Part shown: positions 1 to 64,000 of the stretch, one piece after another
How positions within the stretch are numbered: position 1 is the first letter of the stretch
Layout: every line of letters starts with the position of its first letter
Source of the DNA: Alphaproteobacteria bacterium
GTDB taxonomy: Bacteria > Pseudomonadota > Alphaproteobacteria > UBA8366
Reading direction: 5' to 3'
DNA length: 64,000 nucleotides
Assembly (NCBI GenBank): GCA_009377445.1
Contig: WHUA01000004.1
Span: forward strand, 215,630 to 279,629
Made by a program: the position numbers and the translations under genes
Notes under the pieces: model-generated
Seen by the model: only the letters and a program-made list of their open reading frames with translations
Database searches by the model: none
Told to the model about the DNA's origin: nothing

Positions 1-315
1 CCGGCCCTCGGCGAGCGCGGCCCGGACCGGCGCGGCGGGCGTTCCGTAGTAATTGTCGAACACCTTGGCGTATTCGAGGAACTCCTGGCGGTTGACCATC
101 AGGTTGAATTCGGATTTGTCGACGAAATGATAGTCGCGGCCGGCCACCTCGCCCGGACGCTTCGGACGCGTCGTCGCGGACACCGACATGGCGATGTTGC
201 CGTCGCGGGCGAGGATCTCGCGCGAGATGGTCGATTTCCCGGCGCCCGACGGCGACGACAGCACGAACATCAGGCCGCGGCGGCGAATCGAGGGAACGGT
301 CGACGGCTGCGTCAT
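1..315 (-). CDS. gmk: guanylate kinase, N-terminal ~105 codons (gene continues beyond left window edge)
   Basis: Own minus-strand translation from ATG at 315-313: MTQPSTVPSIRRRGLMFVLSSPSGAGKSTISREILARD...SATTRPKRPGEVAGRDYHFV (P-loop plus GMP-binding motifs). ATGA overlap with yicC stop. Confidence 0.85.
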   Translation of the reverse strand, partial: MTQPSTVPSIRRRGLMFVLSSPSGAGKSTISREILARDGNIAMSVSATTRPKRPGEVAGRDYHFVDKSEFNLMVNRQEFLEYAKVFDNYYGTPAAPVRAALAEGR

Positions 316-1193
316 TCCACGTTCTGCACCTGTTCGCGAAACTGCTCGATCTTGGCCTTCATGGCGAGGCCGACCCGCGTCAGTTCGATGTCGCCGGACT
401 TCGAACACAACGTATTCGCCTCGCGCGTCATCTCCTGGCACAGAAAGTCGAGACGCCGGCCGACCGCGTCGCCGGCATCCAGCAGCTCCCGCGCGGAGGC
501 GATATGCGCGTCGAGCCGGTCCAGCTCCTCGCGGATGTCGCCCTTGGCGATCATCAGGGCGACTTCCTGGTGCATTCGATCCTCGGTGAGGCCCTTCGTG
601 TCGGCCAGCAGCTCCGCGATCTGCGTCCGCAGCCGCTCGACGATCTTCTGCGGCCGGGTGGCGTCCGCCGAGGCCGCGTCCATGCGAAACTTCGCCAGCT
701 CGTCGAGCTGGCCGTGCAGCACCGCCTTGAGCCGGCCCCCTTCCTCGCGCCGGGCGGCGTTGAGCGCGGTCAGCGCCTGCACCAGCGACTGCAGCATCAG
801 GCTCATGCGTTCGCCCACGACGGCTTCGTCCTCGGGCGCTTCGATCGGCTCGACGACGCCGCGGACGGTCATCAGGGTCTCGATCCGCGGCGGCTCGTCC
901 GCGACCTTGCCGCCGTACCGGCTGGCTTCCGCGACGAGCTGGTCGAGCAGCGGCTTGTTGATGCGCATCGGCCGGTCGCCCTCACCGGCATCGCCGCGCT
1001 GTACCGAGAGGCTGAGGTTGAATGAGCCGCGCTTGAAGATCTTGGACACCGCCTCGCGGCCCGCCATCTCGAGCCGGTCGTGGCCCTGCGGCGTGCGGAA
1101 CCGGATGTCGAGCGCGCGCGCGTTGACGCTCTTCACTTCCCACGCCCATTGCCAGGGCCCCTGCTCTCCCGCCGCGCGGGCGAATCCGGTCAT
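312..1193 (-). CDS. yicC: YicC/YloC family stress-induced protein
   Basis: ORF 312..1313(-). Conserved start MTGFARA at internal Met41 (1193). C-terminal DFLCQEMTREANTLCSKS signature typical of YicC (DUF1732). Confidence 0.85.
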   Translation of the reverse strand: MTGFARAAGEQGPWQWAWEVKSVNARALDIRFRTPQGHDRLEMAGREAVSKIFKRGSFNLSLSVQRGDAGEGDRPMRINKPLLDQLVAEASRYGGKVADEPPRIETLMTVRGVVEPIEAPEDEAVVGERMSLMLQSLVQALTALNAARREEGGRLKAVLHGQLDELAKFRMDAASADATRPQKIVERLRTQIAELLADTKGLTEDRMHQEVALMIAKGDIREELDRLDAHIASARELLDAGDAVGRRLDFLCQEMTREANTLCSKSGDIELTRVGLAMKAKIEQFREQVQNVE

Positions 1194-1311
1194 GCTGGTG
1201 ACGGTCAACGACGACTCCTGGCCGATAATGGGCGGTGGCCGTAAGATCGGCCGCGCGGCACTATATCCTTCCCGGCGGCGGGCAACAACAAACAGGGGCG
1301 GTTCGGCGCGC

Positions 1312-1968
1312 ATGACTTCGGATCATCGAGGACCGCCGCGATCGATCCTGATCACCGGCGCGTCCAGCGGCATCGGCGAGGCGCTCGCCCTGGCCTACGC
1401 CGCGCCGGGCATCAGCCTGTTCCTTTCGGGGCGCGACGAGCGGCGCCTTGCCGCCATCTCCGATGCCTGCCGTGCGCGCAGCGCCGCCGTCGAGGCGGCG
1501 GCGGTCGACGTCGCCAACCGTGCGGCGATGGCGACATGGATTGCGGGCGCCGACGCACAGCGCTCGCTCGACCTCGTCGTCGCCAACGCCGGCATCTCGG
1601 GCGGCAGCAGCGGCAAGGGCGAAGGCGAGCAGCAAACCCGGCGCATCTTCGAGATCAACGTCACGGGCACGCTCAACACCGTGCTGCCGGCGATCCCGCC
1701 GATGCAGCGGCGCGGCCAAGGCCAGATCGCGCTGATGAGCTCCGCCGCGTCGTTCCGCGGCATGCCGGGCGCGCCCGCCTACAGCGCCAGCAAGGCCGCG
1801 GTCCGCGCCTATGGGGAGGCGTTGCGCGGCGCGCTGGCGCCGTCGGGCATCCGGGTTTCCGTCATCTGCCCCGGCTTCGTGCGAAGCCGCATAACGGAAG
1901 CCAACCCCTTCCCCATGCCGCTGCTGATGGACGCCGACCGGGCCGCCCGCATCATCTGCCGCGGAAGT
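1312..1968 (+). pseudogene. SDR family oxidoreductase, 3' end replaced by TA cassette (frame runs on without stop to 2553)
   Basis: In-frame part of ORF 127..2553: MTSDHRGPPRSILITGASSGIGEALA...YSASKAAV...ICPGFVRS. SDR similarity ends near ARIICRG (~1965). After that the frame reads antisense through parE/parD. Confidence 0.7.
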
Positions 1969-1986
1969 AGGTCAGGGTCCAACGTC

Positions 1987-2316
1987 CTATTCCAGCCGCC
2001 GACTAAGCACTGTCTCGTAGTCCTGACCGCCGTAGAACACACGCAAAACCGTCACGACTCCAGATTGATCGTTCACTACGATGGCGATGGCAGTGCGCCT
2101 CTTGAAAGGAACGATTCGCAATCCCGGCCGCAAGTCGTCTCGCTTCGTGCCGCGATGCGGAAGCGTGCTCAAGCTCTTAATGAAATCGCGGATCGCGTCA
2201 ACGGTGCGATCTGCCAATGCGCGGTCGCCCGTCCATCGTTCGACATGCTCTGCAATCGCCTGATAATCGAAGAAGGCGTCTGGTTTTTCCTCGACCCGAT
2301 ACCGCTTATCCGTCAC
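1987..2316 (-). CDS. parE: type II toxin, ParE/RelE family
   Basis: 109 aa. Has ...LPHRGTKRDDLRPGLRIVPFKRRTAIAIVVNDQSGVVTVLRVFYGGQDYE, typical of the ParE core. GTG start with a 4-nt (GTGA) overlap on the parD stop. Visibly lower GC than flanks. Confidence 0.85.
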   Translation of the reverse strand: MTDKRYRVEEKPDAFFDYQAIAEHVERWTGDRALADRTVDAIRDFIKSLSTLPHRGTKRDDLRPGLRIVPFKRRTAIAIVVNDQSGVVTVLRVFYGGQDYETVLSRRLE

Positions 2317-2591
2317 GCGAGATCGGCAGGGCTAATCCTATCGCGCTCGGCGCGCCAAGCGGCAATCCGATCATCCATCTCTTCGGTCGAGATTGACGGC
2401 AGTGCTGCGCGCCGGGTGAGGTCGGCCCTGATGGCGTCGAGCCGGGCACGATGCTCTGCTTCCTCACGCTCCACAAGTCCAAGTCCATATTGGACAACCG
2501 CGCTCAGCGAGGCGAATTTGCCCCGGACGACGAGCGACTTGGCAAATTCATAGGTTTGATCGGTCAGCGAAACAGTCGGCTTTGCCGTCAT
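2313..2591 (-). CDS. parD: type II antitoxin, ParD family (RHH-type)
   Basis: 92 aa. MTAKPTVSLTDQTYEFAKSLVVRGKFASLSAVVQYGLGLVEREE... resembles ParD4-type antitoxins. Lies directly upstream of and overlapping parE. Confidence 0.8.
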   Translation of the reverse strand: MTAKPTVSLTDQTYEFAKSLVVRGKFASLSAVVQYGLGLVEREEAEHRARLDAIRADLTRRAALPSISTEEMDDRIAAWRAERDRISPADLA

Positions 2592-2660
2592 AACTTTAGT
2601 CTCCTCGGCAGGGGTAAGACTTAGTCATACTGCCCATCGTTGTCAATACTTAACGCATAC

Positions 2661-3113
2661 TCACCCCGGCGCCATACCCTTGTCCGCCAGCTCCCGGATC
2701 GCCTCCTCGGTCTTGGACAAATGCGCCAGCCCCATGCCGCGCAGCACGTGCGGCGCCTTGGTGAACTGGATGTTGTCGTAGCCGACGATCTCGATGCGAT
2801 TGCCCCACGGGTCCATGAAGTCGAGGAACCTGCCGGGCAGCGGCTCGACGCCTGCCGCCGCCAGCGCCTTGCGGACGGCCTCCTTGTCGTCGACGACGAG
2901 GCCGAAATGGCGGCCGTCGTCGGCGGGCTGGGTGCGGCCCTTCTGGAGCGCCAGGAACTGGTCGCCGAGGTCGATGAAGGCCATATCCTTGCTCCGGCCG
3001 CGCAGCTCGAAGGCGAACAGGCGGCCGTAGAAGGCCAAGGCCTCGTCGATGTCGCCGACCTCGAGCGCGACATGATTGAACCCGACCGCGCGGGCTTTCC
3101 TTGCTTCAGGCAT
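2661..3113 (-). CDS. VOC (glyoxalase/bleomycin-resistance/dioxygenase) family protein
   Basis: ORF 2661..3329(-). Likely start at MPEARKARAVGFNHVALEVGDIDEALAFY (ATG at 3113). Paired beta-alpha-beta-beta-beta VOC pattern. Confidence 0.85.
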   Translation of the reverse strand: MPEARKARAVGFNHVALEVGDIDEALAFYGRLFAFELRGRSKDMAFIDLGDQFLALQKGRTQPADDGRHFGLVVDDKEAVRKALAAAGVEPLPGRFLDFMDPWGNRIEIVGYDNIQFTKAPHVLRGMGLAHLSKTEEAIRELADKGMAPG

Positions 3114-3249
3114 TGGACCCTCCGTTTCGTCAATTTCTCCTGAAGAAGCTAATCCTGCTCGCCGGCGTTTCACCCCGCCCCCCGCTTCGTGATAAATTCG
3201 CCGGGCCGTATATTGTACCGTCAGACAGCAGCACCAGGAGAAACGCCCG

Positions 3250-4629
3250 ATGGAACGCGCGCTCAAGCCGACCAGCAGGACACCCAGCGAGATCACCCGG
3301 CCGCTCGCGGAATTCGCCAGCACTCTCACCCTCGACCGGGTTCCGGACGACGTCGCCTACATCGCCAAGCAATGCATCCTGGACTGGCTCGGCGTCACGC
3401 TCGCCGGCGCCAAGGAGCCATTGACGGAGATGCTGCTCGATTATGTGCAGGCGGAAGGCGCCGGCGACCAGGCGACGCTGTTCGGCCTGAACGCGCGGGG
3501 ATCGGTGAGCCAGGCGGCGCTGGTCAACGGCGCGGCCGGCCATGCGCTGGACTACGACGACGTGCTCCGCATCATGCGCGGCCATCCCACCGCCCCCGTC
3601 GCCCCATCGGTGCTGGCGCTCGGCGAGCGCGACAGGAAGAGCGGCGCGGACGCGCTGACAGCCTTCATCGCGGGGATCGAGACCCAGGCCCGGGTCGGCG
3701 CCTATATGGGCGAGAGCCACTACATGACCGGCTGGCACCAGACGGCGACGGTCGGCAGCTTCGGCGCGGCGGCCGCGAGCGCGCGCCTGCTCGGCCTCGA
3801 TACCGACACGACCGCGACCGCGCTCGGCATCGCCGGAACCCAGGCGGCCGGGCTCAAGGCGATGTTCGGCACCATGTGCAAGCCGCTGCACGCGGGCAAG
3901 GCCGCGGCCAACGGCGTCATGGCGGCCGAGCTCGCCAAGCGCGGCTTCACAAGCCGGATGGACGTGCTGGAATGCGCCCAGGGCTTCGGCGCGACGCAGT
4001 CGAGCACGATCGCGCCGGAAGCCGCGCTGGAAGACCTCGGCAGCCTGTTCTGGATGCCGAACCTGCTGTTCAAGTACCACGCCGCCTGCTACGGCACCCA
4101 TGCAGGCATCGAATGCGCCCGCGCCATCCGCAAGCACCCCGCCTTCGACGCCGCGAAGATCGAGAAGGTCGACATCAACACGGCCGAGCGGACCATGGGC
4201 ATGTGCAACATCCTCAATCCGCAGACCGGGCTCGAGGTGAAGTTCAGCCACCGCTTCACCGCCGCCCTGGCGCTGGCCGGCGAGGAGACGGGCAGCCTCC
4301 ATGTCTATAGCGAGGACATGGCTTCGCGCCCCGACCTGGTCGATCTGCGCGACAAAATCTCGGTCCAGGGCCACGTCAACTACGGCCCCAACATCACGGA
4401 CATCACCGTTCACCAGTCGGACGGCGCGGTGATCCGGGAAAGCCGCGACATGGCGATCCCGAACAAGGATGTCGACGTGCAGTGGGACAAGCTCGAAACC
4501 AAGTTCAGGGCTCTCGCCAACCCACTGATCGGCAAGGAAAAGACCGACAAGGTCGTCGCCATCGTCCGCGACCTCGAGAAGCAGAAGGACCTCGCCCCGC
4601 TGGCCGCGGCCTGCGCAAAGAGCGGTTGA
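3250..4629 (+). CDS. MmgE/PrpD family protein (2-methylcitrate dehydratase-like)
   Basis: 459 aa. N-terminus ...RPLAEFASTLTLDRVPDDVAYIAKQCILDWLGVTLAG plus overall length and pattern typical of MmgE/PrpD. Confidence 0.9.
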   Translation: MERALKPTSRTPSEITRPLAEFASTLTLDRVPDDVAYIAKQCILDWLGVTLAGAKEPLTEMLLDYVQAEGAGDQATLFGLNARGSVSQAALVNGAAGHALDYDDVLRIMRGHPTAPVAPSVLALGERDRKSGADALTAFIAGIETQARVGAYMGESHYMTGWHQTATVGSFGAAAASARLLGLDTDTTATALGIAGTQAAGLKAMFGTMCKPLHAGKAAANGVMAAELAKRGFTSRMDVLECAQGFGATQSSTIAPEAALEDLGSLFWMPNLLFKYHAACYGTHAGIECARAIRKHPAFDAAKIEKVDINTAERTMGMCNILNPQTGLEVKFSHRFTAALALAGEETGSLHVYSEDMASRPDLVDLRDKISVQGHVNYGPNITDITVHQSDGAVIRESRDMAIPNKDVDVQWDKLETKFRALANPLIGKEKTDKVVAIVRDLEKQKDLAPLAAACAKSG

Positions 4630-4655
4630 ACGGGAACGCCCGGCTCCAAACGAAG

Positions 4656-4683
4656 AGCCCCGCCGGATATATCCGGCGGGGCT
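4656..4683. terminator. perfect 28-nt palindrome between convergent genes (bidirectional terminator candidate)
   Basis: agccccgccggata/tatccggcggggct, a 14-bp perfect stem, 27 nt after the PrpD-family stop and 38 nt before the stop of the minus-strand gene at 4721. Confidence 0.6.
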
Positions 4684-4720
4684 GCTCCCTGTCCCATCCG
4701 CGTGCCACACTGCGGCGGGT

Positions 4721-5200
4721 TCAGTGCCTGCCGAGACTCTCCATTCTCAAATATTTGACGACGACGCCGTAGGGCTGCAGCACCGCGACCGACCGGTCCA
4801 ATATCAGCTTGTTGACGTCTTCCGGCTTCGATTCGGCATCGAAATGATGGCCCTGCACGCCGGTGATCACGCTGTCCATGATCTTCGGCAACAGCGTCTT
4901 CGCCATGCGCATGCTGTCGTTTATGCGTTCCCTGTCGGTCTCGTCGAACACCAGCGCGGCTTTGAAGACCATCGTCTTCTGATGCGCGCGGCCGTTTTGC
5001 GAAACCTGGACGATGATCGGCGGCAGGTCGAACGACGGCTCCACTTCCGCGTCGCTCGCCGCCTTCGCCGGCTCGCCCGCCGATGCCCGATGATGGCAAG
5101 GCATCGCGAATGCAATGCCGGCGGCGATCAGCAGTATCTGGAGTAACGCCCTGCCGCCCCGCGAAACGGCAGCGCCAGTCGGCAATTCGAACGACATCAT
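4721..5200 (-). CDS. exported hypothetical protein, FliL-like layout
   Basis: 159 aa. N-terminal hydrophobic segment LLQILLIAAGIAFA, then LPPIIVQVSQNGRAHQKTMVFKAALVFDE...LLPKIMDSVITGV, which resembles the FliL core. Function uncertain. Confidence 0.45.
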   Translation of the reverse strand: MMSFELPTGAAVSRGGRALLQILLIAAGIAFAMPCHHRASAGEPAKAASDAEVEPSFDLPPIIVQVSQNGRAHQKTMVFKAALVFDETDRERINDSMRMAKTLLPKIMDSVITGVQGHHFDAESKPEDVNKLILDRSVAVLQPYGVVVKYLRMESLGRH

Positions 5201-5397
5201 TGCGGCAGGCCTCCATTCTTATTCCGGCGGCTGCCGGCTTTGATGCGGGGTGATAGATACCGAAAGGACCTGCCGGCTGCTATGATGGCCGTCACCTGGA
5301 TATCCTGATCTAAATCTCTGCGATAACTATTTACTTTTACTTAAGTTTTATGGCCCGGCGACGAACCCGTCTACGGATGAAGTAGCGAGAGGACCGG

Positions 5398-6249
5398 ATG
5401 ACTGCACCCGTAGCGATCGGTGTTGCCGCCTGCGCCGGACGGACGGGCCGGAGCATCGTGGCGGCCGTCGTGGGGACGCCGGGCTGCCGGCTCGCCGGCG
5501 GCAGCCAGTATGACGGCCATCCCGCGGTCGGCCAGGATGCGGCTTCCCTTGCCGGGGAAGCGCCGGTCGGCGCCGTCGTCACCGGCGACCCGGCTGCGAT
5601 GATGGCGAACGCCGACGTGGTCATCGATTTTTCGACGCCGGCAGGGACGGCCGCGCATCTGCGCGCGGCCCTGGCCACCGACACGCCCCTGGTGGTGGGC
5701 ACCACGGGACTCGACGCGGCGGCGCGGCGCGCCCTCGTGGAGGCCAGCCGCGCGTTGCCGATCCTCGTCGCGCCCAATATGAGCACCGGCGCCACGCTGC
5801 TGACCGAGCTCACGCGCCGCCTCGCGGGCATTCTGGGCGACGACTACGATATCGAAGTGCTGGGACTGCAGCACCGCCACAAGGTCGATGCCCCCTCGGG
5901 AACAGCGCTCGGGCTGGCGCGGGCCGCGGCGGCGGGACGCGGTCTCGACCCGGAGACGATCGGGGCGACGCCGCGGGACGGCCACATCGGGGCGCGCCCG
6001 GCGGGCATGATCGGCCTCGCCACCGTCCATGGCGGCGACGTGCCGGGCGAGCATACGGTGATCTTCGCCGGTCCCGGCGAGCGGCTGGAGCTTGCGCACC
6101 GCCCTTCCAGCCTCGGCGTCTACGCCCGCGGCGCGGTCCGCGCCGCGCTATGGCTCGCCGCGCAGAAGCCCGGTTATTACGGGATGAGCGACGTTCTGGG
6201 ACTCACGCAGGTATCGGCGCGCACTCATCCTTCGACAGGCTCAGGATGA
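5398..6249 (+). CDS. dapB: 4-hydroxy-tetrahydrodipicolinate reductase
   Basis: 283 aa. Has DFSTPAG and EVLGLQHRHKVDAPSGTA (E-x-H-H-x2-K-x-D-A-P-S-G-T-A motif). GAGAGGA SD before the ATG. The last ~9 codons and the stop lie inside the hairpin repeat. Confidence 0.95.
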   Translation: MTAPVAIGVAACAGRTGRSIVAAVVGTPGCRLAGGSQYDGHPAVGQDAASLAGEAPVGAVVTGDPAAMMANADVVIDFSTPAGTAAHLRAALATDTPLVVGTTGLDAAARRALVEASRALPILVAPNMSTGATLLTELTRRLAGILGDDYDIEVLGLQHRHKVDAPSGTALGLARAAAAGRGLDPETIGATPRDGHIGARPAGMIGLATVHGGDVPGEHTVIFAGPGERLELAHRPSSLGVYARGAVRAALWLAAQKPGYYGMSDVLGLTQVSARTHPSTGSG

Positions 6250-6329
6250 GGGAAATATTTTAGCTAAATCAATAATATAGACCTCATGCTGAGCCTCCTC
6301 ATCCCGAGCTTGTCGAGGGACGAAGCATG
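6224..6329. repeat. hairpin (MITE/REP-like) repeat, copy 1
   Basis: Left arm ctcatccttcgacaggctcaggatgagg. AT-rich loop gaaatattttagctaaatcaataatatag. Right arm acctcatgctgagcct + cctcatcccgagcttgtcgagggacgaagcatgag (partly duplicated). Homologous to 23143-23225. Confidence 0.8.
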
Positions 6330-6343
6330 AGCCGGCACGGCCC

Positions 6344-7111
6344 TTACAAATTCAAATACGCGCCGCCGTTGCTGTGGATGGTCTGGCCGGTGATGTACGC
6401 CGCGCCCGGCCCCACGACGAAGCGGATCAGGTTGGCCATGTCCTGCGGCTTGCCGAGGCGGCCCAGGGGAATGCCCTCCACCTTCTTGACGTTGTCCTTG
6501 GCGGAGGAGGGATTGTTCTCGAGGTTGGTATCGAAGGTGCCGACGACGACCTGGTTCGCCCGGATATCGTACTTCGCGAGATCGATGGCGAGCCCGCGGA
6601 TGAAAGCGTTGAGCCCCATCTTGCCCGCCATGACGTGGGACCGGCCCGGCGAGCCGCGCAGCGACGACATGCCGCCGACGCCGATGATGCAGCCGCCGCC
6701 GCGCGCCTTCATCGCCGGGACGACCGCCTTGGCGAGATGGAAGGCGCCGTGGATCGAGATGTCGATCGTCCGCTTCCAGGTCTCCCAGGTCAGGCTCTCG
6801 AAGGGGGTGTTGCTGCGGTTTGCGGCGTTGGCGACCAGAATGTCGATGCCGCCGAACTCCCGGATCGCGGCCTCCGCCATGGCGCGGACGGCGTCCGGGT
6901 CGGTGACGTCCGCCATCACCGGGATCGCCTTCCCCCCGGCGGCGCGGATGCCCTCGGCAACCTCCTCGCAGAGATCCTTGGCCTGAACCGCGTTGACGAC
7001 GACCGCGGCGCCGGCGCGCGCCAGCTCTTCCGCCGTCGCGCGGCCGATGTTGCGCGCGCTGCCCGTCACGATGGCGACCTTGCCCGCGAGCTCGTTCACC
7101 TGATCCACCAT
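6344..7111 (-). CDS. SDR family oxidoreductase
   Basis: ORF 6344..7234(-). Probable start MVDQVNELAGKVAIVTGSARNIGRA (ATG 7111; alternative ATG at 7123). Rossmann TGxxxxxG motif and SDR length. Confidence 0.85.
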   Translation of the reverse strand: MVDQVNELAGKVAIVTGSARNIGRATAEELARAGAAVVVNAVQAKDLCEEVAEGIRAAGGKAIPVMADVTDPDAVRAMAEAAIREFGGIDILVANAANRSNTPFESLTWETWKRTIDISIHGAFHLAKAVVPAMKARGGGCIIGVGGMSSLRGSPGRSHVMAGKMGLNAFIRGLAIDLAKYDIRANQVVVGTFDTNLENNPSSAKDNVKKVEGIPLGRLGKPQDMANLIRFVVGPGAAYITGQTIHSNGGAYLNL

Positions 7112-7285
7112 GAGTCCTCCCATTCGTTGCGATTGCCGACGGTGCGGGATAATGGCGCGTCCCCGCCGCAGGCGCCAGCCTGCATGGCCGTTTTGCCCCC
7201 GGCGGGCCGGCGCTATATCATTCAGCGGCGGCACGGACCTGCCGCAATTCCGTCATGCGAGTTCACCAGCCGGAGTAAGGAAACC

Positions 7286-8338
7286 ATGGGCAAGCGCGTC
7301 GCGGTCGTGGGCACGGGTGCAGTCGGCGGCTACACGGGGGGCCATCTGGCCCGCAACGGCATCGACGTCACCTTCATCGATCCCTGGCCGGATCATGTCG
7401 AGGCGATGCGCAGCAAGGGCTTGCGGCTGCGCGGCGTCACCCGGCAGGAAGCGTTCGACGTGCCCGTCAAGGCGATGCACGTGACCGAGGTGCAGAGCCT
7501 GGCGAAACAGCCGCCGATCGACATCGCCATCATCTCCACCAAGTCCTACGACACCGAATGGGCGGCGGCGATGATCAAGCAGTACCTGGCGCCCGAAGGC
7601 TTCGTCGTGTCGCTGCAGAACTGCATCAACGAGGAACGCATCGCCAAGGTCGTGGGCTGGGGCCGCACGGTCGGCTGCATCGCCAGCACGATTTCGGTCG
7701 AGCTGCAGGAGCCGGGCCTGATCCAGCGCGGCGTGCCGCTGCGCGGCGACAAATACACCGTCTTCCGCTGCGGCGAGCCGCACGGCGAGATCACCAAGCG
7801 GGTCGAAGAGCTGGTCGGGTGGCTGCGATACGCCGACAGCGCCAAGGCCACGAACAATCTGTGGGGCGAGCGCTGGTCGAAGCTGGTCATGAACGCCAGC
7901 CACAACGGCCTGTCCGCCTGCACCGGGTTGAGCGGCAACGAGATGGCGACCGACGACACGGCGCGCCGGCTCTCCATCCGGCTGGCCGCGGAGACGATCA
8001 AGGTCGGCAAGGCGCACGGCTTCAACCTGGAAAAGATCAAGGGCTTCGACGGCGACACCTGGATCAAGGCAGCCGAGGGCGACAAGGCCGCGCTGGGGCC
8101 GCTCGAGGCCTCGATCCTCGAATCCGTGAAGGAGCGCAAGGAAGGGCAGCGTCCTTCGATGGGCCAGGACATGGCGAAACGCAGGCGCACCGAGATCGAC
8201 TTCCTGAACGGCCTCGTCGTCGAAAAGGGCCGCGAGGCCGGCATCCCGACGCCGGCCAATCAGGGTATCGTCGAGGCGGTGAAGAAGGTGGAACGCGGCG
8301 AGGCCGCCCAGAGCCCGCGCAACATCGCCGGCATTTGA
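7286..8338 (+). CDS. ketopantoate (2-dehydropantoate) reductase family protein
   Basis: In frame within ORF 6374..8338. MGKRVAVVGTGAVGGYTGGHLARNG (NAD(P) fold) and ...SMGQDMAKRRRTEIDFLNG, typical of ApbA/PanE C-terminus. Confidence 0.85.
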   Translation: MGKRVAVVGTGAVGGYTGGHLARNGIDVTFIDPWPDHVEAMRSKGLRLRGVTRQEAFDVPVKAMHVTEVQSLAKQPPIDIAIISTKSYDTEWAAAMIKQYLAPEGFVVSLQNCINEERIAKVVGWGRTVGCIASTISVELQEPGLIQRGVPLRGDKYTVFRCGEPHGEITKRVEELVGWLRYADSAKATNNLWGERWSKLVMNASHNGLSACTGLSGNEMATDDTARRLSIRLAAETIKVGKAHGFNLEKIKGFDGDTWIKAAEGDKAALGPLEASILESVKERKEGQRPSMGQDMAKRRRTEIDFLNGLVVEKGREAGIPTPANQGIVEAVKKVERGEAAQSPRNIAGI

Positions 8339-8347
8339 AGCTGGCCG

Positions 8348-9343
8348 CTACTGCTTGTCCCCGTTGGCGCGCTTGAGCTTGCGCCAGCGGGCGACATTCT
8401 GGTTGTGCTCGTCCAGCGTGCGCGCGAATGCGTGCCCGCCGGTTCCGTCGGCGACGAAATAATACTCGTCTGTAGCGAGCGGGTTCATCACCGCCGCCAG
8501 CGAATCTCGGCCGGGATTGCAGATCGGCCCGGGCGGAAGGCCCGAGATGCGATACGTGTTGTAGGGATGATCTTGCTTGAGGTCGCTCCGCGTGAGGGCG
8601 CGCCCGAGCGGCCCGGCCCCTTCCGTCAGGCCGTAGACGACGGTCGGATCGGATTCGATCCGCATTCCTTTCTTGAGGCGGTTCACGAAAACGGCGGCGA
8701 TGCGCGCCCTCTCCGCCGGCAGCGCCGTCTCCTTCTCGACGATGGAGGCGAGGACCAGCGCCTGGGCCGGCGACGTCAGCGGCAGGCCGGCGGCGCGCTT
8801 GCCCCAAAGCTCGGCCAGCGCACCATCCATCGCCTTCGTCATGCGGCCGAGGATGTCGCCTCGCTTGTCGCCATAGGAGTAATGATAGGTATCCGGCAGC
8901 AGGCTGCCGTCCGGCGGCGGCGACGCGATGGTCCCTTCCAGCCCTTCCGCCTGGGCGAGCGCCGCCACCATCTCCTTCGAGGTCAGCCCCTCGGCCAGCG
9001 TGACGCGGCGGACGACGGTGCGGCCTTCGCGCAGGATGTCGAGCGCGTCGCGCATGCTCGTGCCTGGGGCGAAGGCATATTCGCCTGCGCGCAGCTCATG
9101 CTGCTCGCCCCGCAGCAACACCGACAGCTCGAAAATCCGTGGATGCTCGATGATCGACTCCCGGGCAAGCTGGTATGCGATGTCCCGGATGCCGCTGCCG
9201 CGCGCAATGAGGATCGTCCGGACTTCCTGCAGCGGTCCGGGCGCGATCGTCGTCCTGTAGCCCCAGACCGCGAAGCCGCCCGCGAGCAGACAGGCGGCGA
9301 TCAGAGGGTATGCCACGGGCCTGATGAGGCGGCTTTTCGTCAT
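8348..9343 (-). CDS. mltG: endolytic murein transglycosylase MltG (YceG-like)
   Basis: In frame within ORF 8348..10012(-). Start MTKSRLIRPVAYPLIAACLLAGG (TM anchor). Has ASIVEKE, DPTVVYG and YNTYRISGLPPGPICNPG motifs. Confidence 0.9.
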   Translation of the reverse strand: MTKSRLIRPVAYPLIAACLLAGGFAVWGYRTTIAPGPLQEVRTILIARGSGIRDIAYQLARESIIEHPRIFELSVLLRGEQHELRAGEYAFAPGTSMRDALDILREGRTVVRRVTLAEGLTSKEMVAALAQAEGLEGTIASPPPDGSLLPDTYHYSYGDKRGDILGRMTKAMDGALAELWGKRAAGLPLTSPAQALVLASIVEKETALPAERARIAAVFVNRLKKGMRIESDPTVVYGLTEGAGPLGRALTRSDLKQDHPYNTYRISGLPPGPICNPGRDSLAAVMNPLATDEYYFVADGTGGHAFARTLDEHNQNVARWRKLKRANGDKQ

Positions 9344-9351
9344 GCGCAGGA

Positions 9352-10614
9352 TTACGGCGCGGCGGTTATCACCAACGACGCGTTGGTGCCGCCGAAACCG
9401 AAGGAGTTCGACATGACGTTGCGGACCCTCCGTTCCTTCGCCCTGTGCGGAACCAGGTCGATGTCGCATCCCGGCGACGGCTTGTCGAGATTGAGGGTCG
9501 GCGGCACGACACCCGACTCGATCGCCTTGATGCAGAAGATCGCCTCCACCGCGCCGGCGGCGCCGAGCAGGTGGCCGATCGCGGATTTCGTCGACGACAT
9601 GCTGAGCTTGTAGGCGTGGCCGCCGTAGAGACGCTTCACCGCGTTGACCTCGATCTCGTCGCCGAGCGGCGTGGAGGTGCCATGCGCGTTCACGTAATCG
9701 ATGTCTTCCGGGTTCAGCCGGGCGCGCTTCAGCGCCGCCTGCATCGCGCGGAATGCACCGCTGCCATCCGGGGCCGGCGCAGTGATGTGGTATGCGTCGC
9801 CGGAGAGCCCGTAGCCGATAATCTCGGCGTAGATATGGGCGCCGCGCTTCTTGGCGTGCTCCAGCTCTTCGAGGATCAACACCCCCGCTCCCTCGCCCAT
9901 GACGAAACCGTCGCGGGCGATGTCCCACGGCCGCGAGGCCTTTTGCGGCGTATCGTTGAATTCCGTGGATAGCGCTTTCGAAGCGGCAAAGCCGGCGATG
10001 CCGATGCGGCACACGGTTGCCTCCGTGCCGCCGGCCACCATCACGTCGGCGTCGTCCAGCGCGATAAGGCGCGCCGCGTCGCCGATGGCGTGCGCGCCGG
10101 ACGCGCAGGCGGTCACCACCGCATGATTCGGCCCGCGAAACCCGAACCGGATGGACACTTGCCCCGACGCGAGGTTGATCAGGTTGGAGGCGATGAAGAA
10201 CGGGCTGACCCGGCGCGGCCCCCTCTCATGCAGGGTGATCGAGGTTTCGCAGATGCCGGGCAGGCCGCCGATGCCCGAGCCGATCATGACGCCGGTCCGT
10301 TCGCGGTCCTCGTCGGACTGCGGCTCCCAGCCGGAATCCGTGACGGCCTCGCGGGCGGCTGCAATGGCGCAGACGATGAAGCGGTCCATCTTGCGCTGGT
10401 CTTTCGGCTCGACCCATTCGTCGGGGTCGAAGGCGCCGTCGGCCGCCCGCCCGGCGGGAAGCTGCCCGGCGATCTTGCAGGCCAGATCGCTCGTGTCGAA
10501 TGATTGAATCGCGCCGATTCCCGATTCCCCACCGATCAGCCGCCGCCAGACATGACGGACGCCAACGCCGAGGGGGCAGACGGTGCCCAGGCCGGTTACG
10601 ACTACGCGGCGCAT
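9352..10614 (-). CDS. fabF: beta-ketoacyl-ACP synthase II
   Basis: 420 aa. Active-site ACASGAHAIG, HGTSTPLGD, NSFGFGGTNASL. Confidence 0.95.
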   Translation of the reverse strand: MRRVVVTGLGTVCPLGVGVRHVWRRLIGGESGIGAIQSFDTSDLACKIAGQLPAGRAADGAFDPDEWVEPKDQRKMDRFIVCAIAAAREAVTDSGWEPQSDEDRERTGVMIGSGIGGLPGICETSITLHERGPRRVSPFFIASNLINLASGQVSIRFGFRGPNHAVVTACASGAHAIGDAARLIALDDADVMVAGGTEATVCRIGIAGFAASKALSTEFNDTPQKASRPWDIARDGFVMGEGAGVLILEELEHAKKRGAHIYAEIIGYGLSGDAYHITAPAPDGSGAFRAMQAALKRARLNPEDIDYVNAHGTSTPLGDEIEVNAVKRLYGGHAYKLSMSSTKSAIGHLLGAAGAVEAIFCIKAIESGVVPPTLNLDKPSPGCDIDLVPHRAKERRVRNVMSNSFGFGGTNASLVITAAP

Positions 10615-10659
10615 TGCGGAAACTCGGGTTACGTGTGGACCCTGACCGCCGGCTCTAAC

Positions 10660-10896
10660 CTAGCCGGCGTTCTCCTCGATGTAACTGATGGCGTCCTTGA
10701 CGGTAAGGATCTTCTCTGCGGCATCATCGGGGATCTCGCAGCCGAACTCTTCCTCGAACGCCATGACGAGCTCAACCGTATCCAGGCTGTCCGCGCCGAG
10801 ATCGTCGATGAAACTCGCATTGTCGGACACCTTCGCCTCGTCCACGCCAAGATGCTCCACGACGATCTTCTTTACCCGCTCAGAAACGTCACTCAT
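10660..10896 (-). CDS. acpP: acyl carrier protein
   Basis: Internal start [18 protein letters not shown]... (ATG at 10896) in ORF 10660..10953(-). [12 protein letters not shown] phosphopantetheine site. 78 aa. Confidence 0.95.
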
Positions 10897-11062
10897 ATCC
10901 TTTGAACCCTTCTTAGATTTATGGGTAACGGCCCGGGGGCGGCCGCCCTTCAAATAAGCACGTATTCCCCGGTTGCGAAAGCCGCCCCATACGGAGGCGG
11001 CGCTTGGTTAACACACTTTGCCGGCAATGGCCAGCGCCCGCGCACGTTCAGGTTTTAGCCAA

Positions 11063-11800
11063 TCAGATCATGACCATACCGCCGTTTATGTGCAAGGTTT
11101 GACCGGTCACGTAGGACGCCTCGCCGCTCGCCAAATACAGCACTCCGGCAGCGACGTCGCCGGGCGTGCCGAGGCGCTTCGCCGGCACTGCCGCCAGCAG
11201 CTTCTCCTTGATGTCGTCCTTCAGCCCTTCGGTCATCGGCGTCTCGATGAAGCCGGGGGCGACGCAGTTCACGGTGATGCCGCGCGCCGCGACCTCCTGT
11301 GCGATCGACTTGGACATGCCGATCATGCCGGCCTTGGACGCCGCGTAATTGGCCTGCCCCGCGTTGCCGGTGACGCCGACGATCGAGGTGATGTTGACGA
11401 TCCGTCCCCACCGCCGCTGCATCATGCCGCGCATGACGGCCCGGCTGAGACGGAAGGCCGCGCCGAGGTTCACGTCCAGCACCTTCGCCCAGTCGTCGTC
11501 CGTCAGCCGCATCGACAGCATGTCGCGCGTCATGCCGGCGTTGTTCACCAGGATGTCGATCTGGCCGAGCGCCCCTTCCACGTCTTTGACGAGCAGGGCC
11601 GGCGCCGCCGGATCGGAAAGGTCGGCCGGCGCGACGTGCGCCCGCTCGCCGAGCGCGCCCGCCAGCGCGTCCAGCGCATCGCGCCTGGTTCCGGTCAACG
11701 CGACGGCCGCGCCCGCCGCGTGCAGGCATTCCGCGATGGCGCGCCCGATGCCGCCCGAAGCCCCGGTGACCAATGCCGACTTGCCCGAAAGATCAAACAT
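11063..11800 (-). CDS. fabG: 3-oxoacyl-ACP reductase
   Basis: 245 aa. TGASGGIGRAIA, NNAGMTRD, YAASKAG. Located between fabD and acpP. Confidence 0.95.
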   Translation of the reverse strand: MFDLSGKSALVTGASGGIGRAIAECLHAAGAAVALTGTRRDALDALAGALGERAHVAPADLSDPAAPALLVKDVEGALGQIDILVNNAGMTRDMLSMRLTDDDWAKVLDVNLGAAFRLSRAVMRGMMQRRWGRIVNITSIVGVTGNAGQANYAASKAGMIGMSKSIAQEVAARGITVNCVAPGFIETPMTEGLKDDIKEKLLAAVPAKRLGTPGDVAAGVLYLASGEASYVTGQTLHINGGMVMI

Positions 11801-11851
11801 CCGTTCCGTCCCCGTCTTGAGCCCGAGGCGGCCTTGCCGCCGGGCCCTGCG

Positions 11852-12793
11852 TCAAATCTGCTTCACGAAATCGTCGAAGTCCGCCGGCGATTGCAGGGAT
11901 TTCGCCGTCATCTCCCGCGCGATTCGCCGCGTCAGGCCGGACAGCACCTTCCCCGCCCCGGCCTCGACCAGGGTATCCACTTCCTGCTGCCGCATATAGA
12001 GGACGCTCTCGCGCCAGCGGACCATGGCCGTCACCTGCTCGACCAGGAGACGTCGGATCTTCTCGGGATCCTCGACCCGGTCCGCCGTGACGTTCGCCAC
12101 GAGCGGCACGAGCGGCGCCTCGATCGCAGCAGCCGCCAGGGCTTCCTCCATGACGTCGGCCGCCGGCTGCATCAGCGCACAGTGAAAGGGCGCGCTGACC
12201 GGCAGCATGATGCTGCGCTTCGCTCCGCGCTCGGCTGCGATCGCCACCGCCTTCTCGACCGCGGCCTTGGCGCCGCTCACCACGATCTGGCCAGGAGCGT
12301 TGTCGTTGGCGCAGTTGCAGACGCCCACCGCCGACGCTTCCGCGGCCACGTTCCGCGCTGCGTCCAGCTCGAGGCCGAGCAGCGCCGCCATGGCCCCCTC
12401 GCCGACCGGAACCGCCTTCTGCATGGCCTGCCCGCGCAGCTTGAGCAGCCGGGCGGCGTCGGCCAGCCGAAGCGCGCCGCTCGCCGCCAGTGCGGAATAT
12501 TCGCCGAGCGAATGCCCGGCGACGAAGGCCGCCTTGTCGGCGAGCCTGACATTACATTCCTGTTCCAGGATGGCGACGACCGCCATGCTGACGGCCATCA
12601 GGGCGGGCTGCGCATTTTCCGTAAGCCGGAGCTCTTCGTCCGGGCCCTCGAACATGAGGCGGCTGAGCTTCTGCCCGAGGGCGTCGTCGGCCTCTTCGAA
12701 CACCAGCCGGGCGGCCGGGAAGGCCTCGGCCAGGTCGCGGCCCATACCGACCGCCTGCGACCCCTGGCCGGGAAACACGAATGCGCACTTCAT
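11852..12793 (-). CDS. fabD: malonyl-CoA:ACP transacylase
   Basis: 313 aa. FPGQGSQ and GHSLGEYSAL active-site motif. Confidence 0.95.
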   Translation of the reverse strand: MKCAFVFPGQGSQAVGMGRDLAEAFPAARLVFEEADDALGQKLSRLMFEGPDEELRLTENAQPALMAVSMAVVAILEQECNVRLADKAAFVAGHSLGEYSALAASGALRLADAARLLKLRGQAMQKAVPVGEGAMAALLGLELDAARNVAAEASAVGVCNCANDNAPGQIVVSGAKAAVEKAVAIAAERGAKRSIMLPVSAPFHCALMQPAADVMEEALAAAAIEAPLVPLVANVTADRVEDPEKIRRLLVEQVTAMVRWRESVLYMRQQEVDTLVEAGAGKVLSGLTRRIAREMTAKSLQSPADFDDFVKQI

Positions 12794-13048
12794 TGCTGTA
12801 TTGGCCCTTCCCCCGATAAAGGCGGCGTCAGTGATAGCCGTTCACAGCCGTGAGTCAAGCGGGACCGAAAGCTCGGTTTTCCCTTTTCCCTCCGCCGCAA
12901 ATGTGTATAGTGCGCCCCGCTCGACGCCCGCCTCCATCGAGGCGGGCTATCATTCATAGCTCCTTACCGGCCCCGCGGGGCTGGTTAGGCCCGGGCGGTC
13001 CGCCAAGCCGGACGCCGGGCCGCAAACAGCCGAAGGGAGTAACTGCCG

Positions 13049-13522
13049 ATGTCGCTTTACGAAAGCGTGTTCATTGTCCGTCAGGACGTGACCGCCGCCC
13101 AGGTCGATGCCCTCGCCGACAGCTTCGCCAAGATCGTCGACGACACCGGCGGGACCGTCCAACGGCGCGAATATTGGGGGCTGCGAAGCCTCTCTTTCCG
13201 CATCAAGAAGAACCGCAAAGGGCACTATGTGCTCTTCAATCTGGATGCGCCGCCCGCCTCGATCCAGGAGATGGAGCGGAACATGCACATCAACGAGGAC
13301 GTGCTGCGTTATATGACCGTCCGCGTGGAGAAGCTCCGCGAAGAGCCGTCGCCGATCATGCAGGGCAAGGGCGACCGGGAGCGCGAGCGCGCCGACCGGA
13401 CCGGCCGTGGCGGTCCGCGGGGGGGCCGGGGCGACCGGGGCGACCGGCCGCGGTTCGAAGACCGCGACCGCGGCGATGACGACGGCGGACGCCCGCGCAG
13501 CGACAGCACCTCGGAGGAATAG
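13049..13522 (+). CDS. rpsF: 30S ribosomal protein S6 (with long R/G/D-rich C-terminal tail)
   Basis: 157 aa. MSLYESVFIVRQDV...REYWGLRSLSFRIKKNRKGHYVLFN. GGGAG SD before the ATG. Confidence 0.95.
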   Translation: MSLYESVFIVRQDVTAAQVDALADSFAKIVDDTGGTVQRREYWGLRSLSFRIKKNRKGHYVLFNLDAPPASIQEMERNMHINEDVLRYMTVRVEKLREEPSPIMQGKGDRERERADRTGRGGPRGGRGDRGDRPRFEDRDRGDDDGGRPRSDSTSEE

Positions 13523-13525
13523 ATC

Positions 13526-13771
13526 ATGGCACCACCCCGTTCAGGCGGCAGACGCCCCTTTTTCCGGCGCCGGAAGACATGCCCGTTCGCGGGCCCGAAC
13601 GCGCCCGTGATCGATTATACGGACATCAAGCTGTTGGGCCGCTTCGTTTCCGAGCGCGGCAAGATCGTGCCCAGCCGCATCACCGCCGTGTCGGCGAAAA
13701 AGCAGCGCGAGCTGTCGAAGGCGATCAAGCGCGCGCGCTTCCTCGGCCTGCTGCCCTACGTCGTGAACTGA
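13526..13771 (+). CDS. rpsR: 30S ribosomal protein S18
   Basis: 81 aa. ...[10 protein letters not shown]...[35 protein letters not shown]. Confidence 0.95.
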
Positions 13772-13805
13772 GGCACCGGCGCGGAGCCGATCAGGAGACC
13801 AGGCC

Positions 13806-14435
13806 ATGGATATCATTCTACTCGAGCGGATCGAAAAGCTCGGCCAGATGGGCGACGTCGTGAAGGTGAAGGCGGGATTTGCCCGCAACTACCTCCTGCC
13901 GCACAAGAAAGCCCTGCGCGCGACCAAGGAAAACCTCGCCTACTTCTCGACGCAGCGCCAGCAGCTCGAGGCGGAGAACATCAAGCATCGCGACGAAGCG
14001 CAAAAGATCGCCGACAAGCTCAACGGCCTCAAGGTCGTGGTGATCCGCAGCGCCGGCGACACGGGCCAGCTCTACGGCTCGGTCAACGCCCGCGACATCG
14101 CCAACGCGGTCACCGAAGCGGGCTTCACGGTCCAGCGCAGCCAGGTCGTGATGGAACGCCCGGTCAAGGCGCTCGGCCTGTTCGATCTTCGGGTGCGCCT
14201 GCATCCGGAGGTGTCGGCGACCATCACCGCCAACATCGCGCGGTCGGAAGACGAAGCCGCGGAGCAGCAGCGCCTCGGTCACGCGATCATCGCGGGCGAG
14301 CTCGAGGAGGCGGACGAGGAGCGCGCCCGGGCGGAAGCGGAAGCGATGTTCGAGCCGGAAGCGATCGAGCGCGTGAACGCGGAAGCCGAAGAAGCGGCCG
14401 AAGAAGCAGCCGCCGCCGAATCGGACGAGAAATAA
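13806..14435 (+). CDS. rplI: 50S ribosomal protein L9 (acidic C-terminal extension)
   Basis: 209 aa. MDIILLERIEKLGQMGDVVKVKAGFARNYLLP. Confidence 0.95.
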   Translation: MDIILLERIEKLGQMGDVVKVKAGFARNYLLPHKKALRATKENLAYFSTQRQQLEAENIKHRDEAQKIADKLNGLKVVVIRSAGDTGQLYGSVNARDIANAVTEAGFTVQRSQVVMERPVKALGLFDLRVRLHPEVSATITANIARSEDEAAEQQRLGHAIIAGELEEADEERARAEAEAMFEPEAIERVNAEAEEAAEEAAAAESDEK

Positions 14436-14594
14436 GCCGGAACACGAGCGTGTCCTGCGGCGCCGAAATGCGCCGCAGGCGGACGATATCCGGTCAGCGT
14501 GACCATTGGTCCTGCTGGGATTCGTGGGTTATCCCCGACTTCCTTGCAATTCGCCGGTTGCCGCCGCCGCCGGCAGTGGTAAGGTCCGCGCCCC

Positions 14595-16115
14595 ATGGTT
14601 AATACATCGACCGAGAGCAATATCGCGTCGCTTCGCGGCAGTGGCGACATCGAACGGACCGAGATCCGCATCCCGCCGCACAATGCGGAGATCGAGGCGG
14701 CGTTGCTCGGCGCTCTCCTGACGAACAATCGCGCCTACGAGCGTATCGGCGATTTCCTCCGCGCCGAACATTTCTACGAGCCGGTGCACGGGCGCATCTA
14801 CAGCGCGCTGGAAAAGCTCATCGAGCAGGGACAGATCGCGAGCCCCCTCACCCTCAAGCATTTCTTCGAGAAGGACGAAGCGCTGAGCGCGGTGGGCGGA
14901 TCGCAATATCTGTTCGACCTCGCCGCCTCCGTGGTGACGGTCATCAACGCCACCGATTATGGTCGCACGATCCACGACTTGTTCCTGCGCCGCCAGCTCA
15001 TCACCCTCGGCGAAGACGTCGTCAACGACGCCTATGCGCCCGAAATCGACAGTCCCGCGACCGACCAGATCGAGGCCGCGGAGCAGCGTCTCTACGACCT
15101 CGCCAATACCGGCGAGCTGGAGCGTGGCGTCGTCACGCTCGGCGACGCGGCGCGCAGGGCCGTCGAGAGCGCGGAGGAAGCCTTCCGCCGCGACAGTCAC
15201 GTGGTCGGCGTCACGACCGGCCTCAGGGATCTGGACAACAAGCTGGGCGGGCTGCACCCGTCGGACCTTCTCATCCTCGCCGGCCGGCCGGCGATGGGCA
15301 AGACCGCACTCGCCACGAATATCGCCTTCAACGCGGCCGAAGCATACAACTCGTACGTCGACGAATCGGGACGCACCATCACGGATGGCGGCCACGTGCT
15401 TTTCTTTTCGCTGGAAATGTCGGCGGAGCAGCTCGCCGCCCGTATCCTGTCGGAGCAGGCGCAAATCTCATCCGACGCCATCCGCCGCGGCGACATCAGC
15501 AGCGAGGAATTCAACCGCCTCGTCGTCGCGAGCCAGAAGCTGCACCGGCTGCCGCTCTATATCGACGATTCGCCGGCGCTCAGCATCTCCGGGCTGCGGA
15601 CGCGCGCGCGCCGACTGAAGCGCCAGCAGAAGCTGCACATGATCGTTGTCGACTATCTGCAGCTCCTGCATCCCTCGCCGGGCCGGCGCAGCGAGAACCG
15701 CGTCCAGGAGATTTCCGAGATCACGCGCGGCTTGAAGACGCTGGCGAAGGAGCTCGAGGTTCCGGTGCTGGCGCTGTCGCAGCTCTCGCGCCAGGTCGAG
15801 AACCGCGAAGACAAGCGGCCGCAACTTGCCGACCTTCGCGAGTCGGGATCGATCGAACAGGACGCCGACGTGGTGATGTTCATCTTCCGCGAGGAGTACT
15901 ACCTGGAAAAAGCGCAGCCGCTCCTCGGCGTGGACGAGGAGCAGGTCAAGTTTTCCGACCGGTTCGAAAAGTGGAACAACCGCATCGAAGAAGTGCGCAA
16001 CACGGCGAGCGTGATCATCGCGAAGCAGCGTCACGGCCCGGTCGGAACGATCGACCTTTTCTTCGACGGCAAGTTCACGCGGTTCGACGACCTGGACCGG
16101 CAGCATGACGAATGA
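14595..16115 (+). CDS. dnaB: replicative DNA helicase
   Basis: 506 aa. PPHNAEIEAALLGALL, Walker A GRPAMGKTALA, LSQLSRQVENRE, ADLRESGSIEQDAD. Confidence 0.95.
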   Translation: MVNTSTESNIASLRGSGDIERTEIRIPPHNAEIEAALLGALLTNNRAYERIGDFLRAEHFYEPVHGRIYSALEKLIEQGQIASPLTLKHFFEKDEALSAVGGSQYLFDLAASVVTVINATDYGRTIHDLFLRRQLITLGEDVVNDAYAPEIDSPATDQIEAAEQRLYDLANTGELERGVVTLGDAARRAVESAEEAFRRDSHVVGVTTGLRDLDNKLGGLHPSDLLILAGRPAMGKTALATNIAFNAAEAYNSYVDESGRTITDGGHVLFFSLEMSAEQLAARILSEQAQISSDAIRRGDISSEEFNRLVVASQKLHRLPLYIDDSPALSISGLRTRARRLKRQQKLHMIVVDYLQLLHPSPGRRSENRVQEISEITRGLKTLAKELEVPVLALSQLSRQVENREDKRPQLADLRESGSIEQDADVVMFIFREEYYLEKAQPLLGVDEEQVKFSDRFEKWNNRIEEVRNTASVIIAKQRHGPVGTIDLFFDGKFTRFDDLDRQHDE

Positions 16116-17239
16116 CGGCTTCCTCTGACTTCGCCGGCCCAGCGCATGCGACGACCTTCCTCACGGTCGATCTCGATGCGCTGGCGACCAACTATCGCCT
16201 GCTGGCCGGCCGGGCAGCCCCGGCGCGATGCGCCGCGGTGGTCAAGGCGGACGGCTACGGCCTCGGCGTCGGCCCTGTCGCGCGCACGCTGAGCGCGGCT
16301 GGCTGCGAAACCTTCTTCGTCGCCCATCTCGACGAGGCCGTCATACTGCGCCGGGAGCTCGCGGAAGCAGCCGCCGCTCCGGAGATCTACGTGCTCAACG
16401 GGCTGATGGCGGAAGACGAACAGGTCTTTCGCGACCACCTGCTGATGCCGGTCTTGAACGATCTAGGCCAGGTCGAGCGCTGGGCGGAGGATTGCCGCGC
16501 GCATGGCCCCCACCCGGCGGCGATCCATCTCGACACCGGCATGAGCCGGCTCGGGCTGCCGCGGGACGAGCAGGAAACGCTGATGAGCGAGCCGGAACGA
16601 CTGCGCGGCATCCCGCTGCGCTGCGTGATGAGCCATCTCGCCTGCGCGGACACGCCGGACCATCCCCTCAACCGGCAGCAGCAGCGCGATTTCGCCGCCG
16701 CGATCGGCCGTCTGCCCAAGGCGATTGCCTCGCTTTCCGCGTCGTCCGGGATCTTCCTCGGCCCCGACTGGCATTTCGACATGGTCCGCCCCGGCGTCGC
16801 GCTGTACGGCGTCGCGCCGGCCGAGGGCCGGCCCAATCCCATGGCGCCGGTCGCCGGTCTATACGGCAAGATCATCCAGGTGCGGCGCGTTGACGCTCCC
16901 GGTACCGTTGGATATGGTGCGACCCATCGTTTTGCCGGACCGACGCGCGTGGCGACAGTGGCGGCCGGATACGCGGACGGCTACTTGCGCAGCCTGAGCG
17001 GACGGGCGACCGCCTATATCGGCGATGTCGCCGTACCCCTGATCGGCCGGGTCTCGATGGATCTCATCACGCTCGACATCTCCAACGTCCCGCATGCGGA
17101 AGCCGGCGACATCGTCGAGCTGATCGGCCCGCATGCCGACCTGGACGCCGTCGCCAAGACGGCGGGAACGATCGGATACGAGATTCTCACGAGCTTGGGG
17201 CGCCGATATCGCCGCCATTATGTCGGGGGGGCCGGATGA
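16112..17239 (+). CDS. alr: alanine racemase
   Basis: 375 aa. AVVKADGYGLG (PLP lysine), VSMDLITLDIS. ATGA overlap with dnaB stop. Confidence 0.9.
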   Translation: MTASSDFAGPAHATTFLTVDLDALATNYRLLAGRAAPARCAAVVKADGYGLGVGPVARTLSAAGCETFFVAHLDEAVILRRELAEAAAAPEIYVLNGLMAEDEQVFRDHLLMPVLNDLGQVERWAEDCRAHGPHPAAIHLDTGMSRLGLPRDEQETLMSEPERLRGIPLRCVMSHLACADTPDHPLNRQQQRDFAAAIGRLPKAIASLSASSGIFLGPDWHFDMVRPGVALYGVAPAEGRPNPMAPVAGLYGKIIQVRRVDAPGTVGYGATHRFAGPTRVATVAAGYADGYLRSLSGRATAYIGDVAVPLIGRVSMDLITLDISNVPHAEAGDIVELIGPHADLDAVAKTAGTIGYEILTSLGRRYRRHYVGGAG

Positions 17240-18015
17240 CGGCGGTGCAGACGATCGGACGCGTATTCCTCGCCTTTCTCGAGCTGGTGGGACAGGTGAC
17301 CATGTTCACGCTGGTCGCCGTTTCGCATTGCCTCAGGCCGCCCTTCTACTTCCGGCTGATCGGCCGCCAGATGATGGAGATCGGCTATTACTCGCTTCCG
17401 GTCATCGCGCTGACCACGCTGTTCGCCGGCATGGTGCTGGCGCTGCAGAGCTACACCGGATTCCAGCGCAACTCGGTCGGCGCCGAAAGCGCGATCGCCG
17501 AGATCGTGGTGCTCAGCATCACGCGCGAGCTGGGACCGGTGCTCGCCGGACTGATGGTCGCCGCCCGCGTCGGATCGTCCATCGCCGCCGAGATCGGCAC
17601 GATGCGCGTTACCGAGCAGATCGACGCGCTGGTCACGCTTTCGACCAATCCGTTCAAGTTCCTCGTCGCGCCGCGCGTCATCGCCGGCGTGGCGACACTG
17701 CCGCTTCTCATCGTCATCGGCGACATCATCGGCGTGTTCGGCGGCTATATCGTCTCGATCTACAGGCTGGGCTTCAATCCGACCCTCTATCTCAAGACGA
17801 GCTGGGACAAGCTCTTCGCGGAAGATGTCATAACCGGCCTGGTCAAGGCGGCGGTCTTCGGGTTCATCATCACGCTGATGGGATGCTACCAGGGCTACAA
17901 CTCGCGCGGCGGCGCGCAGGGCGTCGGCGCGGCGACGATCAATTCGGTGGTCAGCTCATCGATCCTGATCCTGATCCTCAATTACCTCATCTCCGCGATG
18001 TTCTTCGGCACATGA
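17236..18015 (+). CDS. mlaE: MlaE-family ABC transporter permease
   Basis: 259 aa multi-TM. ...RELGPVLAGLMVAARVGSSIAAEIGTMRVTEQIDAL, typical MlaE core. Overlaps alr stop. Confidence 0.85.
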   Translation: MTAVQTIGRVFLAFLELVGQVTMFTLVAVSHCLRPPFYFRLIGRQMMEIGYYSLPVIALTTLFAGMVLALQSYTGFQRNSVGAESAIAEIVVLSITRELGPVLAGLMVAARVGSSIAAEIGTMRVTEQIDALVTLSTNPFKFLVAPRVIAGVATLPLLIVIGDIIGVFGGYIVSIYRLGFNPTLYLKTSWDKLFAEDVITGLVKAAVFGFIITLMGCYQGYNSRGGAQGVGAATINSVVSSSILILILNYLISAMFFGT

Positions 18016-18785
18016 CGGCGCCGAAAATCCGCCTGCAGGGTGTCCGCAAGAAATTCGGCGCGAAGGTCGTGCTGGACGGCGTCGACCTGGACGTCATGGC
18101 GGGCGAATCGGTCGTCATCATCGGCGGCTCCGGTTCCGGCAAGTCCGTGACGCTCAAATGCATCCTCGGCCTGATGACGCCCGACGCGGGAGAGATCGCG
18201 ATCGACGGCGAGCCGGTCATCGGCGTCGGCGGCCGCGAGCGCGAGCGCATCAACGCCAAGATCGGCATGCTGTTTCAGAGCGCCGCCCTGTTCGACAGCC
18301 TCACCGTCTGGGAGAACGCCGCCTTCGGGCTGATCGCCGGCAAAGGAATGTCGCGCCGCGAAGCGCGGCCGGTCGCCATGGAGATGCTCGCCCGAGTCGG
18401 TCTCGACGCCAAGTTCGCGATGATGTCGCCGGCCGACCTTTCCGGCGGCATGCGCAAGCGCGTCGGCCTGGCCCGCGCCATCGCCATCGAGCCTGAGATC
18501 CTGTTCTTCGACGAGCCGACCACCGGAATCGATCCGATCATGGGCGACATCATCAACGAGCTGATCGTCAAGTGCACCGAGGAAACCGGCGCGACGGCGC
18601 TGACCATCACCCACGACATGGCGAGCGCCCGGAAAATTTCCGATCGGATCGCCATGCTGTATAAGGGAAAGATCGTCTGGGCCGGCCCGACCGGCGAGAT
18701 CGACCGGGCGGACAACGGCATTGTGCAGCAGTTCATCAACGGCCGGGCCGAAGGGCCGATCGAGATTGACGTGCGCCGGCTGTGA
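18012..18785 (+). CDS. mlaF: MlaF-like ABC transporter ATP-binding protein
   Basis: In frame in ORF 17133..18785. Start MTAPKIRLQGVRKKFG (ATG 18012, overlaps mlaE stop). GGSGSGKSV Walker A, LSGGMRKRVGLARA signature. Confidence 0.85.
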   Translation: MTAPKIRLQGVRKKFGAKVVLDGVDLDVMAGESVVIIGGSGSGKSVTLKCILGLMTPDAGEIAIDGEPVIGVGGRERERINAKIGMLFQSAALFDSLTVWENAAFGLIAGKGMSRREARPVAMEMLARVGLDAKFAMMSPADLSGGMRKRVGLARAIAIEPEILFFDEPTTGIDPIMGDIINELIVKCTEETGATALTITHDMASARKISDRIAMLYKGKIVWAGPTGEIDRADNGIVQQFINGRAEGPIEIDVRRL

Positions 18786-18829
18786 GCCCGCGGACGGCCG
18801 CGGCGTAACGCCAGATCGCGGAGCAGCGT

Positions 18830-20245
18830 ATGGCCCGTAATTCGACCCGCTATGTCTGCCAGTCCTGCGGCGCGATTTACCCGCGCTGGGCCGGGAAATG
18901 CGATGCATGCGATGGGTGGAACTCCATCGTCGAGGAAGCCGCCACCACGGCGGCGCCGATCGGCGGCAAGGCCGCTGCGCGCGGCGACGGCAAGCGCCGC
19001 CGCATCGAGTTCGTGCCGCTCAATGGCAGTGCGAAGCCCGCGCCGCGCCGCCTGACGCAGATCGCGGAGTTCGACCGCGTCACCGGCGGCGGCCTGGTGC
19101 ACGGCTCGGCGTTGCTGATCGGCGGCGACCCCGGCATCGGCAAGTCCACCCTGCTGCTGCAGGTCGTGGCCGCGCTCGGCGACAAGGCGCGCTGCGCCTA
19201 CATATCCGGCGAGGAGGCGGCCGACCAGGTCCAGCTCCGCGCCAACCGGCTCGGCGTCGCGAACCGGCCGATCGAGCTCGCCGCCGCCACCGACATGCGC
19301 GACATCATCGCCACGCTCGACACGCCGGACCATCCGGAATTCGTCGTCATCGACTCGATCCAGACGATGTATATCGACGCCCTGGAGTCGGCGCCCGGCA
19401 CGGTCGCGCAAGTGCGCGCCTGCGCGCAGGAGATCATCCGCCTCGCCAAGCGCCGCGGCTTCACCGTGCTACTGGTCGGCCACGTAACCAAGGAGGGCAC
19501 GATCGCCGGCCCACGCGTGCTGGAGCACATGGTCGACACCGTCCTTTATTTCGAGGGCGAGCGCGGTCACCAGTTCCGCATCCTGCGCGCCGTGAAGAAC
19601 CGCTTCGGCCCGACCGACGAAATCGGCGTGTTCGAGATGACCGACCGCGGCCTTGCCGAGGTGCCGAACCCGTCCGCGCTGTTCCTGGCCGAGCGGCAGG
19701 GCGAGGTCGCGGGCGCCACGGTGTTTGCCGGGGTCGAAGGATCGAGGCCGATGCTGGTCGAGATCCAGGCCCTGGTCGCCCCTTCCCCGCTCGGCACGCC
19801 CCGCCGGGCCGTGGTCGGCTGGGACGGCAACCGGCTCGCCATGGTCATGGCCGTGCTGGAGGCCCGCTGCGGATTGCAGTTTGGTGGAAATGATATATAT
19901 CTCAATGTCGCGGGAGGGTTGCGCGTGACGGAGCCGGCAGCCGATCTCGCCGTCGCGGCGGCCCTGGCGTCTTCGATATCGGGCCGGCCGGTGCCCGCCG
20001 ATTTGGTCGTCTTCGGGGAGATCGGGTTGTCTGGGGAAGTAAGACCCGTTGGCCAGATGGAAGCGCGGCTCAAGGAGGCCGAAAAGCTGGGATTTGCCGG
20101 GGCCCTGCTGCCGGAGCGGCGCAAAGGCGCGAAGGGCGCGAAATCCAGCGGTGGCCTCAAGCTTCACGAATTACGCGATCTCGGGGGGCTGACCCGGATG
20201 TTCGAGCCGGGAAGCGGCCCCATACGCATCGTAGGACGAGCCTGA
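18830..20245 (+). CDS. radA: DNA repair protein RadA
   Basis: 471 aa. Zn-ribbon CQSCGAIYPRWAGKCDACDGWNS, Walker A GDPGIGKSTLLLQ, KNRFG motif, Lon-like C-terminus. Confidence 0.95.
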   Translation: MARNSTRYVCQSCGAIYPRWAGKCDACDGWNSIVEEAATTAAPIGGKAAARGDGKRRRIEFVPLNGSAKPAPRRLTQIAEFDRVTGGGLVHGSALLIGGDPGIGKSTLLLQVVAALGDKARCAYISGEEAADQVQLRANRLGVANRPIELAAATDMRDIIATLDTPDHPEFVVIDSIQTMYIDALESAPGTVAQVRACAQEIIRLAKRRGFTVLLVGHVTKEGTIAGPRVLEHMVDTVLYFEGERGHQFRILRAVKNRFGPTDEIGVFEMTDRGLAEVPNPSALFLAERQGEVAGATVFAGVEGSRPMLVEIQALVAPSPLGTPRRAVVGWDGNRLAMVMAVLEARCGLQFGGNDIYLNVAGGLRVTEPAADLAVAAALASSISGRPVPADLVVFGEIGLSGEVRPVGQMEARLKEAEKLGFAGALLPERRKGAKGAKSSGGLKLHELRDLGGLTRMFEPGSGPIRIVGRA

Positions 20246-20929
20246 ATGAGCAGCCTTCCCTTCGGCATTATCGATATCTGCTTCGTCGCAATTCTCGTCA
20301 TTTCAGGAATATTAGCCTATATCCGCGGGTTCGTGCGCGAGGTCCTCTCGGTCGCCGCCTGGGTCGGCGCCACCTTCGTCACTCTCTACGGATATCCCCA
20401 TCTTCAGCCGATCGCCCGCGAGCATATCGAAAACCGGATGCTGGCCGACGGGGCGGCCGGGGGCTTGCTTTTCGTCGGCTCGCTCATCATTTTCTCCATA
20501 GTCGCATCGGTTCTTTCGCGCAGCGTCCGGGAAAGCGCGGCAAGCGGCTTCGACCGGTCGCTGGGGTTCGCATTCGGCGTGCTCCGGGGGGTCATCCTGA
20601 TCAGCCTCCTGTATCTGAGCGCGGCCTGGTTCTGGGACCGGGATAAGCTGCCGAGCGCGGTGCTCGAGGCCCGCACCTTCCCGCTGATCGACGGCAGCGC
20701 GCAGATTCTGCTCAGCCTGGTACCCAACGATGCGCGGCAGTCGGCGGAGAAGGCCACCGGCATCGCCAAGGACGCGACCGACCGGGCCATCAATGCGGAA
20801 AGGACCCTGCGGGGCCTGATGCAGCCGCAGCCGGAGAACAAACCGGTCACGGAGGGCGGACCCGGGCAAAGCGGCTACGGCAAGTCCGAGCGCAGCGAAA
20901 TGCAGCGCCTTATCGAGAGCAAGCAGTAA
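20246..20929 (+). CDS. cvpA: CvpA family membrane protein
   Basis: 227 aa, 4 predicted TM segments. Conserved radA-cvpA-purF order. Confidence 0.85.
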   Translation: MSSLPFGIIDICFVAILVISGILAYIRGFVREVLSVAAWVGATFVTLYGYPHLQPIAREHIENRMLADGAAGGLLFVGSLIIFSIVASVLSRSVRESAASGFDRSLGFAFGVLRGVILISLLYLSAAWFWDRDKLPSAVLEARTFPLIDGSAQILLSLVPNDARQSAEKATGIAKDATDRAINAERTLRGLMQPQPENKPVTEGGPGQSGYGKSERSEMQRLIESKQ

Positions 20930-20955
20930 TCTTGAATTCGCAGCCAGAGGACGCA

Positions 20956-22416
20956 ATGCAGAAAGTCATCACTACAAATCCCTACGACGATGATCATCTG
21001 CACGAGGAATGCGCCGTCTTCGGCATCTATGGGCATAGCGAGGCCGCGGCCCTCGTCGCGCTCGGGCTGCACGCGCTCCAGCATCGCGGCCAGGAAGCCG
21101 CCGGCATCGTCACCCATGACGGCGCCCAGTTCCACGCTCACCGGGGCATCGGCCTGGTGGGCGATATTTTTGCCGACCGGACGGTGATCGCGCGGCTCAA
21201 GGGAAATGTCGCGATCGGCCATACCCGGTATTCGACCACCGGCGAGCCGATGCTGCGCAACGTCCAGCCGCTGTTCGCCGAGCTCGAGATCGGCGGCCTC
21301 GCCATCGCGCACAACGGCAACCTGACCAACGCGCGCACGGTGCGGAAGGAGCTCGTCTCCAACGGCTGCATCTTCCAGTCGACGACGGACACGGAGATCA
21401 TCATCCATATCATGGCGACCACGCGGGGCACCGTCGTGGATCGCCTCATCGCCGCGCTGCGACAGGTCGAAGGCGCCTATTCCCTCGCCGTGATGGGGCA
21501 GGATTACCTGATCGGCGTGCGCGATCCATACGGCGTGCGGCCGCTGGTCCTGGGACAGCTCGGCGACGCCTATATCTTCGCGTCCGAGACCTGCGCCTTC
21601 GACATCATCGGCGCGACCTATGTGCGCGACGTGGAGCCGGGCGAGCTGATCGTGGTCGATGCCGAGGGCATCCACAGCCACCGGCCTTTCCCGGTCACCA
21701 AGTCGCGGTTCTGCATCTTCGAGCACATCTACTTTTCCAAGCCGGACAGCATCGTCGACGGCACCTCGGTCTATGAAGCGCGCAAGCGGATCGGCATCGA
21801 GCTGGCGCGCGAGCACCCCGTCGACGCCGACGTCACGGTGCCGGTCCCCGATTCCGGCGTCCCCTCGGCGATCGGCTTCGCCGCCGAATCCGGCATGTCC
21901 TACGACCTCGGAATCATCCGCAATCACTATGTCGGCCGCACCTTCATCGAGCCGAGCGACGAGATCCGCCACCTCGGCGTCAAGCTGAAGCATAACGCCA
22001 ACCGCGCCGTCATCCAGGGCAAGCGGGTGGTGCTGGTCGACGACTCCATCGTGCGCGGCACGACGTCCCGCAAGATCGTCGAGATGGTGCGCAACGCGGG
22101 CGCGCGCGAAGTCCATATGCGAATCTCGAGCCCGCCGACCACCCATTCGTGCTTCTACGGCGTCGACACCCCCGAACGCGACCAATTGCTGGCGGCCAAT
22201 CACGACGTCGAGGAAATGCGCCGGATCATCGGCGCGGACAGCCTGGCCTTCATCTCCATCGACGGGCTTTACCGGGCCATGGGGCTTTCGGGGCGGAACG
22301 CGGCCGATCCCCAGTATTGCGACGCCTGCTTCACCGGCGACTATCCGCTCCGCCTGACCGACCGGCTGGGCGGAAACGGGGCGCGGCAGTTGTCGCTGCT
22401 CGCCGAATCGGCCTGA
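20956..22416 (+). CDS. purF: amidophosphoribosyltransferase
   Basis: ORF 20932..22416 begins at a TTG. ATG at 20956 has a [17 protein letters not shown]-terminal Cys nucleophile, [17 protein letters not shown] motif. Confidence 0.95.
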
Positions 22417-23168
22417 TGGCGCAGCACGGGCGACTGGAAGGCCGGATTGCGCTGATCACCGGGGCGAGCCGCGGCATCGGCGCCGCCGTGGCGAAGCGCT
22501 TCGCGGCCGAGGGGGCGCGTCTCGTGCTCGCCGCGCGCACCGTCGGCGGGCTGGAAGAGACCGACGACGCGGTGCGCCGTGCGGGCGGCAGCGCCGCCAC
22601 GCTGGTGCCGGTGGACCTCACCGACGGCGCCGCGGTCGACCAGCTCGGCGGCGCGCTGCATCAGAAGTTCGGCCGTCTCGATATTCTCGTCGGCAATGCG
22701 GCGGCCCTGGGCGACTTGTCCCCGGTCGGCCACATCGAGCCGAAAACATGGGATGCGACGGTCGCCATCAACCTCACCGCCAACTATCGCCTCATCCGCA
22801 GCCTGGACCCGCTGCTGCGCCTTTCGGACGCCGGGCGCGCCCTCTTCGTGTCGTCCGGCGCGGCGCGCAACGCCAACGCCTTCTGGGGCGCCTATGCCGC
22901 GACGAAGGCCGGGCTGGAAACGCTCGTGAAATGCTATGCCAACGAGATGCGGAATACGACGGTGCGCGCGAACCTGGTCGATCCGGGCGGCCAGCGCACC
23001 AGAATGCGCGCTCACGCCTTCCCCGGAGAGGACCCGGCGACCCTGCCGGCACCGGACGAAATGACCGGTGTCTTCGTCGACCTTGCCGAGGCCTCGTGCA
23101 GCCGCACGGGGGAGATCGTCAGGGCGTATCGGCACCCAGCCGCTCATGCTTCGACAGGCTCAGCATGA
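22416..23168 (+). CDS. SDR family oxidoreductase
   Basis: In frame in ORF 22149..23168. Start [26 protein letters not shown] (ATG overlaps purF TGA). YAATKAG catalytic motif. Last ~9 codons and stop lie in hairpin repeat copy 2. Confidence 0.85.
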
Positions 23169-23225
23169 GGTTAGCTATTGTAAAACAATGATATAGACCT
23201 CATCCTGAGCCTGTCGAAGGATGAG
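23143..23225. repeat. hairpin (MITE/REP-like) repeat, copy 2
   Basis: ctcatgcttcgacaggctcagcatgagg / loop ttagctattgtaaaacaatgatatag / acctcatcctgagcctgtcgaaggatgag. Arms are near-perfect reverse complements. Lies between convergent SDR(+) and der(-). Confidence 0.85.
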
Positions 23226-23242
23226 TACGCGCCGCACTTCCC

Positions 23243-24628
23243 TCACTTCCGCCCGCGTTTTTTCGGTGCGAAAGGGTTCTCGCCCTGGCGGAACTGCAGG
23301 CGGATCGGCACGCCCTCGATGCCGAAGTCCTGGCGCAGTCCATTGATCAGGTAGCGGCGGTAGGATTCCGGCAGGTCCTGGGGCCGGGAGCCCCAGATGA
23401 CGAATGTCGGCGGCCGCGTCTTCAACTGCGTCATGTAGCGCAGGCGGACGCGCCGGCCCGTGGAAGCGAGCGGCGGCGGATGGCCGTCCACCACCAGCGC
23501 GAGCCAGCGGTTGAGCTCGCCGGTCGACACACGGCGGTTCCAGATGTCGTAAATGTCGAATACCGCCTGCATCAGCTTGTCGAGATTCTGTCCCCGTAAA
23601 GCCGATACCGTCACGACCGGGATGCCGCGCACCTGCGGCAGCGAAGTCTGCATCCGGTCCCTGAGGCTCCGCATCGCCTCCGCCGGATTCTTGACCGCGT
23701 CCCATTTATTCGCGGCGATGACCAGCGCACGCCCCTCGTCGACGACCAGCCGGGCGATCGTGAGGTCCTGCTTCTCCAGCATGACCGTCGCGTCGAGCAG
23801 CAGCACGGCGACATTGGCAAAGCGGATCGTGCGAAGCGTGTCGTCGACCGACAGCTTCTCCAGCTTGTCGGCGACACGCGACTTCCGGCGGAGCCCGGCG
23901 GTGTCGACCAGCTCGAGCGAACGGCCGCGATATTCCCAATCCACCATGATGGCGTCGCGCGTGATGCCCGCTTCGGGGCCGGTGAGCAGCCGCTCCTCGC
24001 CGATCAGGCGGTTGACCAGTGTCGATTTTCCCGTGTTCGGCCGCCCGATGATCGCCAGGCGCAGCGGCCCCGCTTCCGGCTCCGCGCCGTCCGCCGGCAG
24101 GGCGTCATCCGCGCCGCCTTCGTCCTCCGGCGCGCCGCCCAGATGGGGAAGGATCACACCGAGCAGCTCGGCCATGCCCTCGCCATGCTCCGCCGACATC
24201 GCGATCGGGTCGCCGAGGCCGAGGCGATAGCTTTCGTACACGCCGGGATCGGCCGCCGCGCTTTCGCATTTGTTCGCGACCACGATCGCAGGCTTGTGGC
24301 GTTGGCGCACCCAATCGGCGAAATGCTCGTCCACCGGCGTGACCCCGGCGCGCGCATCGATCATCAGCAGCACGAGGTCGCTGTCGTCGATCGCCTTTTC
24401 CGTCTGCACGCGCATGCGTTCCTCGAGCGCGCCCGCCCCCGCTTCCTCGAGCCCCGCGGTATCGATCGCGCGGAAGGCGACGCCGGCGATCGACGCCATG
24501 CCTTCGCGCCGGTCGCGCGTCACGCCCGGCGTGTCGTCGACGATGGCGATCCGCTTGCCGACCAGCCGGTTGAACAGCGTCGACTTCCCGACATTCGGGC
24601 GTCCAACGATGGCGACGGTGAAAGTCAT
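23243..24628 (-). CDS. der: ribosome-biogenesis GTPase Der (EngA)
   Basis: 461 aa. Two G domains (GRPNVGKST and GRPNTGKST) plus a KH-like C-terminus. Confidence 0.95.
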
Positions 24629-24670
24629 CCTCGATCCTCGCTCGGAGCGCCGCGGCGCCCCTGCGTCCCG

Positions 24671-26011
24671 TCAGCGATAGGCGATGAGATCCGCGTCGTC
24701 GGTCAGGAAGTAGATGGTTTCCTTTGCGACGACCGGCGGCATGAGAATTCCATCCGGCACCGACATGCGCCCGAGCGGCTCGCCGGTATAGGGCGATACG
24801 GTCATCACCTCGCCGTGGCTGCCCGTGACGATCAGGCGGTCGCCCGCCAGAACCGGGCCGGCCCAGCGGATCGGATCTTTCTTCTTGTCCGGATTCTCAT
24901 AGCGCGGCAGCGGCTGCACCCAGCGAATGCGCCCGCCGTCGCGCGTCAGGCAATAGAGCTCGTTGTCGTTGCTCAGCACGAAGATGAACTCGCCGGCGAC
25001 CCAGGGCATGTCGACGCCGCCGATGCTGCGCTCCCAGGCCCGCGCGCCGCTGCGCTGATCGATCGCGACGAGGCGCCCGGAATGGCTGACCGCATAGACG
25101 ATGCCGCGGTCGATCACCGGGCTGCCGCGGATATGCGCCAGCGACGCCATGGCGTCGATGCGGCGGATGGCGGTCAGGTTGTCGGACCAGACGACGCGGC
25201 CGTTCTCGGCGCGCATGGCGAAGATCTCGCCCGAGCTGTACGGCACCACCACGGTCGACCCGTCGACCGCCACGCTGCCGCCGCCCAGCAGCCCGGCCGA
25301 CTCGCTGATCGCCGTGTGAGTCCATTTCTTTTCGCCGGTATCTGCATCCAGCACATTCAGTTGGTTGTCGATGGTGACGACATAGAGCCGGCCGCCGGCG
25401 ACGGTCGGCGCGGCGCGCATCGGGCCCGGCAGCGTCTGCATCCAGACTTGGCGGCCCGTCTGCGCGTCGAGCGCGATGACGTCTCCGAAGCCCGTCGTGA
25501 CGTAGAGCCGGCCCATGCTGTAAGCGAGCCCGCCGCCGAACGCCTCGCGGTCCTCCTTCGGCACTTTCGTTTCATGATGCCAAAGCCGTTCGCCGGTCGC
25601 CGCGCTATAGGCGGAGATTTCGAAATCGATATCCATGACGAAGACGCGGTCGTCGGCGACGACAGGCCGGGACAGCAGCTTGCGGCCCTTTTGCGATCCG
25701 TCGCCGATATCGACCTGCCAGGCCTTCGACGGCGCGGCGGCCAGCCCCAGGTGATACATCGCGTGGGTAGGAACGCCGCCCGATTCAGGCCATGCCACGT
25801 TGGCGTAGGGTTTCGGCAGCATGACGCGGAGGTCGGCCACACGGGGGTCGGCTTCCAGCTCCCCCTCGTTCACCATGACCGCGATCCGTTCTCCCGGCAG
25901 CGGCGGCGGCTTGCGGTTCGGAAGCATGCTCTCGATCCAATCGCATCCGGCCAGCACCAGCAACAGAAGGAGAATGACGGCGAATGGTCGCAGACTGCGG
26001 TGCCCGGACAT
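24671..26011 (-). CDS. bamB: outer membrane protein assembly factor BamB (PQQ-like beta-propeller lipoprotein)
   Basis: 446 aa. Lipobox LVLAGC, repeated beta-propeller blades. Conserved yfgM-bamB-der order. Confidence 0.85.
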   Translation of the reverse strand: MSGHRSLRPFAVILLLLLVLAGCDWIESMLPNRKPPPLPGERIAVMVNEGELEADPRVADLRVMLPKPYANVAWPESGGVPTHAMYHLGLAAAPSKAWQVDIGDGSQKGRKLLSRPVVADDRVFVMDIDFEISAYSAATGERLWHHETKVPKEDREAFGGGLAYSMGRLYVTTGFGDVIALDAQTGRQVWMQTLPGPMRAAPTVAGGRLYVVTIDNQLNVLDADTGEKKWTHTAISESAGLLGGGSVAVDGSTVVVPYSSGEIFAMRAENGRVVWSDNLTAIRRIDAMASLAHIRGSPVIDRGIVYAVSHSGRLVAIDQRSGARAWERSIGGVDMPWVAGEFIFVLSNDNELYCLTRDGGRIRWVQPLPRYENPDKKKDPIRWAGPVLAGDRLIVTGSHGEVMTVSPYTGEPLGRMSVPDGILMPPVVAKETIYFLTDDADLIAYR

Positions 26012-26029
26012 CGGCTCCCCAGCGCCTCC

Positions 26030-26707
26030 TTACTGTTTCAACGCGCGTAGCATTTCCACCGCGCGCGCGCGCACGCCGGCAGGGGTCTTGGGATCGTCCG
26101 CGAGCGTCGTGAAGCTCTCGCGCGCCTTGTCCCCCTCGCCTTTGCGGAGGTTCAGCAACGCCGCCAATTCCCGCGCGGAATAACGCCACGGGCTCTTGGG
26201 TTCCAGCAACGGCACGAGGCGCTTCGCGAGATCGTCGGGATCGCCGGAGTCCAGCATGGCGAGCATGTAGTAGAGCGCGGCGAGCCCGGCATAGAGCGCG
26301 TCGGCGCTGCCGTCCTTGGCGATGACGTCGTAGATCGCGACGGCCCCGGCGCGATCGCCCTGGCGCAACTTGATGGCGGCGGCGCGGAAGCGCGCCAGCG
26401 TCCCGTAGCCTGCGCCGGCGTCCTGCGCCAGCGCGCCGAGGGCGTCCAGCGCCTCCGCCTCCTTCTTGTTCTGGATCAGCGAGAGCGCGGCGGAGAACCG
26501 TTCGCCATATTCGGCCTGTTGGCGCAAACGGTATTCCTTCCAGCCGACGTAACTTGCCGTCGCCACGACGATGAACACCGCGACGCCGACGATGTAGCGG
26601 CCATAGCGCTTCCAATGCTGGGCAGCCTTGTCGCGGCGCAGATCCTCTTCGACTTCGCGGAATATGTCGGCCAATATGCTCTCCAAGCGGCGGAAGGGCG
26701 GTACCAT
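26030..26707 (-). CDS. YfgM-like membrane-anchored TPR protein
   Basis: ORF 26030..26731(-). ...ADIFREVEEDLRRDKAAQHWKRYGRYIVGVAVFIVVATA (single TM) then TPR-like helices. Start ambiguous (ATG 26707 or a downstream TTG). Confidence 0.7.
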   Translation of the reverse strand: MVPPFRRLESILADIFREVEEDLRRDKAAQHWKRYGRYIVGVAVFIVVATASYVGWKEYRLRQQAEYGERFSAALSLIQNKKEAEALDALGALAQDAGAGYGTLARFRAAAIKLRQGDRAGAVAIYDVIAKDGSADALYAGLAALYYMLAMLDSGDPDDLAKRLVPLLEPKSPWRYSARELAALLNLRKGEGDKARESFTTLADDPKTPAGVRARAVEMLRALKQ

Positions 26708-26912
26708 AGCCTCGCCGCCGGGCGCTGGCAAACCCCAAAACAGGAGTCGCGCAACGCCGATTCCGTCGATGAATCAATGGCCCAATGAATGCCGGCCGGC
26801 TGTTTCAGCCCCTCCTCCCCTTGCGCGGCCTTCTGCGATGAGCGAGAATGGCGCCGATTGATGAAGGGTGGTTCGACCCGGATCGATCGCTTTTCGAAAG
26901 ATACCGCTGGCG

Positions 26913-27275
26913 ATGATCCCGGTGGGAGACGATATCGACTGCATAGGGAAAGGCCGGCGCCAGGCCGGCATCGCCCTTGCGTTGAGCGCCGCGCTGGTCA
27001 CGGCATGCGGCGCGCCCTCGACGGTATATGTGGGCAGCGCCATGCTGGCCAATTTCGTATACACGGACAAGATGCCGACCGACTATCTGGCGGAATTCGC
27101 CAGCGGTCAGGAGTGCAACTTCCTGAAAGCGCAAGAGGACGGCGGCCCGCTCTGCCGCGACTCCTTCGAGCGCGTGGTATACGAGCCGCCGCTCTACTGT
27201 TATCGCACGCTCGGCGAGATCGCCTGTTTCGACAGGCGGGATCCGGACCGGCGTACGACGACGGAAGTCCGGTAA
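26913..27275 (+). CDS. hypothetical lipoprotein
   Basis: ORF 26868..27275 starts at a GTG. ATG at 26913 gives MIPVGDDIDCIGKGRRQAGIALALSAALVTAC (lipobox). Cys-rich mature part. No family recognised. Confidence 0.55.
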   Translation: MIPVGDDIDCIGKGRRQAGIALALSAALVTACGAPSTVYVGSAMLANFVYTDKMPTDYLAEFASGQECNFLKAQEDGGPLCRDSFERVVYEPPLYCYRTLGEIACFDRRDPDRRTTTEVR

Positions 27276-27383
27276 GGGGCCGACCCATGCCAGCCCGCAT
27301 CCTTCTCGGATCGTGGTTCGGCAGGGTCGAATATCAGCCTTCGCAGGAAAAAGACGAAGTCTTCGAGGGAGGCTCGTAGCACG

Positions 27384-27725
27384 ATGGCGGACTTGGTGCG
27401 CCTGAGCGAACACCGCCGAAACAAGGGCAAGCGCGTCACTTTCGACCGGCAGGAGCTTCGCCAGTTGCTCGACGTCTACAGCCGGCGGGTGGCCAGCGGC
27501 GAATGGAAGGATTACGCCATCGACCTGCGGCATGGCGTCGCGGTATTTTCAATTTTCCGCCACACCTTCGACCTGCCCGTCTTCACCGTCGCCAAGCGTA
27601 CCGGCAACGGCCGCCACTGCGACTATCTGCTGTTCAGCGGCCGCGAGCAGATCAAGCACGGGCAGACGATCGGTGAGGTCCTGTCGATCTTCAATCGCCC
27701 TCTCCGCCTCATTTCGCACCGCTGA
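27384..27725 (+). CDS. DUF2794 domain protein
   Basis: 113 aa. ...VTFDRQELRQLLDVYSRRVASGEWKDYAIDL..., the hallmark I associate with DUF2794. Confidence 0.75.
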   Translation: MADLVRLSEHRRNKGKRVTFDRQELRQLLDVYSRRVASGEWKDYAIDLRHGVAVFSIFRHTFDLPVFTVAKRTGNGRHCDYLLFSGREQIKHGQTIGEVLSIFNRPLRLISHR

Positions 27726-27786
27726 CCGGCGGCCGGCGGCCGTCCGAAAACCCCCTCTCGGCTTGCCTCTCAACTTGCCGCTCAGC

Positions 27787-27815
27787 TTGACTGGCGAAAA
27801 ATGTTCCTGTTATGT
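27787..27815 (+). promoter_or_regulatory. sigma70-like promoter candidate (TTGACT-17 nt-TTATGT)
   Basis: ttgact (27787-27792), 17-nt spacer, ttatgt (27810-27815), ~75 nt upstream of the ATG at 27890. Preceded by three cttgcc/cttgac-type direct repeats. Confidence 0.35.
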
Positions 27816-27889
27816 TCTTTTCGCCGGCGCAATGAACCGGCGAAGGACGGCCGGGGCCCTGTGGGGGATTTAGGGGGGCGGGACTTAGC

Positions 27890-28249
27890 ATGGGACGCAT
27901 GAAGCAGGATCGCCTCGCGGAGGAAGAGCGCCGCCGCCGCGCCACCATCCTCGGCGAGCTGCGGCGGGAACAGGTCGACGTCTTCTGCTGGTGCAACCGG
28001 TGCGCGCACAATGCGGTCGTGCCGGTCGAGATGCTCGTCGCCCAGCTTGGGCCCGATTTCCCGGTTCCGGATGTCGGCGCGCATCTGCGCTGCAGCGGAT
28101 GCGGCAGCAAGGATATCGCGGCGCGCCCGGCTTGGCCCTCGCTGGGCCAGGTGACGCGCCATCATGCCGTCCGCAAGGACGCGCCGGATGCGCCCGATGC
28201 GGGGGAGACAGACGGCGCGCGCATGCCGGCAATTACGGCAGGCGATTGA
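27890..28249 (+). CDS. conserved hypothetical zinc-ribbon protein (CxCxxC...CxxC, ARPxW motif)
   Basis: 119 aa. ...VDVFCWCNRCAHNAVVPVEML...PVPDVGAHLRCSGCGSKDIAARPAWPS. Resembles a small alphaproteobacterial family often seen near mobile DNA. Confidence 0.55.
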   Translation: MGRMKQDRLAEEERRRRATILGELRREQVDVFCWCNRCAHNAVVPVEMLVAQLGPDFPVPDVGAHLRCSGCGSKDIAARPAWPSLGQVTRHHAVRKDAPDAPDAGETDGARMPAITAGD

Positions 28250-28424
28250 CGCGCTTCCGAGTCGCGGCATGGAATCCGAGGCGTTGTCATGCCGCCATCC
28301 GGCGGCCGCCGTCCGATCCCATACCCACGGCGCCGCCGGCATGGCGCCGGAAAAGCGGCTCGAAAAAAAATCCGACACTCAACTGCAACACTTGCAAAGT
28401 GTTTTTGAATTACATGGCAGAAGT

Positions 28425-28472
28425 TTATCCGCATACCGTTGACGCGGTCCGAGACTCACTTCATAAAAGTTA
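28425..28472 (+). promoter_or_regulatory. DnaA-box-like 9-mer plus sigma70-like promoter upstream of gcrA
   Basis: TTATCCGCA (28425-28433, 8/9 match to TTATCCACA), then ttgacg (28439-44)-17 nt-cataaa. A GACTC (GANTC, CcrM-type) site lies in the spacer at 28453-28457. Confidence 0.35.
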
Positions 28473-28607
28473 ACGACGCTACGGCTTGTGGTGGGGCCCG
28501 CGTCGATATATTGTGGCTTCGGAGCATAAAAATACGAGATCTAGTCCCACCGTGCGCTCTCGGTGTAAGGGCTAGCTGGCCAAAAAAGACACGGAGAGAG
28601 GCAACGA

Positions 28608-28937
28608 ATGGTCTGGACCGACCACCGCGTGGAGCAGTTGAAGTCACTGTGGAACGAGGGGAAATCAGCAAGTCAAATCGCCGACTTGTTGGGGGATGTC
28701 ACCCGGAACGCCGTCATCGGGAAGGCACATAGATTGGGGCTGTCGTCACGGCCCTCGCCGATCAAGCGCAAGACGTTCATTCTGCCGCTTGGCAACGAGC
28801 GGATGTGCCAATGGCCGATCGGCAATCCCGGTGAACCGGATTTTCGATTTTGCAGTCAGTCTGCGGAGCCTGCGCGGCCATATTGCCACCAGCACTGCGC
28901 GCTGGCGTATCGGCGCAAGGCCGAGTCCGCCGCGTAG
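28608..28937 (+). CDS. gcrA: GcrA cell-cycle regulator (short form)
   Basis: 109 aa. MVWTDHRVEQLKSLWNEGKSASQIADLLG..TRNAVIGKAHRLGL, and C-terminal CQWPIGNPGEPDFRFC...YCHQHCALAY. GGAGAGAGG SD. Confidence 0.85.
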   Translation: MVWTDHRVEQLKSLWNEGKSASQIADLLGDVTRNAVIGKAHRLGLSSRPSPIKRKTFILPLGNERMCQWPIGNPGEPDFRFCSQSAEPARPYCHQHCALAYRRKAESAA

Positions 28938-29049
28938 CCGCCCTGAACGGCTGGCGCAATCGGATGCGGGGCGCTCGGCGCGTGGCCGTCACGCAGCCGA
29001 GCGAATCTGCAACCTGCGCGAGAAATTAAACAGGCGCCGCCGGGCCAGA

Positions 29050-30063
29050 CTATTCGGCTGCCGCAGGGATGCGTTGCCGAACATGCGCGAGCGCATCCCG
29101 CAGGGTGGCCAATCCCGCGCCCGGGCGGTGGGCCTGCTCGCTGAGATGCCGGCGCCACGCGCGCGCGCCCGGCATGCCCTGAAACAGGCCGAGCATGTGC
29201 CGTGTCATGGCCGCGAGCGGCGTCCCTGCCGCCAGCTCCGCTTCCACATAGCCGGCCATCGCCTCCACCACCGCATGGCGGTCCGGCGCCGCCTCCCGCG
29301 CGCCGAAATAGCGCCGGTCGGCTTCGGCCAGCACATAGGGGGTCTGATAAGCTGCGCGCCCCAGCATCACGCCGTCTACATGCCCGAGATGCCGGTCAGC
29401 ATCCTCCAGGCTCGTCACGCCGCCGTTCAGCACGACGGTGAGATCCGGACGCTCTTCCTTCAGGCGATAGACGAGGTCGTGGCGCAGCGGCGGCACTTCC
29501 CGGTTCTCCTTAGGGCTGAGGCCGGTGAGCCAAGCCTTGCGGGCATGCACGATGAACCGGGTGCATCCGGCGGCCGCGACCGTTTCGACGAACGCCCGCA
29601 GCGCCGGCCATTCCTCCTGGTCGTCGATCCCGATCCGGGATTTGACCGTTACCGGAACGGACACCGCCCCGCGCATCGCCTCGACGCAGCGGGCGACGAG
29701 GGCGGGCTCGGCCATGAGGCAGGCGCCGAACCGGCCCGATTGCACCCGGTCGCTGGGACAGCCGACATTCAGGTTTATCTCGTCGAATCCCAGGGATTCC
29801 GCGATCCGCGCGCATTCGGCGAGCGCCAGCGGCTCCGCGCCGCCGAGCTGGATGGCGAGCGGATGCTCGTCCGGATGGTAGCGCAGAAGGCGATCGCGAT
29901 CGCCCCGCAGCACCGCCGCGGCCGTCACCATTTCGGTATAGAGCAAGCAGCCGCGGCTGATGCGCCTGAGGAAATAGCGGCAGTGGCGGTCGGTCCACTC
30001 CATCATGGGGGCGACCGACAGCGGCCCTGACAGGCGGTGCGTTTGTCCGGTTCCCTCGATCAT
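29050..30063 (-). CDS. dusA: tRNA-dihydrouridine(20/20a) synthase
   Basis: 337 aa. VAPMMEWTDRHCRYF, NLNVGCPS, TVKSRIG. Confidence 0.9.
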   Translation of the reverse strand: MIEGTGQTHRLSGPLSVAPMMEWTDRHCRYFLRRISRGCLLYTEMVTAAAVLRGDRDRLLRYHPDEHPLAIQLGGAEPLALAECARIAESLGFDEINLNVGCPSDRVQSGRFGACLMAEPALVARCVEAMRGAVSVPVTVKSRIGIDDQEEWPALRAFVETVAAAGCTRFIVHARKAWLTGLSPKENREVPPLRHDLVYRLKEERPDLTVVLNGGVTSLEDADRHLGHVDGVMLGRAAYQTPYVLAEADRRYFGAREAAPDRHAVVEAMAGYVEAELAAGTPLAAMTRHMLGLFQGMPGARAWRRHLSEQAHRPGAGLATLRDALAHVRQRIPAAAE

Positions 30064-30213
30064 CGCGCTTACTTAAGGCACGCCGACGGGCGCGCCAAGG
30101 GGTCGCATCCCCGGCCGGCGCCCGCAAACAGCGAAAATCACCTCCGCGAGCGCCTTCCTCAGGCACCTGCCGGTGATCCAGAACGCGTTGCTATTGCGGC
30201 GTTTACAGCGCCG

Positions 30214-30387
30214 TCAGCCGTTACGCCAAGCCCGGCTGGACTTGCACGGCTTGCAAATGCGGTCGCCTGCCCACTCGCTGGTAAATCGCGAGCTGCACAT
30301 CAGGCATTTGCGCTCCTTCGCCTCGTAGACCCTTCGGGGCTTCTTGTTGGCGCTGCTGTCTTCGATCTCTGCGTATACTTCACTCAT
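30214..30387 (-). CDS. small zinc-ribbon protein (57 aa), below the ORF-track size cutoff
   Basis: Own translation: MSEVYAEIEDSSANKKPRRVYEAKERKCLMCSSRFTSEWAGDRICKPCKSSRAWRNG*. Two CxxC pairs. Sits in an otherwise empty 450-bp gap between dusA and guaA. Confidence 0.5.
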   Translation of the reverse strand: MSEVYAEIEDSSANKKPRRVYEAKERKCLMCSSRFTSEWAGDRICKPCKSSRAWRNG

Positions 30388-30520
30388 AGGCCCTGGTTTT
30401 ACCTTGTGTTTTGGGCATTTCTAGGGCGCAGGCGGGGTAATCCCTGGGCGTGCCAATGACTTAACCCCAACTTGCACGATGCTCCGGAATAAATTCAAAC
30501 GCTCCCGGCGTCTCTTATCG

Positions 30521-32074
30521 TTATTCCCATTCGATCGTTCCGGGCGGTTTTGACGTCACATCATACGTGACCCGGTTGATCCCTGGTACCTCATTTATAA
30601 TCCTAGTCGCGGTCCGCGCCAAAAACTCATGACTGAACGGATACGACTCGGCCGTCATCCCATCGGTCGAAGTGACGGCGCGGAGCGCGCAGGCATAGTC
30701 GTAACTGCGCGAATCCCCCATGACTCCGACGGTTCTCACCGGAAGCAGGACGGCAAATGCTTGCCAAATCTCGCCGTACAACCCGGCACGGCGGATCTCC
30801 TGCAGGTAGATATGGTCCGCTTTGCGAAGAATTTCCAGCTTTTCCTGCGTTATCTCCTGGCCGGGAATGCGAATCGCCAGGCCCGGGCCCGGGAAGGGAT
30901 GCCGGCCGACCATCTCCTCGGGCAGGCCGAGCTCGCGCCCGAGCGCCCGCACCTCGTCCTTGAACAGCTCGCGCAGCGGCTCCACAAGCTTCATGTTCAT
31001 ACGCTCCGGCAGCCCGCCCACGTTGTGATGCGACTTGATCGTCACGCTCGGCCCGCCGTCGAAGGCGACGGACTCGATCACATCGGGGTAAAGCGTTCCC
31101 TGGGCAAGGAAATCCGCCCCGCCGAGCCGTGTCGCCTCTTCGTCGAAGACATCGATGAACAGCCCGCCGATGATCTTGCGCTTGCTTTCCGGATCGGTCT
31201 GGCCGGCGAGCTTCCGAAGGAAGAGTTCCGACGCGTCACGGTGGACCAGCGCGATGTTGAACCGCTCGCGGAACATCGTCACCACCTGCTCCGCTTCATT
31301 TTGCCGCATCAGGCCGTGGTCGACGAAGATGCAGGTGAGCTGGTCACCGACCGCCTCGTGTATCAGCACCGCGGCGACGGAGGAATCGACCCCGCCCGAC
31401 AAGCCGCAGACGACCCTGCCCTTCCCCACCTGGTCGCGGATGCGGGCGATTGCCTGGGCGCGGAACGCCGCCATCGTCCAATCGCCGCTGCATCCGGCGA
31501 CATGGCGCGTGAAATTCTGCAGCAGCCGCGCGCCTTCCGGCGTGTGCACCACCTCGGGATGGAACTGGACGCCGTAGTAGCGGCGCTTGTCGTCGGCGAT
31601 CGCGGCGAAGGGCGCGCCGACGCTGACGCCGACAGGCCGGAAGCCCGGAGGCAGGCTGGTTACCCGGTCGCCGTGGCTCATCCATACCTGCTGGCGCGTG
31701 CCGCGCGGCCAGATGCCTTCGAACAGGACGCAATCGTCGGTCACTTCGAGCTCGGCCCGGCCGAACTCCCGGTGGTCCGACCCTTCCACCGTCCCGCCGA
31801 GCTGGGCGCACATCGCCTGCTCGCCGTAGCAGATGCCGAAGACGGGGAGCCCGCTCTCATACACCGCGGCGGGAGGAAGCGGCGCGCCGGCCGCGGTCAC
31901 GCTGGCCGGGCCACCCGACAGGATGATCGCCTTTGGCGCGAACTTGCGGATCGACTCCGCATCCACGCGATTGAATGGATGAATCTCGCAGTAGACGCCG
32001 CTTTCGCGGACCCGCCGGGCGATGAGCTGCGTGACCTGGCTGCCGAAGTCGATGATGAGAAGACGGTCTGTCAT
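30521..32074 (-). CDS. guaA: GMP synthase (glutamine-hydrolysing)
   Basis: 517 aa. GATase domain (GICYGEQ), ATP-PPase [11 protein letters not shown]-terminal ...KPPGTIEWE. Confidence 0.95.
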
Positions 32075-32117
32075 AACATCCGTGTCGCGCGGCTGGGGGC
32101 CGGATACATAGCCGGAT

Positions 32118-32639
32118 TCACCGGCGCGAACAAGGCACGGCCAGATCGTCCCATCCGTAGGCGGCTTCGGTCACGACCGTGCCCCACAGGCGCTCGTCCC
32201 GGTCGGCGACATGCCGGCCGCCCATCGCTTCGTAGAAGAAGCGCGACTGGTTCGCCTTCAAGACCCAGATCAGGGCGGACTTGTGCCCCGCCAGCTCGAG
32301 CTCTACGAACAGCGCGCGCAGAAGCCGCCGGCCGATGCCCTTGCCCTGGTAGCCGGGAGCGACGTAGAGCGTGTACACCTCGCCGTTATAGGGAAGCTGC
32401 CGCACGCGCGATGGGCCGCCACTGCCGAAGCCGATGACGCCGGCCTTGCTGTCTTCCGCGACGACGACGGACTCCCTGCGCTCGATCACCCGCACCCAGC
32501 GCCCGCCTTCGATCTCGGCGGACATGCGCAACAGCACCTTGTCCGGCAGCAGGCCGGCATAGGCGTCGCGCCACGTCTCCACCTGGATCCGTCCGATCGC
32601 TTTCGTGTCGCCGCGCTTGGCCGCCCTGATCCTGATCAC
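32118..32639 (-). CDS. GNAT family N-acetyltransferase
   Basis: C-terminal part of fused ORF 32118..34352(-). GTG start at 32639 preceded by tandem GGAGCGCAACGG x2. ...[19 protein letters not shown] acetyl-CoA motif. Confidence 0.8.
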
Positions 32640-32761
32640 CCGTTGCGCTCCCCGTTGCGCTCCAAGGCACCAGCAGAGAAGCCATCGGTTCCGTGCCGGT
32701 GCAGGGCAAGCATAAGATAGTTGTGCGGGACGGGACAGCCATTGCCGGCCGTCCGCGGGGC

Positions 32762-34252
<1,491 letters not shown>

Positions 34253-34372
34253 TCATACACGACGCCCTCTCGCTGCCAAGCGCAATCCGCGGATGGCAGC
34301 CGCGCGTGCGATAACTGCAAATTACGCCGAAGGCTTTCCCGGTCAAGCCCACCGGGCGACCCAGCAGGCGGC

Positions 34373-35080
34373 CTAGGGGGGCGCGGCCCCGCGGAAGCCG
34401 GTGGCGACCAGGTACATTTCCCGAGAATCGGCCCGGCTTGCCATTGGCTTGGCGTGATGGACCTTGGCGAAGTCCCGTTTCAGCAGGTCGAGCATGTCGC
34501 GCTCGGCGCCGCCGGCCAGCACCTTGGCCGCGAATGCCCCGCCCGGCGCCAGCAGCAGCCGCGCCACGTCGTAAGCGGCCTCGACCAGCCCCATGACCCT
34601 GAGATGGTCGGTCCCGGCGTGTCCGGTCGCCGGGGATGCCATGTCGCTCATCACCAGATCGGCCTGGCCGCCGAGAGCCCCGGAAATCCGCTCGACGATG
34701 TCGGCATCGTAGATGTCGCCCGTGATGTGGACGGCGCCGGCAATGGCCTCGACTTCCTGAATATCGACCGCGACGACGGCGCCGCCCCGGCCGACCTTCG
34801 CCACCGCGACCTGGGTCCAGCCGCCGGGCGCCGCGCCCAGGTCGACGACCCGCGCGCCCCGCTTCAGCAGACGGTATTTCTCATCCAGCTCCGTCAGCTT
34901 GAAGGCGGCGCGGCTGCGGTAGCCCCGCTCCTGCGCCTCCGCTACATAGGGATCGTTGAGCTGGCGCTGCAGCCAGCGGGTCGAGGAGAGCTTCCGTCCA
35001 CGCGCGGTCTTGAGCCGGACGGCCTTGCGCCGCGCGCCGCCGGTTCCGCCGGCCCGCCCGCTACCCCGGGGCATCCGCAC
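34373..35080 (-). CDS. rlmE: 23S rRNA (uridine2552-2'-O)-methyltransferase
   Basis: 235 aa. WLQRQLNDPYV, RSRAAFKLTELDEKY, VVDLGAAPGGWTQV. Confidence 0.9.
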   Translation of the reverse strand: MRMPRGSGRAGGTGGARRKAVRLKTARGRKLSSTRWLQRQLNDPYVAEAQERGYRSRAAFKLTELDEKYRLLKRGARVVDLGAAPGGWTQVAVAKVGRGGAVVAVDIQEVEAIAGAVHITGDIYDADIVERISGALGGQADLVMSDMASPATGHAGTDHLRVMGLVEAAYDVARLLLAPGGAFAAKVLAGGAERDMLDLLKRDFAKVHHAKPMASRADSREMYLVATGFRGAAPP

Positions 35081-36113
35081 TCACCGGGGCGCAGTCGCCG
35101 CGCAACTGCATCAATTCGCAGAGGATGCCCTCGCGGATGCCACGGTCTGCGACCTTCAGGCGGCCAACCGGCCAGCGCTTGCAGATCGCTTCAAGCACGG
35201 CGCAGCCGCTGAGCACGAGATCGGCCCGTTCGGGGCCGATGCAGGGCTGCGCGGCGCGGCCGGCGCAGTCGAGGCCGCGCAGCCGCCGGCAGATGCGCTC
35301 GATCGAGTCGAAGGCGAGATAGGCGCCGTCGACCTGCGAGCGGTCGTAGCGCGGCAGTCCGAGGTTGAGTCCGCACAGCGTCGTCACGGTGCCCGAGGTG
35401 CCGAGCATCTGCACCGCGCCGCGCCTCACCGCCTCGGCGATCCCGTGCCGCGCGCAGAACGGCTGAAGATAGCCGTCGATTTCGGCAATCAGGCGGTCGT
35501 AGTCGGCGCAGCAGAGATAGCCGTCGCCATAGCGCTCGCTGAGATTCACGACGCCGAGGGGGATCGAGATCCAATCGAGGATTTCCGGATGGCCCTCCGC
35601 GAGACGGATCCACACGACTTCCGTGCTGCCGCCGCCGATGTCGAAGACCAGGCCGTGCTTCGGCTGCCGCTCGAGCAGCGGCAAGCAGCCTTGAAGAACC
35701 AGCCGCACCTCTTCGCCGCTGGTGATGGTTTCGATAACGAGGCCGGTTTCGGCCGCGACCCGCGCCATGAAATCGTCGCAGTTCGCCGCCTGCCGGCAGG
35801 CCTCCGTCGCGACGCTGCGCGCGGCTGCTACGGAACAGCGCTGGATCTTGCCGGCGCAGACGCGCAGCGCGTCGATCGTCCGCGTCATCGCCGCCGGCGA
35901 AAGGCGCCCGGCGCGGCCGAGCCCCTCGCCCAAGCGCACGATGCGCGAGAAGGCGTCGACGACGCGGAAGCCTCCCTCGTCGCAGGGGGTCGCAACCAGC
36001 AATCGGCAATTATTGGTGCCCAGATCGAGCGCGGCGTAGGCCGGCCCGGAATAATCAATAGGCCGCCGGTGCGACCCGTAGGGTCGCCTCCGCCCGTGCA
36101 AGCCGGTCGTCAT
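35061..36113 (-). CDS. Ppx/GppA family phosphatase
   Basis: ORF 35061..36530(-). Conserved region starts near MTTGLHG (ATG 36113). AALDLGTNNCRLLVA and VFDIGGGSTEVV ASKHA-fold motifs. Confidence 0.85.
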   Translation of the reverse strand: MTTGLHGRRRPYGSHRRPIDYSGPAYAALDLGTNNCRLLVATPCDEGGFRVVDAFSRIVRLGEGLGRAGRLSPAAMTRTIDALRVCAGKIQRCSVAAARSVATEACRQAANCDDFMARVAAETGLVIETITSGEEVRLVLQGCLPLLERQPKHGLVFDIGGGSTEVVWIRLAEGHPEILDWISIPLGVVNLSERYGDGYLCCADYDRLIAEIDGYLQPFCARHGIAEAVRRGAVQMLGTSGTVTTLCGLNLGLPRYDRSQVDGAYLAFDSIERICRRLRGLDCAGRAAQPCIGPERADLVLSGCAVLEAICKRWPVGRLKVADRGIREGILCELMQLRGDCAPVSADAPG

Positions 36114-36282
36114 GACCGCCGCCTCTCTTGTTTCATGCCGCAACATTCCAGACGACCCGGGCCGGTCTGATGCAGCCCTGAGTCGAATCCCGCATCCTAA
36201 CCGAATGCGGGAGAGCGTGAAAAGCCGCGCATTCGCATTTTTTCCGGCCGGGTGGGCCAGGCCTTCCGGGCCGGTCCCCGGC

Positions 36283-36690
36283 TCAACCGCCACCGGATAC
36301 GCCCTCGGCCTCGGCCCGCGACAGGAGCCCGTCGCCGTCGCGGTCGGCCTGACCGAAATCGACCGCGCGGGCCTCGGTGAACTCGGTAAGGCTGAGCGTG
36401 CCGTCGCGGTTGCGGTCCGCCCCGGCGAAGAGCTGCGCCGGCACGCCCGGCAGGTCGGCCGGAGCCAGCCGGCCGTCGCGGTTGCGGTCGGCAAAGAAGA
36501 AGACCTCGACCATGCGCTGGTGGAACTCACCGCGGTCGATGAAGCCGTCGCTGTTGCGGTCGGCGACCGCGAAGGGCTCGGCCGGATCTTGCGCCTGGGC
36601 CGGCGGAACGCCGGACGAGAGAAAGAGTGCCGGCGGAACGCCGGACAAGAGAAGGAGGGCCGCCGGCAGGGCTTTGAGGAGGATGCGCAT
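36283..36690 (-). CDS. secreted EF-hand calcium-binding protein (4 EF loops)
   Basis: Start MRILLKALPAALLLL (ATG 36690) in ORF 36283..36774(-). Loops DRNSDGFIDRGEF, DRNRDGRLAPADL, DRNRDGTLSLTEF, DRDGDGLLSRAEA. Confidence 0.8.
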   Translation of the reverse strand: MRILLKALPAALLLLSGVPPALFLSSGVPPAQAQDPAEPFAVADRNSDGFIDRGEFHQRMVEVFFFADRNRDGRLAPADLPGVPAQLFAGADRNRDGTLSLTEFTEARAVDFGQADRDGDGLLSRAEAEGVSGGG

Positions 36691-36799
36691 GGCGGCGTAT
36701 CCTAGGGGCTCGACCCCGCACCGTCCACCGCCCGTAAGGCATGCCATTCCGGCTACACAAGCCGGAGCGAGCATGTTAAAAGACCGCCCTTCCTCCCGC

Positions 36800-36873
36800 T
36801 GGGGGATAGTTTAACGGTAGAACCGCGGACTCTGACTCCGCTAGTCCTGGTTCGAATCCAGGTCCCCCAGCCA
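36800..36873 (+). tRNA. tRNA-Gln (anticodon CUG)
   Basis: TGGGGGA-TA-GTTTAACGGTAGAAC-C-GCGGA-CTCTGAC-TCCGC-TAGT-CCTGG-TTCGAAT-CCAGG-TCCCCCA-G-CCA folds as a cloverleaf. Closely parallels E. coli tRNA-Gln. CCA is encoded. Confidence 0.9.
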
Positions 36874-36899
36874 ATTGAAATCCCTAGACATTCTGCTTT

Positions 36900-37220
36900 C
36901 TAGTCTTCCATGCTGAGGGGTTTCGCCGCATTTTTCGCCGCATCCAGCGTCACGTCAGCAAAAGCGCACGCTCCGCCGCCGCAAGAGCCTCCGAAGTGTC
37001 GGTCTTCATCGAACGCATACCCGTCGATGCGGTAGCCCGCATTCCTGATCCGCCCCTCCTGATAGAGATCGAACGTGTTCTCAAGATGACCAGCATCTTC
37101 GAGGCGCTCAAGCAGGAATCGCGTAAACACCTCCTCAGTGAATGGTGCTTCGTCTGACAGACCCGCTTCGATTTCATGCACGATATTGGCGGCAAACTGG
37201 TGGAGGGAATCATCACTCAT
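36900..37220 (-). pseudogene. AIPR-family (abortive-infection) protein, N-terminal ~75 codons only
   Basis: MSDDSLHQFAANIVHEIEAGLSDEAPFTEEVFTRFLLERLEDAGHLEN..YQEGRIRNAGYRIDGYAFDEDR matches the N-terminal pattern I recall for AIPR proteins (normally >500 aa). The tail after DEDR is unrelated. Confidence 0.5.
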
Positions 37221-38197
37221 GCAGAGTCCTGCCTGCAGAAAAGATCGAGGATGTCGGCAGAATCAGCGGACAGGCCGGATATGGTGCGAAGGTCCAGAGC
37301 GTAGCTGGCATCCGTAACTGCCGGCGGGACTGCTGATCTCGTGAGCCGGGGAAACAGATCATCAATCGTGTAGCCTGAGATCTCCCTGAGCTGAAATAGG
37401 GGCTGAGAGCGGGACGCCATATCGTCCGGCATGAGACCTCGTCGAAGCAGCGCATTTTCGAAGGACCGCCGCGCCATTTCATCGGGAAGCAGCACGGCGA
37501 TATTCGCGATCAGGCCCTCCATCGACCTGCCGTCGGGCGCCTCTATCAGGCGAACGTGGAGCAGGTCAAGTCTTCTCAAGCCCGTGGTCTCAAGCTGGTC
37601 GAGCGAAGATATCCGGATCGCTGATGCTGGTCCGAGGCTGGCCTTGACCTCAACAGCGTGACCATTTTGGACGAAGTCATGGAGGCCGTCATCCGGGGCT
37701 TTCCAGCTGTTCTGCGCAGCAGGGTTGATGGATACCAGTCTTTCCAGGATGAGTAGCTCGCCAATGAGACCTATCGTCTCCTCGCGGGAAAGGCGGCTGC
37801 GGCGCTCGCGGAGGAACCGGCGCCAGGCATCGAGACGCGCGAGAAAGTACGCCAGCTCGTTGCCTAGCTCTGCGAAGGTGGAAGCCGAGATCGCATCGCC
37901 ACAGAGCGTGGTAAAGAGGTCGATACGGGTGCCATCTTCCAGCGACAGAACCATCATTGGCCCTTGCTCGTTGGCAGTAACGCCAAGGCGCATGCCGCCG
38001 ACCTCAAACAGGGAATCCGGTTGAGCCTCTGCATCTATGAGGAGGCAGGGTGCGTCATCAACGGACCGGAGCGCTGCATAGGCATCCAGGGCAAGTTCGT
38101 ATGACAGACGCCGTGTCCGGAACTGCCTCGCCTGAGGCGGATGTTGCCCAAGCTCGGTCCAGGCCTCCTGGAGGGTGTCGTGCCAGAGCGAGCTCAT
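37217..38197 (-). CDS. PD-(D/E)XK motif protein (DUF4420-like nuclease)
   Basis: 326 aa, apparently intact. ...WKAPDDGLHDFVQNGHAVEVKASLG gives the D...E-V-K nuclease motif. ATGA overlaps with both neighbours. Confidence 0.65.
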   Translation of the reverse strand: MSSLWHDTLQEAWTELGQHPPQARQFRTRRLSYELALDAYAALRSVDDAPCLLIDAEAQPDSLFEVGGMRLGVTANEQGPMMVLSLEDGTRIDLFTTLCGDAISASTFAELGNELAYFLARLDAWRRFLRERRSRLSREETIGLIGELLILERLVSINPAAQNSWKAPDDGLHDFVQNGHAVEVKASLGPASAIRISSLDQLETTGLRRLDLLHVRLIEAPDGRSMEGLIANIAVLLPDEMARRSFENALLRRGLMPDDMASRSQPLFQLREISGYTIDDLFPRLTRSAVPPAVTDASYALDLRTISGLSADSADILDLFCRQDSA

Positions 38198-38690
38198 ACC
38201 TGCTGCTCCCTCTGGCGTACAGGGTTTTCAAGATAGGAGCGTCGCCGTGCATTTTTGCTGTCGGGGAAGCTCACCACTACGCCGACGACGGGCCTGTCCG
38301 TATCGGCATTACCGACCTCAGGATCGAGAGGATAGATGATCAGCAGACCATTCTGGGGGCGTTCACCTCTGATTGTCCGGATATTGGGGCCAGATGGCCG
38401 ATCAATTGGGTCCTTGCCAACCAACTGCCTTTCCTGGTTTGTCTGCTTCAGTGCCCTCTCGTACTCCTCATCACTCAGATCGATAGCTTCATCAAGTGGG
38501 CTCAGTATCGATCTGATAATGTAGCGCTCAGCAACATCCCTGTCGGTGCGAGGCGAACGCCGGACACATCTGAACGTCCTGCCGCCAAGATTTGCCTCCA
38601 TGCCGTCAGCCGTCGGGAGAAAGACCGTCCAGGCCGTCAGCTCTTTTTCCCTGATCCGCTCGCCAATATACTGCGCCAGCTTCGGCCCCT
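38194..38690 (-). pseudogene. C-terminal fragment of the upstream operon partner (slot normally held by a Z1-domain protein)
   Basis: ORF 38194..38757(-) 'starts' at a TTG inside integrase-derived sequence. ...RYIIRSILSPLDEAIDLSDEEYERAL...NGLLIIYPLDPE. The Z1 identity is inferred from operon position only. Confidence 0.35.
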
Positions 38691-38695
38691 CGATC

Positions 38696-38902
38696 TCAAG
38701 GTTCTCCGGCGGGAATGAAAGATTCAGGAGAAACTCGACAATGTCCTGTCCAGGCAAACGTCATGATCTCCTTCACGTTGAACCCTTGCTCGATCCAGAG
38801 AGAAACCGCGAAATAACGAAGGTCGTGCCAGCGCAGCTCGACCCCGAGTTCGCGACATAATGGCTTGAACCGCCTTTTGAGGACGGTGGTGTGCGCCCTC
38901 AC
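38696..38902 (-). pseudogene. tyrosine recombinase/integrase, C-terminal fragment
   Basis: ...LGVELRWHDLRYFAVSLWIEQGFNVKEIMTFA.. is the box II region (HDLRH-like) of Tyr recombinases. No N-terminal or catalytic R-box part is present. Confidence 0.6.
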
Positions 38903-38924
38903 CCGTCCCCACTTGTTCGGGAAA

Positions 38925-39149
38925 CCGATCGTTACCGAGGCTGCTCATCCATTCGGCGTGACAGGCGACACGGGCGCGCCGGGCTTCCGTTCGCAGCATG
39001 TGGTGGAAAAGGATATTGTGCGTAAACACGATGACCTGCCGCCCCTTTGCCGCTTCTTCGGCTAGACGTTCGGCAACGGCCTGCATGCGCGTAGGCTGTC
39101 CGCTCCAATGGGTAGAGGTTGGGTGGGTGCTTATCCATGAACCGATCAA
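38925..39149 (-). pseudogene. AAA/ABC-type ATPase fragment (defence-associated type)
   Basis: ...AVAERLAEEAAKGRQVIVFTHNILFHHML... resembles the Walker-B-distal 'QVIVFTHD' region of RloA/PrrC-like ATPases. About 70 codons only. Confidence 0.4.
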
Positions 39150-39258
39150 ACCAGGTAGATTAACCCTTGATGGCCTCCTCGGCCCTATGTAGCAAACAAG
39201 CTCCTCTCATCCACTAGCGTCGCCATTGGGATTGGACAGATCTGAAAGGCAGTTACCG

Positions 39259-40548
39259 ATGACCGAACCAGCAGACCTCGACGTAACTTCAGCGTCCATA
39301 CTGATGGAGAAGGGAAAGTTAACGGCGGAGGCTCTGATGGCTTCATGCCTCGCTCGCGTCGATAAGCGCGAGGACGCGGTACGGGCATGGGCTTATATCG
39401 ACGCTGATCTGGCGATGGCCGCTGCCCGTGCATGTGATCGCGAAACGCGGCGCGGGCCGCTGCATGGCATCCCCATTGGCGTCAAGGACATCGTCGATAC
39501 GTCTGACATGCCAACGACCTATGGCTCGCCCATCTACAACGGTAACCAGCCGGCTGCTGATGCCGCGTGTGTTGCGCTCGCACGAGAGGCAGGGGCCGTT
39601 ATCATGGGAAAGACGGTGTCGACTGAATTTGCCACGCGCCATCCTGGAAAGACCCGAAACCCGCACAACGCCGCGCATACGCCCGGCGGTTCGTCGAGTG
39701 GTTCAGCGGCCGCCGTTGCCGATCACATGGTTCCAGCAGCGTTCGGCACGCAGACAACAGGGTCGGTTATTCGGCCATCTGCCTATTGCGGCATTGTGGG
39801 ATACAAGCCGACATTCGGGAAAATCAACCGGACAGGGGTAAAGCCCCTGTCTGATACAATGGACACGGTCGGACTCCATGCCCGATCTGTCCCGGACATC
39901 GCCCTGATCCTTTCGGTGATTTCCGGACAGTCTTTCCCGGACCTCAAGGTTGTAGCCGAGGAAATGCGCCCCTGGCGCATTGGGATTTGCCGGACTCCAT
40001 ACTGGGACCGCGCCGACGCCGCAACTCATGCGCTCCTCGACCAGGTCGCGGACCGATTGGGGCGTGCTGGCTCTAAAGTCCGGGAGGTTGTTCTGCCAGA
40101 ACCATTTCCGGATGCATTTCATGCCCAAGACGTGATCAACGAGTTCGACACATGGCGGGCGCTCGCATTCGAACGAACACGCCATCCGGAAAAGCTATCA
40201 ACGACGTTGTCTGAGCGACTGGCCCGTGCGGGGCGGCGCAGTGCAGCTGAGTACACCGCTGCGCATAACCTTGCGACCAAGTGTCGCGGACTTGCCGATG
40301 AAATGTACTCGGAATGGGATGTTCTTGTCGTGCCTGCCGCGCCCGGGGAGGCGCCCAACGGATTGGGTTCCACGGGCGACCCAATCTTCAACCAGCTTTG
40401 GACTCTTTTACACGGCCCGGCGGTTACTATACCGGCTGGCCATGGCCCTTCGGGATTACCCTTAGGCATACAGTTGGTTGGCCCCCGCGGTCATGATTTG
40501 CGGGTGCTCGCTTGTGCGAACTGGGCCGCAGATTTTTTGGCATGTTGA
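39259..40548 (+). CDS. amidase (amidase-signature family), copy 1
   Basis: ORF 39226.. begins at a TTG. ATG 39259 gives MTEPADL. LHGIPIGVKD, GGSSSGSAAAVA, GTQTTGSVIRPSAYCGIVGYKPT (Ser-cisSer-Lys triad context). Confidence 0.85.
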   Translation: MTEPADLDVTSASILMEKGKLTAEALMASCLARVDKREDAVRAWAYIDADLAMAAARACDRETRRGPLHGIPIGVKDIVDTSDMPTTYGSPIYNGNQPAADAACVALAREAGAVIMGKTVSTEFATRHPGKTRNPHNAAHTPGGSSSGSAAAVADHMVPAAFGTQTTGSVIRPSAYCGIVGYKPTFGKINRTGVKPLSDTMDTVGLHARSVPDIALILSVISGQSFPDLKVVAEEMRPWRIGICRTPYWDRADAATHALLDQVADRLGRAGSKVREVVLPEPFPDAFHAQDVINEFDTWRALAFERTRHPEKLSTTLSERLARAGRRSAAEYTAAHNLATKCRGLADEMYSEWDVLVVPAAPGEAPNGLGSTGDPIFNQLWTLLHGPAVTIPAGHGPSGLPLGIQLVGPRGHDLRVLACANWAADFLAC

Positions 40549-40867
40549 TCCCCAAGCCGTAACATGAGAAGCCATTCCTCAGTCTGCGGGCGGCAAATTT
40601 GAAGATGTCTGCAAATTGGCTATAGTCGCTATTGCAAGCGCGCAATGACCTGCGCGCTGCCAGACGCCTTCCCGGCCTCCGAACCCGATTTCGGCTGCCG
40701 ACAATAATTAGCGCACTCCGGTGCCATAACGGATCTGGCATTTTCATCCGCCACGCTCTCGCGGGCGATAGTGGGTCTAAGAATTTGCAATTGTTGATGC
40801 CGACGGGCCACCGGCAGCTTTGGGGAGTTTGCAGTCTTGCGTTCACGTAGCAGCATAGTTCTGATTT

Positions 40868-41821
40868 ATGGCTAACTATATTCTCCGGCGCCTTCTGTAT
40901 GCGATTCCGATTGCGATCGGCGTCACGGTCATTTGCTTTTCCCTGATTTATCTCGGACCAAGCGACCCGATAGCGGCGGTCATGCCAGACGAAGCATCCG
41001 CCGCAGACGTCCAGCGGATTCGCGAGGCTTACGGGTTCGACAAGCCGGTGCCGGTCCAGTATGCGCTATGGCTGATGCGCGCGGTGCAAGGCGATTTCGG
41101 TAATTCGCTGCAATCCAACCGGCCTGTCCTCGATGAACTAATCCCGGCGCTCCAAAACACCTTGCGCCTTGCCGTCTTCGCCGCCGCGCTGAGTTTCGCG
41201 ATTGCCGTCGTCGTCGGCAGCGTGGCTGCCTATTCTCAGGGAACCTGGCTCGACAAAACAGTGACGTCGTTCGCAATCACGGGGGTCAGCGTGCCCCATT
41301 ATTGGGTGGCGATCATGCTGGTCATTGTTTTCGCTGTCGAGCTCGGATGGCTTCCGGCCATGGGCATGGGTACGGGCAGCTCGCGCGACTGGGCCTGGGA
41401 CGCTGAACACATGAAGGCGCTCATACTGCCGGTAATCTCGCTTTCTCTAATTCCAGCCGGAATCATCACGCGCACCACCCGCGCAAGCGTCCTTGAAGTG
41501 CTGAGCCACGATTACGTCGAGACGCTACGCGCGAAGGGGCTGTCGGAAGCGACGGTGCTGCGCCACGTCCTGAAGAACGCCTCGCCGACCGTGCTCGCGG
41601 TGACGGGACTTCAGTTCGGCCATCTGCTGGGAGGCTCTATCCTCATCGAAACGGTTTTTGTCTGGCCGGGTACGGGCTTTCTGCTCAATGAATCCATTTT
41701 CAAGCGCGATCTGCCAGTGCTGCAGGGCACGATTCTCGTCCTCGCCATGTTCTTTGTTTTCGTGAATCTTACAGTGGATATCATGCAGACTTGGCTTGAT
41801 CCCCGCATCAAGAGAGACTGA
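40868..41821 (+). CDS. ABC transporter permease (DppB/OppB-like)
   Basis: 317 aa. MANYILRRLLYAIPIAIGVT..., ...DYVETLRAKGLSE, typical of peptide/nickel-type permeases. Confidence 0.9.
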   Translation: MANYILRRLLYAIPIAIGVTVICFSLIYLGPSDPIAAVMPDEASAADVQRIREAYGFDKPVPVQYALWLMRAVQGDFGNSLQSNRPVLDELIPALQNTLRLAVFAAALSFAIAVVVGSVAAYSQGTWLDKTVTSFAITGVSVPHYWVAIMLVIVFAVELGWLPAMGMGTGSSRDWAWDAEHMKALILPVISLSLIPAGIITRTTRASVLEVLSHDYVETLRAKGLSEATVLRHVLKNASPTVLAVTGLQFGHLLGGSILIETVFVWPGTGFLLNESIFKRDLPVLQGTILVLAMFFVFVNLTVDIMQTWLDPRIKRD

Positions 41822-41823
41822 TT

Positions 41824-42759
41824 ATGGTAGATACCAAATCCGTCGCTTGGACCGATAGCATGTCAGCTGACAGTGTGGCGGCTGCACAGGCCGGGGAGAT
41901 TCCCATCGGTCAGCTTCGGTCGCGCGGGTACTGGCGCTCCGTTTGGGTGCGCTTGCGCCGTGACAAGGTTTCCGTTGCCTGCGCCGCCGTCCTCATTCTG
42001 ATTGCGCTATCGGCGATTTTCGCCCCCCTGCTGTCGCCGCACGACCCATATCAAGGAAACGTCGTCAAGCGCCTGGCGCCGATCGGCACAGCCGGCTACC
42101 TACTCGGCACCGACGAACTGGGCCGCGATATGCTCTCTCGCTTGCTCTACGGCGGGCGCGTATCGCTCTTCATCGGGCTTTTCCCTGTCTTCTGCGCGCT
42201 CATTGTTGGCGGTACAGCCGGCATCGCCGCCGGTTTCATCGGAGGCCGGACCAACATGGCGATCATGCGCCTTATGGACGTTTTCTATGCGTTCCCGTCC
42301 ATCCTCCTGGCGATTGCGATTTCTGGTGCGCTGGGCGGCGGCTTCTCTAATGTCATCCTGGCACTGGCGCTGATCCTGGTTCCGCCGATCACGCGCGTCG
42401 CCGAAAGTGTGACGACCCAGGTTCGCAGTTACGACTTTGTGGAAGCTGCGCGGGCCAGCGGTGCTGGGACATGGACGATCATCCGTGTGCATGTGCTCAG
42501 CAACGTCCTTGGACCGATATTCATTTATACGACAAGTCTTATAAGCTTCAGCATCATCGTCGCCTCGGGCCTCAGCTTCCTCGGCCTCGGCGTCACGCCC
42601 CCGACGGCAGACTGGGGACTGATGCTGAGCACGCTACGCCAAGCGATCTGGATCAACCCTTATGCCGCGGCTCTTCCAGGTTTGATGATCTTCGTCACGT
42701 CCCTTTCCTTCAATCTGCTCAGCGACGGGCTGCGCAGCGCGATGGATGTGAGACTATGA
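41824..42759 (+). CDS. ABC transporter permease (DppC/OppC-like)
   Basis: 311 aa. ...LLGTDELGRDMLSRLLYG..., ...FVEAARASGAG. Confidence 0.9.
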   Translation: MVDTKSVAWTDSMSADSVAAAQAGEIPIGQLRSRGYWRSVWVRLRRDKVSVACAAVLILIALSAIFAPLLSPHDPYQGNVVKRLAPIGTAGYLLGTDELGRDMLSRLLYGGRVSLFIGLFPVFCALIVGGTAGIAAGFIGGRTNMAIMRLMDVFYAFPSILLAIAISGALGGGFSNVILALALILVPPITRVAESVTTQVRSYDFVEAARASGAGTWTIIRVHVLSNVLGPIFIYTTSLISFSIIVASGLSFLGLGVTPPTADWGLMLSTLRQAIWINPYAAALPGLMIFVTSLSFNLLSDGLRSAMDVRL

Positions 42760-43856
42760 GTGATTGCAGAAAGAACATTCGCCGCGAGCCCGTAACAACC
42801 TGCCCGCCGGCGCCGACGGAGAGCCAACCTTTATTATCTGTGAAGGGGCTGCGCAAATACTTCCCAGTAAAGGGAGGGCTTCTCAAACGGCAGATCGCCG
42901 CCATACAAGCAGTCGACGACGTGTCCTTCGAGGTCCGGCGGGGTGAGGTGCTGGGAATCGTCGGTGAATCCGGGTGTGGCAAGTCGACCACGGCCCGGCT
43001 CCTGATGCGGCTTATCGAACCGGACGCCGGGCAAGTGATCTTTGATGGCAAGGAGGTCGGCATGCGCGACGGCATGACAGTCACCGACCTGCGGCGTCAC
43101 GCTCAGATGGTGTTCCAAGACTCCTATTCCTCGCTCAATCCACGCCTTCCTGTGGAGGATACGATCGCCTTTGGCCCCGTGGTCCACGGCACAGCCAGAA
43201 GCAAGGCGAAGGAACGCGCGCGGTATCTCCTGAACGAAGTCGGGCTAGACCCATCTCGGTTTGGCAGGCGCTACCCGCACGAACTTTCGGGCGGTCAGCG
43301 TCAGCGCATCAACATTGCACGCGCGCTGGCGCTGCAGCCACAGATGGTCTTCCTGGACGAGGCCGTGTCCGCATTGGATAAGTCGGTGGAAGCGCAGGTA
43401 CTCAATCTCCTGCTTGATTTGCGGGAGGAATTCAATCTGACCTACGTCTTCATATCCCACGACCTCAACGTGGTTCAATACATCAGTGATCGCGTGCTTG
43501 TGATGTACCTCGGCAAGGTCGTGGAGGTCGGTCCTATTGGTGATGTGTATAAGGAACCGGCGCATCCCTACACCCACGCGCTGCTGTCTTCCCGTCCGTC
43601 GATGGACCCGGAGGACCGCAAAAAAGAGTCGCCGTTGTCTGGCGATCCGCCGACGCCGATCAATCCGCCGTCGGGCTGCCGCTTCAGAACCCGATGTGCA
43701 TTTGCCGAAGACGTGTGCGCAAGAGCCGTTCCCGCACTCACGCCGATTCGCGCCGACGGCAGTTGGCTGGCGGCCTGTCACATGATTATTCCCGGCTCGG
43801 GCCACAGCAGGGCTGCTGCCATTAATGAGGCAACGACCGGAGGCACGAATGGCTGA
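42756..43856 (+). CDS. ABC transporter ATP-binding protein (DppF/OppF-like)
   Basis: In frame in ORF 42471..43856. ATG 42756 overlaps the permease stop. GESGCGKST, LSGGQRQRINIARAL, C-terminal PPSGCRFRTRC. Confidence 0.9.
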   Translation: MSDCRKNIRREPVTTCPPAPTESQPLLSVKGLRKYFPVKGGLLKRQIAAIQAVDDVSFEVRRGEVLGIVGESGCGKSTTARLLMRLIEPDAGQVIFDGKEVGMRDGMTVTDLRRHAQMVFQDSYSSLNPRLPVEDTIAFGPVVHGTARSKAKERARYLLNEVGLDPSRFGRRYPHELSGGQRQRINIARALALQPQMVFLDEAVSALDKSVEAQVLNLLLDLREEFNLTYVFISHDLNVVQYISDRVLVMYLGKVVEVGPIGDVYKEPAHPYTHALLSSRPSMDPEDRKKESPLSGDPPTPINPPSGCRFRTRCAFAEDVCARAVPALTPIRADGSWLAACHMIIPGSGHSRAAAINEATTGGTNG

Positions 43857-44880
43857 GACAATGGGCCTCGTGCAAGACGTAAGCGCCACGCCTTCGAGAG
43901 TGCCGCCAATTGTGCAGGTCGATGACCTGCACGTTCGCTTCGTCAGCAAGGATGCCACCGTCTATGCGGTGAACGGCGTGAGCTTCACGCTCGACCCCGG
44001 CGAAGTGCTTTGTATTCTCGGCGAGTCCGGATCCGGCAAGAGCGTAACACTAAGGGCGCTTATGCGATTGCTGCCGCGCAAGCGCGCTGTCATCAATGGT
44101 CGCGTCATTGTCGACGGACACGACATCCTTTCGCTCTCGACCTCCGCCCTTTCCCGCGTACGGGGCGAGATTGTGTCGATGATCTTCCAGGAACCAATGA
44201 CGGCGCTCGACCCGGTTTATTCGATCGGGGAACAGATCACCGAGACCGTTCGTCGGCATGAGAAGATTGGCCGCGCGGCGGCCGAGGCGCGTGCGTTGGA
44301 GTTGCTCGAACTGGTTCAGATACCGTCTGCCAAGCGGCGCCTCAAAGCCTTTCCACACGAACTTTCAGGCGGACTACGTCAGCGGGCGATGATCGCGATC
44401 GCCCTTTCCTGCCGCCCGCGCGTTTTACTTGCCGACGAGCCGACAACCGCCCTCGACGCGACTGTGCAGATTCAGATCCTGCTGTTGCTGCGCCAGTTGC
44501 AAAAAGAGCTCGGGATGAGTGTCATATTCGTGACCCACGACCTCGGCGTAGCAGGTGAAATTGCCGATCGGATCACCGTCATGTATGGTGGCCGATTCGT
44601 CGAAGAGGGGCCGACGACCGCGGTTATGCGCGATCCGCTTCATCCCTATACCCGGGGTTTGCTTGCTTCCACGGTGCATGGACAGATGCACCGTGAGCGC
44701 CTGCGGACGATCGAAGGCTCGCCGCCGAACATGGAGATGCTGCCCGCCGCCTGTAGCTTCGCGCCGCGCTGTCGCTACGCCGTCGACAGATGCCTCGAGG
44801 GTGTGCCCGACCTGCACCGGCCATTTCCCAATCGCAGTGCCCGCTGCATCCGTCTCGAGGAAATCGGCTCAATGACGTGA
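43849..44880 (+). CDS. ABC transporter ATP-binding protein (DppD/OppD-like)
   Basis: ATG 43849 (GGAGG SD), 8-nt overlap with the previous gene. GESGSGKSV, LSGGLRQRAMIAIAL, ...PAACSFAPRC. Confidence 0.9.
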   Translation: MAETMGLVQDVSATPSRVPPIVQVDDLHVRFVSKDATVYAVNGVSFTLDPGEVLCILGESGSGKSVTLRALMRLLPRKRAVINGRVIVDGHDILSLSTSALSRVRGEIVSMIFQEPMTALDPVYSIGEQITETVRRHEKIGRAAAEARALELLELVQIPSAKRRLKAFPHELSGGLRQRAMIAIALSCRPRVLLADEPTTALDATVQIQILLLLRQLQKELGMSVIFVTHDLGVAGEIADRITVMYGGRFVEEGPTTAVMRDPLHPYTRGLLASTVHGQMHRERLRTIEGSPPNMEMLPAACSFAPRCRYAVDRCLEGVPDLHRPFPNRSARCIRLEEIGSMT

Positions 44881-44986
44881 TGTAAACCGGAACCACGCTT
44901 AGTACAGATTCCAAAGACGTATTGTTTGTACCGCTGTCCACGGAGTTTATGGAGTTCGCCCGCGCGAACGGAAAAGGATATCTGAA

Positions 44987-46645
44987 ATGCCCAACGCCCA
45001 ACAATCATCGGACACCGACCTGCATTCGTTGACGATTGCCGATGCCTCACGGCTGATCGAGCGCCGGAAGCTGTCACCGGTAGAGCTTACTGAAGCACGG
45101 CTGCGGCGGATCGAAGCCCTCGACCCGCAGCTCGACGCGTTTATCACGCTCACGGCGGAGCGTGCGATCGATGAGGCCCGGAATGCCGAACGTGAGATCG
45201 TGGCAGGCAAATATCGCGGGCCGTTGCACGGCATTCCCTTTGCCCTCAAGGATATCTATTGCACCAAGGGGATTCTGACCACCGGCCATTCCAAGATTTG
45301 CGCTAATTTCGTGCCGAACGAGGATGCGACGACCGTGCGCAAGTTGAGCGAGGCGGGCGGTGTCCTGTTCGGCAAGCTGGCAACGCATGAATTCGCCCAC
45401 GGCGGCCCTTCCTTCGACCTGCCTTGGGCGCCGGCGCGCAACCCCTGGAACCGCGAGCACTTTACCGGCGGATCATCGAGCGGCTCAGGCGCCGCGGTTG
45501 CCGCCGGCTTCGTCATGGGGGCCATGGGCTCGGATACGGGTGGCTCGATTCGCAACCCCGCCGCGCTGTGCGGGCTCGTCGGATTGAAGCCGACCTACGG
45601 CCTCGTGAGCCGGTATGGCATCTATGCCAATTCCTTTACCTATGACCATGCCGGCCCGCTTACATGGAGCGTGGAGGACTGCGCGATCATGATGCAGACG
45701 CTCGCCGGCCACGATGTGTGCGACCCGGCGAGCGCGGACCGGCCCGTGCCTGACTATCGGGCGGATCTGACGAAGGACATCAAAGGCCTGAAGATTGGCG
45801 TCTTGCGTTATTTCTACGAAGAGGACGTGCCGGTTGCCGCCGCCACGAAGCAGGCGCTAGAGGCCGCCTATGACGTACTGAAGTCGTTGGGCGCAATTCT
45901 CGAGGATGTGCGCATCCGGCCGGCTCAGGATTACTACGACGTCAAGATCGTGTCGGCCGAATCCGAGCTCTTCGCCGTCCACGATCGCAATCTGCGCACA
46001 CGTGCGGGCGACTTCGGGGAGGATTTCCTCGGCCGATCGCTCGCTGCAATTTTCGTCCGCGGCGGTGACTATGTCCAGGCAATGCGGGAACGCCGCCGCA
46101 TGGTTGCCGAGATGGCCCCGATCTACGAGAAATACGACCTTCTCCTTACGGCCGCCCCCGGCCCGGCGCCACGCTTCGAGGCTTGGCGTACAATCCACTT
46201 CTGGCAGAAGCCATCGTTGACGACGCCATTCAACGTCACGGGCGGGCCGGCGCTAGTCCAGTGCATCGGCTTCACGAGCGACGGGCTACCGTTGTCGATG
46301 CAATTTGTTGGGCGGCCTTTTGATGACGCCTTGGTGATGCGCGTTGCCCACGCTTATGAACAGGCGACGCCGTGGCGCAAACGCCGGCCGGCGCTCGATC
46401 CGTCTGCTGCATTCTCCGCCGACCTGCCGCCTCTGCCGGCACCGGAAAAGGCGACGATCAGCGAGCGCGAAAGGGACGAAGTTGCGGTCATTTGTCGGCG
46501 TGCCGGCCTCAATCTCAGCGAGCGGGTATTCGAGCAACTGTGCGCGACCGCACCCTACATCGAGGCGATGGTCGGGCGTCTGCGCCGCGACCGCACCTTC
46601 GCCGAAGAGCCAATGAACGTGTTCCAATTTCCCAGCCACGGCTAG
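44987..46645 (+). CDS. amidase (amidase-signature family), copy 2, with ~80-aa C-terminal GatC/AtzG-like extension
   Basis: 552 aa. LHGIPFALKD, GGSSSGSGAAVA, GSDTGGSIRNPAALCGLVGLKPT. Extra tail ...RRAGLNLSERVFEQLCATAPYIEAMVGRLRRDRTFAEEPMNVFQF. Confidence 0.85.
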   Translation: MPNAQQSSDTDLHSLTIADASRLIERRKLSPVELTEARLRRIEALDPQLDAFITLTAERAIDEARNAEREIVAGKYRGPLHGIPFALKDIYCTKGILTTGHSKICANFVPNEDATTVRKLSEAGGVLFGKLATHEFAHGGPSFDLPWAPARNPWNREHFTGGSSSGSGAAVAAGFVMGAMGSDTGGSIRNPAALCGLVGLKPTYGLVSRYGIYANSFTYDHAGPLTWSVEDCAIMMQTLAGHDVCDPASADRPVPDYRADLTKDIKGLKIGVLRYFYEEDVPVAAATKQALEAAYDVLKSLGAILEDVRIRPAQDYYDVKIVSAESELFAVHDRNLRTRAGDFGEDFLGRSLAAIFVRGGDYVQAMRERRRMVAEMAPIYEKYDLLLTAAPGPAPRFEAWRTIHFWQKPSLTTPFNVTGGPALVQCIGFTSDGLPLSMQFVGRPFDDALVMRVAHAYEQATPWRKRRPALDPSAAFSADLPPLPAPEKATISERERDEVAVICRRAGLNLSERVFEQLCATAPYIEAMVGRLRRDRTFAEEPMNVFQFPSHG

Positions 46646-46722
46646 TTCCAGACCATCGCCGCGGCTGCGCCGACGGCGTGAGTCGCGCACGCAAGTAACG
46701 AATGCGACATCAATGAAGGAGT

Positions 46723-48342
46723 ATGGTTATGAATGGAAGTTTTAGACGCCTGACGGTAGGAATCGGCCTCGCAGCGGCGTTTGCCGCATTTTCCAGTTCG
46801 AGCGTTCAAGCGGAAGGAACGCTCACGCTGGGCATGACAGTCGCGGATATCCCGAGCTCTAAGGGGGCCCCAGATCAGGGTGCGGAAGGTATCCGCTGGA
46901 TGGGCTTCACGGTTTATGACTCACTTGTCTACTGGAACCTGAACCAGAGCAAGACCATTCCGGTAATCGTGCCGGCGCTCGCGCACAAATTTTACCCCAA
47001 CCCGGAAAACAACAAAGAATGGATCTTCGAGCTGCGGAAAGACGTGACCTTCCACGACGGCTCCAAATTCAATGCCGATGCGGTAATCTGGAATCTCGAC
47101 AAGCTATTCAAGGAGAAGGCGCCACAGTACGACCTGCAGCAGCGGCGTGCCGTCGCGTGGCGGCTTGCGGGTATAAAGACTTGGCGCAAGATCGATGATT
47201 ACAAGGTCGCTATCGGCGACAATGTGCCGAATGCGTTGATCCCGCATCAAATCGTCTATGTTCACATATCAAGCCCGAAACACTGGGCAGACGTGGGCGG
47301 TTGGGAAGCATTCGCCAAGCATCCTTCGGGCACGGGTCCGTTCAAGGTCGAGGAGATTGTGCCCCGCGAGCGCGCCGTGCTTGTGCGCAATGACAACTAC
47401 TGGGACAAGGACCGCATCCCGAAACTCGACAAGGTGATTCTCTTGCCGATGCCCGAGGCGAGCACGCGAACGGCGGCGATCCTATCCGGGCAGGCTAACT
47501 TTATAGAAGCGCCGTCGCCGGATGCGGTCCCCCGGCTTAAGTCTTCGGGAATGCAAATCATAACCAACCCCTACCCGCATGTTTGGCCATATGTATTGCG
47601 ACTGGCCGGCGAGAATACGCCGATGAAGGATGTACGCGTCCGCAAAGCGCTGAACCTCGCCATAGACCGCGACGCCATTGTCCAGCTGTTGCGGGGAATG
47701 GCTGTTCCGGCCAAGGGCCACGTCCTTCCCGACAGTCCCTGGTTCGGCAATCCCAGTTTCAAGATCGAATACAATCCGGAAAAGGCCAAGGCGCTGCTCA
47801 AGGAAGCCGGCTACGGCCCCGACAAGCCGCTGAAGATCAAATTCATGATCTCGACATCCGGCTCCGGTCAGATGCAGCCGATGCCAATGAACGAGCTCGT
47901 TCAACAGCAGCTGAAAAAGGTCAATGTCGACCTCTCGTTCGAGGTGACCGAGTGGCAAGCGCTGCGCGCCCAACGCGGCAAGGGACCACTTGATCCCGGC
48001 GCACGCGAGATCCACGCTCTCAACAACAGCTTTGGGACTTATGACCCATACAGTGCGTTCGAGCGATTCTTCAGCTGTGACCTGTTGCCGCCAAAGGGTT
48101 TGAACTGGGCGGGCGTTTGCGACGACGAGATACAGGCGCTGATAAAAAAGATCAAAGAGACCTTTGATCCCAAGGAGCAAGACGAGCTCTTGGCAAAGAT
48201 CCACGAGCACGTTGTCGATAACGCATACTGGGTTTGGGTGGTGCACGATGTGAATCCGCGGGCGCTTCGTCCCGAGGTCAAGGGATTCCGACAGGCAAAG
48301 AGCTGGTACCAGGACCTCACCCAGATCTACATCGAAAAGTAG
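46723..48342 (+). CDS. ABC transporter substrate-binding protein (family 5, peptide/nickel type)
   Basis: 539 aa. Signal peptide ...AAFAAFSSSSVQA. ...WIFELRKDVTFHDGSKFNADAVIWN... The ATG at 46729 has better SD spacing (GAAGGAG). Confidence 0.9.
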   Translation: MVMNGSFRRLTVGIGLAAAFAAFSSSSVQAEGTLTLGMTVADIPSSKGAPDQGAEGIRWMGFTVYDSLVYWNLNQSKTIPVIVPALAHKFYPNPENNKEWIFELRKDVTFHDGSKFNADAVIWNLDKLFKEKAPQYDLQQRRAVAWRLAGIKTWRKIDDYKVAIGDNVPNALIPHQIVYVHISSPKHWADVGGWEAFAKHPSGTGPFKVEEIVPRERAVLVRNDNYWDKDRIPKLDKVILLPMPEASTRTAAILSGQANFIEAPSPDAVPRLKSSGMQIITNPYPHVWPYVLRLAGENTPMKDVRVRKALNLAIDRDAIVQLLRGMAVPAKGHVLPDSPWFGNPSFKIEYNPEKAKALLKEAGYGPDKPLKIKFMISTSGSGQMQPMPMNELVQQQLKKVNVDLSFEVTEWQALRAQRGKGPLDPGAREIHALNNSFGTYDPYSAFERFFSCDLLPPKGLNWAGVCDDEIQALIKKIKETFDPKEQDELLAKIHEHVVDNAYWVWVVHDVNPRALRPEVKGFRQAKSWYQDLTQIYIEK

Positions 48343-48422
48343 CCGTTCCGGTTGGCAATGGTGGAAGGCCGCTCCTGGAGGAGCGGCCTTCCGGCCGGCT
48401 CAGCTCGTTGGTGGAGTATGCA

Positions 48423-48629
48423 ATGACGAAAGTATCAGGCGAACTTATCCGCTTGCAAGGAACTCAGCTTCAAGCGAGGACGATTGAACCGGTTCGCGCG
48501 GTGGAGTTGGCGGCGGAACTGGCAGCCATGCACGACGCCGTGTCGAAGGCTGCGGGCGACCTTGGTTTTGATGATGAGCCAAGCGATTTCCAGCAGGCTC
48601 TTTTGCGAAACTCGCGCAAAGAAGGGTAG
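48423..48629 (+). CDS. small (68 aa) GatC/AtzG-like putative amidase partner
   Basis: In frame at the end of ORF 48234..48629. GGTGGAG SD 6 nt before the ATG. Stop is 5 nt before the amidase-3 ATG. ...AAGDLGFDDEPSDFQQAL echoes the EP-x2-F tail of amidase 2. Confidence 0.5.
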   Translation: MTKVSGELIRLQGTQLQARTIEPVRAVELAAELAAMHDAVSKAAGDLGFDDEPSDFQQALLRNSRKEG

Positions 48630-48634
48630 ACGCG

Positions 48635-50050
48635 ATGGCGAACTCCGACGTGTTGGATATGAGCTTGGCAGATGTTGGGGACGCAATCCGGCGGCGTATC
48701 ATTTCTTCCGAGGAAGTCACGCAGGCCTGTATCGAGCGGGCCCAGGCTACGCAATCAACGGTAAACGCGTTCATTTCGTTGGAAGCCGATGAGGCGCTCG
48801 CAACAGCCCGCGCATTGGATGCCGAGTTGAAGCAGGGGAAGATCAGGGGGCCGCTTCACGGCGTGCCACTGGCGCATAAGGACATGTTCTATCGAAAGGG
48901 ACGTGTCGTCACCTGCGGCTCTACAATCCGGCGGGATTTCGTCCCGGATATAACGGCGACCGTTATCGCACGTCTGGAGGAGGCCGGCGCTGTCTATCTC
49001 GGCGGACTCAATATGTCGGAGTTTGCGGGCGGACCCACCGGTCACAACGAGCATTTCGGAGATTGCTGCAATCCCTGGAATCCTCAACATGTCAGCGGTG
49101 GATCTTCCAGCGGTTCGGCAGCGGCCGTGGCCGCCCGCGCAGCGTATGGTGCGCTCGGATCCGATACCGGTGGCTCCATCCGAATACCTGCCGCATGCTG
49201 CGGGGTCGTAGGCCTAAAACCCACCTACGGCCTCATCAGCCGACACGGCGCGATGCCCCGCTCCTGGTCGCTCGATCACATGGGGCCGCTTACGCGCACG
49301 GTGCGCGACTGCGCTCTCATGACCCAGGTCGTCGCCGGCGCCGATCCAACAGACGCGACGACAAATCCCCTGCCCGTGCCCAATTACGAAGCGGCGCTCA
49401 CTCGTGAGGTAAAAGGACTGCGCATAGGCACGCCGGTGAATTACTTCTTCGACGATTGTGAAGGCGAGGCGCGCGCCATATTCGATCAAGCCCTTGAGAT
49501 GCTAGCGGCGCTGGGCGCGAAAGTCGTGAAACTCGAGTTCCCCGCGCCGGTCACCATGGCGCGCATGAACGACACAATTTCGAAGGCGGAGGCCGCGACC
49601 ATACACCGAAAATGGATGGCTGCGCGGCCGGACGACTATGGCCACCATGTCTTCGCCCGTGTCGAAGCGGGCTTCCACATTCCCGCAACCCAGTACATCG
49701 AGGCACTCGCAATGCGAGGCCGATATACTGAGCAGGTATGTAAAGATGTGTTCGGAAATTGCGATGCTTTCCTGGCGCCTGTATTGCCGTTTCCGGCCCC
49801 GCTACGCACGGAGACTGCGTTCGGAAACGCCTCCGACGTGCCGCAACTAATTGCCCGCATGACATACCGGACGCGCCCATTCTGTTATCTTGGCTTGCCG
49901 GCTCTAAGTATCCCTGTTGGATTCACCGCTTCGGGTCTCCCGCTCGGGATGCAACTCGTTGGCCGCCCATTCGACGAGGCGACCCTGTTTGCAATAGGCC
50001 ATGCCTACCAGTCAGAAACAGATTGGCACAAAGTTGGTCCGTCTATTTGA
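48635..50050 (+). CDS. amidase (amidase-signature family), copy 3
   Basis: 471 aa. LHGVPLAHKD, GGSSSGSAAAVA, GSDTGGSIRIPAACCGVVGLKPT. Confidence 0.85.
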   Translation: MANSDVLDMSLADVGDAIRRRIISSEEVTQACIERAQATQSTVNAFISLEADEALATARALDAELKQGKIRGPLHGVPLAHKDMFYRKGRVVTCGSTIRRDFVPDITATVIARLEEAGAVYLGGLNMSEFAGGPTGHNEHFGDCCNPWNPQHVSGGSSSGSAAAVAARAAYGALGSDTGGSIRIPAACCGVVGLKPTYGLISRHGAMPRSWSLDHMGPLTRTVRDCALMTQVVAGADPTDATTNPLPVPNYEAALTREVKGLRIGTPVNYFFDDCEGEARAIFDQALEMLAALGAKVVKLEFPAPVTMARMNDTISKAEAATIHRKWMAARPDDYGHHVFARVEAGFHIPATQYIEALAMRGRYTEQVCKDVFGNCDAFLAPVLPFPAPLRTETAFGNASDVPQLIARMTYRTRPFCYLGLPALSIPVGFTASGLPLGMQLVGRPFDEATLFAIGHAYQSETDWHKVGPSI

Positions 50051-50093
50051 ATACTTTCGAGTGACCAGTCCCGGATACTCATGATCACAAGGC

Positions 50094-50309
50094 ATGTGCG
50101 GCGCGAAATCATCGGGTGAACCGATTGGACTCTGGGCGCGGCGCTGGATCGCTGACATGCGCAATTTCTCGGCGATGAACGAAGTCTGGGACGCCTGGAT
50201 CAATCCGGCCAACCCGCCGGTGCGCGCCGGTCCGTGCAACGCGCGTATCGCCCCCGACTTGATCGGGCTACCAGCCATCCGAATCAGCCCCTACTGTCTC
50301 GATGTTTAA
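50094..50309 (+). pseudogene. RidA/YjgF-family protein, C-terminal fragment
   Basis: ...IADMRNFSAMNEVWDAWINPANPPVRAG... matches the RidA C-terminal 'dm.dFaamNevy..f....PaR' pattern. No N-terminal half is present. Confidence 0.45.
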
Positions 50310-50644
50310 CTAGTCGTCCGTTAATAAGCCGGAATTTGCGCGGATTGGATAGCGAAGGGCGCTGATAGCGCGGCGTAGATTAGGCGCAAGAGCGCCCTCA
50401 GCCAGGCGAGGACGAGGCGGAAGTTGTATCCTCGCCTTTATCCAACAGCAAACGACCGCCGTCCCGGGCGGGGACGACGGTACGTTCTTGATGGTTGCGG
50501 GGGCGCGAAACCACCGAGAGCCATACTCGCTTCTCGTGTCGGTATGAGCCAGCGTTCCTGGACCGCTGCTTAATATGCTACCCTCCGGCGCTCCCAAGGC
50601 GCTGCCACCTTAGGTCCTCAGCGGCAATCGGTACACTCTCGGAA

Positions 50645-50833
50645 TTACCGGGGCCTCTGGCGTGAGGCGGCGGTGTCGTGCACGAGATGGCCGTGATCTG
50701 CGCGCGTGTTGAGGACTGTCAGCCGCCGGCGGCGGCGGTGACCGGGCGACTCGATCAGCACGGCGTTGCGATTCTTGGCGATGTCGACTGCTACCAACCC
50801 GGCATCGGCAGGCGTAGGCTCTCTTCTGGTCAT
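50645..50833 (-). mobile_element. IS110-family transposase, N-terminal ~50 codons only
   Basis: MTRREPTPADAGLVAVDIAKNRNAVLIESPGHRRRRRLTVLNTRADHGHLV resembles the IS110 N-terminus (vGiDvaK....v.....f.N...G). GGAGA SD. The rest of the gene is absent. Confidence 0.5.
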
Positions 50834-50893
50834 CGCCGGTCTGTCTCCATGGTGAGGCTTCGACACCGTCACAGTTAGAGACCTCTCGATTTT

Positions 50894-51068
50894 GTGGTCA
50901 TTGGAACTCCCATGCATAACTTCACCGTACCCTCTGCGCTGAAGGCGTGGATAGATCACATCGTTCGAGTTCGTCGGACGTTCAATGTAACCGCGGAAGG
51001 GAAGGTAGGCACGCTTCGCGACCGTCCAGTCTTTGTCGCCGTATCCTCAGGCGGAAGATATTCCGGGG
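50894..51068 (+). pseudogene. FMN-dependent NADH-azoreductase (AzoR) internal fragment
   Basis: VIGTPMHNFTVPSALKAWIDHIVRVRRTFNVTAEGKVGTLRDRPVFVAVSSGGRYSGE is the AzoR core. It abuts the IS110 end on the left and an unrelated gene on the right. Confidence 0.6.
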
Positions 51069-52361
51069 AGTGTCAACGGCGGAGCAATTCCAGGCCAGCG
51101 CGGCGGAGTAAAAGCAGGCCACTGGCGTGCACTCGCCAACTTTGGCGGCGGGTACCTTGTCTTCGGCATCAATGACGATACGACATCCGCCGGCTCATGC
51201 CCGGCAACCGCAGCAGGATCCTACGACCAGGATACGCTGTCTGGCATCATCAAGCGCTACCTGACGCCTACGTTTCAGGTGGCGGTCTACGAGGTAAACT
51301 CGGCCGCCACAGGGGTAACGCATCCCGTGGTCTGGGTCCCGTCCCACGAGGCGGTGCCCGTATGCAGCACTCGCGACGGGCCGCATAGCGGTGGTAAACC
51401 GGTCGGTATCGTACAGGGAACCTACTACACCCGCGCACCCGGCCCCGAATCCGTGTCAGTTGCCACGCCAGAGCTCTGGGCGCCGATCATCCGGCGGTGC
51501 GTCTTACATGAACGCCATGCCCTGCTTGCTGGCCTTGAACCGCTACTACGATCTCCCGGCCGCCCCGTCACCGAACCGGACGCACCGCTTCGGCTTTGGC
51601 ACGACGCTGCGCACTCGCGCTTTCTTCAACTCGCGGATGTCGATCCGCTTGCCGACCAACTTAAACGCGCCCACTACCAATTTACCTATCAGATCAATGT
51701 CGCCGACGGGTACCAGCTCGACATGGCGAGACTCCTGGACGAACTGAGGCGCATGGGCCACGAGGTGCAAGACCTCGTTGATCCGGGTTGGACGATGTTC
51801 TGGATCTTCGATGTACAGGAACTTGCGCCGCGCTCTGCCGGAGACGCCGCTCTCGGTGACGCCGAGTTTCTGGAATGCAGTCTGATCAAACCGCATATCG
51901 TCGAAATGACATTGCCGGACTTCTGGCGGGTTGCGCCCACCGGTATGGCTACGATTATCCGTCCGTATCGCGAAGACCGACGCAATACCGGTCCCGACCA
52001 TAAGCCAGGTACATGGCTGTGGCCTCATGTCATGGCCCGCGAGATTGTCGAGGTGATCCGGCATGCCCGCGCCTTTGCCGAACGGTTCGAGGCACCCGAG
52101 AGCGTGTCCTTGCGTGCCGAGTGGCTTGGTCTACAGGGCAGGACACTTAAGGATCCGGACAATCCGCTCTTCAGGTGGCAAGGCCGGCTCGCTCAAAGCG
52201 ACAGTCGCGTCGTCACCCGGACGGTACCCATCGCCGACCTGACCACCCGTTGGGCAGACGTAACGGCGGACATGCTTTCTGCGGTTACACGCATGTTCGA
52301 CGCGGTACTTTCCATATCGCCCCAGGAAGTCCTTGTCTGGTCGAAGAGATTTCGCAGGTGA
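51069..52361 (+). CDS. AlbA_2/Schlafen-like domain protein with unknown ~280-aa C-terminal domain (5' end apparently truncated)
   Basis: ORF 51033..52361. ...WRALANFGGGYLVFGINDD...GIVQGTYYTRAPGPESV matches the AlbA_2 core (AfaNt.GG.l.iGv.d; yiR.gs). The first ~25 aa of the domain are missing at the AzoR junction. Confidence 0.5.
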   Translation, partial: SVNGGAIPGQRGGVKAGHWRALANFGGGYLVFGINDDTTSAGSCPATAAGSYDQDTLSGIIKRYLTPTFQVAVYEVNSAATGVTHPVVWVPSHEAVPVCSTRDGPHSGGKPVGIVQGTYYTRAPGPESVSVATPELWAPIIRRCVLHERHALLAGLEPLLRSPGRPVTEPDAPLRLWHDAAHSRFLQLADVDPLADQLKRAHYQFTYQINVADGYQLDMARLLDELRRMGHEVQDLVDPGWTMFWIFDVQELAPRSAGDAALGDAEFLECSLIKPHIVEMTLPDFWRVAPTGMATIIRPYREDRRNTGPDHKPGTWLWPHVMAREIVEVIRHARAFAERFEAPESVSLRAEWLGLQGRTLKDPDNPLFRWQGRLAQSDSRVVTRTVPIADLTTRWADVTADMLSAVTRMFDAVLSISPQEVLVWSKRFRR

Positions 52362-52363
52362 CG

Positions 52364-52969
52364 ATGGGCACGGCATTTCATACTGCGGACTGGCATGTCT
52401 ACGCCGCCCTTGGCGCCGTGCTCGTGCTGGGCCTCGCACGGATGCTCCGAAGGCTGTGGCGTACCTCGGGCGACTATATGTTCGCCAACGAGTTTCGCGA
52501 CAATTTCATCTCCTACTGTAATAGCCAGGGCGAGTATCACGCCCGCTTTGACTGGCTGATGCGGCATTCCAACCGTATGCAGACGGACATGGGTACGTAC
52601 GGCATCTACGGCTCGTACAAACCGCCGTTTGCCAACTACGCTTATACGAACTATCCGATCATCCTCAACATGCTGCCGGAGCTCCGAAGCTACATCGAGC
52701 GAGAATTCGGCGGCACGCTTCACGGTGAGACTATCGCCGGCTTCATGCGCGCTATCGATGAGGCAAACCGACCGCCGGCTGACCCCACCACCTCGCCTCG
52801 CTTGCCCCCGTGGGCCCACAGGACCCTCCCACGCGCGCCGCCGCGTCAGCCCATCGAGAGACACGCCGCGGCGCGCGCGGGTCCCTCCCGTGGACTACGG
52901 GGACAAGCCTCAAGCACCGAGTGGCCCAATCTTATGCCGCCACATGGCCCCTTTTTGCTCCGCCGTTGA
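52364..52969 (+). CDS. small membrane protein, hypothetical (C-terminal limit uncertain)
   Basis: ATG 52364, 2 nt after the previous stop. MGTAFHTADWHVYAALGAVLVLGLARMLRRLW (1 TM) then ...FANEFRDNFISYCNSQGEYHARFDWLMRHSNRMQ. After ~aa 135 the frame becomes P/R-rich, probably non-native. Confidence 0.4.
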   Translation: MGTAFHTADWHVYAALGAVLVLGLARMLRRLWRTSGDYMFANEFRDNFISYCNSQGEYHARFDWLMRHSNRMQTDMGTYGIYGSYKPPFANYAYTNYPIILNMLPELRSYIEREFGGTLHGETIAGFMRAIDEANRPPADPTTSPRLPPWAHRTLPRAPPRQPIERHAAARAGPSRGLRGQASSTEWPNLMPPHGPFLLRR

Positions 52970-53693
52970 CATCCGCCGCGCGCAATCGGAGGGGCTCAAG
53001 GTCTTCGCCGAGACCTGTCCGCAGTATCTCTTCCTGACCGCCGAGGATCTCGACCGTGACGGCGCCGAAGGGGCAAAGTTCTGCTGTAGCCCGCCGCCGC
53101 GCGACAAGGCGGCGCAGGAGGCGGTCTGGTGCGGTCTCGCCAACGGCACCTTCCAGGTCTTTTCGTCCGATCACGCGCCCTACCGCTTCGACGAGACGGG
53201 CAAGCTGCGGGCCGGCCCGAACCCGTCCTTCAAGCAGGTCGCGAACGGCGTGCCGGGCATCGAGCTGCGGCTGCCGCTGCTGTTCTCAGAAGGGGTCGGC
53301 AAGGGCCGCATCGACATTCACCAGTTCGTCGCCTTGACCGCGACCAACGTCGCCAAGCTCTATGGCGTGCATCCGCGCAAGGGGACGATCGCGGTCGGCG
53401 CCGACGCCGACCTCGCGTTGTGGGACCCGGACGCCGAGCGGACGATCACGTGGACCGACCTGCACGACAACGCCGGCTACACGCCCTACGAGGGCATGAC
53501 CCTGAAAGGCTGGCCGGCGATAGTGCTGAGCCGGGGCCGCGTCGCGGTAGAGGACGGCGAGCTCTGCGTCGAGCGGGGCTCGGGCCACTTTCTCGTGCGC
53601 GAGAAGTCGCGCGCTGCAGCGCCGCTCAACCGGCTCGCGCCGGAAATGGATCCGTCGCGCAACTTCGGCGCCCACGTTCTGCCCGACACATGA
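52929..53693 (+). pseudogene. D-hydantoinase/dihydropyrimidinase, C-terminal ~250 codons
   Basis: ...GLKVFAETCPQYLFLT...FCCSPPPRD...FSSDHAPY...GVPGIELRLPLL...GADADLALWDP... are the C-terminal motifs. The metal-binding N-terminal half is absent. Confidence 0.7.
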
Positions 53694-53933
53694 ACTAAGA
53701 AATGACGATGAATTGCCGAGGGATGGAAGTATGGGGTCTACATACGGGGCGAGTACGTCCAGTACTGGAGCTAAACTGGTCGGACCGCGTTCTCAAAAAA
53801 ATCCTTCGTCAAAAGTCATTCGTAGACCCGCATAACTCAGGCCGTTCCTCGTGCAGTTTTCCGTTCTACAGAATCAAGACCAGCGCGACCACAACAGCGT
53901 CAATCTTGAAGAGCCTGGAGGCCCTACGTCGGA

Positions 53934-54488
53934 CTATGCCGCGGAGTAACCTGAGCGGTCTCCCTCGCAGAAGGCTGCGACAGTCCGCTCGAACTCCGAG
54001 GCCAGAGGTCCCGGGAAGGCTGCGGCATAGAAGGCGGACAATTCCTGGTAGTACCAGAACGTACCCCCCTTTCCACCCGTGAAGCGCCCCCACAGCTCGT
54101 CGCCGATATGACGGTAGTCGTGCAGAATGGCCCTCGCATTGTGGGTCTTGTCCGCCAGAGAGACGAGGAGTGATGCGGCGTCCTTCTCCGGCAGCCTGGC
54201 GATGTAGGCCTCCTTGCGTGGACGCCATTCCGGCTTCGGCTCCTCCCAGGCATCCGTGCAGTCGGCCACGATCATGGCGACGGTCTCGCCGAACCGGCGC
54301 CGGATCTCGTCGAGCGTCTCCTGCCCACCCTGGTCTTCCGCCGCGTCGTGAAGTAGACTGGCGATCGCCTGGTCCTCATTGCCGCCGTGCTCGAGGACCA
54401 GCGCGGCGACCGAGAGTAGGTGGGAGATGTACGGGATATCCGTGCCCTTCCGGCGTTGCTCACGGTGGAGGCGGCTCGCGTATCGCAT
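53934..54488 (-). CDS. HD-domain protein (SpoT/RelA-type hydrolase-like), possibly 5'-clipped
   Basis: 184 aa. MRYASRLHREQRRKGTDIPYISHLLSVA...LLHDAAED (HD motif). An IS-end-like repeat begins within ~25 nt upstream of the ATG. Confidence 0.75.
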   Translation of the reverse strand: MRYASRLHREQRRKGTDIPYISHLLSVAALVLEHGGNEDQAIASLLHDAAEDQGGQETLDEIRRRFGETVAMIVADCTDAWEEPKPEWRPRKEAYIARLPEKDAASLLVSLADKTHNARAILHDYRHIGDELWGRFTGGKGGTFWYYQELSAFYAAAFPGPLASEFERTVAAFCEGDRSGYSAA

Positions 54489-54509
54489 CTAATACGCTAC
54501 TGTATTCTA

Positions 54510-54620
54510 TCTTACTCCATAGTACTCTCCCTCACTCCCACTCTATTGTTCCGGCCCAGGGTAATGCATTGATCTAGAGAGGAATTTTCTCCGGCACACA
54601 GATCAAGACCGACTCCCCGG
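54510..54620. repeat. solo copy of an IS630-like terminal/subterminal sequence
   Basis: catagtactctccctcactcccactctattgttcc...gaattttctccgg aligns with 60430-60545 (cacagcactaccccttcactcccactcgatcgtttc...gaaatttctccgc), which adjoins an IS630 transposase 3' end. Confidence 0.35.
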
Positions 54621-54875
54621 GTCCGTCAAAAATCTGCGCTTTTGATTTCCAAAGGAATTTTCGGGAGTTTGGAATCCGGTCGAATTCAGCGACTATCGGC
54701 ATCGATCGGTCCATTCGAGCAGCTCGCAGCGAGAACCATCCCTATTGAGCACAGCGAGAAATACCGTCAGCCACAGCGCGCACAGGCGAAACAAAGCCTC
54801 AGCGCAGCGTTGGTGTACCATTCCGATCGTGGTGTCGCTCAGCTTTGATCCTGACTGTCCCCGGTGTCTACTTCA

Positions 54876-55643
54876 CTACACGGTCTGACCGCCATCGATG
54901 ACCATGGCGTGACCGACGACGAAGGCGGCCGCGTCCGAGCATAGCCAGACGACGGCCGCGGCGATCTCCTCGGGCTTACCCATCCGGCCGACCGGCTCCT
55001 GCGCGATCACCCGCTCGCGACCGTCTGGGGTGCCTCCGCTAAAGCGGTCCATCATCGGTGTGTCAATGATGCCGGGGCACACGACGTTCACGCGGATATT
55101 CGACTTCGCGTAGTCGAGGGCCGCCGCCTTGGAGAGACCGATGATGCCGAATTTCGCGGCGCAGTACGCGGCCTGACCCGCGATGCCTTTGACTCCGGCG
55201 CCCGACGAGGTGTTCACGATCACGCCGCCCCCTTGCTTGAGCAGCAACGGAATCTCGTACTTCATGCACAGGAAGACGCCGCGCAGGTCGATGTCGATGA
55301 TCCGCCCCCACTCCTCCTCCGTGATATCGGCCGCCGGCATGATCGGCTGTTCGACACCGGCGTTGTTGAAGGCGAAGTCGAGGCCCCCGAACGTCTCGAC
55401 CGTCTTGTCCAGCGCGGCTTTCACGTCCTCGGCGCGCGTCACGTCGCACCGGACGGCGAGCGCCCGCCCGCCAGCCTGCTCGATGAGGCGGGCCGTTTCC
55501 CGGATGCCCTGTTCGGAGACGTCGGCCACCGCCACGCCGGCCCCGTCGCGAGCGAACGCCAGTGCCGCGGCGCGCCCGATGCCGTTCGCTGCCCCGGTCA
55601 CAAAAGCGACCTTTCCCGCAAAGCTCCCCTTCTTGCTTGGCAT
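54876..55643 (-). CDS. SDR family oxidoreductase (glucose 1-dehydrogenase-like)
   Basis: 255 aa. [31 protein letters not shown]. Confidence 0.9.
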
Positions 55644-55715
55644 TACTTTCTCCTATTCAGCTCGTTCGCCTGGACCGTTCCGGGCATTTCTGATCTCGAA
55701 TGGTGAGGGGCGCTG

Positions 55716-56195
55716 CTATGGGAGATGCTCGATGTGAAGGTCGAATTTCCCGCGCATCAGCAGTGGGGCGATGTCACCGTCGATCCGGCCCAGGCGGATC
55801 AGTCCGCTGGAGTAGCGGTAGCTCCCGTAGAAGAAAGCTAGGTTTCCCCACGGCGCGTAGTAAGCGAGGTCGCCCGGCGCCTCGTTGTCGAAGGGGCCGC
55901 TGCCTTCTTCGGTCAGCTTGCGCGGCAGGTAAGCGATTTTCTCATTGGTAGAATAATCGTCGATGGTGAAATCGAGCGGCAGCATGGAAGCAAAATCGCG
56001 CGCCAAGGGATTGTCGTAGAGCGTAGCGGTCATGCTCGCCCCATTGAACTCGATACGTATCTTCATACCCGTTTCGTCCTGATTGGGCGCGGCGTGCTGC
56101 GGCGTCTGCCCGAATGCGAGTTGCGTCATGAGCGCGCTGACGACCATCGCCCCGAGAGCCACTCGGCGGCTTGGTGTGGTACCTTGAGATTTCAT
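55716..56195 (-). CDS. secreted cyclophilin-like fold protein
   Basis: 159 aa. Signal peptide. ...MTATLYDNPLARDFASMLPLDFTIDDYSTNEKIAYLP...GDLAYYAPWGNLAFFY, the pattern of the 'cyclophilin-like' family. Confidence 0.6.
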   Translation of the reverse strand: MKSQGTTPSRRVALGAMVVSALMTQLAFGQTPQHAAPNQDETGMKIRIEFNGASMTATLYDNPLARDFASMLPLDFTIDDYSTNEKIAYLPRKLTEEGSGPFDNEAPGDLAYYAPWGNLAFFYGSYRYSSGLIRLGRIDGDIAPLLMRGKFDLHIEHLP

Positions 56196-56228
56196 GTCAC
56201 GATACTCGACCGACGCGCATCGTTTCGC

Positions 56229-58340
56229 TCAAAGCAGCTTGTCCGGCGTGACCGGTAGCTCGCGGATGCGCTTGCCGGTGGCATGAAAGATGGCGTTGGT
56301 GATGGCCGGGGCGACGCCCACCATGGCGATCTCGCCGACGCCTTTCACGCCGAGCGGGTTCACGTGTGGGTCGTGCTCCTCCACAAAGATTACGTCCATG
56401 ACCGGCGGGGCGTCGGCGTGGACCGGCACCGCGTATTCGGCGAAGTTGGCGTTTGAGACCCGCCCGTTGCGGCCGTCCACCACGGAATGCTCCATGAGTG
56501 CCATGCCGATACCGCCGATCATGCCGCCGACGCACTGGCTGCGCGCCAACTTCGGGTTGACGATGCGCCCGGCCCCATAAGCGCCGACGATGCGCCGCAC
56601 GCGCGTCTCCCCGAGGTCCGGATCGACGGCGACTTCCACGAATACGGCGCCGAAGGCGTGCATTGAGAACCGTTGCGATTCATCGCCCGGCGTTGAGTCT
56701 ACTGAGGCCTCGACAGGCTGGCCGATGCGACGCATCGCCTCCGTAACATCGTTGGTGCCACCGCCGCGTGCGAGCGCGTCCTCGCGCGCCTTGCGGCAGG
56801 CAGCCTGCACCGCGCTGCCGACGCTTGCCATCGTTATCGAGCCGCCGTGCACGGGCGCTCTCGGCAGCCGGGTGTCACCGAGAGTGAACCTCACCCGTTC
56901 GATCGGCAAGCCGAGCGTCTCGGCCGCGACCTGTGTCATCGACGTCCAGGTGCCTGGTCCCATGTCGCTTGCGGCGCTCGCAACTTCCGCGGTGCCATCG
57001 GGCAGAAGGCGCGCCATAGCCGAGGCGGGTGCGCGACCCGCGCCGTAGGTGGCGGTTGCCATGCCCCAGCCGATCAACTGGCGACCATCGCGCATGGAGC
57101 GCGGCTCGGAATTGCGCCGGCTCCAGCCGAAGCGCTCGGCGGCCGCCTGGTAGCATTCCCGGGTCGATCTGCTGGAGAACGGAAGCTGCCTGAACTCGTC
57201 CTGTTCTGGTTCATTGCGCAGGCGCAGTTCGACAGGATCAATATTCAGTGCAACAGCAAGTTCGTCCATCGCCGATTCGATCGCGAAGATGCCGCTCGCC
57301 TCACCAGGCCCGCGCATGTAGGTCGGCGTATGCACATTCATGGGCGCGAGCCGATGGCGCGTGTTGACGTTTGGGCACGAATGCAGAAACCCGGTCGCGT
57401 TCAGGAGCGCCTCCGTGAATTCCTCATAGGTGGAGGTCTCCTGGTCGCCATTGTGCAGGATGGCGCCGAGGCGGCCGTCACGCGATGCGCCGAGGGCGAC
57501 ACGCTGGACCGTATGCGGGCGAAAGCCCGTGCCGTAGTACATCTCGCGCCGTGACAGCATGATCTTAACCGGCCGCCCGGCGACACGCGCGCCGAGCGCC
57601 GCTAGCGTTACATGTGGCCAGGTGCGCAGAGCCGAACCGAAGGCGCCGCCGACGAACGGCGAGATGACCCGCACGTTCCGCGCCGGGATGCCGAACACGG
57701 CGGCGATCTCGTCGGCCACGTTATGCACCCACTGCGTCTTGTCCCACAGCGTCAGACTATCGCCATCCCAGGACGCGATCGTGGCGTGCATCTCAATGGG
57801 ATTATGGTTCTCGCGCGGGATCACGTAGGTCTGGCCGAGCTTGACCTCGGCGGCTGCGAGCGCTCCATCGGGGTCGCCGCGCCGCGTCTCCGATGGCGGT
57901 GTCAGCGGGACCGGCTCGGCGCGGGCAATGTCGGTGATCGCGGCTTCGGGCGCGTAGGTGACGCGCACCAACATCGCCGCGTGGACCGCCTGTTCGAGCC
58001 CTTCGGCGATGACGAGGGCGACGGGCTGGCCTTGATGACTCACCCGATCGGCCTGAAGCACGTGCAGACGCTCACCGATGCCTGGGTCGGGAGCGCCCTT
58101 GTGTGCGCGGTAGGCGAGCTTCGGCGCATTTTGGTGCGTCAAGACGGCAATGACACCAGGCGCCTGCTGCGCAGCCGAACTGTCGATTGAAGCAATACGG
58201 CCGTTCGCCACCGTGCTCCGGACGATAGCGCCGTGCACCAAGCCCGGCGCCTGAAACTCGGCGACATAAGTAGCGGCGCCGGTGACCTTCCGCCGGCCAT
58301 CGACACGGCTGATGGGCTGTCCGATCAAAGCGGTGGTCAT
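56229..58340 (-). CDS. xanthine dehydrogenase-family molybdopterin-binding subunit
   Basis: 703 aa. ...GQPISRVDGRRKVTGAATY..., ...GGFG.. and C-terminal ...GVGEIAMVGVAPAITNAIFHATGKRIRELP. Confidence 0.9.
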   Translation of the reverse strand: MTTALIGQPISRVDGRRKVTGAATYVAEFQAPGLVHGAIVRSTVANGRIASIDSSAAQQAPGVIAVLTHQNAPKLAYRAHKGAPDPGIGERLHVLQADRVSHQGQPVALVIAEGLEQAVHAAMLVRVTYAPEAAITDIARAEPVPLTPPSETRRGDPDGALAAAEVKLGQTYVIPRENHNPIEMHATIASWDGDSLTLWDKTQWVHNVADEIAAVFGIPARNVRVISPFVGGAFGSALRTWPHVTLAALGARVAGRPVKIMLSRREMYYGTGFRPHTVQRVALGASRDGRLGAILHNGDQETSTYEEFTEALLNATGFLHSCPNVNTRHRLAPMNVHTPTYMRGPGEASGIFAIESAMDELAVALNIDPVELRLRNEPEQDEFRQLPFSSRSTRECYQAAAERFGWSRRNSEPRSMRDGRQLIGWGMATATYGAGRAPASAMARLLPDGTAEVASAASDMGPGTWTSMTQVAAETLGLPIERVRFTLGDTRLPRAPVHGGSITMASVGSAVQAACRKAREDALARGGGTNDVTEAMRRIGQPVEASVDSTPGDESQRFSMHAFGAVFVEVAVDPDLGETRVRRIVGAYGAGRIVNPKLARSQCVGGMIGGIGMALMEHSVVDGRNGRVSNANFAEYAVPVHADAPPVMDVIFVEEHDPHVNPLGVKGVGEIAMVGVAPAITNAIFHATGKRIRELPVTPDKLL

Positions 58341-59335
58341 GCGCGAGCTCCCGCGATTTCGACGGCACGCACGATGGCGCGCTGCATGAGTTCGATCTTG
58401 AAGTCGTTGTGCCCGCGGCCATGCGCGTTCTCTGCGGCGAGTGCCGCCGCCTGGCGGAGCGATTGCGGTTCGAGGCTGGCCCCGGCCAGGGCTGCCTCGA
58501 CGCGGGGCACGCGCCAGGGCTTGGTTCCGACGCCCCCGAGGGCGATGCGCGCCTGCCGGATGCGGGCGCCGTCCATCTCAAGCGCCACCGCCGCCGAGAC
58601 GACCGCGAACTCGAAGGAGGCCCGATCGCGCACCTTGAGATAATGCGAGCGTCGCGCCGCCGAGCTGGCCGGCACCGTGATGGCGGCGATCACCTCTCCT
58701 GGCTCAAGCACCGTCTCGATGTGCGGAGTGGCGGCTGGCAGGCGATGGAAGTCGACGAGCGGCAAGGAACGGCTGCCGCCAGCCCCGCGTATCTCGACGG
58801 CTGCATCAAGTGCGACCAGCGCCACCGCAAGGTCCGAAGGGTTGGTGGCGATACAGTCGTCGCTCGTGCCGAGCACGGCATGCCAGCGGTTCTCACCGCC
58901 AATAGCCGCGCAGCCGGAGCCCGGTGCGCGCTTGTTGCAGGCGGCATAGCCGACATCGCGAAAATACGGACAGCGGGTGCGCTGCAGGAGATTGCCGCCC
59001 ATGGTCGCCTGGTTGCGCACCTGCGGGCTTGCCGAGTTAAGCAGTGCCTCGGAGATGAGAGGAAATTGCTCAACCACAGCCGGGTCGGCGGCCACTTCCG
59101 CCATCGTGGCGGCGACACCGAGCCGGAGGCCCTGTGGTCCAATCTCGATGCGGTTGTCGAGAAGACCCGCGAGGCTGACCAACCGCTCGGGCTGGCGCAC
59201 GTATTCTTGCAGGAGCTGCACCATGTCGGTGCCGCCGGCTATATATTCGGCTGGTGCGTCATTGCGGCCGGCCTGCGCGCGCAAGGCGAGCGCGGCGGCA
59301 AGGTCACGCGGACGATCAAGAGTGAACGGGTGCAT
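58337..59335 (-). CDS. xanthine dehydrogenase-family FAD-binding subunit
   Basis: 332 aa. ...YIAGGTDMVQLL... Overlaps the large-subunit start. Confidence 0.9.
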   Translation of the reverse strand: MHPFTLDRPRDLAAALALRAQAGRNDAPAEYIAGGTDMVQLLQEYVRQPERLVSLAGLLDNRIEIGPQGLRLGVAATMAEVAADPAVVEQFPLISEALLNSASPQVRNQATMGGNLLQRTRCPYFRDVGYAACNKRAPGSGCAAIGGENRWHAVLGTSDDCIATNPSDLAVALVALDAAVEIRGAGGSRSLPLVDFHRLPAATPHIETVLEPGEVIAAITVPASSAARRSHYLKVRDRASFEFAVVSAAVALEMDGARIRQARIALGGVGTKPWRVPRVEAALAGASLEPQSLRQAAALAAENAHGRGHNDFKIELMQRAIVRAVEIAGARA

Positions 59336-59338
59336 GGC

Positions 59339-59938
59339 TCAACCTCCCCGCGCAGGACCGGTGGCGCCAGCCGCGTCCTGGATCGCCGCGACGATGTGAT
59401 CATAGGCTCCGCAGCGGCACAGGTTGCCGCTCATCCAGTCACGGATCTCCTGCGGCGAGCCGGCATGGCCCTCTGCAATGCAGGCGACGCCGGCCATGAT
59501 CTGCCCGGACGTGCAATAGCCGCACTGGAAGGCGTCGCGCTCGATGAAGGCGGCTTGCAGTGGATGAAGTTGATCGCCCTGCGCCAAGCCTTCGATAGTC
59601 GTTATCTCGCGCCCCTCCACGAGGGCGGCGAGCGAGAGGCAGGATTTCACGCCCTTGCCGTCCATCCGGACCGTGCAGGCGCCGCATTGACCAAGGCCGC
59701 AGCCTTTCTTCGAGCCGGTCAGATGCAGATGCTCGCGCAGGGCATCGAGCAACGTGGTCCGTGGATCGAGCGTCAGCCGATGCTCGGTCCCGTTGACCCG
59801 GAGCACGAGGTCGAGCGGAGCGGGCCGGGCGTCCGCGGCTTGCGCGGCAGCCTCCGGGATGAACCCAGGCATGAGCTGCCCTCCCACCAAGGCACCGCCA
59901 GTGACCACGGCCACTTCCATAAGCTCGCGCCGGGTCAT
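59339..59938 (-). CDS. (2Fe-2S)-binding small subunit with Tat-like signal
   Basis: ORF 59339..59986(-). Likely start MTRRELMEVAVVTGGAL (ATG 59938). CGLGQCGACTV and QCGYCTSGQ clusters. Confidence 0.9.
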   Translation of the reverse strand: MTRRELMEVAVVTGGALVGGQLMPGFIPEAAAQAADARPAPLDLVLRVNGTEHRLTLDPRTTLLDALREHLHLTGSKKGCGLGQCGACTVRMDGKGVKSCLSLAALVEGREITTIEGLAQGDQLHPLQAAFIERDAFQCGYCTSGQIMAGVACIAEGHAGSPQEIRDWMSGNLCRCGAYDHIVAAIQDAAGATGPARGG

Positions 59939-60068
59939 ATCGAACCCGGTGAGCCTCAGGTTTCCTGAGCTTGAAGACTCTTCCATATGTGGCGCTCACT
60001 TAGCGAGCAGACGCAAAGCATGCCGTCCGATTGAAGAGTGCGCATCCTCCCCAACTACCGCCAAAAAT

Positions 60069-60425
60069 CATGGAGAGTATGAGCAGAATCCAAAAACGCG
60101 GCGCGGCCTCAGAAGTTCCTCAGGCTTTTGCCGCCGTCGCGCGAGAACTCGGTTTCACGAAAGCCGCAAAGCTGGGCCTCTCCTGGCGGCACTAAGCCAT
60201 ACGATCAAGAACGCAAAGCGGCGGAGGATTCCGCTCCTTAGCCGCGCGACGCGGAGCGTCTCGCCAGAGGGCGCAACCCGTCTGGTACCCAACACAGGAC
60301 ATGCTTCGACGAGATCGAGGCGGTGGTCGCCGCAGTCAGTGAGCTTCGGGAGAAGCCTGCCTCACGCCACCAGGCAAGATCAATCGACTACTTTTGCTGA
60401 ACAAAGATCGCCTTTGATACGCGGC
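60069..60425 (+). pseudogene. LysR-family regulator, frameshifted N-terminal fragment
   Basis: ATG 60069 (GGAGAG SD): ...QAFAAVARELGFTKAAKLGLS. Other frames give LAALSHTIKN...IPLLSRATRSVSPEG and FDEIEAVVAAVSELREKPA. At least 2 frameshifts. It ends at the IS630-like end. Confidence 0.55.
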
Positions 60426-60429
60426 TCTG

Positions 60430-60735
60430 TCCCATTTCACTTCACAGCACTACCCCTTCACTCCCACTCGATCGTTTCTAAGCATCATAACTCACTGAAT
60501 TTTAAGCGCGAAATTTCTCCGCTGACGGTCTAGAGCGTCGTGCAATTAATCTGCAACATATCCAGCGTCCTTGAGGTAGTTCCAGCATTCGTCGGGTGAG
60601 TAGAGGTTGCAGATTGAGCCGACGGCTTTCCAGAGGGCGTCGATGGTGCGGGCCTTTGCCTTTCGCAAGTGTGCCTTGAGCTTGGCGAAGGCCATTTCGA
60701 TGGGGTTCAGATCGGGGCTGTAGGGCGGCAGGAAC
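60430..60735 (-). mobile_element. IS630-family element right end: transposase C-terminal 63 codons (60546-60735) plus end sequence
   Basis: Own translation of the minus strand: FLPPYSPDLNPIEMAFAKLKAHLRKAKARTIDALWKAVGSICNLYSPDECWNYLKDAGYVAD*, the DDE third-acidic region of IS630/Tc1-like transposases. Confidence 0.7.
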
Positions 60736-60736
60736 C

Positions 60737-61280
60737 TGCGGCAACGACCGGACGATCGGACGCCGGGAGATCGAGGCGCGAGTGCTGGAGGGGCTCAAGG
60801 TGCGGCTCATGGCGCCGGCGCTGGTCCAGGCCTTCATCGATGAATACCACGCGGAGATCAACCGCGCCGCCCGCGACACGGAGCATGCACAACGCCGGCT
60901 GCGGCGCGAGCGCGCGGACATCGAGCGCAAGATCGAGAGCATCCTCCGTGCCGTCGAGGACGGCTTCTACAATGCCTCCCTCAAGGACCGCCTCTCGGGC
61001 CTGGAACGGCGCCGCGATGAGATCGACAGGGTGCTGGCGGAAGACACGACGCCCGCCGTCCGCCTGCATCCCGGCCTGGGCAGGATCTATCGCGACCGGG
61101 TCGCCCGCCTCGAGACGGCGCTGACGGCGGAAGACACGGCGGCGGAGGCCGGCGACATCCTTCGCCTCCTCATCGACCGCGTCGAGCTCCGCCCACGCGA
61201 TAGGGAAGGTGGTCTCGATATCATGCTGTTCGGCGATCTCGCGGCGATCCTGTCGCTCTGTGAAGCCGCGGAGCACAAAG
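60737..61280 (+). pseudogene. large serine recombinase, C-terminal fragment
   Basis: ...CGNDRTIGRREIEARVLEGLKVRLMAPALVQAFIDEYHAEINR...coiled-coil...LHPGLGRIYRDRVARLETAL...LRLLIDRVELRP matches the zinc-ribbon-distal/coiled-coil part. The catalytic N-terminus is absent. Confidence 0.6.
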
Positions 61281-61285
61281 ACGAA

Positions 61286-61311
61286 CTCCCCGGAAGGGAC
61301 CTTCCGGGGAG
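61286..61311 (-). terminator. 12-bp perfect hairpin just 3' of the tRNA-fMet relic
   Basis: ctccccggaagg-ga-ccttccggggag. On the minus strand it lies 11 nt after the relic's CCA and is followed by gttcgtctttgtg. Confidence 0.45.
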
Positions 61312-61322
61312 TCAACTGTCAG

Positions 61323-61366
61323 TGGCTGCGGGGGCAGAATTTGAACCTGCGCCTTCAGGTTATGAG
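61323..61366 (-). pseudogene. tRNA-Met(CAU, initiator-like) 3' half relic (anticodon loop to CCA)
   Basis: Minus strand: CTCATAA-CCTGA-AGGC-GCAGG-TTCAAAT-TCTGC-CCCCGCA-G-CCA parallels the initiator tRNA 3' half. No matching 5' acceptor or D arm upstream. Confidence 0.6.
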
Positions 61367-61628
61367 GTTTACAGCAACAGCAATCAAGCTGCCAGAGCAA
61401 CGCCATCGAAACGGAGTTTCAACGCGACTACGTGCTCGAAGCGTTCGGTTCGAACTGTATCCAGGAAGGCCAGCCACTATCCCCGAATACGCTCGTTTAC
61501 GCCCCAAGCGCCTTTGGCAGCTTCCCTACCGGATGGCGACGCGGCATAGCTTCGAACATGGTCCCGTCTTGCTATTTGGGATCGAGACGGGTTATCTTAC
61601 TTCTATCTTACCACGTTGAGGCTACCCT

Positions 61629-61910
61629 ATGCCCGCCAAGCGGAAACTGACGACCACCGTTTCGACCAAAGGCCAAGTCATCCTGCCCAAGGCGATTCGA
61701 GAGCAGCGCCACTGGTCGGCCGGCACGGAGCTTGTCGTGGAAGACACACCCGACGGGGTTCTGTTGAAGGCAAGGCCCGCATTCGCGCCCACGAGGCCGA
61801 AGGATGTGTTTGGATCGCTATCCTATAAAGGATCGGCAAAATCGATGGCGGAGATGAGGGCGGGAATCGCCGTCGAGGCGAAACGGCGGCATGCTCGCAA
61901 TCGATACTAA
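61629..61910 (+). CDS. vapB: AbrB/MazE/SpoVT-family antitoxin (VapB-like)
   Basis: 93 aa. ...TTVSTKGQVILPKAIREQRHWSAGTELVVEDTPDGVLLK (SpoVT-AbrB swapped-hairpin motif). 20-nt overlap with vapC. Confidence 0.8.
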   Translation: MPAKRKLTTTVSTKGQVILPKAIREQRHWSAGTELVVEDTPDGVLLKARPAFAPTRPKDVFGSLSYKGSAKSMAEMRAGIAVEAKRRHARNRY

Positions 61911-62280
61911 CCTTATCGTCCGCTATCTGGTGAACGACGATCCCGGACAAGCCGCCCGGGCGCGCAAACTGATCGACAACAATGATGTCTTCGTCTGCAC
62001 CACGGTCATATTGGAGACCGAATGGGTGCTGCGCAGCGTCTATGGATTCTCCGTTGCCCAATGCGCAAAAGCTCTTACCGATTTCGCGGGATTGCCGCGC
62101 GTGACCCTGGAAGATGCCGCTTGCGTTGCAAAGGCTTTGGGTTGGGTGCGGGAGAGGGTGGACTTCGCGGATGGCCTGCACCTGGCAAAAGCGGAAGGCT
62201 GCGACGCCTTCATCAGCTTCGACCAGAACTTCGCCAAAACCGTCAACGCCCTCGGGGGTATCAAGGTTCGCACGCCCTGA
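61891..62280 (+). CDS. vapC: PIN-domain toxin VapC
   Basis: 129 aa. MLAIDTNLIVRYLVNDD (first acidic D), ...ILETEWVL..., ...FISFDQNFA. Confidence 0.85.
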   Translation: MLAIDTNLIVRYLVNDDPGQAARARKLIDNNDVFVCTTVILETEWVLRSVYGFSVAQCAKALTDFAGLPRVTLEDAACVAKALGWVRERVDFADGLHLAKAEGCDAFISFDQNFAKTVNALGGIKVRTP

Positions 62281-62314
62281 AACAAGGTATTGCTATCGAC
62301 CGCACGGGCCTAGC

Positions 62315-63109
62315 TCACGGCTTCGCGCTCTCGCTCTGACTCCGGAACGCCTTCTCTCCGGCGTCCGACACCTCGACCCACTTCTTGTCGGGCGCTGCGC
62401 CTGCGACGTAGCTGTCGTGCCAGTTCCACCACTTGTAGGTCGGGGTCTGAGGATAGCCCTCGGGCGAATCCTCCCAGACCTCCTGCCGGCCCAGTGGCGT
62501 GATGTCGAGGTAGTTCCACGTGCTCCCCATCTGCTCGTCGCCACGGTTGTTGATGAAGTAGGTGCGGAACACGCGGTCGCCGTCGCGGTAGAACACGTTC
62601 GTGCCGTGCCACTCGTCCACGCCGAAGTCGGCGTCGAAGCTGTCCGTGATGGTGAACCACGGCATCTCCCAGCCCATCCGCGCCTTCAGCCGCGCGATGT
62701 CCGCCTGAGGCGCACGCGAGACGAAGACGAGGGTGGTGTCGCGGGCGTTCAGGTGGGCGACGTGGGCGACCTGGTCGGCCACCATGGAGCAGCCCCGGCA
62801 GGCGTGGTCGGGCCAGCCGAACACCCCCGGCTCGAAGAAGGCGCGGTAGACGATCAGCTGACGCCGGCCGTCGAACAGGTCGAGCAGGCTGGCCTTGCCC
62901 GCAGGCCCCTCGAACGCATACGCCGTCTCTACGGCCATCCACGGCATTCGCCTGCGCTCGGCGGCCAGGGCGTCACGGGCGCGGGTTTGGGCCTTTTCCT
63001 TCACGAGCTGCTGCTTGTGGGCCGCCTCCCACGCCTGCGGCGAAACGACCGGTGGTGTGTGCATGGCAGGCTGTCCGCCTTTCCGTCCGTTCTCGGCTGA
63101 TGCAGTCAT
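62315..63109 (-). CDS. DUF899 (thioredoxin-like) domain protein
   Basis: 264 aa. ...WEAAHKQQLVKEKAQTRARDALAAERRRMPW...CRGCSMVADQV...WFTITDSFDADFGV..., as I recall for DUF899. GGAGG SD. Confidence 0.75.
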   Translation of the reverse strand: MTASAENGRKGGQPAMHTPPVVSPQAWEAAHKQQLVKEKAQTRARDALAAERRRMPWMAVETAYAFEGPAGKASLLDLFDGRRQLIVYRAFFEPGVFGWPDHACRGCSMVADQVAHVAHLNARDTTLVFVSRAPQADIARLKARMGWEMPWFTITDSFDADFGVDEWHGTNVFYRDGDRVFRTYFINNRGDEQMGSTWNYLDITPLGRQEVWEDSPEGYPQTPTYKWWNWHDSYVAGAAPDKKWVEVSDAGEKAFRSQSESAKP

Positions 63110-63245
63110 GGCTTTTGAAACCTCCTAATTTGGGTCAATTCCCGCGCCTCGAGGCTGAAGCGCGATTCCATTCCCTGCTCATTAAACGTGTCGGCCGTGA
63201 GATTGTTCTGGCATAGTCCACCGCTCGATCCCGCGATGGTTCGCC

Positions 63246-63683
63246 TTACCCGCGGGCAGCGGCCTCGGCCAAGGAAATCGCTCTATCGCGAAGCCGGCTC
63301 CGCCGGTTCTGACGGAGCTTGCGCAGAAAGCGCTCGTCGGACGTGACGAACGAACAATCGTTCGCCACCGCCAAGGCAAGGTACAGGCAGTCATAGGCGG
63401 AATGGTCGAGCGCAATGGCGATGCGAGCCGCCTCTTCAAGCAATGATCGCGTTGGCAGCAGCTCGATATCAGCGCCTTGGAGCAAACGGGCGGCGAGAAA
63501 GGCTTCCTCTTTTAAAAGCTCGTCTCGTTGAACCTTTTTCCAAAGCACGTTCGCGCATTCCGCCACCAGCAGGTCGGGCGCGATCAGCTTGGCCCGCTGT
63601 CGTAGCGTCAGCGCCTCCGGTGTGCCTTCTTCCTCGACCACCCATTTGATGGCGATGCTGGCGTCCATGACGAGCGTCTTCAC
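63246..63683 (-). CDS. PIN-domain toxin (VapC/FitB-like)
   Basis: 145 aa. VMDASIAIKWVVEEE..., ...AYDCLYLALA..., ...FVTSDERF. GTG start overlapping the antitoxin stop. Confidence 0.8.
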   Translation of the reverse strand: MKTLVMDASIAIKWVVEEEGTPEALTLRQRAKLIAPDLLVAECANVLWKKVQRDELLKEEAFLAARLLQGADIELLPTRSLLEEAARIAIALDHSAYDCLYLALAVANDCSFVTSDERFLRKLRQNRRSRLRDRAISLAEAAARG

Positions 63684-63919
63684 CGCTCCTCGCGTCCTTC
63701 GCGGAGGAGGACTTCCGACGGCGTCTGCCGCCGGCGCTTCGTCAACTTCCGCAATTCGGCGGCCAACGTATCGAAGGAAGGTTCCACGTCAGCAGCAAGG
63801 GCCTGCCGCAGGATTTCCCGGTGCTCGGCCTCGGTCGAACGCCCGTGCCGGGCGGCGCGGCGCTTCAACCGGGCAATCAGATCGTCGTCCAGATTGCGCA
63901 CATGCAGATTGCCAGCCAT
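63680..63919 (-). CDS. ribbon-helix-helix antitoxin (FitA/Arc-like)
   Basis: 79 aa. MAGNLHVRNLDDDLIARLKRRAARHGRSTEAEHREILRQAL is a classic RHH N-terminus. Confidence 0.8.
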   Translation of the reverse strand: MAGNLHVRNLDDDLIARLKRRAARHGRSTEAEHREILRQALAADVEPSFDTLAAELRKLTKRRRQTPSEVLLREGREER

Positions 63920-64000
63920 CCGACCCTTCCACTTGAGACCAATGATAGCAATGATCTCAAATGGAGGTTATTTTGTCAATCTCCGCCATGGCCCCAACAA

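Follow-up and report, generated by a model that had tools for sequence, protein, structure and literature searches.

RESULTS

Conserved synteny ends at a tRNA-Gln(CUG) gene

The DNA analysed here, a stretch of 64,000 nt (the window), comes from an NCBI MAG of an uncultured soil alphaproteobacterium (locus tag GEU87_; sequencing run of the sample, SRR10173838). A tRNA-Gln(CUG) gene at 36800..36873 on the forward strand (ARAGORN; Rfam tRNA, 64.3 bits) follows guaA, guaB, rlmE, ppx and the gene for an EF-hand protein. From 25237 to 36873 the window is collinear with the closest genome, L001 (Ppx, 80% amino acid identity), and homology stops at the final base of the tRNA, exactly where the original prediction had placed the end of conserved synteny. 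Past the tRNA, GC content drops abruptly from 0.67 to 0.58–0.62 (0.666 for the core versus 0.613 for the DNA beyond, referred to here as the island). Core chunks of 2 kb have a tetranucleotide L1 distance to the core of 0.196 ± 0.021 (maximum 0.248), compared with 0.27–0.42 for island chunks, an increase of 3–10 sd; the exception is 55–58 kb, at 0.23–0.27. Together, GC content and the 2-kb tetranucleotide scan bear out the description of this DNA as less GC-rich and patchy.

Remains of an Mza-type defence operon adjoin the tRNA

The gene adjoining the tRNA is, as had been noted, not an integrase. An AIPR/MzaE fragment lies there instead (36900..37220, reverse strand; Pfam AIPR_N, 2.7e-7, 31.2 bits, profile 1–44/151); its homology is confined to 36999–37127, and the gene is 3′-truncated with an ORF tail of unrelated sequence. 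Next on the same strand are MzaD, a DUF4420 PD-(D/E)XK protein (37217..38197; Pfam DUF4420, 1.3e-59, profile 2–305/306; PADLOC MzaD, 4.4e-24), and the last ~190 of ~950 residues of a 5′-truncated Z1-domain MzaC (38194..38757; PADLOC MzaC, 9.5e-9, profile 752–940/952; tblastn to 'Z1 domain-containing protein' up to 2e-52, intact reference 921 aa). Homologues of MzaC, MzaD and MzaE thus share a strand and follow the canonical order, as in mzaABCDE and the Dcm-associated Z1-DUF4420-AIPR systems. In contrast to those systems, only MzaD is intact here. Since the methyltransferase, Vsr and the ATPase are missing, together with ~80% of Z1 and the larger part of AIPR, the operon at the left end of the island, judged from its gene content, cannot be functional. 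A short internal or C-terminal piece of an AAA ATPase, a PDC-S06-like defence candidate, follows (38922..39149, reverse strand; PADLOC PDC-S06, 1.1e-10, profile 662–703/858; tblastn to 'AAA family ATPase', 3e-20).

Intact and truncated cargo genes

An intact low-GC operon occupies 39226..50050 on the forward strand (Pfam; gene calls of L022, an independent Logan assembly of the same sample), in the order amidase, two Opp/Dpp-type permeases, two ATPases, amidase, family-5 solute-binding protein and amidase; the amidases match NCBIfam generic amidase and AtzE-like models below cut-off. After it, on the same strand, come a weak C-terminal RidA/L-PSP fragment (50157..50285; Pfam Ribonuc_L-PSP, 1.3e-3, 19.1 bits against a GA of 27.3, profile 71–100/121), an internal fragment of an FMN-dependent NADH-azoreductase, AzoR (50885..51070; Pfam Flavodoxin_2, 1.8e-16, profile 78–142/198; NCBIfam azoreductase, 3.6e-11, profile 93–150/208), and an AlbA_2/Schlafen-like gene (51033..52361). 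The latter is probably 5′-truncated and lacks about the first 25–35 family positions, the Pfam SLFN_AlbA_2 match beginning at residue 33 (profile 26–88/118; phrog_38563, profile 35–146/464). A dihydropyrimidinase/hydantoinase is represented by its C-terminal half (52926..53693, forward strand; NCBIfam dihydropyrimidinase, 7.3e-111, profile 236–477/478), and a small, apparently complete HD_4 (RelA/SpoT-type HD) protein is encoded at 53934..54488 on the reverse strand (Pfam HD_4, 3.8e-24, profile 3–127/156).

Genes for an SDR, a cyclophilin-like protein, and the PaoC-like, FAD and 2Fe-2S subunits of a molybdenum hydroxylase fill 54876..59986 (reverse strand; Pfam; NCBIfam PaoC-like, 626 bits, below cut-off). 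Their composition is near-native (tetranucleotide distance 0.171). They are followed by a weak N-terminal HTH fragment of a LysR-type regulator, frameshifted and 3′-truncated, which matches HTH_1 below GA after two frames are joined by hand (60070..60284, forward strand; Pfam, 1.8e-4, 21.8 bits). Near the right end lie a VapBC-type pair of a MazE/AbrB-fold antitoxin and a PIN toxin (61629..62280, forward strand; Pfam), a DUF899 thioredoxin-like gene with core-like codon composition (62315..63109, reverse strand; Pfam DUF899, 3.4e-81; GC3 0.89) and, as the final island genes, a FitAB-type pair of an RHH antitoxin and a PIN toxin (63246..63919, reverse strand; Pfam). The cluster at 55–58 kb and the DUF899 gene, both near-core in composition, could be old or native. 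At least eight truncated cargo genes had been counted; five are firm (AIPR/MzaE, Z1/MzaC, the AAA ATPase, AzoR and dihydropyrimidinase), the AlbA_2 gene is moderately supported, and RidA and LysR are weak matches below the Pfam cut-off.

All mobility genes are fragments

The box II region of a tyrosine integrase (about residues 280–362 of a 384-aa protein) lies at 38699..38944 on the reverse strand and matches a site-specific integrase of Azospirillum lipoferum 4B (tblastn, 1e-15, 46% amino acid identity; 79% nucleotide identity over 81 nt; phrog_1 integrase, 3.5e-5). An N-terminal fragment of an IS110-family transposase is found at about 50650..50884 (reverse strand; tblastn to annotated IS110 transposases, 1e-11 to 7e-13), and the last ~63 codons of an IS630-family (DDE_3) transposase at 60549..60737 (reverse strand; Pfam DDE_3, 2.5e-7, profile 111–145/146). 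From 60737 to 61320 the forward strand encodes the C-terminal third of a large serine recombinase, past the zinc ribbon; it aligns with residues 340–521 of the intact recombinase of L026 (BLASTP, 2e-30), which has Resolvase, Recombinase and Zn_ribbon_recom domains, and it matches phrog_95 integrase (2.3e-8), its homologues bearing PF13408. Antisense to this gene and abutting its 3′ end is an att scar, the 3′ half of a tRNA-fMet from the anticodon loop to CCA (61323..61366, reverse strand), identical to E. coli tRNA-fMet 33–77 at 39 of 45 positions.

Two direct copies of a ~70-nt repeat, A (54482..54550) and B (60407..60476), both on the forward strand, complete the inventory. The HD_4 gene starts within copy A. 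The original prediction had called them IS630-like end copies. The repeat itself is well supported (Smith–Waterman score 43 versus a null of 16.8 ± 2.2, maximum 27; 22-nt core at 86% identity), and its identity as an IS630-type end, solo in the case of copy A, is putative, being taken from the position of copy B 71–140 nt past the transposase stop codon.

All six predicted relics therefore exist, where they had been placed or close by, and none is intact. A scan of all large ORFs, which left unassigned gaps of <600 nt each, likewise found no intact recombinase or transposase. Fragments of mobile-element genes mark each module junction: the tyrosine integrase, IS110, IS630 (with its possible solo end), and the serine recombinase with the tRNA-fMet half. 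Unrelated fragments are fused at three points: at 60737/8 IS630 meets the serine recombinase head-on, near 38.72–38.76 kb integrase is joined to Z1, and near 38.93 kb the ATPase is joined to integrase, supporting the prediction that deletions are part of the history of the region.

Three relics correspond to one tRNA-fMet junction

The six relics had been regarded as independent, which does not hold for three of them: the integrase fragment, the tRNA-fMet half and the serine recombinase fragment are homologous to three adjoining pieces of a single prophage attR junction in A. lipoferum 4B. On plasmid AZO_p2 of that strain, integrative elements have accreted in tandem at an rrn-terminal tRNA-fMet. 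Tandem accretion leaves, for example, the layout tRNA, new element, old 3′ half, old element. The window shares with this junction the integrase C-terminus, the tRNA half (45 nt, 93% identical in nucleotides to the half-tRNA at attR) and the recombinase C-terminus (44% amino acid identity). In contrast to AZO_p2, the integrase piece here is 22 kb off, across cargo, and the remnants are lodged beside tRNA-Gln without a full tRNA-fMet or a prophage body. The sole identifiable integrase and the att scar, read from homology, thus point to tRNA-fMet-specific rather than tRNA-Gln-specific elements, and there is no sign within this island of site-specific integration into tRNA-Gln.

The right border and the locus in relatives

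Composition and alignment to relatives placed the right border at ~64005–64010, just past the window end, where L019, L020 and L021 drop homology; two others (L006 and L018) run on from the FitAB-type end into an acyl-CoA synthetase gene. This gene is core-like (GC 0.678, GC3 0.89), and its tetranucleotide distance of 0.185 matches the left core. From 62622 to 64000 the island is 93–96% identical to L018, a strain from another sample (DUF899 gene, 94.9%), compared with 97.4% for the flanking core gene. The tRNA-Gln 3′ end does not recur anywhere in 36874–66232, which confirms the earlier observation and extends it past the window end. As the border at ~64005–64010 also has no flanking repeat, attR is lost or never existed; the other option offered, an attR beyond 64 kb, does not fit this border.

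In each of six relatives a different sequence follows the CCA of tRNA-Gln, which identifies the locus as a hotspot. In L001, an 8.5-kb segment bounded by 240-nt repeats follows the tRNA, and in L010 the C-terminus of a serine recombinase gene overlaps tRNA-Gln, reading into it. An empty site, with tRNA-Gln directly beside the acyl-CoA synthetase gene, was not found in any relative examined, so the filling of a single interval is not proven.

DISCUSSION

We consider it likely that a degenerate composite genomic island of ~27 kb, from 36874 to ~64005, fills the variable locus bounded by tRNA-Gln(CUG) on the left and the gene for an ADP-forming acyl-CoA synthetase on the right. Its modules, at least five or six in number, differ in composition and origin: the Mza-type operon, the low-GC three-amidase/Opp-like ABC transporter operon, a fragment junkyard, the SDR/Mo-hydroxylase cluster, and the two PIN toxin–antitoxin pairs with DUF899. 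The prediction of a mosaic of foreign composition, beginning at the 3′ end of tRNA-Gln and holding mobility genes only as fragments, is therefore supported. It is an ordinary, now fixed island of a known kind and not a new kind of element. Like decayed or 'anchored' tRNA-associated islands and CIMEs, it starts at a tRNA 3′ end, deviates in GC and oligonucleotide content, combines metabolic, defence and toxin–antitoxin cargo with IS and integrase remnants, and sits at a tRNA that holds different DNA in relatives. Unlike them, it lacks a tRNA 3′ direct repeat, a recombination module and any integrase, functional or decayed, beside the tRNA, and its surviving integrase fragment comes from a tRNA-fMet-specific prophage lineage.

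The modules may have been acquired horizontally, by way of integrative elements and IS activity, as suggested by the 79% nucleotide identity over 3.6 kb of the Mo-hydroxylase cluster to a Sinorhizobium meliloti megaplasmid and by MzaD, which has no homologue above 72% besides itself among 5.8 billion proteins. Internal deletions would then have taken out recombinases and att sites, in events whose order and number we can only infer. Since every recombinase and transposase is broken and flanking repeats are absent, the island is presumably unable to excise or transpose and would be inherited vertically as fixed accessory DNA; the toxin–antitoxin pairs probably help it to persist. Its right end, common to the ~95%-identical strain L018, may be old and fixed.

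The original prediction had also proposed successive insertions at this hotspot. The variable locus stands, as the six relatives each have different DNA there, but successive insertions are inseparable from the arrival of a ready-made mosaic block. It is possible, though we think it unlikely, that the mosaic was built elsewhere, for instance on a plasmid, on a chromid or at a donor tRNA-fMet locus, and arrived in one event; the relics would then be older than this arrival and uninformative on whether tRNA-Gln was used repeatedly. Their resemblance to the Azospirillum plasmid junction, the lack of any full tRNA-fMet or rRNA gene in the window and best DNA and protein matches of cargo and relics on alphaproteobacterial plasmids fit such an origin. 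Against it, module GC ranges from 0.58 to 0.66, the contrast between 62.6–64 kb, shared with L018, and MzaD, without a close copy anywhere, hints at parts of unequal age, and other relatives have independent, differing insertions at the same tRNA.

Somewhat less probable again is a lineage-specific variable region that owes nothing to integrases and was shaped by deletion, homologous recombination and rearrangements that IS elements brought about. In that case the tRNA would be a mere landmark, since alignments would end at any conserved tRNA followed by an unconserved spacer; no attR, tRNA-adjoining integrase or tRNA-Gln-specific recombinase was found, and the right flank, too, varies among relatives, without any tRNA there. 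This account is opposed by the serine recombinase overlapping the same tRNA in L010, the abrupt compositional step at the tRNA end, and the site-specific recombinase relics and half-tRNA scar inside. An assembly or binning artefact joining core and island of two populations is very improbable. It would be consistent with the MAG origin of the sequence, with the single contig that connects the island through the 74-nt tRNA-Gln to ppx, with the 100% identity of this tRNA in L001, L008, L010 and L011, and with the break of the 100% identical L022 contig inside the tRNA. However, L022 still links the island to 27 nt or more from the 3′ end of tRNA-Gln, read pairs normally span a 74-nt repeat in a 310-kb contig, and the far-side acyl-CoA synthetase gene has the left-core tetranucleotide signature.

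As an aside of greater interest than the degenerate composite island itself, we point to the large serine recombinase clade in which the 3′ end of the gene overlaps the tRNA-fMet 3′ half.

Homology and composition change at the 3′ end of tRNA-Gln(CUG)

The DNA from 36874 to ∼64005 is probably a composite genomic island of an ordinary kind, stripped of every means of mobility. Its modules, which differ in origin, would have been brought by integrative elements and insertion sequences, and later internal deletions would have taken the recombinases, the att sites and parts of the cargo. Useful cargo appears to have been kept, i.e. a three-amidase/ABC-transporter operon, a molybdenum (Mo)-hydroxylase cluster and toxin–antitoxin pairs.

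The only tRNA detected in the window by ARAGORN was tRNA-Gln(CTG) at 36800-36873 on the plus strand (Rfam score, 64 bits), preceded on its 5′ side by dus, guaA, guaB, rlmE/ftsJ and the genes for a Ppx/GppA phosphatase and an EF-hand protein. Scanning species-representative genomes with Ppx identified a single fairly close genome, L001, an uncultured alphaproteobacterium (Ppx 80% amino acid identity) that is collinear with window positions 25237-36873. Homology ends on the final base of tRNA-Gln, and tblastx of the 9.2 kb after this tRNA in L001 found nothing in common with the window. GC content drops from 0.666 upstream of the tRNA to 0.613 downstream, a shift that coincides with the tRNA end; in 2-kb steps it is 0.58-0.60 at 37-44 kb, climbs back to 0.66-0.67 at 56-60 kb and then drops again. 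Tetranucleotide L1 distances to the profile of the core (the window sequence before tRNA-Gln) were 0.196 ± 0.021 for 2-kb core chunks (maximum 0.248), compared with 0.27-0.42 for island chunks, except for 0.23-0.27 at 55-58 kb. Homology and composition thus both change at 36873, and the region starts at a tRNA 3′ end and deviates from the core in GC and tetranucleotide content, as genomic islands do. The sliding GC, the tetranucleotide distances and the L001 break agree with the original prediction of a patchy, lower-GC island from the exact tRNA 3′ end.

A chimeric join across the tRNA in this metagenome-assembled genome is unlikely, because the flanks on the two sides of the island share an oligonucleotide signature and, in an independent assembly, the island is joined to the final 27 nt of tRNA-Gln. 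Another mark of islands, an integrase gene or pseudogene adjoining the tRNA, is missing: a truncated AIPR gene comes first, followed by mzaD, as had been anticipated in stating that the neighbouring gene is not an integrase. The sole piece of Tyr integrase is located 1.8 kb inside the island and is kin to a tRNA-fMet prophage integrase. On the other side of the tRNA, in and just upstream of the EF-hand gene (36395-36658), three copies of a 72-nt periodic repeat, together with 30-nt tandem repeats, correspond to the serial EF-hand units and to a repetitive N-terminal part of the protein.

Intact operons alternate with truncated genes

The first module (36.9-39.2 kb, minus strand) contains the remains of an Mza-type defence operon and further fragments. 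The AIPR (MzaE) fragment covers only positions 1-44 of 151 in the AIPR_N profile, the DUF4420 (MzaD) gene is intact and the sole full-length Mza gene, and the Z1 (MzaC) fragment retains the last ∼190 of ∼950 residues (profile positions 752-940 of 952). Next to these are a short, PDC-S06-like piece of an AAA-ATPase and then the Tyr integrase fragment. The full gene set of methyltransferase, ATPase, Z1, PD-(D/E)XK and AIPR is incomplete here, with no dcm and no ATPase in the Mza module, whereas a Rhizobium plasmid carries an intact operon, used as the reference, with the order vsr-dcm-ATPase-Z1 (921 aa)-PD-(D/E)XK. Validation of mzaABCDE as a defence system is cited in PMC9523054, and islands with Z1, DUF4420 and Dcm are also on record (PMC5379612). 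A close copy of the module was absent among 5.8 billion proteins; it may be younger or rarer.

An intact operon at 39.2-50.05 kb encodes three amidase-signature enzymes and an Opp/Dpp-type ABC transporter. Between its second and third amidase genes, a 102-nt direct repeat with 72% identity (45518-45619 and 49148-49249) stems from amidase paralogy and is not a mobile repeat.

A junkyard of fragments follows at 50.1-54.5 kb: a weakly matched RidA-like C-terminal piece, an IS110 fragment, an internal piece of an azoreductase (profile positions 93-150 of 208), an AlbA_2/Schlafen-like gene that lacks ∼30 family positions at its start, a hypothetical ORF, a dihydropyrimidinase reduced to its C-terminal half (profile positions 236-477 of 478) and a small HD_4 protein. 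The ATG of the HD_4 gene sits in copy A of a repeat (54482-54488), and this gene may be 5′-truncated with a start codon supplied by inserted sequence.

At 54876-59986 (54.9-60.0 kb), minus-strand genes for an SDR and a cyclophilin-like protein accompany those for a PaoC-like molybdenum hydroxylase and its FAD and 2Fe-2S subunits. The cluster shares 79% nucleotide identity over 3.6 kb with a Sinorhizobium meliloti megaplasmid (a 1.4-Mb replicon), a match far closer than the taxa would predict, yet its composition is almost native. A frameshifted stretch at ∼60.07-60.28 kb looks like the HTH of a divergent LysR regulator, with a weak match. The last genes, at 61.6-63.9 kb, are a VapBC pair, DUF899 and a FitAB-type pair.

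All mobility genes in the island are fragments

No intact recombinase or transposase was found when all sizeable ORFs were scanned (each unassigned gap is <600 nt) and every relic is partial, which upholds the original prediction on this point. Pfam searches of six-frame pseudo-proteins, and NCBIfam, missed the integrase, IS110 and serine recombinase fragments, so tblastn, PHROGs and pairwise comparison were needed. The Tyr integrase fragment (38699-38944, minus strand) matched a site-specific integrase of plasmid AZO_p2 of Azospirillum lipoferum 4B (tblastn 1e-15; 79% nucleotide identity over 81 nt) and phrog_1 (3.5e-5). The IS110 N-terminus (∼50650-50884, minus strand) matched 85 plasmid records by tblastn, the annotated ones being IS110 family transposases (1e-11 to 1e-13).

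The IS630 transposase is represented by its last ∼63 codons (60549-60737, minus strand), which cover the last 35 positions of Pfam DDE_3 (2.5e-7). Instead of the full DDE_3 transposase, terminal inverted repeats and TA duplication of an intact IS630, the end region has no inverted partner, and the sole sequence related to it is a direct copy. These two copies, each of ∼70 nt (A, 54482-54550; B, 60407-60476), align with a score of 43 (shuffled null, 16.8 ± 2.2). Copy B is situated 71-140 nt beyond the IS630 stop codon, and from this position the repeat may be an IS terminus.

The serine recombinase fragment (60737-61320, plus strand) corresponds to residues 340-521 of a 549-aa IMG/VR protein on contig L026 (E 2e-30). 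The L026 protein has Resolvase, Recombinase and Zn_ribbon_recom domains, which establishes homology to large serine recombinases. The fragment also matched phrog_95 'integrase' (2.3e-8) and its database homologues contain PF13408; it had no match in Pfam or NCBIfam, and a PDB sequence search gave only coiled-coil noise. It lacks the catalytic N-terminal resolvase domain, since it starts past the zinc ribbon with the opposite-strand IS630 fragment upstream, and is a relic rather than a gene. The IS630 and recombinase fragments meet head-on at 60737/8, both cut internally, and only deletion can produce such a junction. A tRNA-fMet 3′ half follows (61323-61366, minus strand), which was not reported by Rfam at E≤1; direct alignment confirmed it, with 39 of 45 positions identical to the part of Escherichia coli tRNA-fMet that runs from its anticodon loop through CCA.

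The 'hypothetical protein' GEU87_10005 (255 aa; ORF 60782-61549) is an annotation artefact, in which the reading frame of the recombinase fragment continues across the half-tRNA (antisense) and 180 nt of spacer. Annotators should flag this region as a non-mobile, pseudogene-containing island and GEU87_10005 as a recombinase fragment. The island as such matters little, being another case of a tRNA-adjacent hotspot that gathers and then fossilises foreign DNA. It is a fairly clean example of decay, with a recombinase or transposase fragment at each module junction and a defence operon down to one intact gene.

The right border lies just past the window and is probably inherited vertically

The sequence beyond 64 kb was recovered from two contigs. 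L006 (Logan, run SRR10173838) is 100% identical to 63144-64000 and extends 2232 nt further, into a minus-strand gene for an ADP-forming acyl-CoA synthetase (725 aa) of core-like composition (GC 0.678, GC3 0.89, tetranucleotide distance 0.185). In three relatives with 84-87% nucleotide identity in the synthetase (L019, L020 and L021), all homology to the window is lost at 64005-64010, the 3′ end of the gene, after which each differs. Based on the synthetase composition and this loss of synteny, the island ends ∼5-10 bases past the window. The second contig, L018, comes from another sample (95% identity) and remains collinear across FitAB as far as DUF899, in which it breaks off, i.e. it shares at least the last 1.4 kb of the island. 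Identity is 93-96% in the island end compared with 97.4% in the synthetase gene. The right end of the island is therefore older than the split from the L018 strain, and has probably been inherited vertically since.

Apart from L018, the closest relative, the island is missing from six left-flank and three right-flank relatives, all of which are filled with other DNA. No relative has tRNA-Gln directly beside the acyl-CoA synthetase gene, either in Ppx scans of genomes and metagenomes (left) or among synthetase homologues (right). The proposed comparison with relatives thus yielded no empty site, and located instead the true right border at ∼64005-64010.

No direct repeat of the tRNA 3′ segment (attL/attR) was detected. 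The window contains no second copy of the tRNA-Gln 3′ end with up to three mismatches, and across 36874-66232 the best local alignment scored 14, inside the shuffled-query range of 12-17. The original reading, in which no second copy was seen in the window and attR was placed beyond 64 kb or taken as lost, is borne out for the window itself; attR is not far beyond 64 kb, since no copy occurs out to 66232 and the border is only ∼5-10 bases away. Site-specific integration into this tRNA-Gln by any element cannot be shown.

The tRNA-Gln locus has been repeatedly remodelled

In five metagenome contigs (Ppx 63-83% identity), tRNA-Gln also lies beside ppx. Together with L001 and the window, these seven genomes have seven sequences after CCA, and only L001 and L011 have the first ∼160 nt in common. 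In L010, the first ORF (45-542 nt from the tRNA-Gln start) is a C-terminal segment of a 'recombinase family protein' (tblastn 1e-13) and ends antisense inside tRNA-Gln. This appears to be another decayed serine recombinase element at the same locus; the upstream part of the ORF looks degenerate, and a universal stress protein gene is next. In L001, an 8.55-kb segment (GC 0.605) is bracketed by 240-nt imperfect repeats (78% identity) starting at the terminal CAGCCA of the tRNA. Counted downstream from the start of tRNA-Gln, the repeats occupy 69-309 and 8626-8864 nt, and 160 nt of the same sequence follow the tRNA in L011. The bracketed segment encodes a GNAT, a frameshifted dimethylglycine dehydrogenase-like gene, a phosphodiesterase and a glycosyltransferase; it may be an integrase-less island, or the repeats a conserved att-like or sRNA sequence.

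The differing sequences after CCA, together with L010 and L001, indicate that the locus has been repeatedly remodelled. Successive insertions at one hotspot had been proposed for the window; the locus is variable, but stepwise accretion and a pre-assembled mosaic are indistinguishable here.

Three relics belong to one recurrent junction type

In AZO_p2, tRNA-Met(CAT) (16719-16795) is apparently the terminal gene of an rRNA operon, based on its location downstream of tRNA-Ile and tRNA-Ala. The plasmid also carries a prophage with capsid, portal and terminase genes and a Tyr integrase at its end (30344-31498). Beyond it is a 47-nt tRNA-fMet 3′ half (31900-31946; attR), overlapped antisense by the 3′ end of a serine recombinase C-terminal fossil. 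As the window has homologues of all three junction pieces, three of the six relics represent one recurrent junction type. The relics had been counted as independent; the Tyr integrase fragment, the tRNA-fMet half and the serine recombinase fragment are not. This recurrent junction suggests that the elements involved targeted tRNA-fMet instead of tRNA-Gln.

The overlap of recombinase and half-tRNA recurs in ENA contig L023 and in L026, where the recombinase is intact. The C-terminal peptide '...VAGAGFEPA(T/A)FRL' is found in protein P0006 and in the Azospirillum, L026 and L028 proteins, and we read it as a putative antisense translation of the tRNA T-arm. The tails of two recombinase-derived proteins, P0002 and P0005, come from the same stretch in another frame.

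The integrase piece in the window lies 22 kb left of the half-tRNA, which requires at least one extra rearrangement relative to the Azospirillum order. We considered 38.7-61.4 kb as one integrated element, with an order that is a circular permutation of the Azospirillum junction, and dropped this as unproven. The Azospirillum recombinase fossil is outside the Tyr prophage (in tandem), so the window order needs an extra rearrangement anyway.

A possible clade of tRNA-targeting serine recombinases

We tentatively suggest that the recombinase/half-tRNA junction at 60.7-61.4 kb is a scar left by large serine recombinases of a separate clade, which target tRNA 3′ ends, and that 38.7-61.4 kb represents eroded tRNA-fMet-specific elements. 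One serine-type and one tyrosine-type element would then have been stranded at the tRNA-Gln locus. The target would be tRNA-fMet in the window, Azospirillum, L023 and L026, and tRNA-Gln for a more distant relative in L010. The last ∼14 recombinase codons would be antisense to the tRNA 3′ half, placing attP inside the enzyme's own gene. Recombinase 3′ ends overlap a tRNA-fMet 3′ half (21-48 nt, antisense) in five independent sequences (window 60737-61366, L007 7901-8587, L023 6001-6903, L026 1-1654 and L028), with one case of an intact enzyme, the 549-aa protein of L026. This suggests that the clade consists of tRNA-targeting serine integrases with attP in their own gene.

According to reviews, tRNA 3′ ends are sites for tyrosine recombinases, whereas site-specific serine recombinases as a rule integrate inside protein-coding genes, which they disrupt (PMC5704250). 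Among the integrases of tRNA-integrated phage-related sequences in S. meliloti, every one except a single case was a tyrosine enzyme; that case resembled a tyrosine integrase as well as a serine recombinase (PMC11476347). The recombinase/tRNA-fMet association might be the only less expected part of an island that is otherwise of a known kind. If the proposal is true, the clade could interest recombinase mining for genome engineering, with a target that is short and universally conserved.

P0002 and P0005 (L023 6001-6903) are ∼300 aa, 68% identical and begin at the same residue, with a zinc ribbon and coiled coil and without the catalytic domain. A domesticated short form was considered, for which two examples are too few to argue. 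They could nevertheless be a conserved short form and not the result of random decay; in L023, the DNA upstream of the short ORF is non-coding.

Follow-up and report, generated by a model that had tools for sequence, protein, structure and literature searches.

In the 64,000-nt window analysed here, taken from a source record labelled only 'Alphaproteobacteria bacterium' MAG, nine genes on the forward strand form a discrete, conserved and horizontally mobile cassette (Table 1). The cassette is built of known kinds of parts, namely an ABC importer of the Dpp/Nik type, three amidase-signature (AS) enzymes and a small protein encoded directly ahead of the third amidase. Its most likely role is to take up a primary amide that bears a carboxyl group and to release ammonia from it, and it probably serves a soil alphaproteobacterium by bringing in a small amide-bearing compound and stripping off the ammonia.

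Extent, conservation and expression of the cassette

The entire block aligns colinearly with L091 (positions 4204-15107; 92.7% nucleotide identity across 10.9 kb) and with L082 (73.6% across 9.3 kb + 1.3 kb), while the DNA flanking it is unrelated between the window, L091 and L082. The shared homology begins 24 nt ahead of the ATG of amidase 1 and ends at the stop codon of amidase 3, or at most about 20 nt from it. Sharp-ended copies were found in four contexts (the window, L091/L092, L082/L083 and a JGI contig), so that the cassette recurs in at least three metagenomic contexts besides the window; L082 carries a fourth amidase, added upstream. The dN/dS ratio lies between 0.04 and 0.20 in the six genes for which it could be computed, the binding-protein gene falling outside these six because its dS is saturated, and the tested genes are under purifying selection. 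The values include 0.04 for the DppB/NikB-like permease (87% amino acid identity to L082), 0.06 for the DppC/NikC-like permease, 0.07 for the OppD-like ATPase and 0.20 (versus L082) for the 68-aa ORF. Colinear conservation together with purifying selection argues that the genes act as one selected unit.

The block lies in DNA of lower GC content (0.58-0.62 over about 37-55 kb, against 0.66-0.69 in the flanks), as had been noted from the sequence alone. The accompanying claim that it encodes no transcription factor also held, a domain search of the block having found a DNA-binding domain in none of its ORFs. No sigma-54-type (nitrogen-control) promoter was found near the cassette. The genes may be co-transcribed, although the 319-nt gap that separates amidase 1 from perB suggests at least two transcripts. 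A consensus scan picked out a possible promoter in this gap, TTGAAG-16-TATAGT, although such sites are no more numerous in the region than expected by chance; its hexamers are partly retained in L082, where the rest of the gap cannot be aligned. Beyond the cassette, the sequence-only reading had described a RidA relic and taken it as a hint to the pathway. A 71-aa ORF with a weak match does occur at 50094-50309 (Ribonuc_L-PSP, 19 bits; cut-off 27.3), but it lies outside the conserved cassette and is missing from the other copies, and is therefore uninformative about the pathway.

Table 1. Features of the amidase-importer cassette (window positions)
Feature	Position	Strand	Evidence
Conserved cassette, nine genes	39235..50050	+	Colinear with L091 and L082
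Amidase 1, 429 aa, malonamidase-E2-like stand-alone AS enzyme	39259..40548	+	Pfam Amidase, 261 bits
Promoter-like site TTGAAG-16-TATAGT (putative)	40599..40626	+	Consensus scan
Permease, DppB/NikB-like, 317 aa	40868..41821	+	BPD_transp_1 + BPD_transp_1_N
Permease, DppC/NikC-like, 311 aa	41824..42759	+	OppC_N + BPD_transp_1
ATPase, DppF/OppF-like, 366 aa	42756..43856	+	ABC_tran + oligo_HPY; NCBIfam best NF008453/OppF
ATPase, OppD-like, 343 aa	43849..44880	+	ABC_tran + oligo_HPY; NCBIfam best OppD NF007010
Amidase 2, 552 aa, GatA-like AS core + C-terminal extension	44987..46645	+	Pfam Amidase, 341 bits
Fused GatC/AtzG-like small-subunit domain, amidase 2 residues 488-552	46448..46642	+	Profile-profile match
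Family-5 periplasmic binding protein, 537 aa, with signal peptide	46729..48342	+	SBP_bac_5, 267 bits
Small subunit gene, 68 aa	48423..48629	+	Gene call in two sources
Amidase 3, 471 aa, AtzE/GatA-like AS enzyme	48635..50050	+	Pfam Amidase, 379 bits

The importer and its linkage to amidases

The transport genes make up a complete family-5 importer, as had been proposed, with an SBP_bac_5 receptor, two BPD_transp_1 permeases and two oligo_HPY ATPases. This five-component composition is shared with the Dpp/Gsi/Nik-type (family 5, PepT) importers, but the order of the genes is B-C-F-D-amidase-A instead of A-B-C-D-F, and no component reaches an equivalog cut-off. The ATPase genes do stand in F-then-D order with an 8-nt overlap, the first having its best score for the DppF/OppF type and the second for the OppD type; the first also overlaps perC by 4 nt. 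The closest solved structure to the binding protein is DppA, at an E-value of only 1.6e-32, and in this low-identity alignment glycine replaces both of the peptide-anchoring residues of DppA, Asp408 and Arg355. DppABCDF proper was rejected on these grounds and on score, the receptor reaching 103 bits against the DppA_dipep cut-off of 1005.

In L033, L082, L085-87 and L090, homologues of the binding protein (46-92% identity) likewise have AS amidases linked to them. The layout of the block had been called unusual, a view that cannot be maintained: in L085, L086 and L087 an amidase of about 540 aa is likewise encoded immediately 5' of the binding-protein gene of this clade, and the ATPase genes stand F-then-D in L033, L085 and L086 as well. 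By such comparison the gene order is a trait of the lineage and not a peculiarity of the locus. Each amidase type occurs beside this same transporter lineage, the amidase-3 type in L033, the amidase-2 type in L085-87 and two genes of the amidase-1 type in L090, in keeping with a role of all three enzymes in the turnover of the imported compound or of its products. The types are also found in company beside other transporters: amidase 1, a small ORF and amidase 3 in L007; all three amidases in L045; and two amidase-1-type genes with amidase 2 in L093.

The three amidases

That the block encodes three divergent amidase-signature enzymes was borne out, their scores against Pfam Amidase (PF01425; Table 1) lying far above the cut-off of 27 bits and their pairwise identities at 30-38%, as for divergent paralogues. 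Each contains GGSSSGS (motif GGSS[GS]GS) and the Lys/cis-Ser/Ser triad, of which K76, S145 and S169 (amidase-1 numbering) are invariant when AtzE is included in the alignment. An arginine is likewise common to the three enzymes and AtzE, and in amidase 3 aligns with GatA R358. None of the three reaches an NCBIfam equivalog cut-off, and identity to the nearest characterised enzymes is just 34-40%. The earlier description of the block as an uncharacterised module for amide uptake and hydrolysis is supported, and NCBIfam places no amidase within a characterised orthologous group; membership of the AtzE, AtzF, allophanate hydrolase and GatA groups, which the sequence-only reading had named for comparison, fails on score in every case. 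Amidases 1, 2 and 3 score 200, 300 and 324 bits against the GatA model TIGR00132 (cut-off 481), and a GatB-type ORF, as required for GatCAB, is absent from the cassette. Matches to the allophanate hydrolase model TIGR02713 reach 160-215 bits (cut-off 511) and span only the amidase part of its 563 positions, the C-terminal domain being absent. Each of the enzymes also has peptide amidase (1m21) as a solved relative (E 1e-38 to 1e-51).

The best solved relative of amidase 1 is the Bradyrhizobium japonicum malonamidase E2 (1OCK and other PDB entries), an enzyme of similar size with which it aligns end to end (E 3.5e-82, about 40% identity). The two are alike in their triad (K62/S131/S155 in malonamidase E2), in the GSVIRP motif with Arg158, which is reportedly a carboxylate-binding residue, and in having no helper subunit. 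The identity is too low for a common substrate to be inferred. The best NCBIfam match of amidase 1 scores 236 bits against a cut-off of 532, and no malonamidase model is among the best 25 of its 26 matches. Malonamidase E2 itself is not known to accompany an ABC importer or further amidases.

Amidase 2 has GatA as its best solved relative (E 1e-83) and belongs to a large family of over 120 clusters (≥69% identity), with lengths of 540-561 aa throughout. Its Pfam match spans only residues 33-450, and in profile-profile comparison residues 488-552 match the free small-ORF family with a probability of 80-89% (E 1.4e-5 to 2e-6). A phmmer search with residues 470-552 retrieved free proteins of 55-82 aa, one of them encoded next to, and upstream of, a 465-aa amidase with a core 54% identical to amidase 2. 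The AlphaFold2 (AF2) model places helices at 493-505 and 512-532 with pLDDT 89-94, in a structure of mediocre overall quality (mean pLDDT 70). From the homology of its last 65 residues to the small-subunit family, amidase 2 is a fused form of enzyme and small subunit, of which a split relative exists.

For amidase 3 GatA is again the best solved relative (E 1e-83), with the position of GatA Asp425 occupied by Thr and that of Tyr309 deleted. Across 185,579 species genomes its best match has an identity of only 55%, and the gene neighbours of its homologues are otherwise heterogeneous, which suggests that enzymes of this type are versatile and that their context gives little guidance. Its best NCBIfam match is the AtzE family (NF006631), but the score of 348.3 bits is short of the cut-off of 461, as is that of 336.9 against TIGR02715 (cut-off 425.75), and identity to AtzE of pADP-1 is 34%; amidase 3 was rejected as an AtzE for these reasons.

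Small subunits

The most interesting detail of the cassette is that two of its three amidases apparently have a GatC-like helper, in one case a separate protein of 68 residues and in the other a fused tail. Helper subunits had been mentioned in the sequence-only reading, but the 68-aa ORF was not listed there and the module fused to amidase 2 was not seen. The source record annotates this ORF as a hypothetical protein, and it has no match in Pfam, NCBIfam or the PDB. Profile A1, built from 27 such small ORFs, finds an ORF that runs up to the start of an amidase-3 homologue in about 50 loci, of which some half had gone into building the profile.

In the atzG-atzE(-atzH) clusters of Proteobacteria (AtzEG structure 6C62), as in the cassette, a non-catalytic small protein is encoded directly upstream of a GatA-derived amidase: atzG of pADP-1 specifies 68 aa and ends 2 nt before atzE, and the cassette ORF is of the same length and stops 5 nt short of amidase 3. 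In contrast to those clusters, a second amidase here bears a C-terminally fused helper, and the small protein shows no significant similarity to AtzG by hhalign (probability 4.5% for A1, with 22 columns in register, and 0.3% for A6). Similarity of the small-subunit profiles to GatC is weak (probability 2.7% and 37%); the helper domain aligns without gaps with residues 4-52 of GatC, a stretch that contains the 'EP' motif (E 3.5e-4 by hhalign, at the higher probability), but the C-terminal half of GatC is missing from it. Clusters of the atzG-atzE type often adjoin ABC transporters and further amidases, and have been interpreted in terms of the catabolism of nitrogen compounds (Esquirol et al. 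2018, PMC6219798).

Proposed function and alternatives

On balance we favour the view that the cassette is a self-contained, transferable scavenging unit, whose importer takes up a small amide compound from which the three amidases release ammonia. The Dpp/Nik-type importer would bring a small amide-bearing compound, probably carboxylated, into the cytoplasm, where the three Ser-cisSer-Lys amidases would cleave primary amides of this compound, of its breakdown products, or of both. Import followed by cytoplasmic hydrolysis is supported by the completeness of the importer and by the presence of a signal peptide on the binding protein and on none of the amidases. The ammonia would supply nitrogen, while the carboxylic acids would enter central metabolism. 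Hints as to the substrate come from the GSVIRP motif with Arg158 in amidase 1 and from the arginine that the three amidases have in common with AtzE. Sequential deamidation is plausible: amidase 2, the ancestral partner of the transporter lineage, is the likeliest enzyme to act first; amidase 3 would form a complex with the 68-aa protein, as in the analogous AtzE-AtzG and GatA-GatC pairs; and amidase 1 probably finishes the half-amide of a dicarboxylic acid. Against this view weigh the lack of a regulator and of a nitrogen-control promoter, the 319-nt gap, the low identity to characterised enzymes, the lack of significant similarity between the small protein and AtzG, the heterogeneous neighbours of amidase-3 homologues and the mediocre AF2 model of amidase 2.

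An unlikely but serious alternative is that the amidases work in parallel and not in series, the importer taking up a range of related amides of which each enzyme hydrolyses one, so that the cassette broadens a substrate range without constituting a pathway. The occurrence of every amidase type alone with the same transporter lineage (L033, L085-87, L090) and the extra upstream amidase of L082 favour such an arrangement, and give the appearance of modular accretion. However, the types also keep company beside unrelated transporters (L007, L045, L093), for which a shared pathway is the easier explanation, and a late step is suggested by the resemblance of amidase 1 to a half-amidase that acts on the monoamide of a small dicarboxylate.

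It is improbable that the cassette takes up C-terminally amidated peptides, or di- and tripeptides containing Asn or Gln, for trimming by enzymes resembling peptide amidase. Such a role would suit the Dpp/Opp type of the transporter, the standing of DppA as nearest solved binding protein and the relationship of all three amidases to 1m21; yet the anchors for the peptide termini are both replaced by Gly in the low-identity DppA alignment, the cassette has no peptidase gene, and for each enzyme peptide amidase ranks far below GatA, AtzE and malonamidase. Still more remote is a segment of s-triazine, biuret or ureide catabolism, in which amidase 3 and its small subunit would together make up a genuine 1-carboxybiuret hydrolase (AtzE-AtzG), followed by allophanate-type steps. 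The best NCBIfam family of amidase 3, the small-then-amidase layout and the 68-aa length of the partner point this way, against which stand the low identity to AtzE, the scores below both AtzE and allophanate hydrolase cut-offs, the absent C-terminal allophanate-hydrolase domain, and the lack of AtzD, AtzH (NTF2/DUF3225) and AtzF domains within or beside the cassette.

The nine-gene cassette

The amidase and importer genes of the window belong to a cassette of nine genes, listed with the neighbouring features in the table, whose products stand in the public record as MPY74566-MPY74574 (NCBI MAG 'Alphaproteobacteria bacterium'). The sequence-only reading had described three amidase-signature (AS) enzymes interleaved with a complete family-5 ABC importer, and this description is correct: open reading frames and domain matches agree, amidases 1, 2 and 3 all score well over the Pfam Amidase threshold, and the transporter proteins fall in the families expected of them. 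All the genes it named are present, but it omitted a 68-aa gene directly upstream of amidase 3, entered in the public record as a hypothetical protein. The absence of a regulator from the block is borne out, no DNA-binding domain being encoded in the cassette; GntR or LysR genes are found near related loci. Its observations are confirmed, and its interpretation is supported in part only.

Features of the cassette and its surroundings in the window
Feature	Position	Strand	Size or remark
tRNA-Gln (CTG)	36800-36873		start of low-GC island
AIPR_N fragment	36900-37220	-	Mza-type remains
MzaD/DUF4420	37217-38197	-	apparently intact
MzaC, two C-terminal pieces	38194-38757 and 38724-39149	-	
Amidase 1	39259-40548	+	429 aa
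Permease B, DppB/NikB-like	40868-41821	+	
Permease C, DppC/NikC-like	41824-42759	+	
ATPase F, DppF/OppF-like	42756-43856	+	
ATPase D, OppD-like	43849-44880	+	
Amidase 2	44987-46645	+	552 aa
Binding protein, family 5	46729-48342	+	537 aa
Small ORF	48423-48629	+	68 aa
Amidase 3	48635-50050	+	471 aa
RidA C-terminal fragment	50094-50309		19 bits, below cut-off
Flavodoxin_2/FMN-reductase fragment	50894-51175		
442-aa ORF	51033-52361		weak Schlafen AlbA_2 match
Amidohydrolase fragment	52629-53693		
SDR	54876-55643	-	
Cyclophilin-like protein	55716-56195	-	
Xanthine-dehydrogenase/CO-dehydrogenase-family molybdoenzyme, three subunits	56229-58340, 58337-59335, 59339-59986	-	

The importer genes B, C, F and D follow one another with a 2-nt gap, a 4-nt overlap and an 8-nt overlap, the last between the two ATPase genes, DppF/OppF-like first and OppD-like second, and from this spacing they are predicted to be translationally coupled. 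The remaining gaps in the cassette measure 319, 106, 83, 80 and 5 nt. Within the 319-nt gap after amidase 1 stands a promoter-like site, partly kept in a related cassette (L082, an ENA contig); it weakly suggests a promoter there. Promoter and terminator scans gave counts no higher than in shuffles; an Rfam search of window 36.5-51.5 kb returned the tRNA only and no riboswitch for the 319-nt gap; and matches to the sigma-54 promoter pattern were rarer than chance, with none upstream of cassette genes.

Three kinds of amidase

The three amidases share only 30-38% pairwise identity, and all of them keep the Lys/cis-Ser/Ser triad. A signal peptide is present in the binding protein and absent from all three amidases. 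On comparison with characterised amidase families, as the sequence-only reading had proposed, none of the three reached an NCBIfam cut-off, and they represent three distinct kinds. The best solved relative of amidase 1 is malonamidase E2 (E 3.5e-82, with about 40% identity across the full length), with which it has in common the triad and the GSVIRP motif, including Arg158. The same search of solved relatives showed amidases 2 and 3 both to be GatA/AtzE-like. For amidase 3 the AtzE (1-carboxybiuret hydrolase) family scores highest, but below its cut-off, with 34% identity to AtzE of pADP-1. At the positions of Staphylococcus aureus GatA R358, D425 and Y309, amidase 3 shows a retained Arg, a Thr and a deletion, respectively; in terms of the GatCAB structures, these residues argue against free glutamine as substrate and fit a carboxylate-bearing amide. 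The acesulfame (ANSA) amidase, taken up as a lead, was dropped, since in the literature it belongs to another system, with another type of transporter.

A small partner protein, free or fused

The small ORF is a conserved partner of amidase 3. At most of the fetched loci encoding amidase-3 homologues of 40-55% identity, an ORF of 55-85 aa ends at or overlaps the amidase start, and the proteins carry an F-(D/E)-x-E-P-x-x-F motif near the C-terminus. A profile built from 27 such ORFs (A1) finds the small ORF in about 50 loci, of which some half did not contribute to the profile, and when the neighbours of amidase-3 homologues were clustered the small ORF was the sole recurrent partner. At more distant amidase-3 loci, where identity is 34-37%, a genuine GatC of 95 aa is encoded upstream. 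Layout and size are those of atzG-atzE on pADP-1, where atzG encodes 68 aa and the gap is 2 nt. Profile searches of Pfam, NCBIfam and PDB gave no significant match for the small-ORF family, GatC appearing only at E 0.71; neither AtzG compared with the family profiles nor GatC compared with A1 by hhalign showed significant similarity. At a few loci (L028 7308-10001, L034 7035-10001, L042 and L044) the match of the small-subunit profile falls at the C-terminal end of a far longer stop-free stretch upstream of the amidase; this may reflect read-through at high GC, or else an upstream protein that ends in a fused small-subunit domain.

Amidase 2 is some 80 residues longer than the other two amidases, with a tail (RAGLNLSERVFEQL...RLRRDRTFAEEPMNVF) that is kept in all amidase-2-type proteins (more than 120 clusters at at least 69% identity, all of 540-561 aa). 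In profile-profile comparison the tails match the free small-ORF family with 80% probability (E 1.4e-5), rising with more sequences to 89% (E 2e-6, 60 columns); against GatC they align without gaps over GatC residues 4-52 (E 3.5e-4, probability 37%). A phmmer search with amidase-2 residues 470-552 against 1.84 billion representatives returned 121 proteins, many of them free, 55-82 aa long and with proper N-termini. The gene for one of these small proteins, P0348 (68 aa), has a 4-nt overlap with the start of an amidase gene (465 aa); the core of this amidase shows 54% identity to amidase 2, and the pair is a split version of it. Amidase 2 itself carries a small-ORF-type module, fused C-terminally. 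The position of the helper is permuted: an upstream gene when free, C-terminal when fused. The AF2 model of amidase 2 is mediocre outside the tail, the core being poorly predicted; the tail is modelled with confidence as a hairpin of two helices, 493-505 and 512-532 (pLDDT 89-94). At locus L094 (1990-6904) this split relative of amidase 2, a free 68-aa protein and a 465-aa amidase, lies between genes for a gamma-glutamyltransferase and an M20 peptidase, a neighbourhood that recalls the ggt-atzG-atzE-atzH arrangement reported in Enterobacteriaceae (PMC6219798).

The GatC-like helper modules, in their split and fused forms, make a modest and useful addition. Just as AtzE requires AtzG, amidase-3-type enzymes probably require the 68-aa partner for soluble expression; amidase-2-type enzymes have it built in. 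The two forms offer a natural experiment in how a vestigial GatC-like subunit persists after its enzyme has left the transamidosome.

Importer lineage and proposed function

The layout, which had been thought unusual in the placing of the binding-protein gene and in the F-then-D order of the ATPases, is a lineage trait. An amidase-2-type gene directly precedes a binding-protein homologue (62-70% identity) in loci L085, L086 and L087, with a 4-nt overlap in L087, and the F-then-D order recurs in L033, L085 and L086. The importer lineage is linked to the amidase-3 type and the small ORF in Ferrovibrio (L033), and to two amidase-1-type genes in L090. Since each amidase type is separately tied to this lineage elsewhere, the window cassette unites three such types. 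Amidase types also occur together beside TctC-type or NMT1-type transporters (L007, L045, L093), and in L084 the binding-protein homologue stands alone. In L090 (9001-19081) and L085 (10313-12278), where the transporter is a more remote relative, the operon includes an AbrB-family (PF05145) membrane protein, with GntR regulators near, and L090 has in addition a TauE/SafE-type anion exporter; these genes may hint at an exported anionic product.

From its sequence, the cassette is best read as serving primary-amide uptake followed by cytoplasmic ammonia release, which agrees with the reading of atzG-atzE-type clusters by Esquirol et al. (PMC6219798), who describe such clusters beside ABC transporters and amidases. 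The importer would take up a small, probably carboxylated primary amide, which would then be hydrolysed in the cytoplasm with release of ammonia; amidase 2 would be the ancestral importer partner, with amidases 1 and 3 contributing further steps or a wider range. The binding protein, in a low-identity alignment, is without DppA's two peptide-anchoring residues, a mild argument against ordinary dipeptides. The cassette's parts belong to known kinds; taken together they form an uncharacterised representative of the 'amidase plus importer' class. Annotation is refined and no major concept is changed. In soil metagenomes the cassette and the genes that compose it are frequent, under generic labels such as 'amidase' or 'GatA', and the substrate, once named, would reveal a further route by which organic nitrogen is mineralised.

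A more ambitious proposal, which we hold to be rather unlikely, is that the cassette is a complete route for a common soil nitrogen compound, so far unrecognised, with several primary amides, and that its GatA-like amidases expose a broad unannotated 'GatC-relic' helper family, obligatory for folding or activity, whose members are either free (55-82 aa, with no Pfam model) or C-terminal on amidases of about 550 aa. If so, many proteins labelled 'amidase' or 'GatA' would be hetero-oligomers or self-complemented enzymes of transamidosome descent.

The cassette as a discrete mobile unit

The nine-gene block is a discrete, selected, mobile cassette. The same nine genes occur at 92.7% nucleotide identity in a Logan contig (L091), where the homologous stretch opens 24 nt ahead of the amidase-1 ATG and closes exactly at the amidase-3 stop codon. 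The flanks there are a mechanosensitive-channel gene on one side and aroA-cmk-rpsA on the other, and about 110 nt downstream lies a tRNA gene. L082 has the cassette in the same order at 73.6% nucleotide identity and with the same left end, flanked by a fourth amidase upstream and an IS110 transposase downstream; the architecture is repeated in a JGI contig. Because the copies share only 24 nt ahead of amidase 1, this gene must rely on whichever promoter stands upstream in each host. Synonymous sites are near-saturated when the window is compared with L082 (dS of the binding protein is saturated), and dN/dS is 0.04-0.20 in the six genes for which it could be computed, the small ORF giving 0.20. 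In a search of one genome per species (185,579 species) the closest amidase-3 relative was only 55% identical, so the cassette is rare in sequenced species, and its parts are common in metagenomes. A plasmid collection searched for near-identical DNA gave no match.

The fourth AS amidase of L082 (1068-2501; 477 aa, 32% identical to amidase 1) has its stop codon abutting the left end of the cassette, and the IS110-family transposase (13659-14537) lies about 300 nt past the right end. The L082 genes for ATPase F and amidase 2 appear to carry frameshifts, which are probably errors of assembly.

In the window the cassette lies in a low-GC island (GC 0.58-0.62 against 0.66-0.69) that starts at the tRNA-Gln gene, and it adjoins the remains of an Mza defence system, its start falling where the N-terminal ~650 aa of MzaC should stand. 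Downstream, 50094-53693 is gene debris. None of the RidA, flavodoxin-fold, Schlafen-like and amidohydrolase pieces is common to the other cassette copies compared, and the suggested link between the RidA relic and the original pathway is unsupported. A putative IS110 fragment at 50645-50959 (-) was not confirmed: Pfam gives nothing there, and tblastn with the IS110 transposase of L082 finds no match in the window. Beyond the debris, 54876-59986 (-) holds an apparently intact run of genes of higher GC.

Follow-up and report, generated by a model that had tools for sequence, protein, structure and literature searches.

Probable GatC/AtzG-type helper modules, one fused and one free-standing, of two GatA/AtzE-like amidases in an alphaproteobacterial gene cluster

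The 68-aa protein encoded ahead of amidase 3 and the residues ~491–552 of amidase 2 are probably divergent members of the GatC/AtzG superfamily, non-catalytic proteins that bind amidases of the GatA/AtzE type. Both segments are under purifying selection, conserved and linked to amidases, and profile comparisons show a relationship between the two as well as to AtzG and GatC. The original prediction was that the same GatC/AtzG-like helper module occurs fused in amidase 2 and free ahead of amidase 3. The gene neighbourhood, the tail profile and the hhalign comparisons (84–94%, with clean controls) all support it. AtzG and GatC are examples of very small partners in whose absence an amidase-signature enzyme is insoluble or unstable.

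Gene layout and amidase bodies

The features of the locus are listed in Table 1. The window is the whole stretch of DNA analysed here (64,000 nucleotides). As first noted from the sequence, amidase 2 is ~80 aa longer than its paralogues. A helper gene ahead of amidase 1 and an AtzH-like gene after amidase 3 were looked for, and both are absent. The gene context is a catabolic cluster with an ABC transporter, and the syntenic counterpart of the substrate-binding protein gene in a relative carries PF00496.

Table 1. Positions of the amidase genes, the candidate helper modules and neighbouring features in the window.
Feature	Position	Strand	Remarks
Amidase 1	39226–40548		~430–440 aa
Amidase 2	44987–46645	+	552 aa
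Amidase 2 catalytic body, residues 1–466	44987–46384	+	amidase-signature enzyme of GatA/AtzE type
Pro-rich linker, amidase 2 residues 467–490	46385–46456	+	ties body to putative helper module; ...RPALDPSAAFSADLPPLPAPEKAT
Putative fused GatC/AtzG-type helper module, residues 491–552 and stop	46457–46645	+
ABC-transporter substrate-binding protein gene (SBP_bac_5)	46723–48342	+	between the two amidase units
Shine–Dalgarno-like GGTGGAG	48410–48416	+	6 nt 5' of the small-ORF ATG, read from sequence
Putative free-standing helper-subunit gene, 68 aa	48423–48629	+	deposited as hypothetical protein GEU87_09940
Amidase 3	48635–50050	+	471 aa; presumed partner of the 68-aa protein

Pfam PF01425 (Amidase) matches amidase 2 with E = 2e-101, at residues 33–450 only, and amidase 3 with E = 6e-113. 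The residues K88/S163/S187 of amidase 2 are invariant among 72 orthologues, and K82/S157/S181 of amidase 3 are also invariant. According to the spacing in GatA, these are presumably the Lys, cis-Ser and Ser of the triad. Both amidases thus have the PF01425 match and the conserved triad residues by which amidase-signature membership was judged. The best Foldseek matches of the amidase 2 body are GatA (9a62_A, 4wj3_A, 2df4_A) and AtzE (6c62_A), and GatA of GatCAB is structurally the closest. GatA and AtzE are the nearest solved sequences and folds to amidases 2 and 3, and the two bodies are of the GatA/AtzE type. In the case of amidase 3, the AtzE family is the best NCBIfam match (348 bits); the AtzE equivalog model NF006631 gives 283 bits for amidase 2. 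Since both scores are under the cut-off of 461 bits, amidases 2 and 3 are not regarded as AtzE orthologues. The identity to amidase 2 is 39% for amidase 3 and 34% for AtzE.

Profile relationship to AtzG and GatC

A search with the tail profile of amidase 2 finds 263 proteins, including free-standing ones of 64–75 aa. The HMM of these free homologues matches the tail ORF alone among all window ORFs (E = 3e-28). In hhalign comparisons, the free tail homologues align with the AtzG-like family at 94% probability (P = 1.3e-7) and with GatC at 84% (P = 7.2e-6). The small-ORF family aligns with the free tail homologues at 91% (P = 1.1e-6) and with the AtzG-like family at 86.5% (P = 4.5e-6). Compared directly, the tail family and the small-ORF family give P = 1.4e-4, and the link by way of the more diverse free tail homologues gives P = 1e-6 to 3e-6. 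The fused-tail alignment alone, which is of low diversity, reaches only 27–53% to other families, and a direct comparison of the small-ORF family with GatC does not rise above noise (1.6–3%). The known pair of AtzG-like and GatC gives 10% by the same comparison. One column shuffle of the small-ORF and fused-tail pair produced an outlier score of 132, which was taken as an artefact; therefore this pair is not relied on. At the level of sequence profiles, the resemblance between the tail and the small ORF exceeds chance. Two of the properties by which superfamily membership was judged are seen here. Profile-level similarity to AtzG-like/GatC is found at the family level (84–94%), and a small protein (~60–100 aa) whose gene is tightly coupled to that of a GatA/AtzE-type amidase is found for both the small ORF and the tail homologues.

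The expectation that hmmscan would recognize the two segments was not borne out: no Pfam AtzG-like (PF13318), GatC or NCBIfam match was obtained for either at E values up to 10. Neither window segment reaches the curated thresholds of HpxX (NF033624), GatC (PF02686) or PF13318, and the AtzG-like and GatC HMMs find neither segment among all six-frame window ORFs. A genuine AtzG scores 36 bits with the AtzG-like model. Among 26 free tail homologues, PF13318 gives one weak match (E = 0.17), and among 48 small-ORF family members HpxX gives one weak match (E = 0.0015); a Pfam scan of the small-ORF family gave no match, and GatC matched none of the 26 tail homologues. When the small ORF or the tail was used by itself in a word-index search, only close orthologues came up, and tblastn with the small ORF against plasmids gave no match. 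Searches of the PDB sequences by phmmer and hmmsearch, run with the two segments, a homologue from a plasmid and the profile of the family, found no AtzG and no GatC. The matches that they did give, for example ribosomal protein L9 and Chk1, were set aside as chance.

The lack of profile-to-sequence matches with the curated AtzG-like and GatC models would fit another explanation, in which the 68-aa protein and the tail would be amidase-associated helical hairpins of independent origin, analogous to GatC/AtzG. Their likeness would then come from Ala/Leu-rich amphipathic helices and the acidic-Pro motif. The hhalign identities of only 10–22%, and the value of just 10% even for AtzG-like against GatC, are also in line with such an origin. 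However, the real pairs score 33–40 in hhalign, whereas column shuffles score 8–9 ± 2 (maximum 15), reversed profiles 8–12 and 28 decoy profiles of real proteins at most 16 (probability at most 3.2%). The alignments are full-length and keep one register throughout the four families, with EP on EP, and the alignment of the window small ORF with AtzG (68 aa) covers both from end to end. The size (~65 aa), the gene position, the coupling to amidases and the GatA/AtzE-like partner all match as well. We consider an independent origin unlikely for these reasons, and common descent with GatC/AtzG is the reading followed below.

Fused and free-standing modules

The tail of amidase 2 (...RRAGLNLSERVFEQLCATAPYIEAMVGRLRRDRTFAEEPMNVFQFPSHG) consists of a helix of residues 493–505 (46463–46501), a GL-x-L turn, a second helix of residues 512–532 (46520–46582) and the E540-E541-P542 motif (46604–46612). 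Among the matches listed, the tail (residues 491–552) is kept in 120 clusters of 540–561 aa. The dN/dS is 0.24 for the tail and 0.18 for the Pro-rich linker, which has a conserved LPPVPxP pattern. In the AlphaFold2 model of amidase 2 (pTM 0.88), the two tail helices have pLDDT values of 91–96, the linker is without regular secondary structure (69–78), and the tail's acidic C-terminal stretch shows low values (37–66). Because the tail is conserved in these clusters and its helix-turn-helix is confidently predicted, the model indicates that it is a domain. For the 68-aa protein modelled by itself, confidence is low (pLDDT 67), with helices predicted at residues 2–18, 23–46 and 52–66; Foldseek with this model returned nothing from the PDB. 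Its D51-E52-P53 motif is located at 48573–48581. A common acidic motif had been proposed for the two modules. Its [DE]-E-P part is present in both, and the fixed 'x2-F' spacing is not: DEPSDF of the small ORF has the F at +3, EEPMNVF of the tail at +4.

The free tail homologues lie directly upstream of amidases in all six look-ups with readable flanks. Two complete amidases among these neighbours are 49–56% identical to amidase 2, and N-terminal amidase fragments are 43–75% identical, all above the 39% of amidase 3 and the 34% of AtzE. In the plasmid pAA02 of the cultured strain Aminobacter aminovorans KCTC 2477, a tail homologue of 64 aa is located directly downstream of an amidase that is 47% identical to amidase 2, with an ATGA overlap. 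The C-terminal fusion, the upstream-split relatives and the downstream-split relatives in one amidase clade constitute a Rosetta-stone series. The fusion in amidase 2 most likely goes back to a pair of genes like that of pAA02, in which the helper follows the amidase and the two overlap by ATGA. In the case of amidase 3, the 80 related genomes are those with an amidase of 48–60% identity, and in 71 of them a ~65-aa ORF ends at or overlaps the amidase start. The ~65-aa ORFs of these loci carry the L-x-F-[DE]-x-[DE]-P motif. Reyranella and Bradyrhizobium species are among the carriers of the small-ORF family. The same arrangement is also found on four plasmids (Agrobacterium, Azospirillum, Variovorax and Aminobacter), where the surrounding genes otherwise differ.

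In the layout that we propose for each module, an N-terminal helix is followed by a G-L-x-L turn, another helix and, last, the acidic [DE]-E-P segment. If the complexes of AtzG with AtzE and of GatC with GatA are a guide, the two helices would lie as a hairpin against the amidase and the acidic stretch would follow its surface, and the enzyme would be stabilized or kept soluble in this way. The separate, closely abutting upstream gene would supply the module of amidase 3, and in amidase 2 the module would be tethered C-terminally through the proline-rich linker of ~25 residues. A linker of 25 residues would also let the fused tail reach a neighbouring protomer, and AtzE/AtzG is itself a heterotetramer (PMC6219798). 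The modules could accordingly be imagined as regulators, protomer-swapped oligomerization arms or substrate-access lids that bind the amidase, rather than as folding or solubility factors. This seems quite improbable, since the sole characterized relatives (AtzG, GatC and GatF) are described as structural stabilizers, and the near-universal co-occurrence with the amidase clade better fits an integral subunit. In the stabilizing-subunit reading that we prefer, the modules would bind their amidases with a geometry like that of the known complexes and would be required for solubility or activity. Because of the conservation and the AtzE/AtzG precedent (PMC6219798), we infer that these amidases may be obligate heteromers, as was originally suggested.

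The small ORF itself has the start, the end and the Shine–Dalgarno-like sequence that had been predicted, and its stop is separated from the amidase 3 ATG by 5 nt. It was correctly described as hidden in the ORF list, where it is part of a 131-aa frame starting with TTG (48234–48629). Compared with the syntenic relative, the ORF (68 codons) has a dN/dS of 0.15, the in-frame stretch of 34 codons directly upstream has 1.19, and the other two frames have 0.9–3.0. Because of the difference between 0.15 and 1.19, and because NCBI has already annotated the ORF as a CDS, the small ORF is judged on its sequence to be a real gene. A chance ORF, or a leader/uORF tuning the translation of amidase 3, might be suspected from its shortness, its lack of a database family and its position within a longer spurious frame, but is scarcely credible because the dN/dS is far below that of the upstream codons and of the two alternative frames (about 1), the amino acid motifs are kept across Alpha-, Beta- and Gammaproteobacteria at 15–45% identity, and the family HMM built with the window sequence left out matches this ORF alone among the window ORFs (E = 1e-15).

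Comparison with known systems and significance

AtzG is a non-catalytic protein of 68 aa, encoded just upstream of atzE and needed for the solubility of AtzE (PMC6219798). The AtzG of the 1-carboxybiuret hydrolase AtzE–AtzG from Pseudomonas sp. ADP (PF13318, PDB 6C62) has the same length as the protein of the window small ORF, and both genes lie immediately 5' of a GatA-like amidase gene. The layout of helix, G-[LI]-x-L turn, helix and acidic-EP is also shared. On the other hand, AtzE shares only 34% identity with amidases 2 and 3, the genes atzH, atzD and atzF are absent nearby, and one window module is fused C-terminally to its amidase. The HpxX–HpxY pair of oxalurate catabolism and the atzG–atzE–atzH clusters in Proteobacteria serve nitrogen-compound catabolism, often beside ABC transporters (PMC6219798). 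A small AtzG-like gene with an AtzE-like amidase is common to these clusters and the window locus, whereas the window locus shows no HpxX match and no AtzH/HpxZ-like gene after amidase 3.

In the case of GatC of GatCAB (PF02686; PDB 2DF4, 3H0L, 4WJ3), the residues 3–52, with both helices and EP, align with the free tail homologues. The window modules (62–68 aa) are ~30 residues shorter than GatC (92–104 aa) and probably do not have the C-terminal part that contacts GatB; gatB is absent from the window gene cluster. The small-ORF family gives no direct GatC signal, and the context of the window modules is a catabolic ABC-transporter cluster. In Mycobacterium smegmatis, a GatC–GatA fusion polypeptide is reported as a forward-genetics mutant causing mistranslation (PMC7541841). 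Compared with the fusion as described there, the amidase 2 module is natural, C-terminal and kept in more than 100 protein clusters.

The two-subunit design of amidases is known already, and it is extended here rather than new in principle. The extension consists of two further putative partner families, neither of which is recognized by Pfam or NCBIfam. Their free-standing members are annotated as 'hypothetical protein' or overlooked, and the amidases are labelled just 'amidase'. The AtzG-like annotation models could be broadened. For heterologous expression of such amidases in biocatalysis or bioremediation, the small gene should be added, and the fused form points to a single-chain design. 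More tentatively, a two-component make-up may be the general rule among GatA-like catabolic amidases, with a GatC-derived helper that has diverged into several families missed by the current Pfam and NCBIfam models and is encoded upstream, downstream or as a C-terminal fusion. If this general reading is true, many proteins listed as 'amidases' in the databases would need an unannotated partner of ~65 aa to be complete, and single-chain versions could be modelled on the natural fusion.

Amidase gene cluster and the small gene

The genes of the cluster are summarized in the table below, and the whole cluster is also found in a syntenic relative (loci L001-L005). According to the homologue alignments, the putative catalytic Lys/Ser/Ser columns are retained in both amidase 2 and amidase 3. 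The paralogue amidase 1 is more distantly related (~31% identical), and neither a fused tail nor a separate helper gene was found for it.

Features of the amidase gene cluster in the window
Feature	Position	Strand	Source
Amidase 1	39226-40548	+	ORF in window
Two ABC permeases and two ATPases	between amidase 1 and amidase 2	+	gene calls of syntenic locus L001
Amidase 2, 552 aa	44987-46645	+	ORF in window
SBP_bac_5 substrate-binding protein	46723-48342	+	ORF in window; L001 gene calls
Small ORF, 68 codons	48423-48629	+	ORF in window
Amidase 3, 471 aa	48635-50050	+	ORF in window

The original prediction described a GatC/AtzG-like helper fused to the C-terminus of amidase 2 and encoded freely by the small ORF, and every feature it described is present in the sequence. 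The small ORF has GGTGGAG 6 nt ahead of its ATG, and its stop lies 5 nt ahead of the amidase-3 ATG. As predicted, it is hidden in a longer frame, a 131-aa TTG frame of the mechanical ORF list. The NCBI entry is a hypothetical protein of an alphaproteobacterial MAG. The small protein of the syntenic relative is 76% identical, and against this relative the dN/dS (Nei-Gojobori) is 0.15 for the 68 codons and 0.11 for amidase 3, versus 1.19 for the 34 codons that precede the small ORF in frame, and 0.9-3.0 when its DNA is read in the other two frames. Thus, the conserved coding unit begins at ATG 48423, where the start had been placed, and the 102-aa and 131-aa versions are over-extensions. The small ORF is a gene.

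A scan of one genome per species, with an alignment of amidase 3 and its plasmid homologues as the query, gave 80 loci (48-60% identity). In 71 of them, an ORF of ~65 aa runs up to or into the amidase start; a 72nd is truncated by the contig end. These ORFs share the motif ...G-[LV]-x-[LV]-x4-R-A-x2-[LI]-A... L-x-F-[DE]-x-[DE]-P-[AS]-x-F. An HMM of the family, built with the window's own sequence excluded, matches one of the 860 six-frame ORFs of the window, the small ORF (E = 1e-15). Plasmids of Agrobacterium rubi, Azospirillum, Variovorax and Aminobacter also carry this small 'hypothetical protein' ahead of the amidase, among wholly different neighbours (hydantoinases, CoA-transferases, flavin oxidoreductase). 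Therefore, the small gene and the amidase move as a two-gene unit. At two amidase-3 homologue loci (L031 and L043), the reading frame that runs up to the amidase start encodes the C-terminal end of a second amidase and not a helper, a tandem arrangement in which no partner is visible.

Several other features of the cluster were observed. Between the binding-protein stop and the small ORF there is a hairpin with a perfect, GC-rich stem of 13 bp and a loop of 4 nt (GGAAGGCCGCTCC-TGGA-GGAGCGGCCTTCC, 48363-48392). It is not followed by a T-run, and the folding energy of the 86-nt stretch is -43.4 kcal/mol (z = -3.2). The hairpin could be mRNA-stabilising or attenuating, setting the ratio of the binding protein to the downstream amidase. 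The listed 461-aa ORF of the first ABC ATPase (42471-43856) is over-extended N-terminally: the L001 gene encodes 366 aa, and the first ~100 residues of the ORF are of low complexity and overlap the permease gene. In the syntenic relative, a serine recombinase gene (Resolvase/Recombinase/Zn_ribbon_recom; L003, 1-810) is located just upstream of amidase 1, and the window ORFs beyond 50050 include no equivalent of the gene located after amidase 3 in L001. The amidase and ABC-transporter genes may together form a mobile island.

The amidase-2 tail and its free-standing homologues

The Pfam Amidase domain covers only residues 33-450 of amidase 2, so that ~80-100 residues are left with no assignment. 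The best 120 of ~8,000 homologues are all 540-561 aa long with 97-100% query coverage, and their tails share the consensus R-D-E-I-A-A-x-C-R-R-A-G-L-T-L-N-E-R-x-F-x-Q-L-C-A-T-A-P-Y-V-E-A-M-x-G-R-L-R-R-D-x2-F-x-E-E-P. The dN/dS of the tail is 0.24. In the AlphaFold2 model (72 orthologues, pTM 0.88), a predicted Pro-rich linker of residues 467-492 is unstructured (pLDDT 69-78), and it is followed by predicted helices 493-505 and 512-532 (pLDDT 91-96), with low confidence beyond residue 533. The folds nearest to the modelled body are GatA (9a62_A, 4wj3_A, 2df4_A) and AtzE (6c62_A), in agreement with a sequence search of solved structures.

The last 62 residues were turned into a profile, and a search of 1.84 billion representative proteins with it gave 263 matches at E <= 1e-3 and 74 at E <= 1e-10. 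These include fused amidases, fragments and many complete 66-75-aa proteins, e.g. MAKKPKVVSRAEVAAMAKRAGLRLTKKQLDHLYQAAPHMQSMSDRVKSARPREDEPADVFRFPREIER. Six of the free proteins (P0277, P0203, P0282, P0237, P0232 and P0265) are each encoded directly upstream of an amidase gene, overlapping it or <=20 nt away; for a seventh, P0191, the contig end was reached. Amidase 2 shares 56% and 49% identity with the two complete neighbouring amidases and 43-75% with the N-terminal fragments, compared with 39% for amidase 3 and 34% for AtzE. Thus, each amidase clade has its own helper family.

A third arrangement was detected by tblastn of the tail against plasmids. On pAA02 of the cultured strain Aminobacter aminovorans KCTC 2477, a 64-aa tail homologue comes directly after an amidase that shares 47% identity with amidase 2, and it begins in an ATGA overlap with the stop of that amidase. 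A one-base change within such an overlap would give a C-terminal fusion, which is a plausible route. This pair from a cultured strain would be usable experimentally. The amidase (NZ_CP015007.1, 1370-3186) is annotated as 541 aa from TTG; its first ~53 residues have no aligned counterpart in relatives, so the start is probably over-extended.

P0178 (510 aa), a match of the tail profile, is an amidase-2 homologue with the tail and without the GGSSSGS signature region; judged from its sequence, it may be a catalytically dead amidase still keeping the module. In P0013 (97 aa, on a 581-nt contig), a complete tail module follows an enoyl-CoA-hydratase-like N-terminus (PF00378); either an assembly chimera or a true rearrangement could account for this. 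P0235 (1323 aa) contains at least nine tandem ~60-aa repeats (AVQAEMTRLGLTDAADRKLKGG...LRQDPAFQDEAGS), which match the tail profile at E = 6e-9; the match is probably repeat-driven chance, unrelated to amidases.

Relation to AtzG and GatC

The hmmscan proposed with the original prediction gave no AtzG-like or GatC assignment: neither segment matches any Pfam or NCBIfam model, and scans of small-ORF family members and free tail homologues gave almost no AtzG-like, GatC or HpxX matches. Genuine AtzG from pADP-1 does match PF13318. A PDB sequence search with the segments found no AtzG or GatC, and the AtzG-like and GatC HMMs singled out neither segment among the six-frame ORFs of the window. The model of the isolated 68-aa protein was too weak for fold comparison. 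Since the direct sequence tests were negative, comparison alignments were built for hhalign, from 55 AtzG-like proteins encoded ahead of AtzE relatives in metagenome loci and from five GatC sequences of PDB entries.

Profile-profile comparisons by hhalign
Pair	Probability	E
Fused tails vs free tail homologues	99.9%	4.7e-32
AtzG-like vs free tail homologues	94%	1.3e-7
Small-ORF family vs free tail homologues	91%	1.1e-6
Small-ORF family vs AtzG-like	86.5%	4.5e-6
Free tail homologues vs GatC	84%	7.2e-6
Fused tails vs small-ORF family	34-53%	1.4e-4 to 4.4e-4
AtzG-like vs GatC	10%	0.003
Small-ORF family vs GatC	1.6-3%	0.014-0.032

All the significant alignments are near full length and in one register (helix 1, G-L-x-L turn, helix 2, EP on EP), and residue 1 of the window's small protein is aligned to residue 1 of the 68-aa AtzG. 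In 100 column shuffles per pair, the score was 8-9 ± 2 with a maximum of 15, apart from one unexplained outlier in the small-ORF family versus fused tails, a pair given no weight. Reversed profiles scored 7-12.5, and 28 decoy profiles from real amidase alignments scored <=16 with probability <=3.2%. According to these consistent links and clean controls, the four families form one connected superfamily with the free tail homologues as the hub. The module predicted to be fused to amidase 2 and free before amidase 3 is supported by the 84-94% links among these families. The small ORF is linked to GatC only transitively.

Proposed role of the helper modules

AtzG has no catalytic role; AtzE needs it to be soluble, and the two assemble into an obligate heterotetramer, a pair proposed to have evolved from GatC-GatA (PMC6219798). 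GatA is stabilised by GatC and by the GatC-like part of GatF, both of extended shape, with helices that bind to GatA and to GatB (PMC4027206). The modules here are the same size as AtzG and fall ~30 residues short of GatC, and no gatB was found within the window's amidase gene cluster.

AtzG/GatC partners of GatA-like amidases are known in principle, and the widespread occurrence of atzG-atzE(-atzH) clusters is already established (PMC6219798). Two further helper families beyond current Pfam and NCBIfam models, a natural, widespread C-terminal helper fusion, and the upstream-split, downstream-split and fused arrangements inside one amidase clade all appear to be new. A full-text literature search found no description of them; the sole fusion found is a mutant gatC-gatA polypeptide of M. 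smegmatis (PMC7541841).

The observation is confirmed, and the helper-module interpretation is supported. The binding, geometry and necessity of the modules are inferred. In the best-supported reading, the 68-aa protein would stabilise amidase 3 as its small subunit, and amidase 2 would bear its own copy of the helper in cis.
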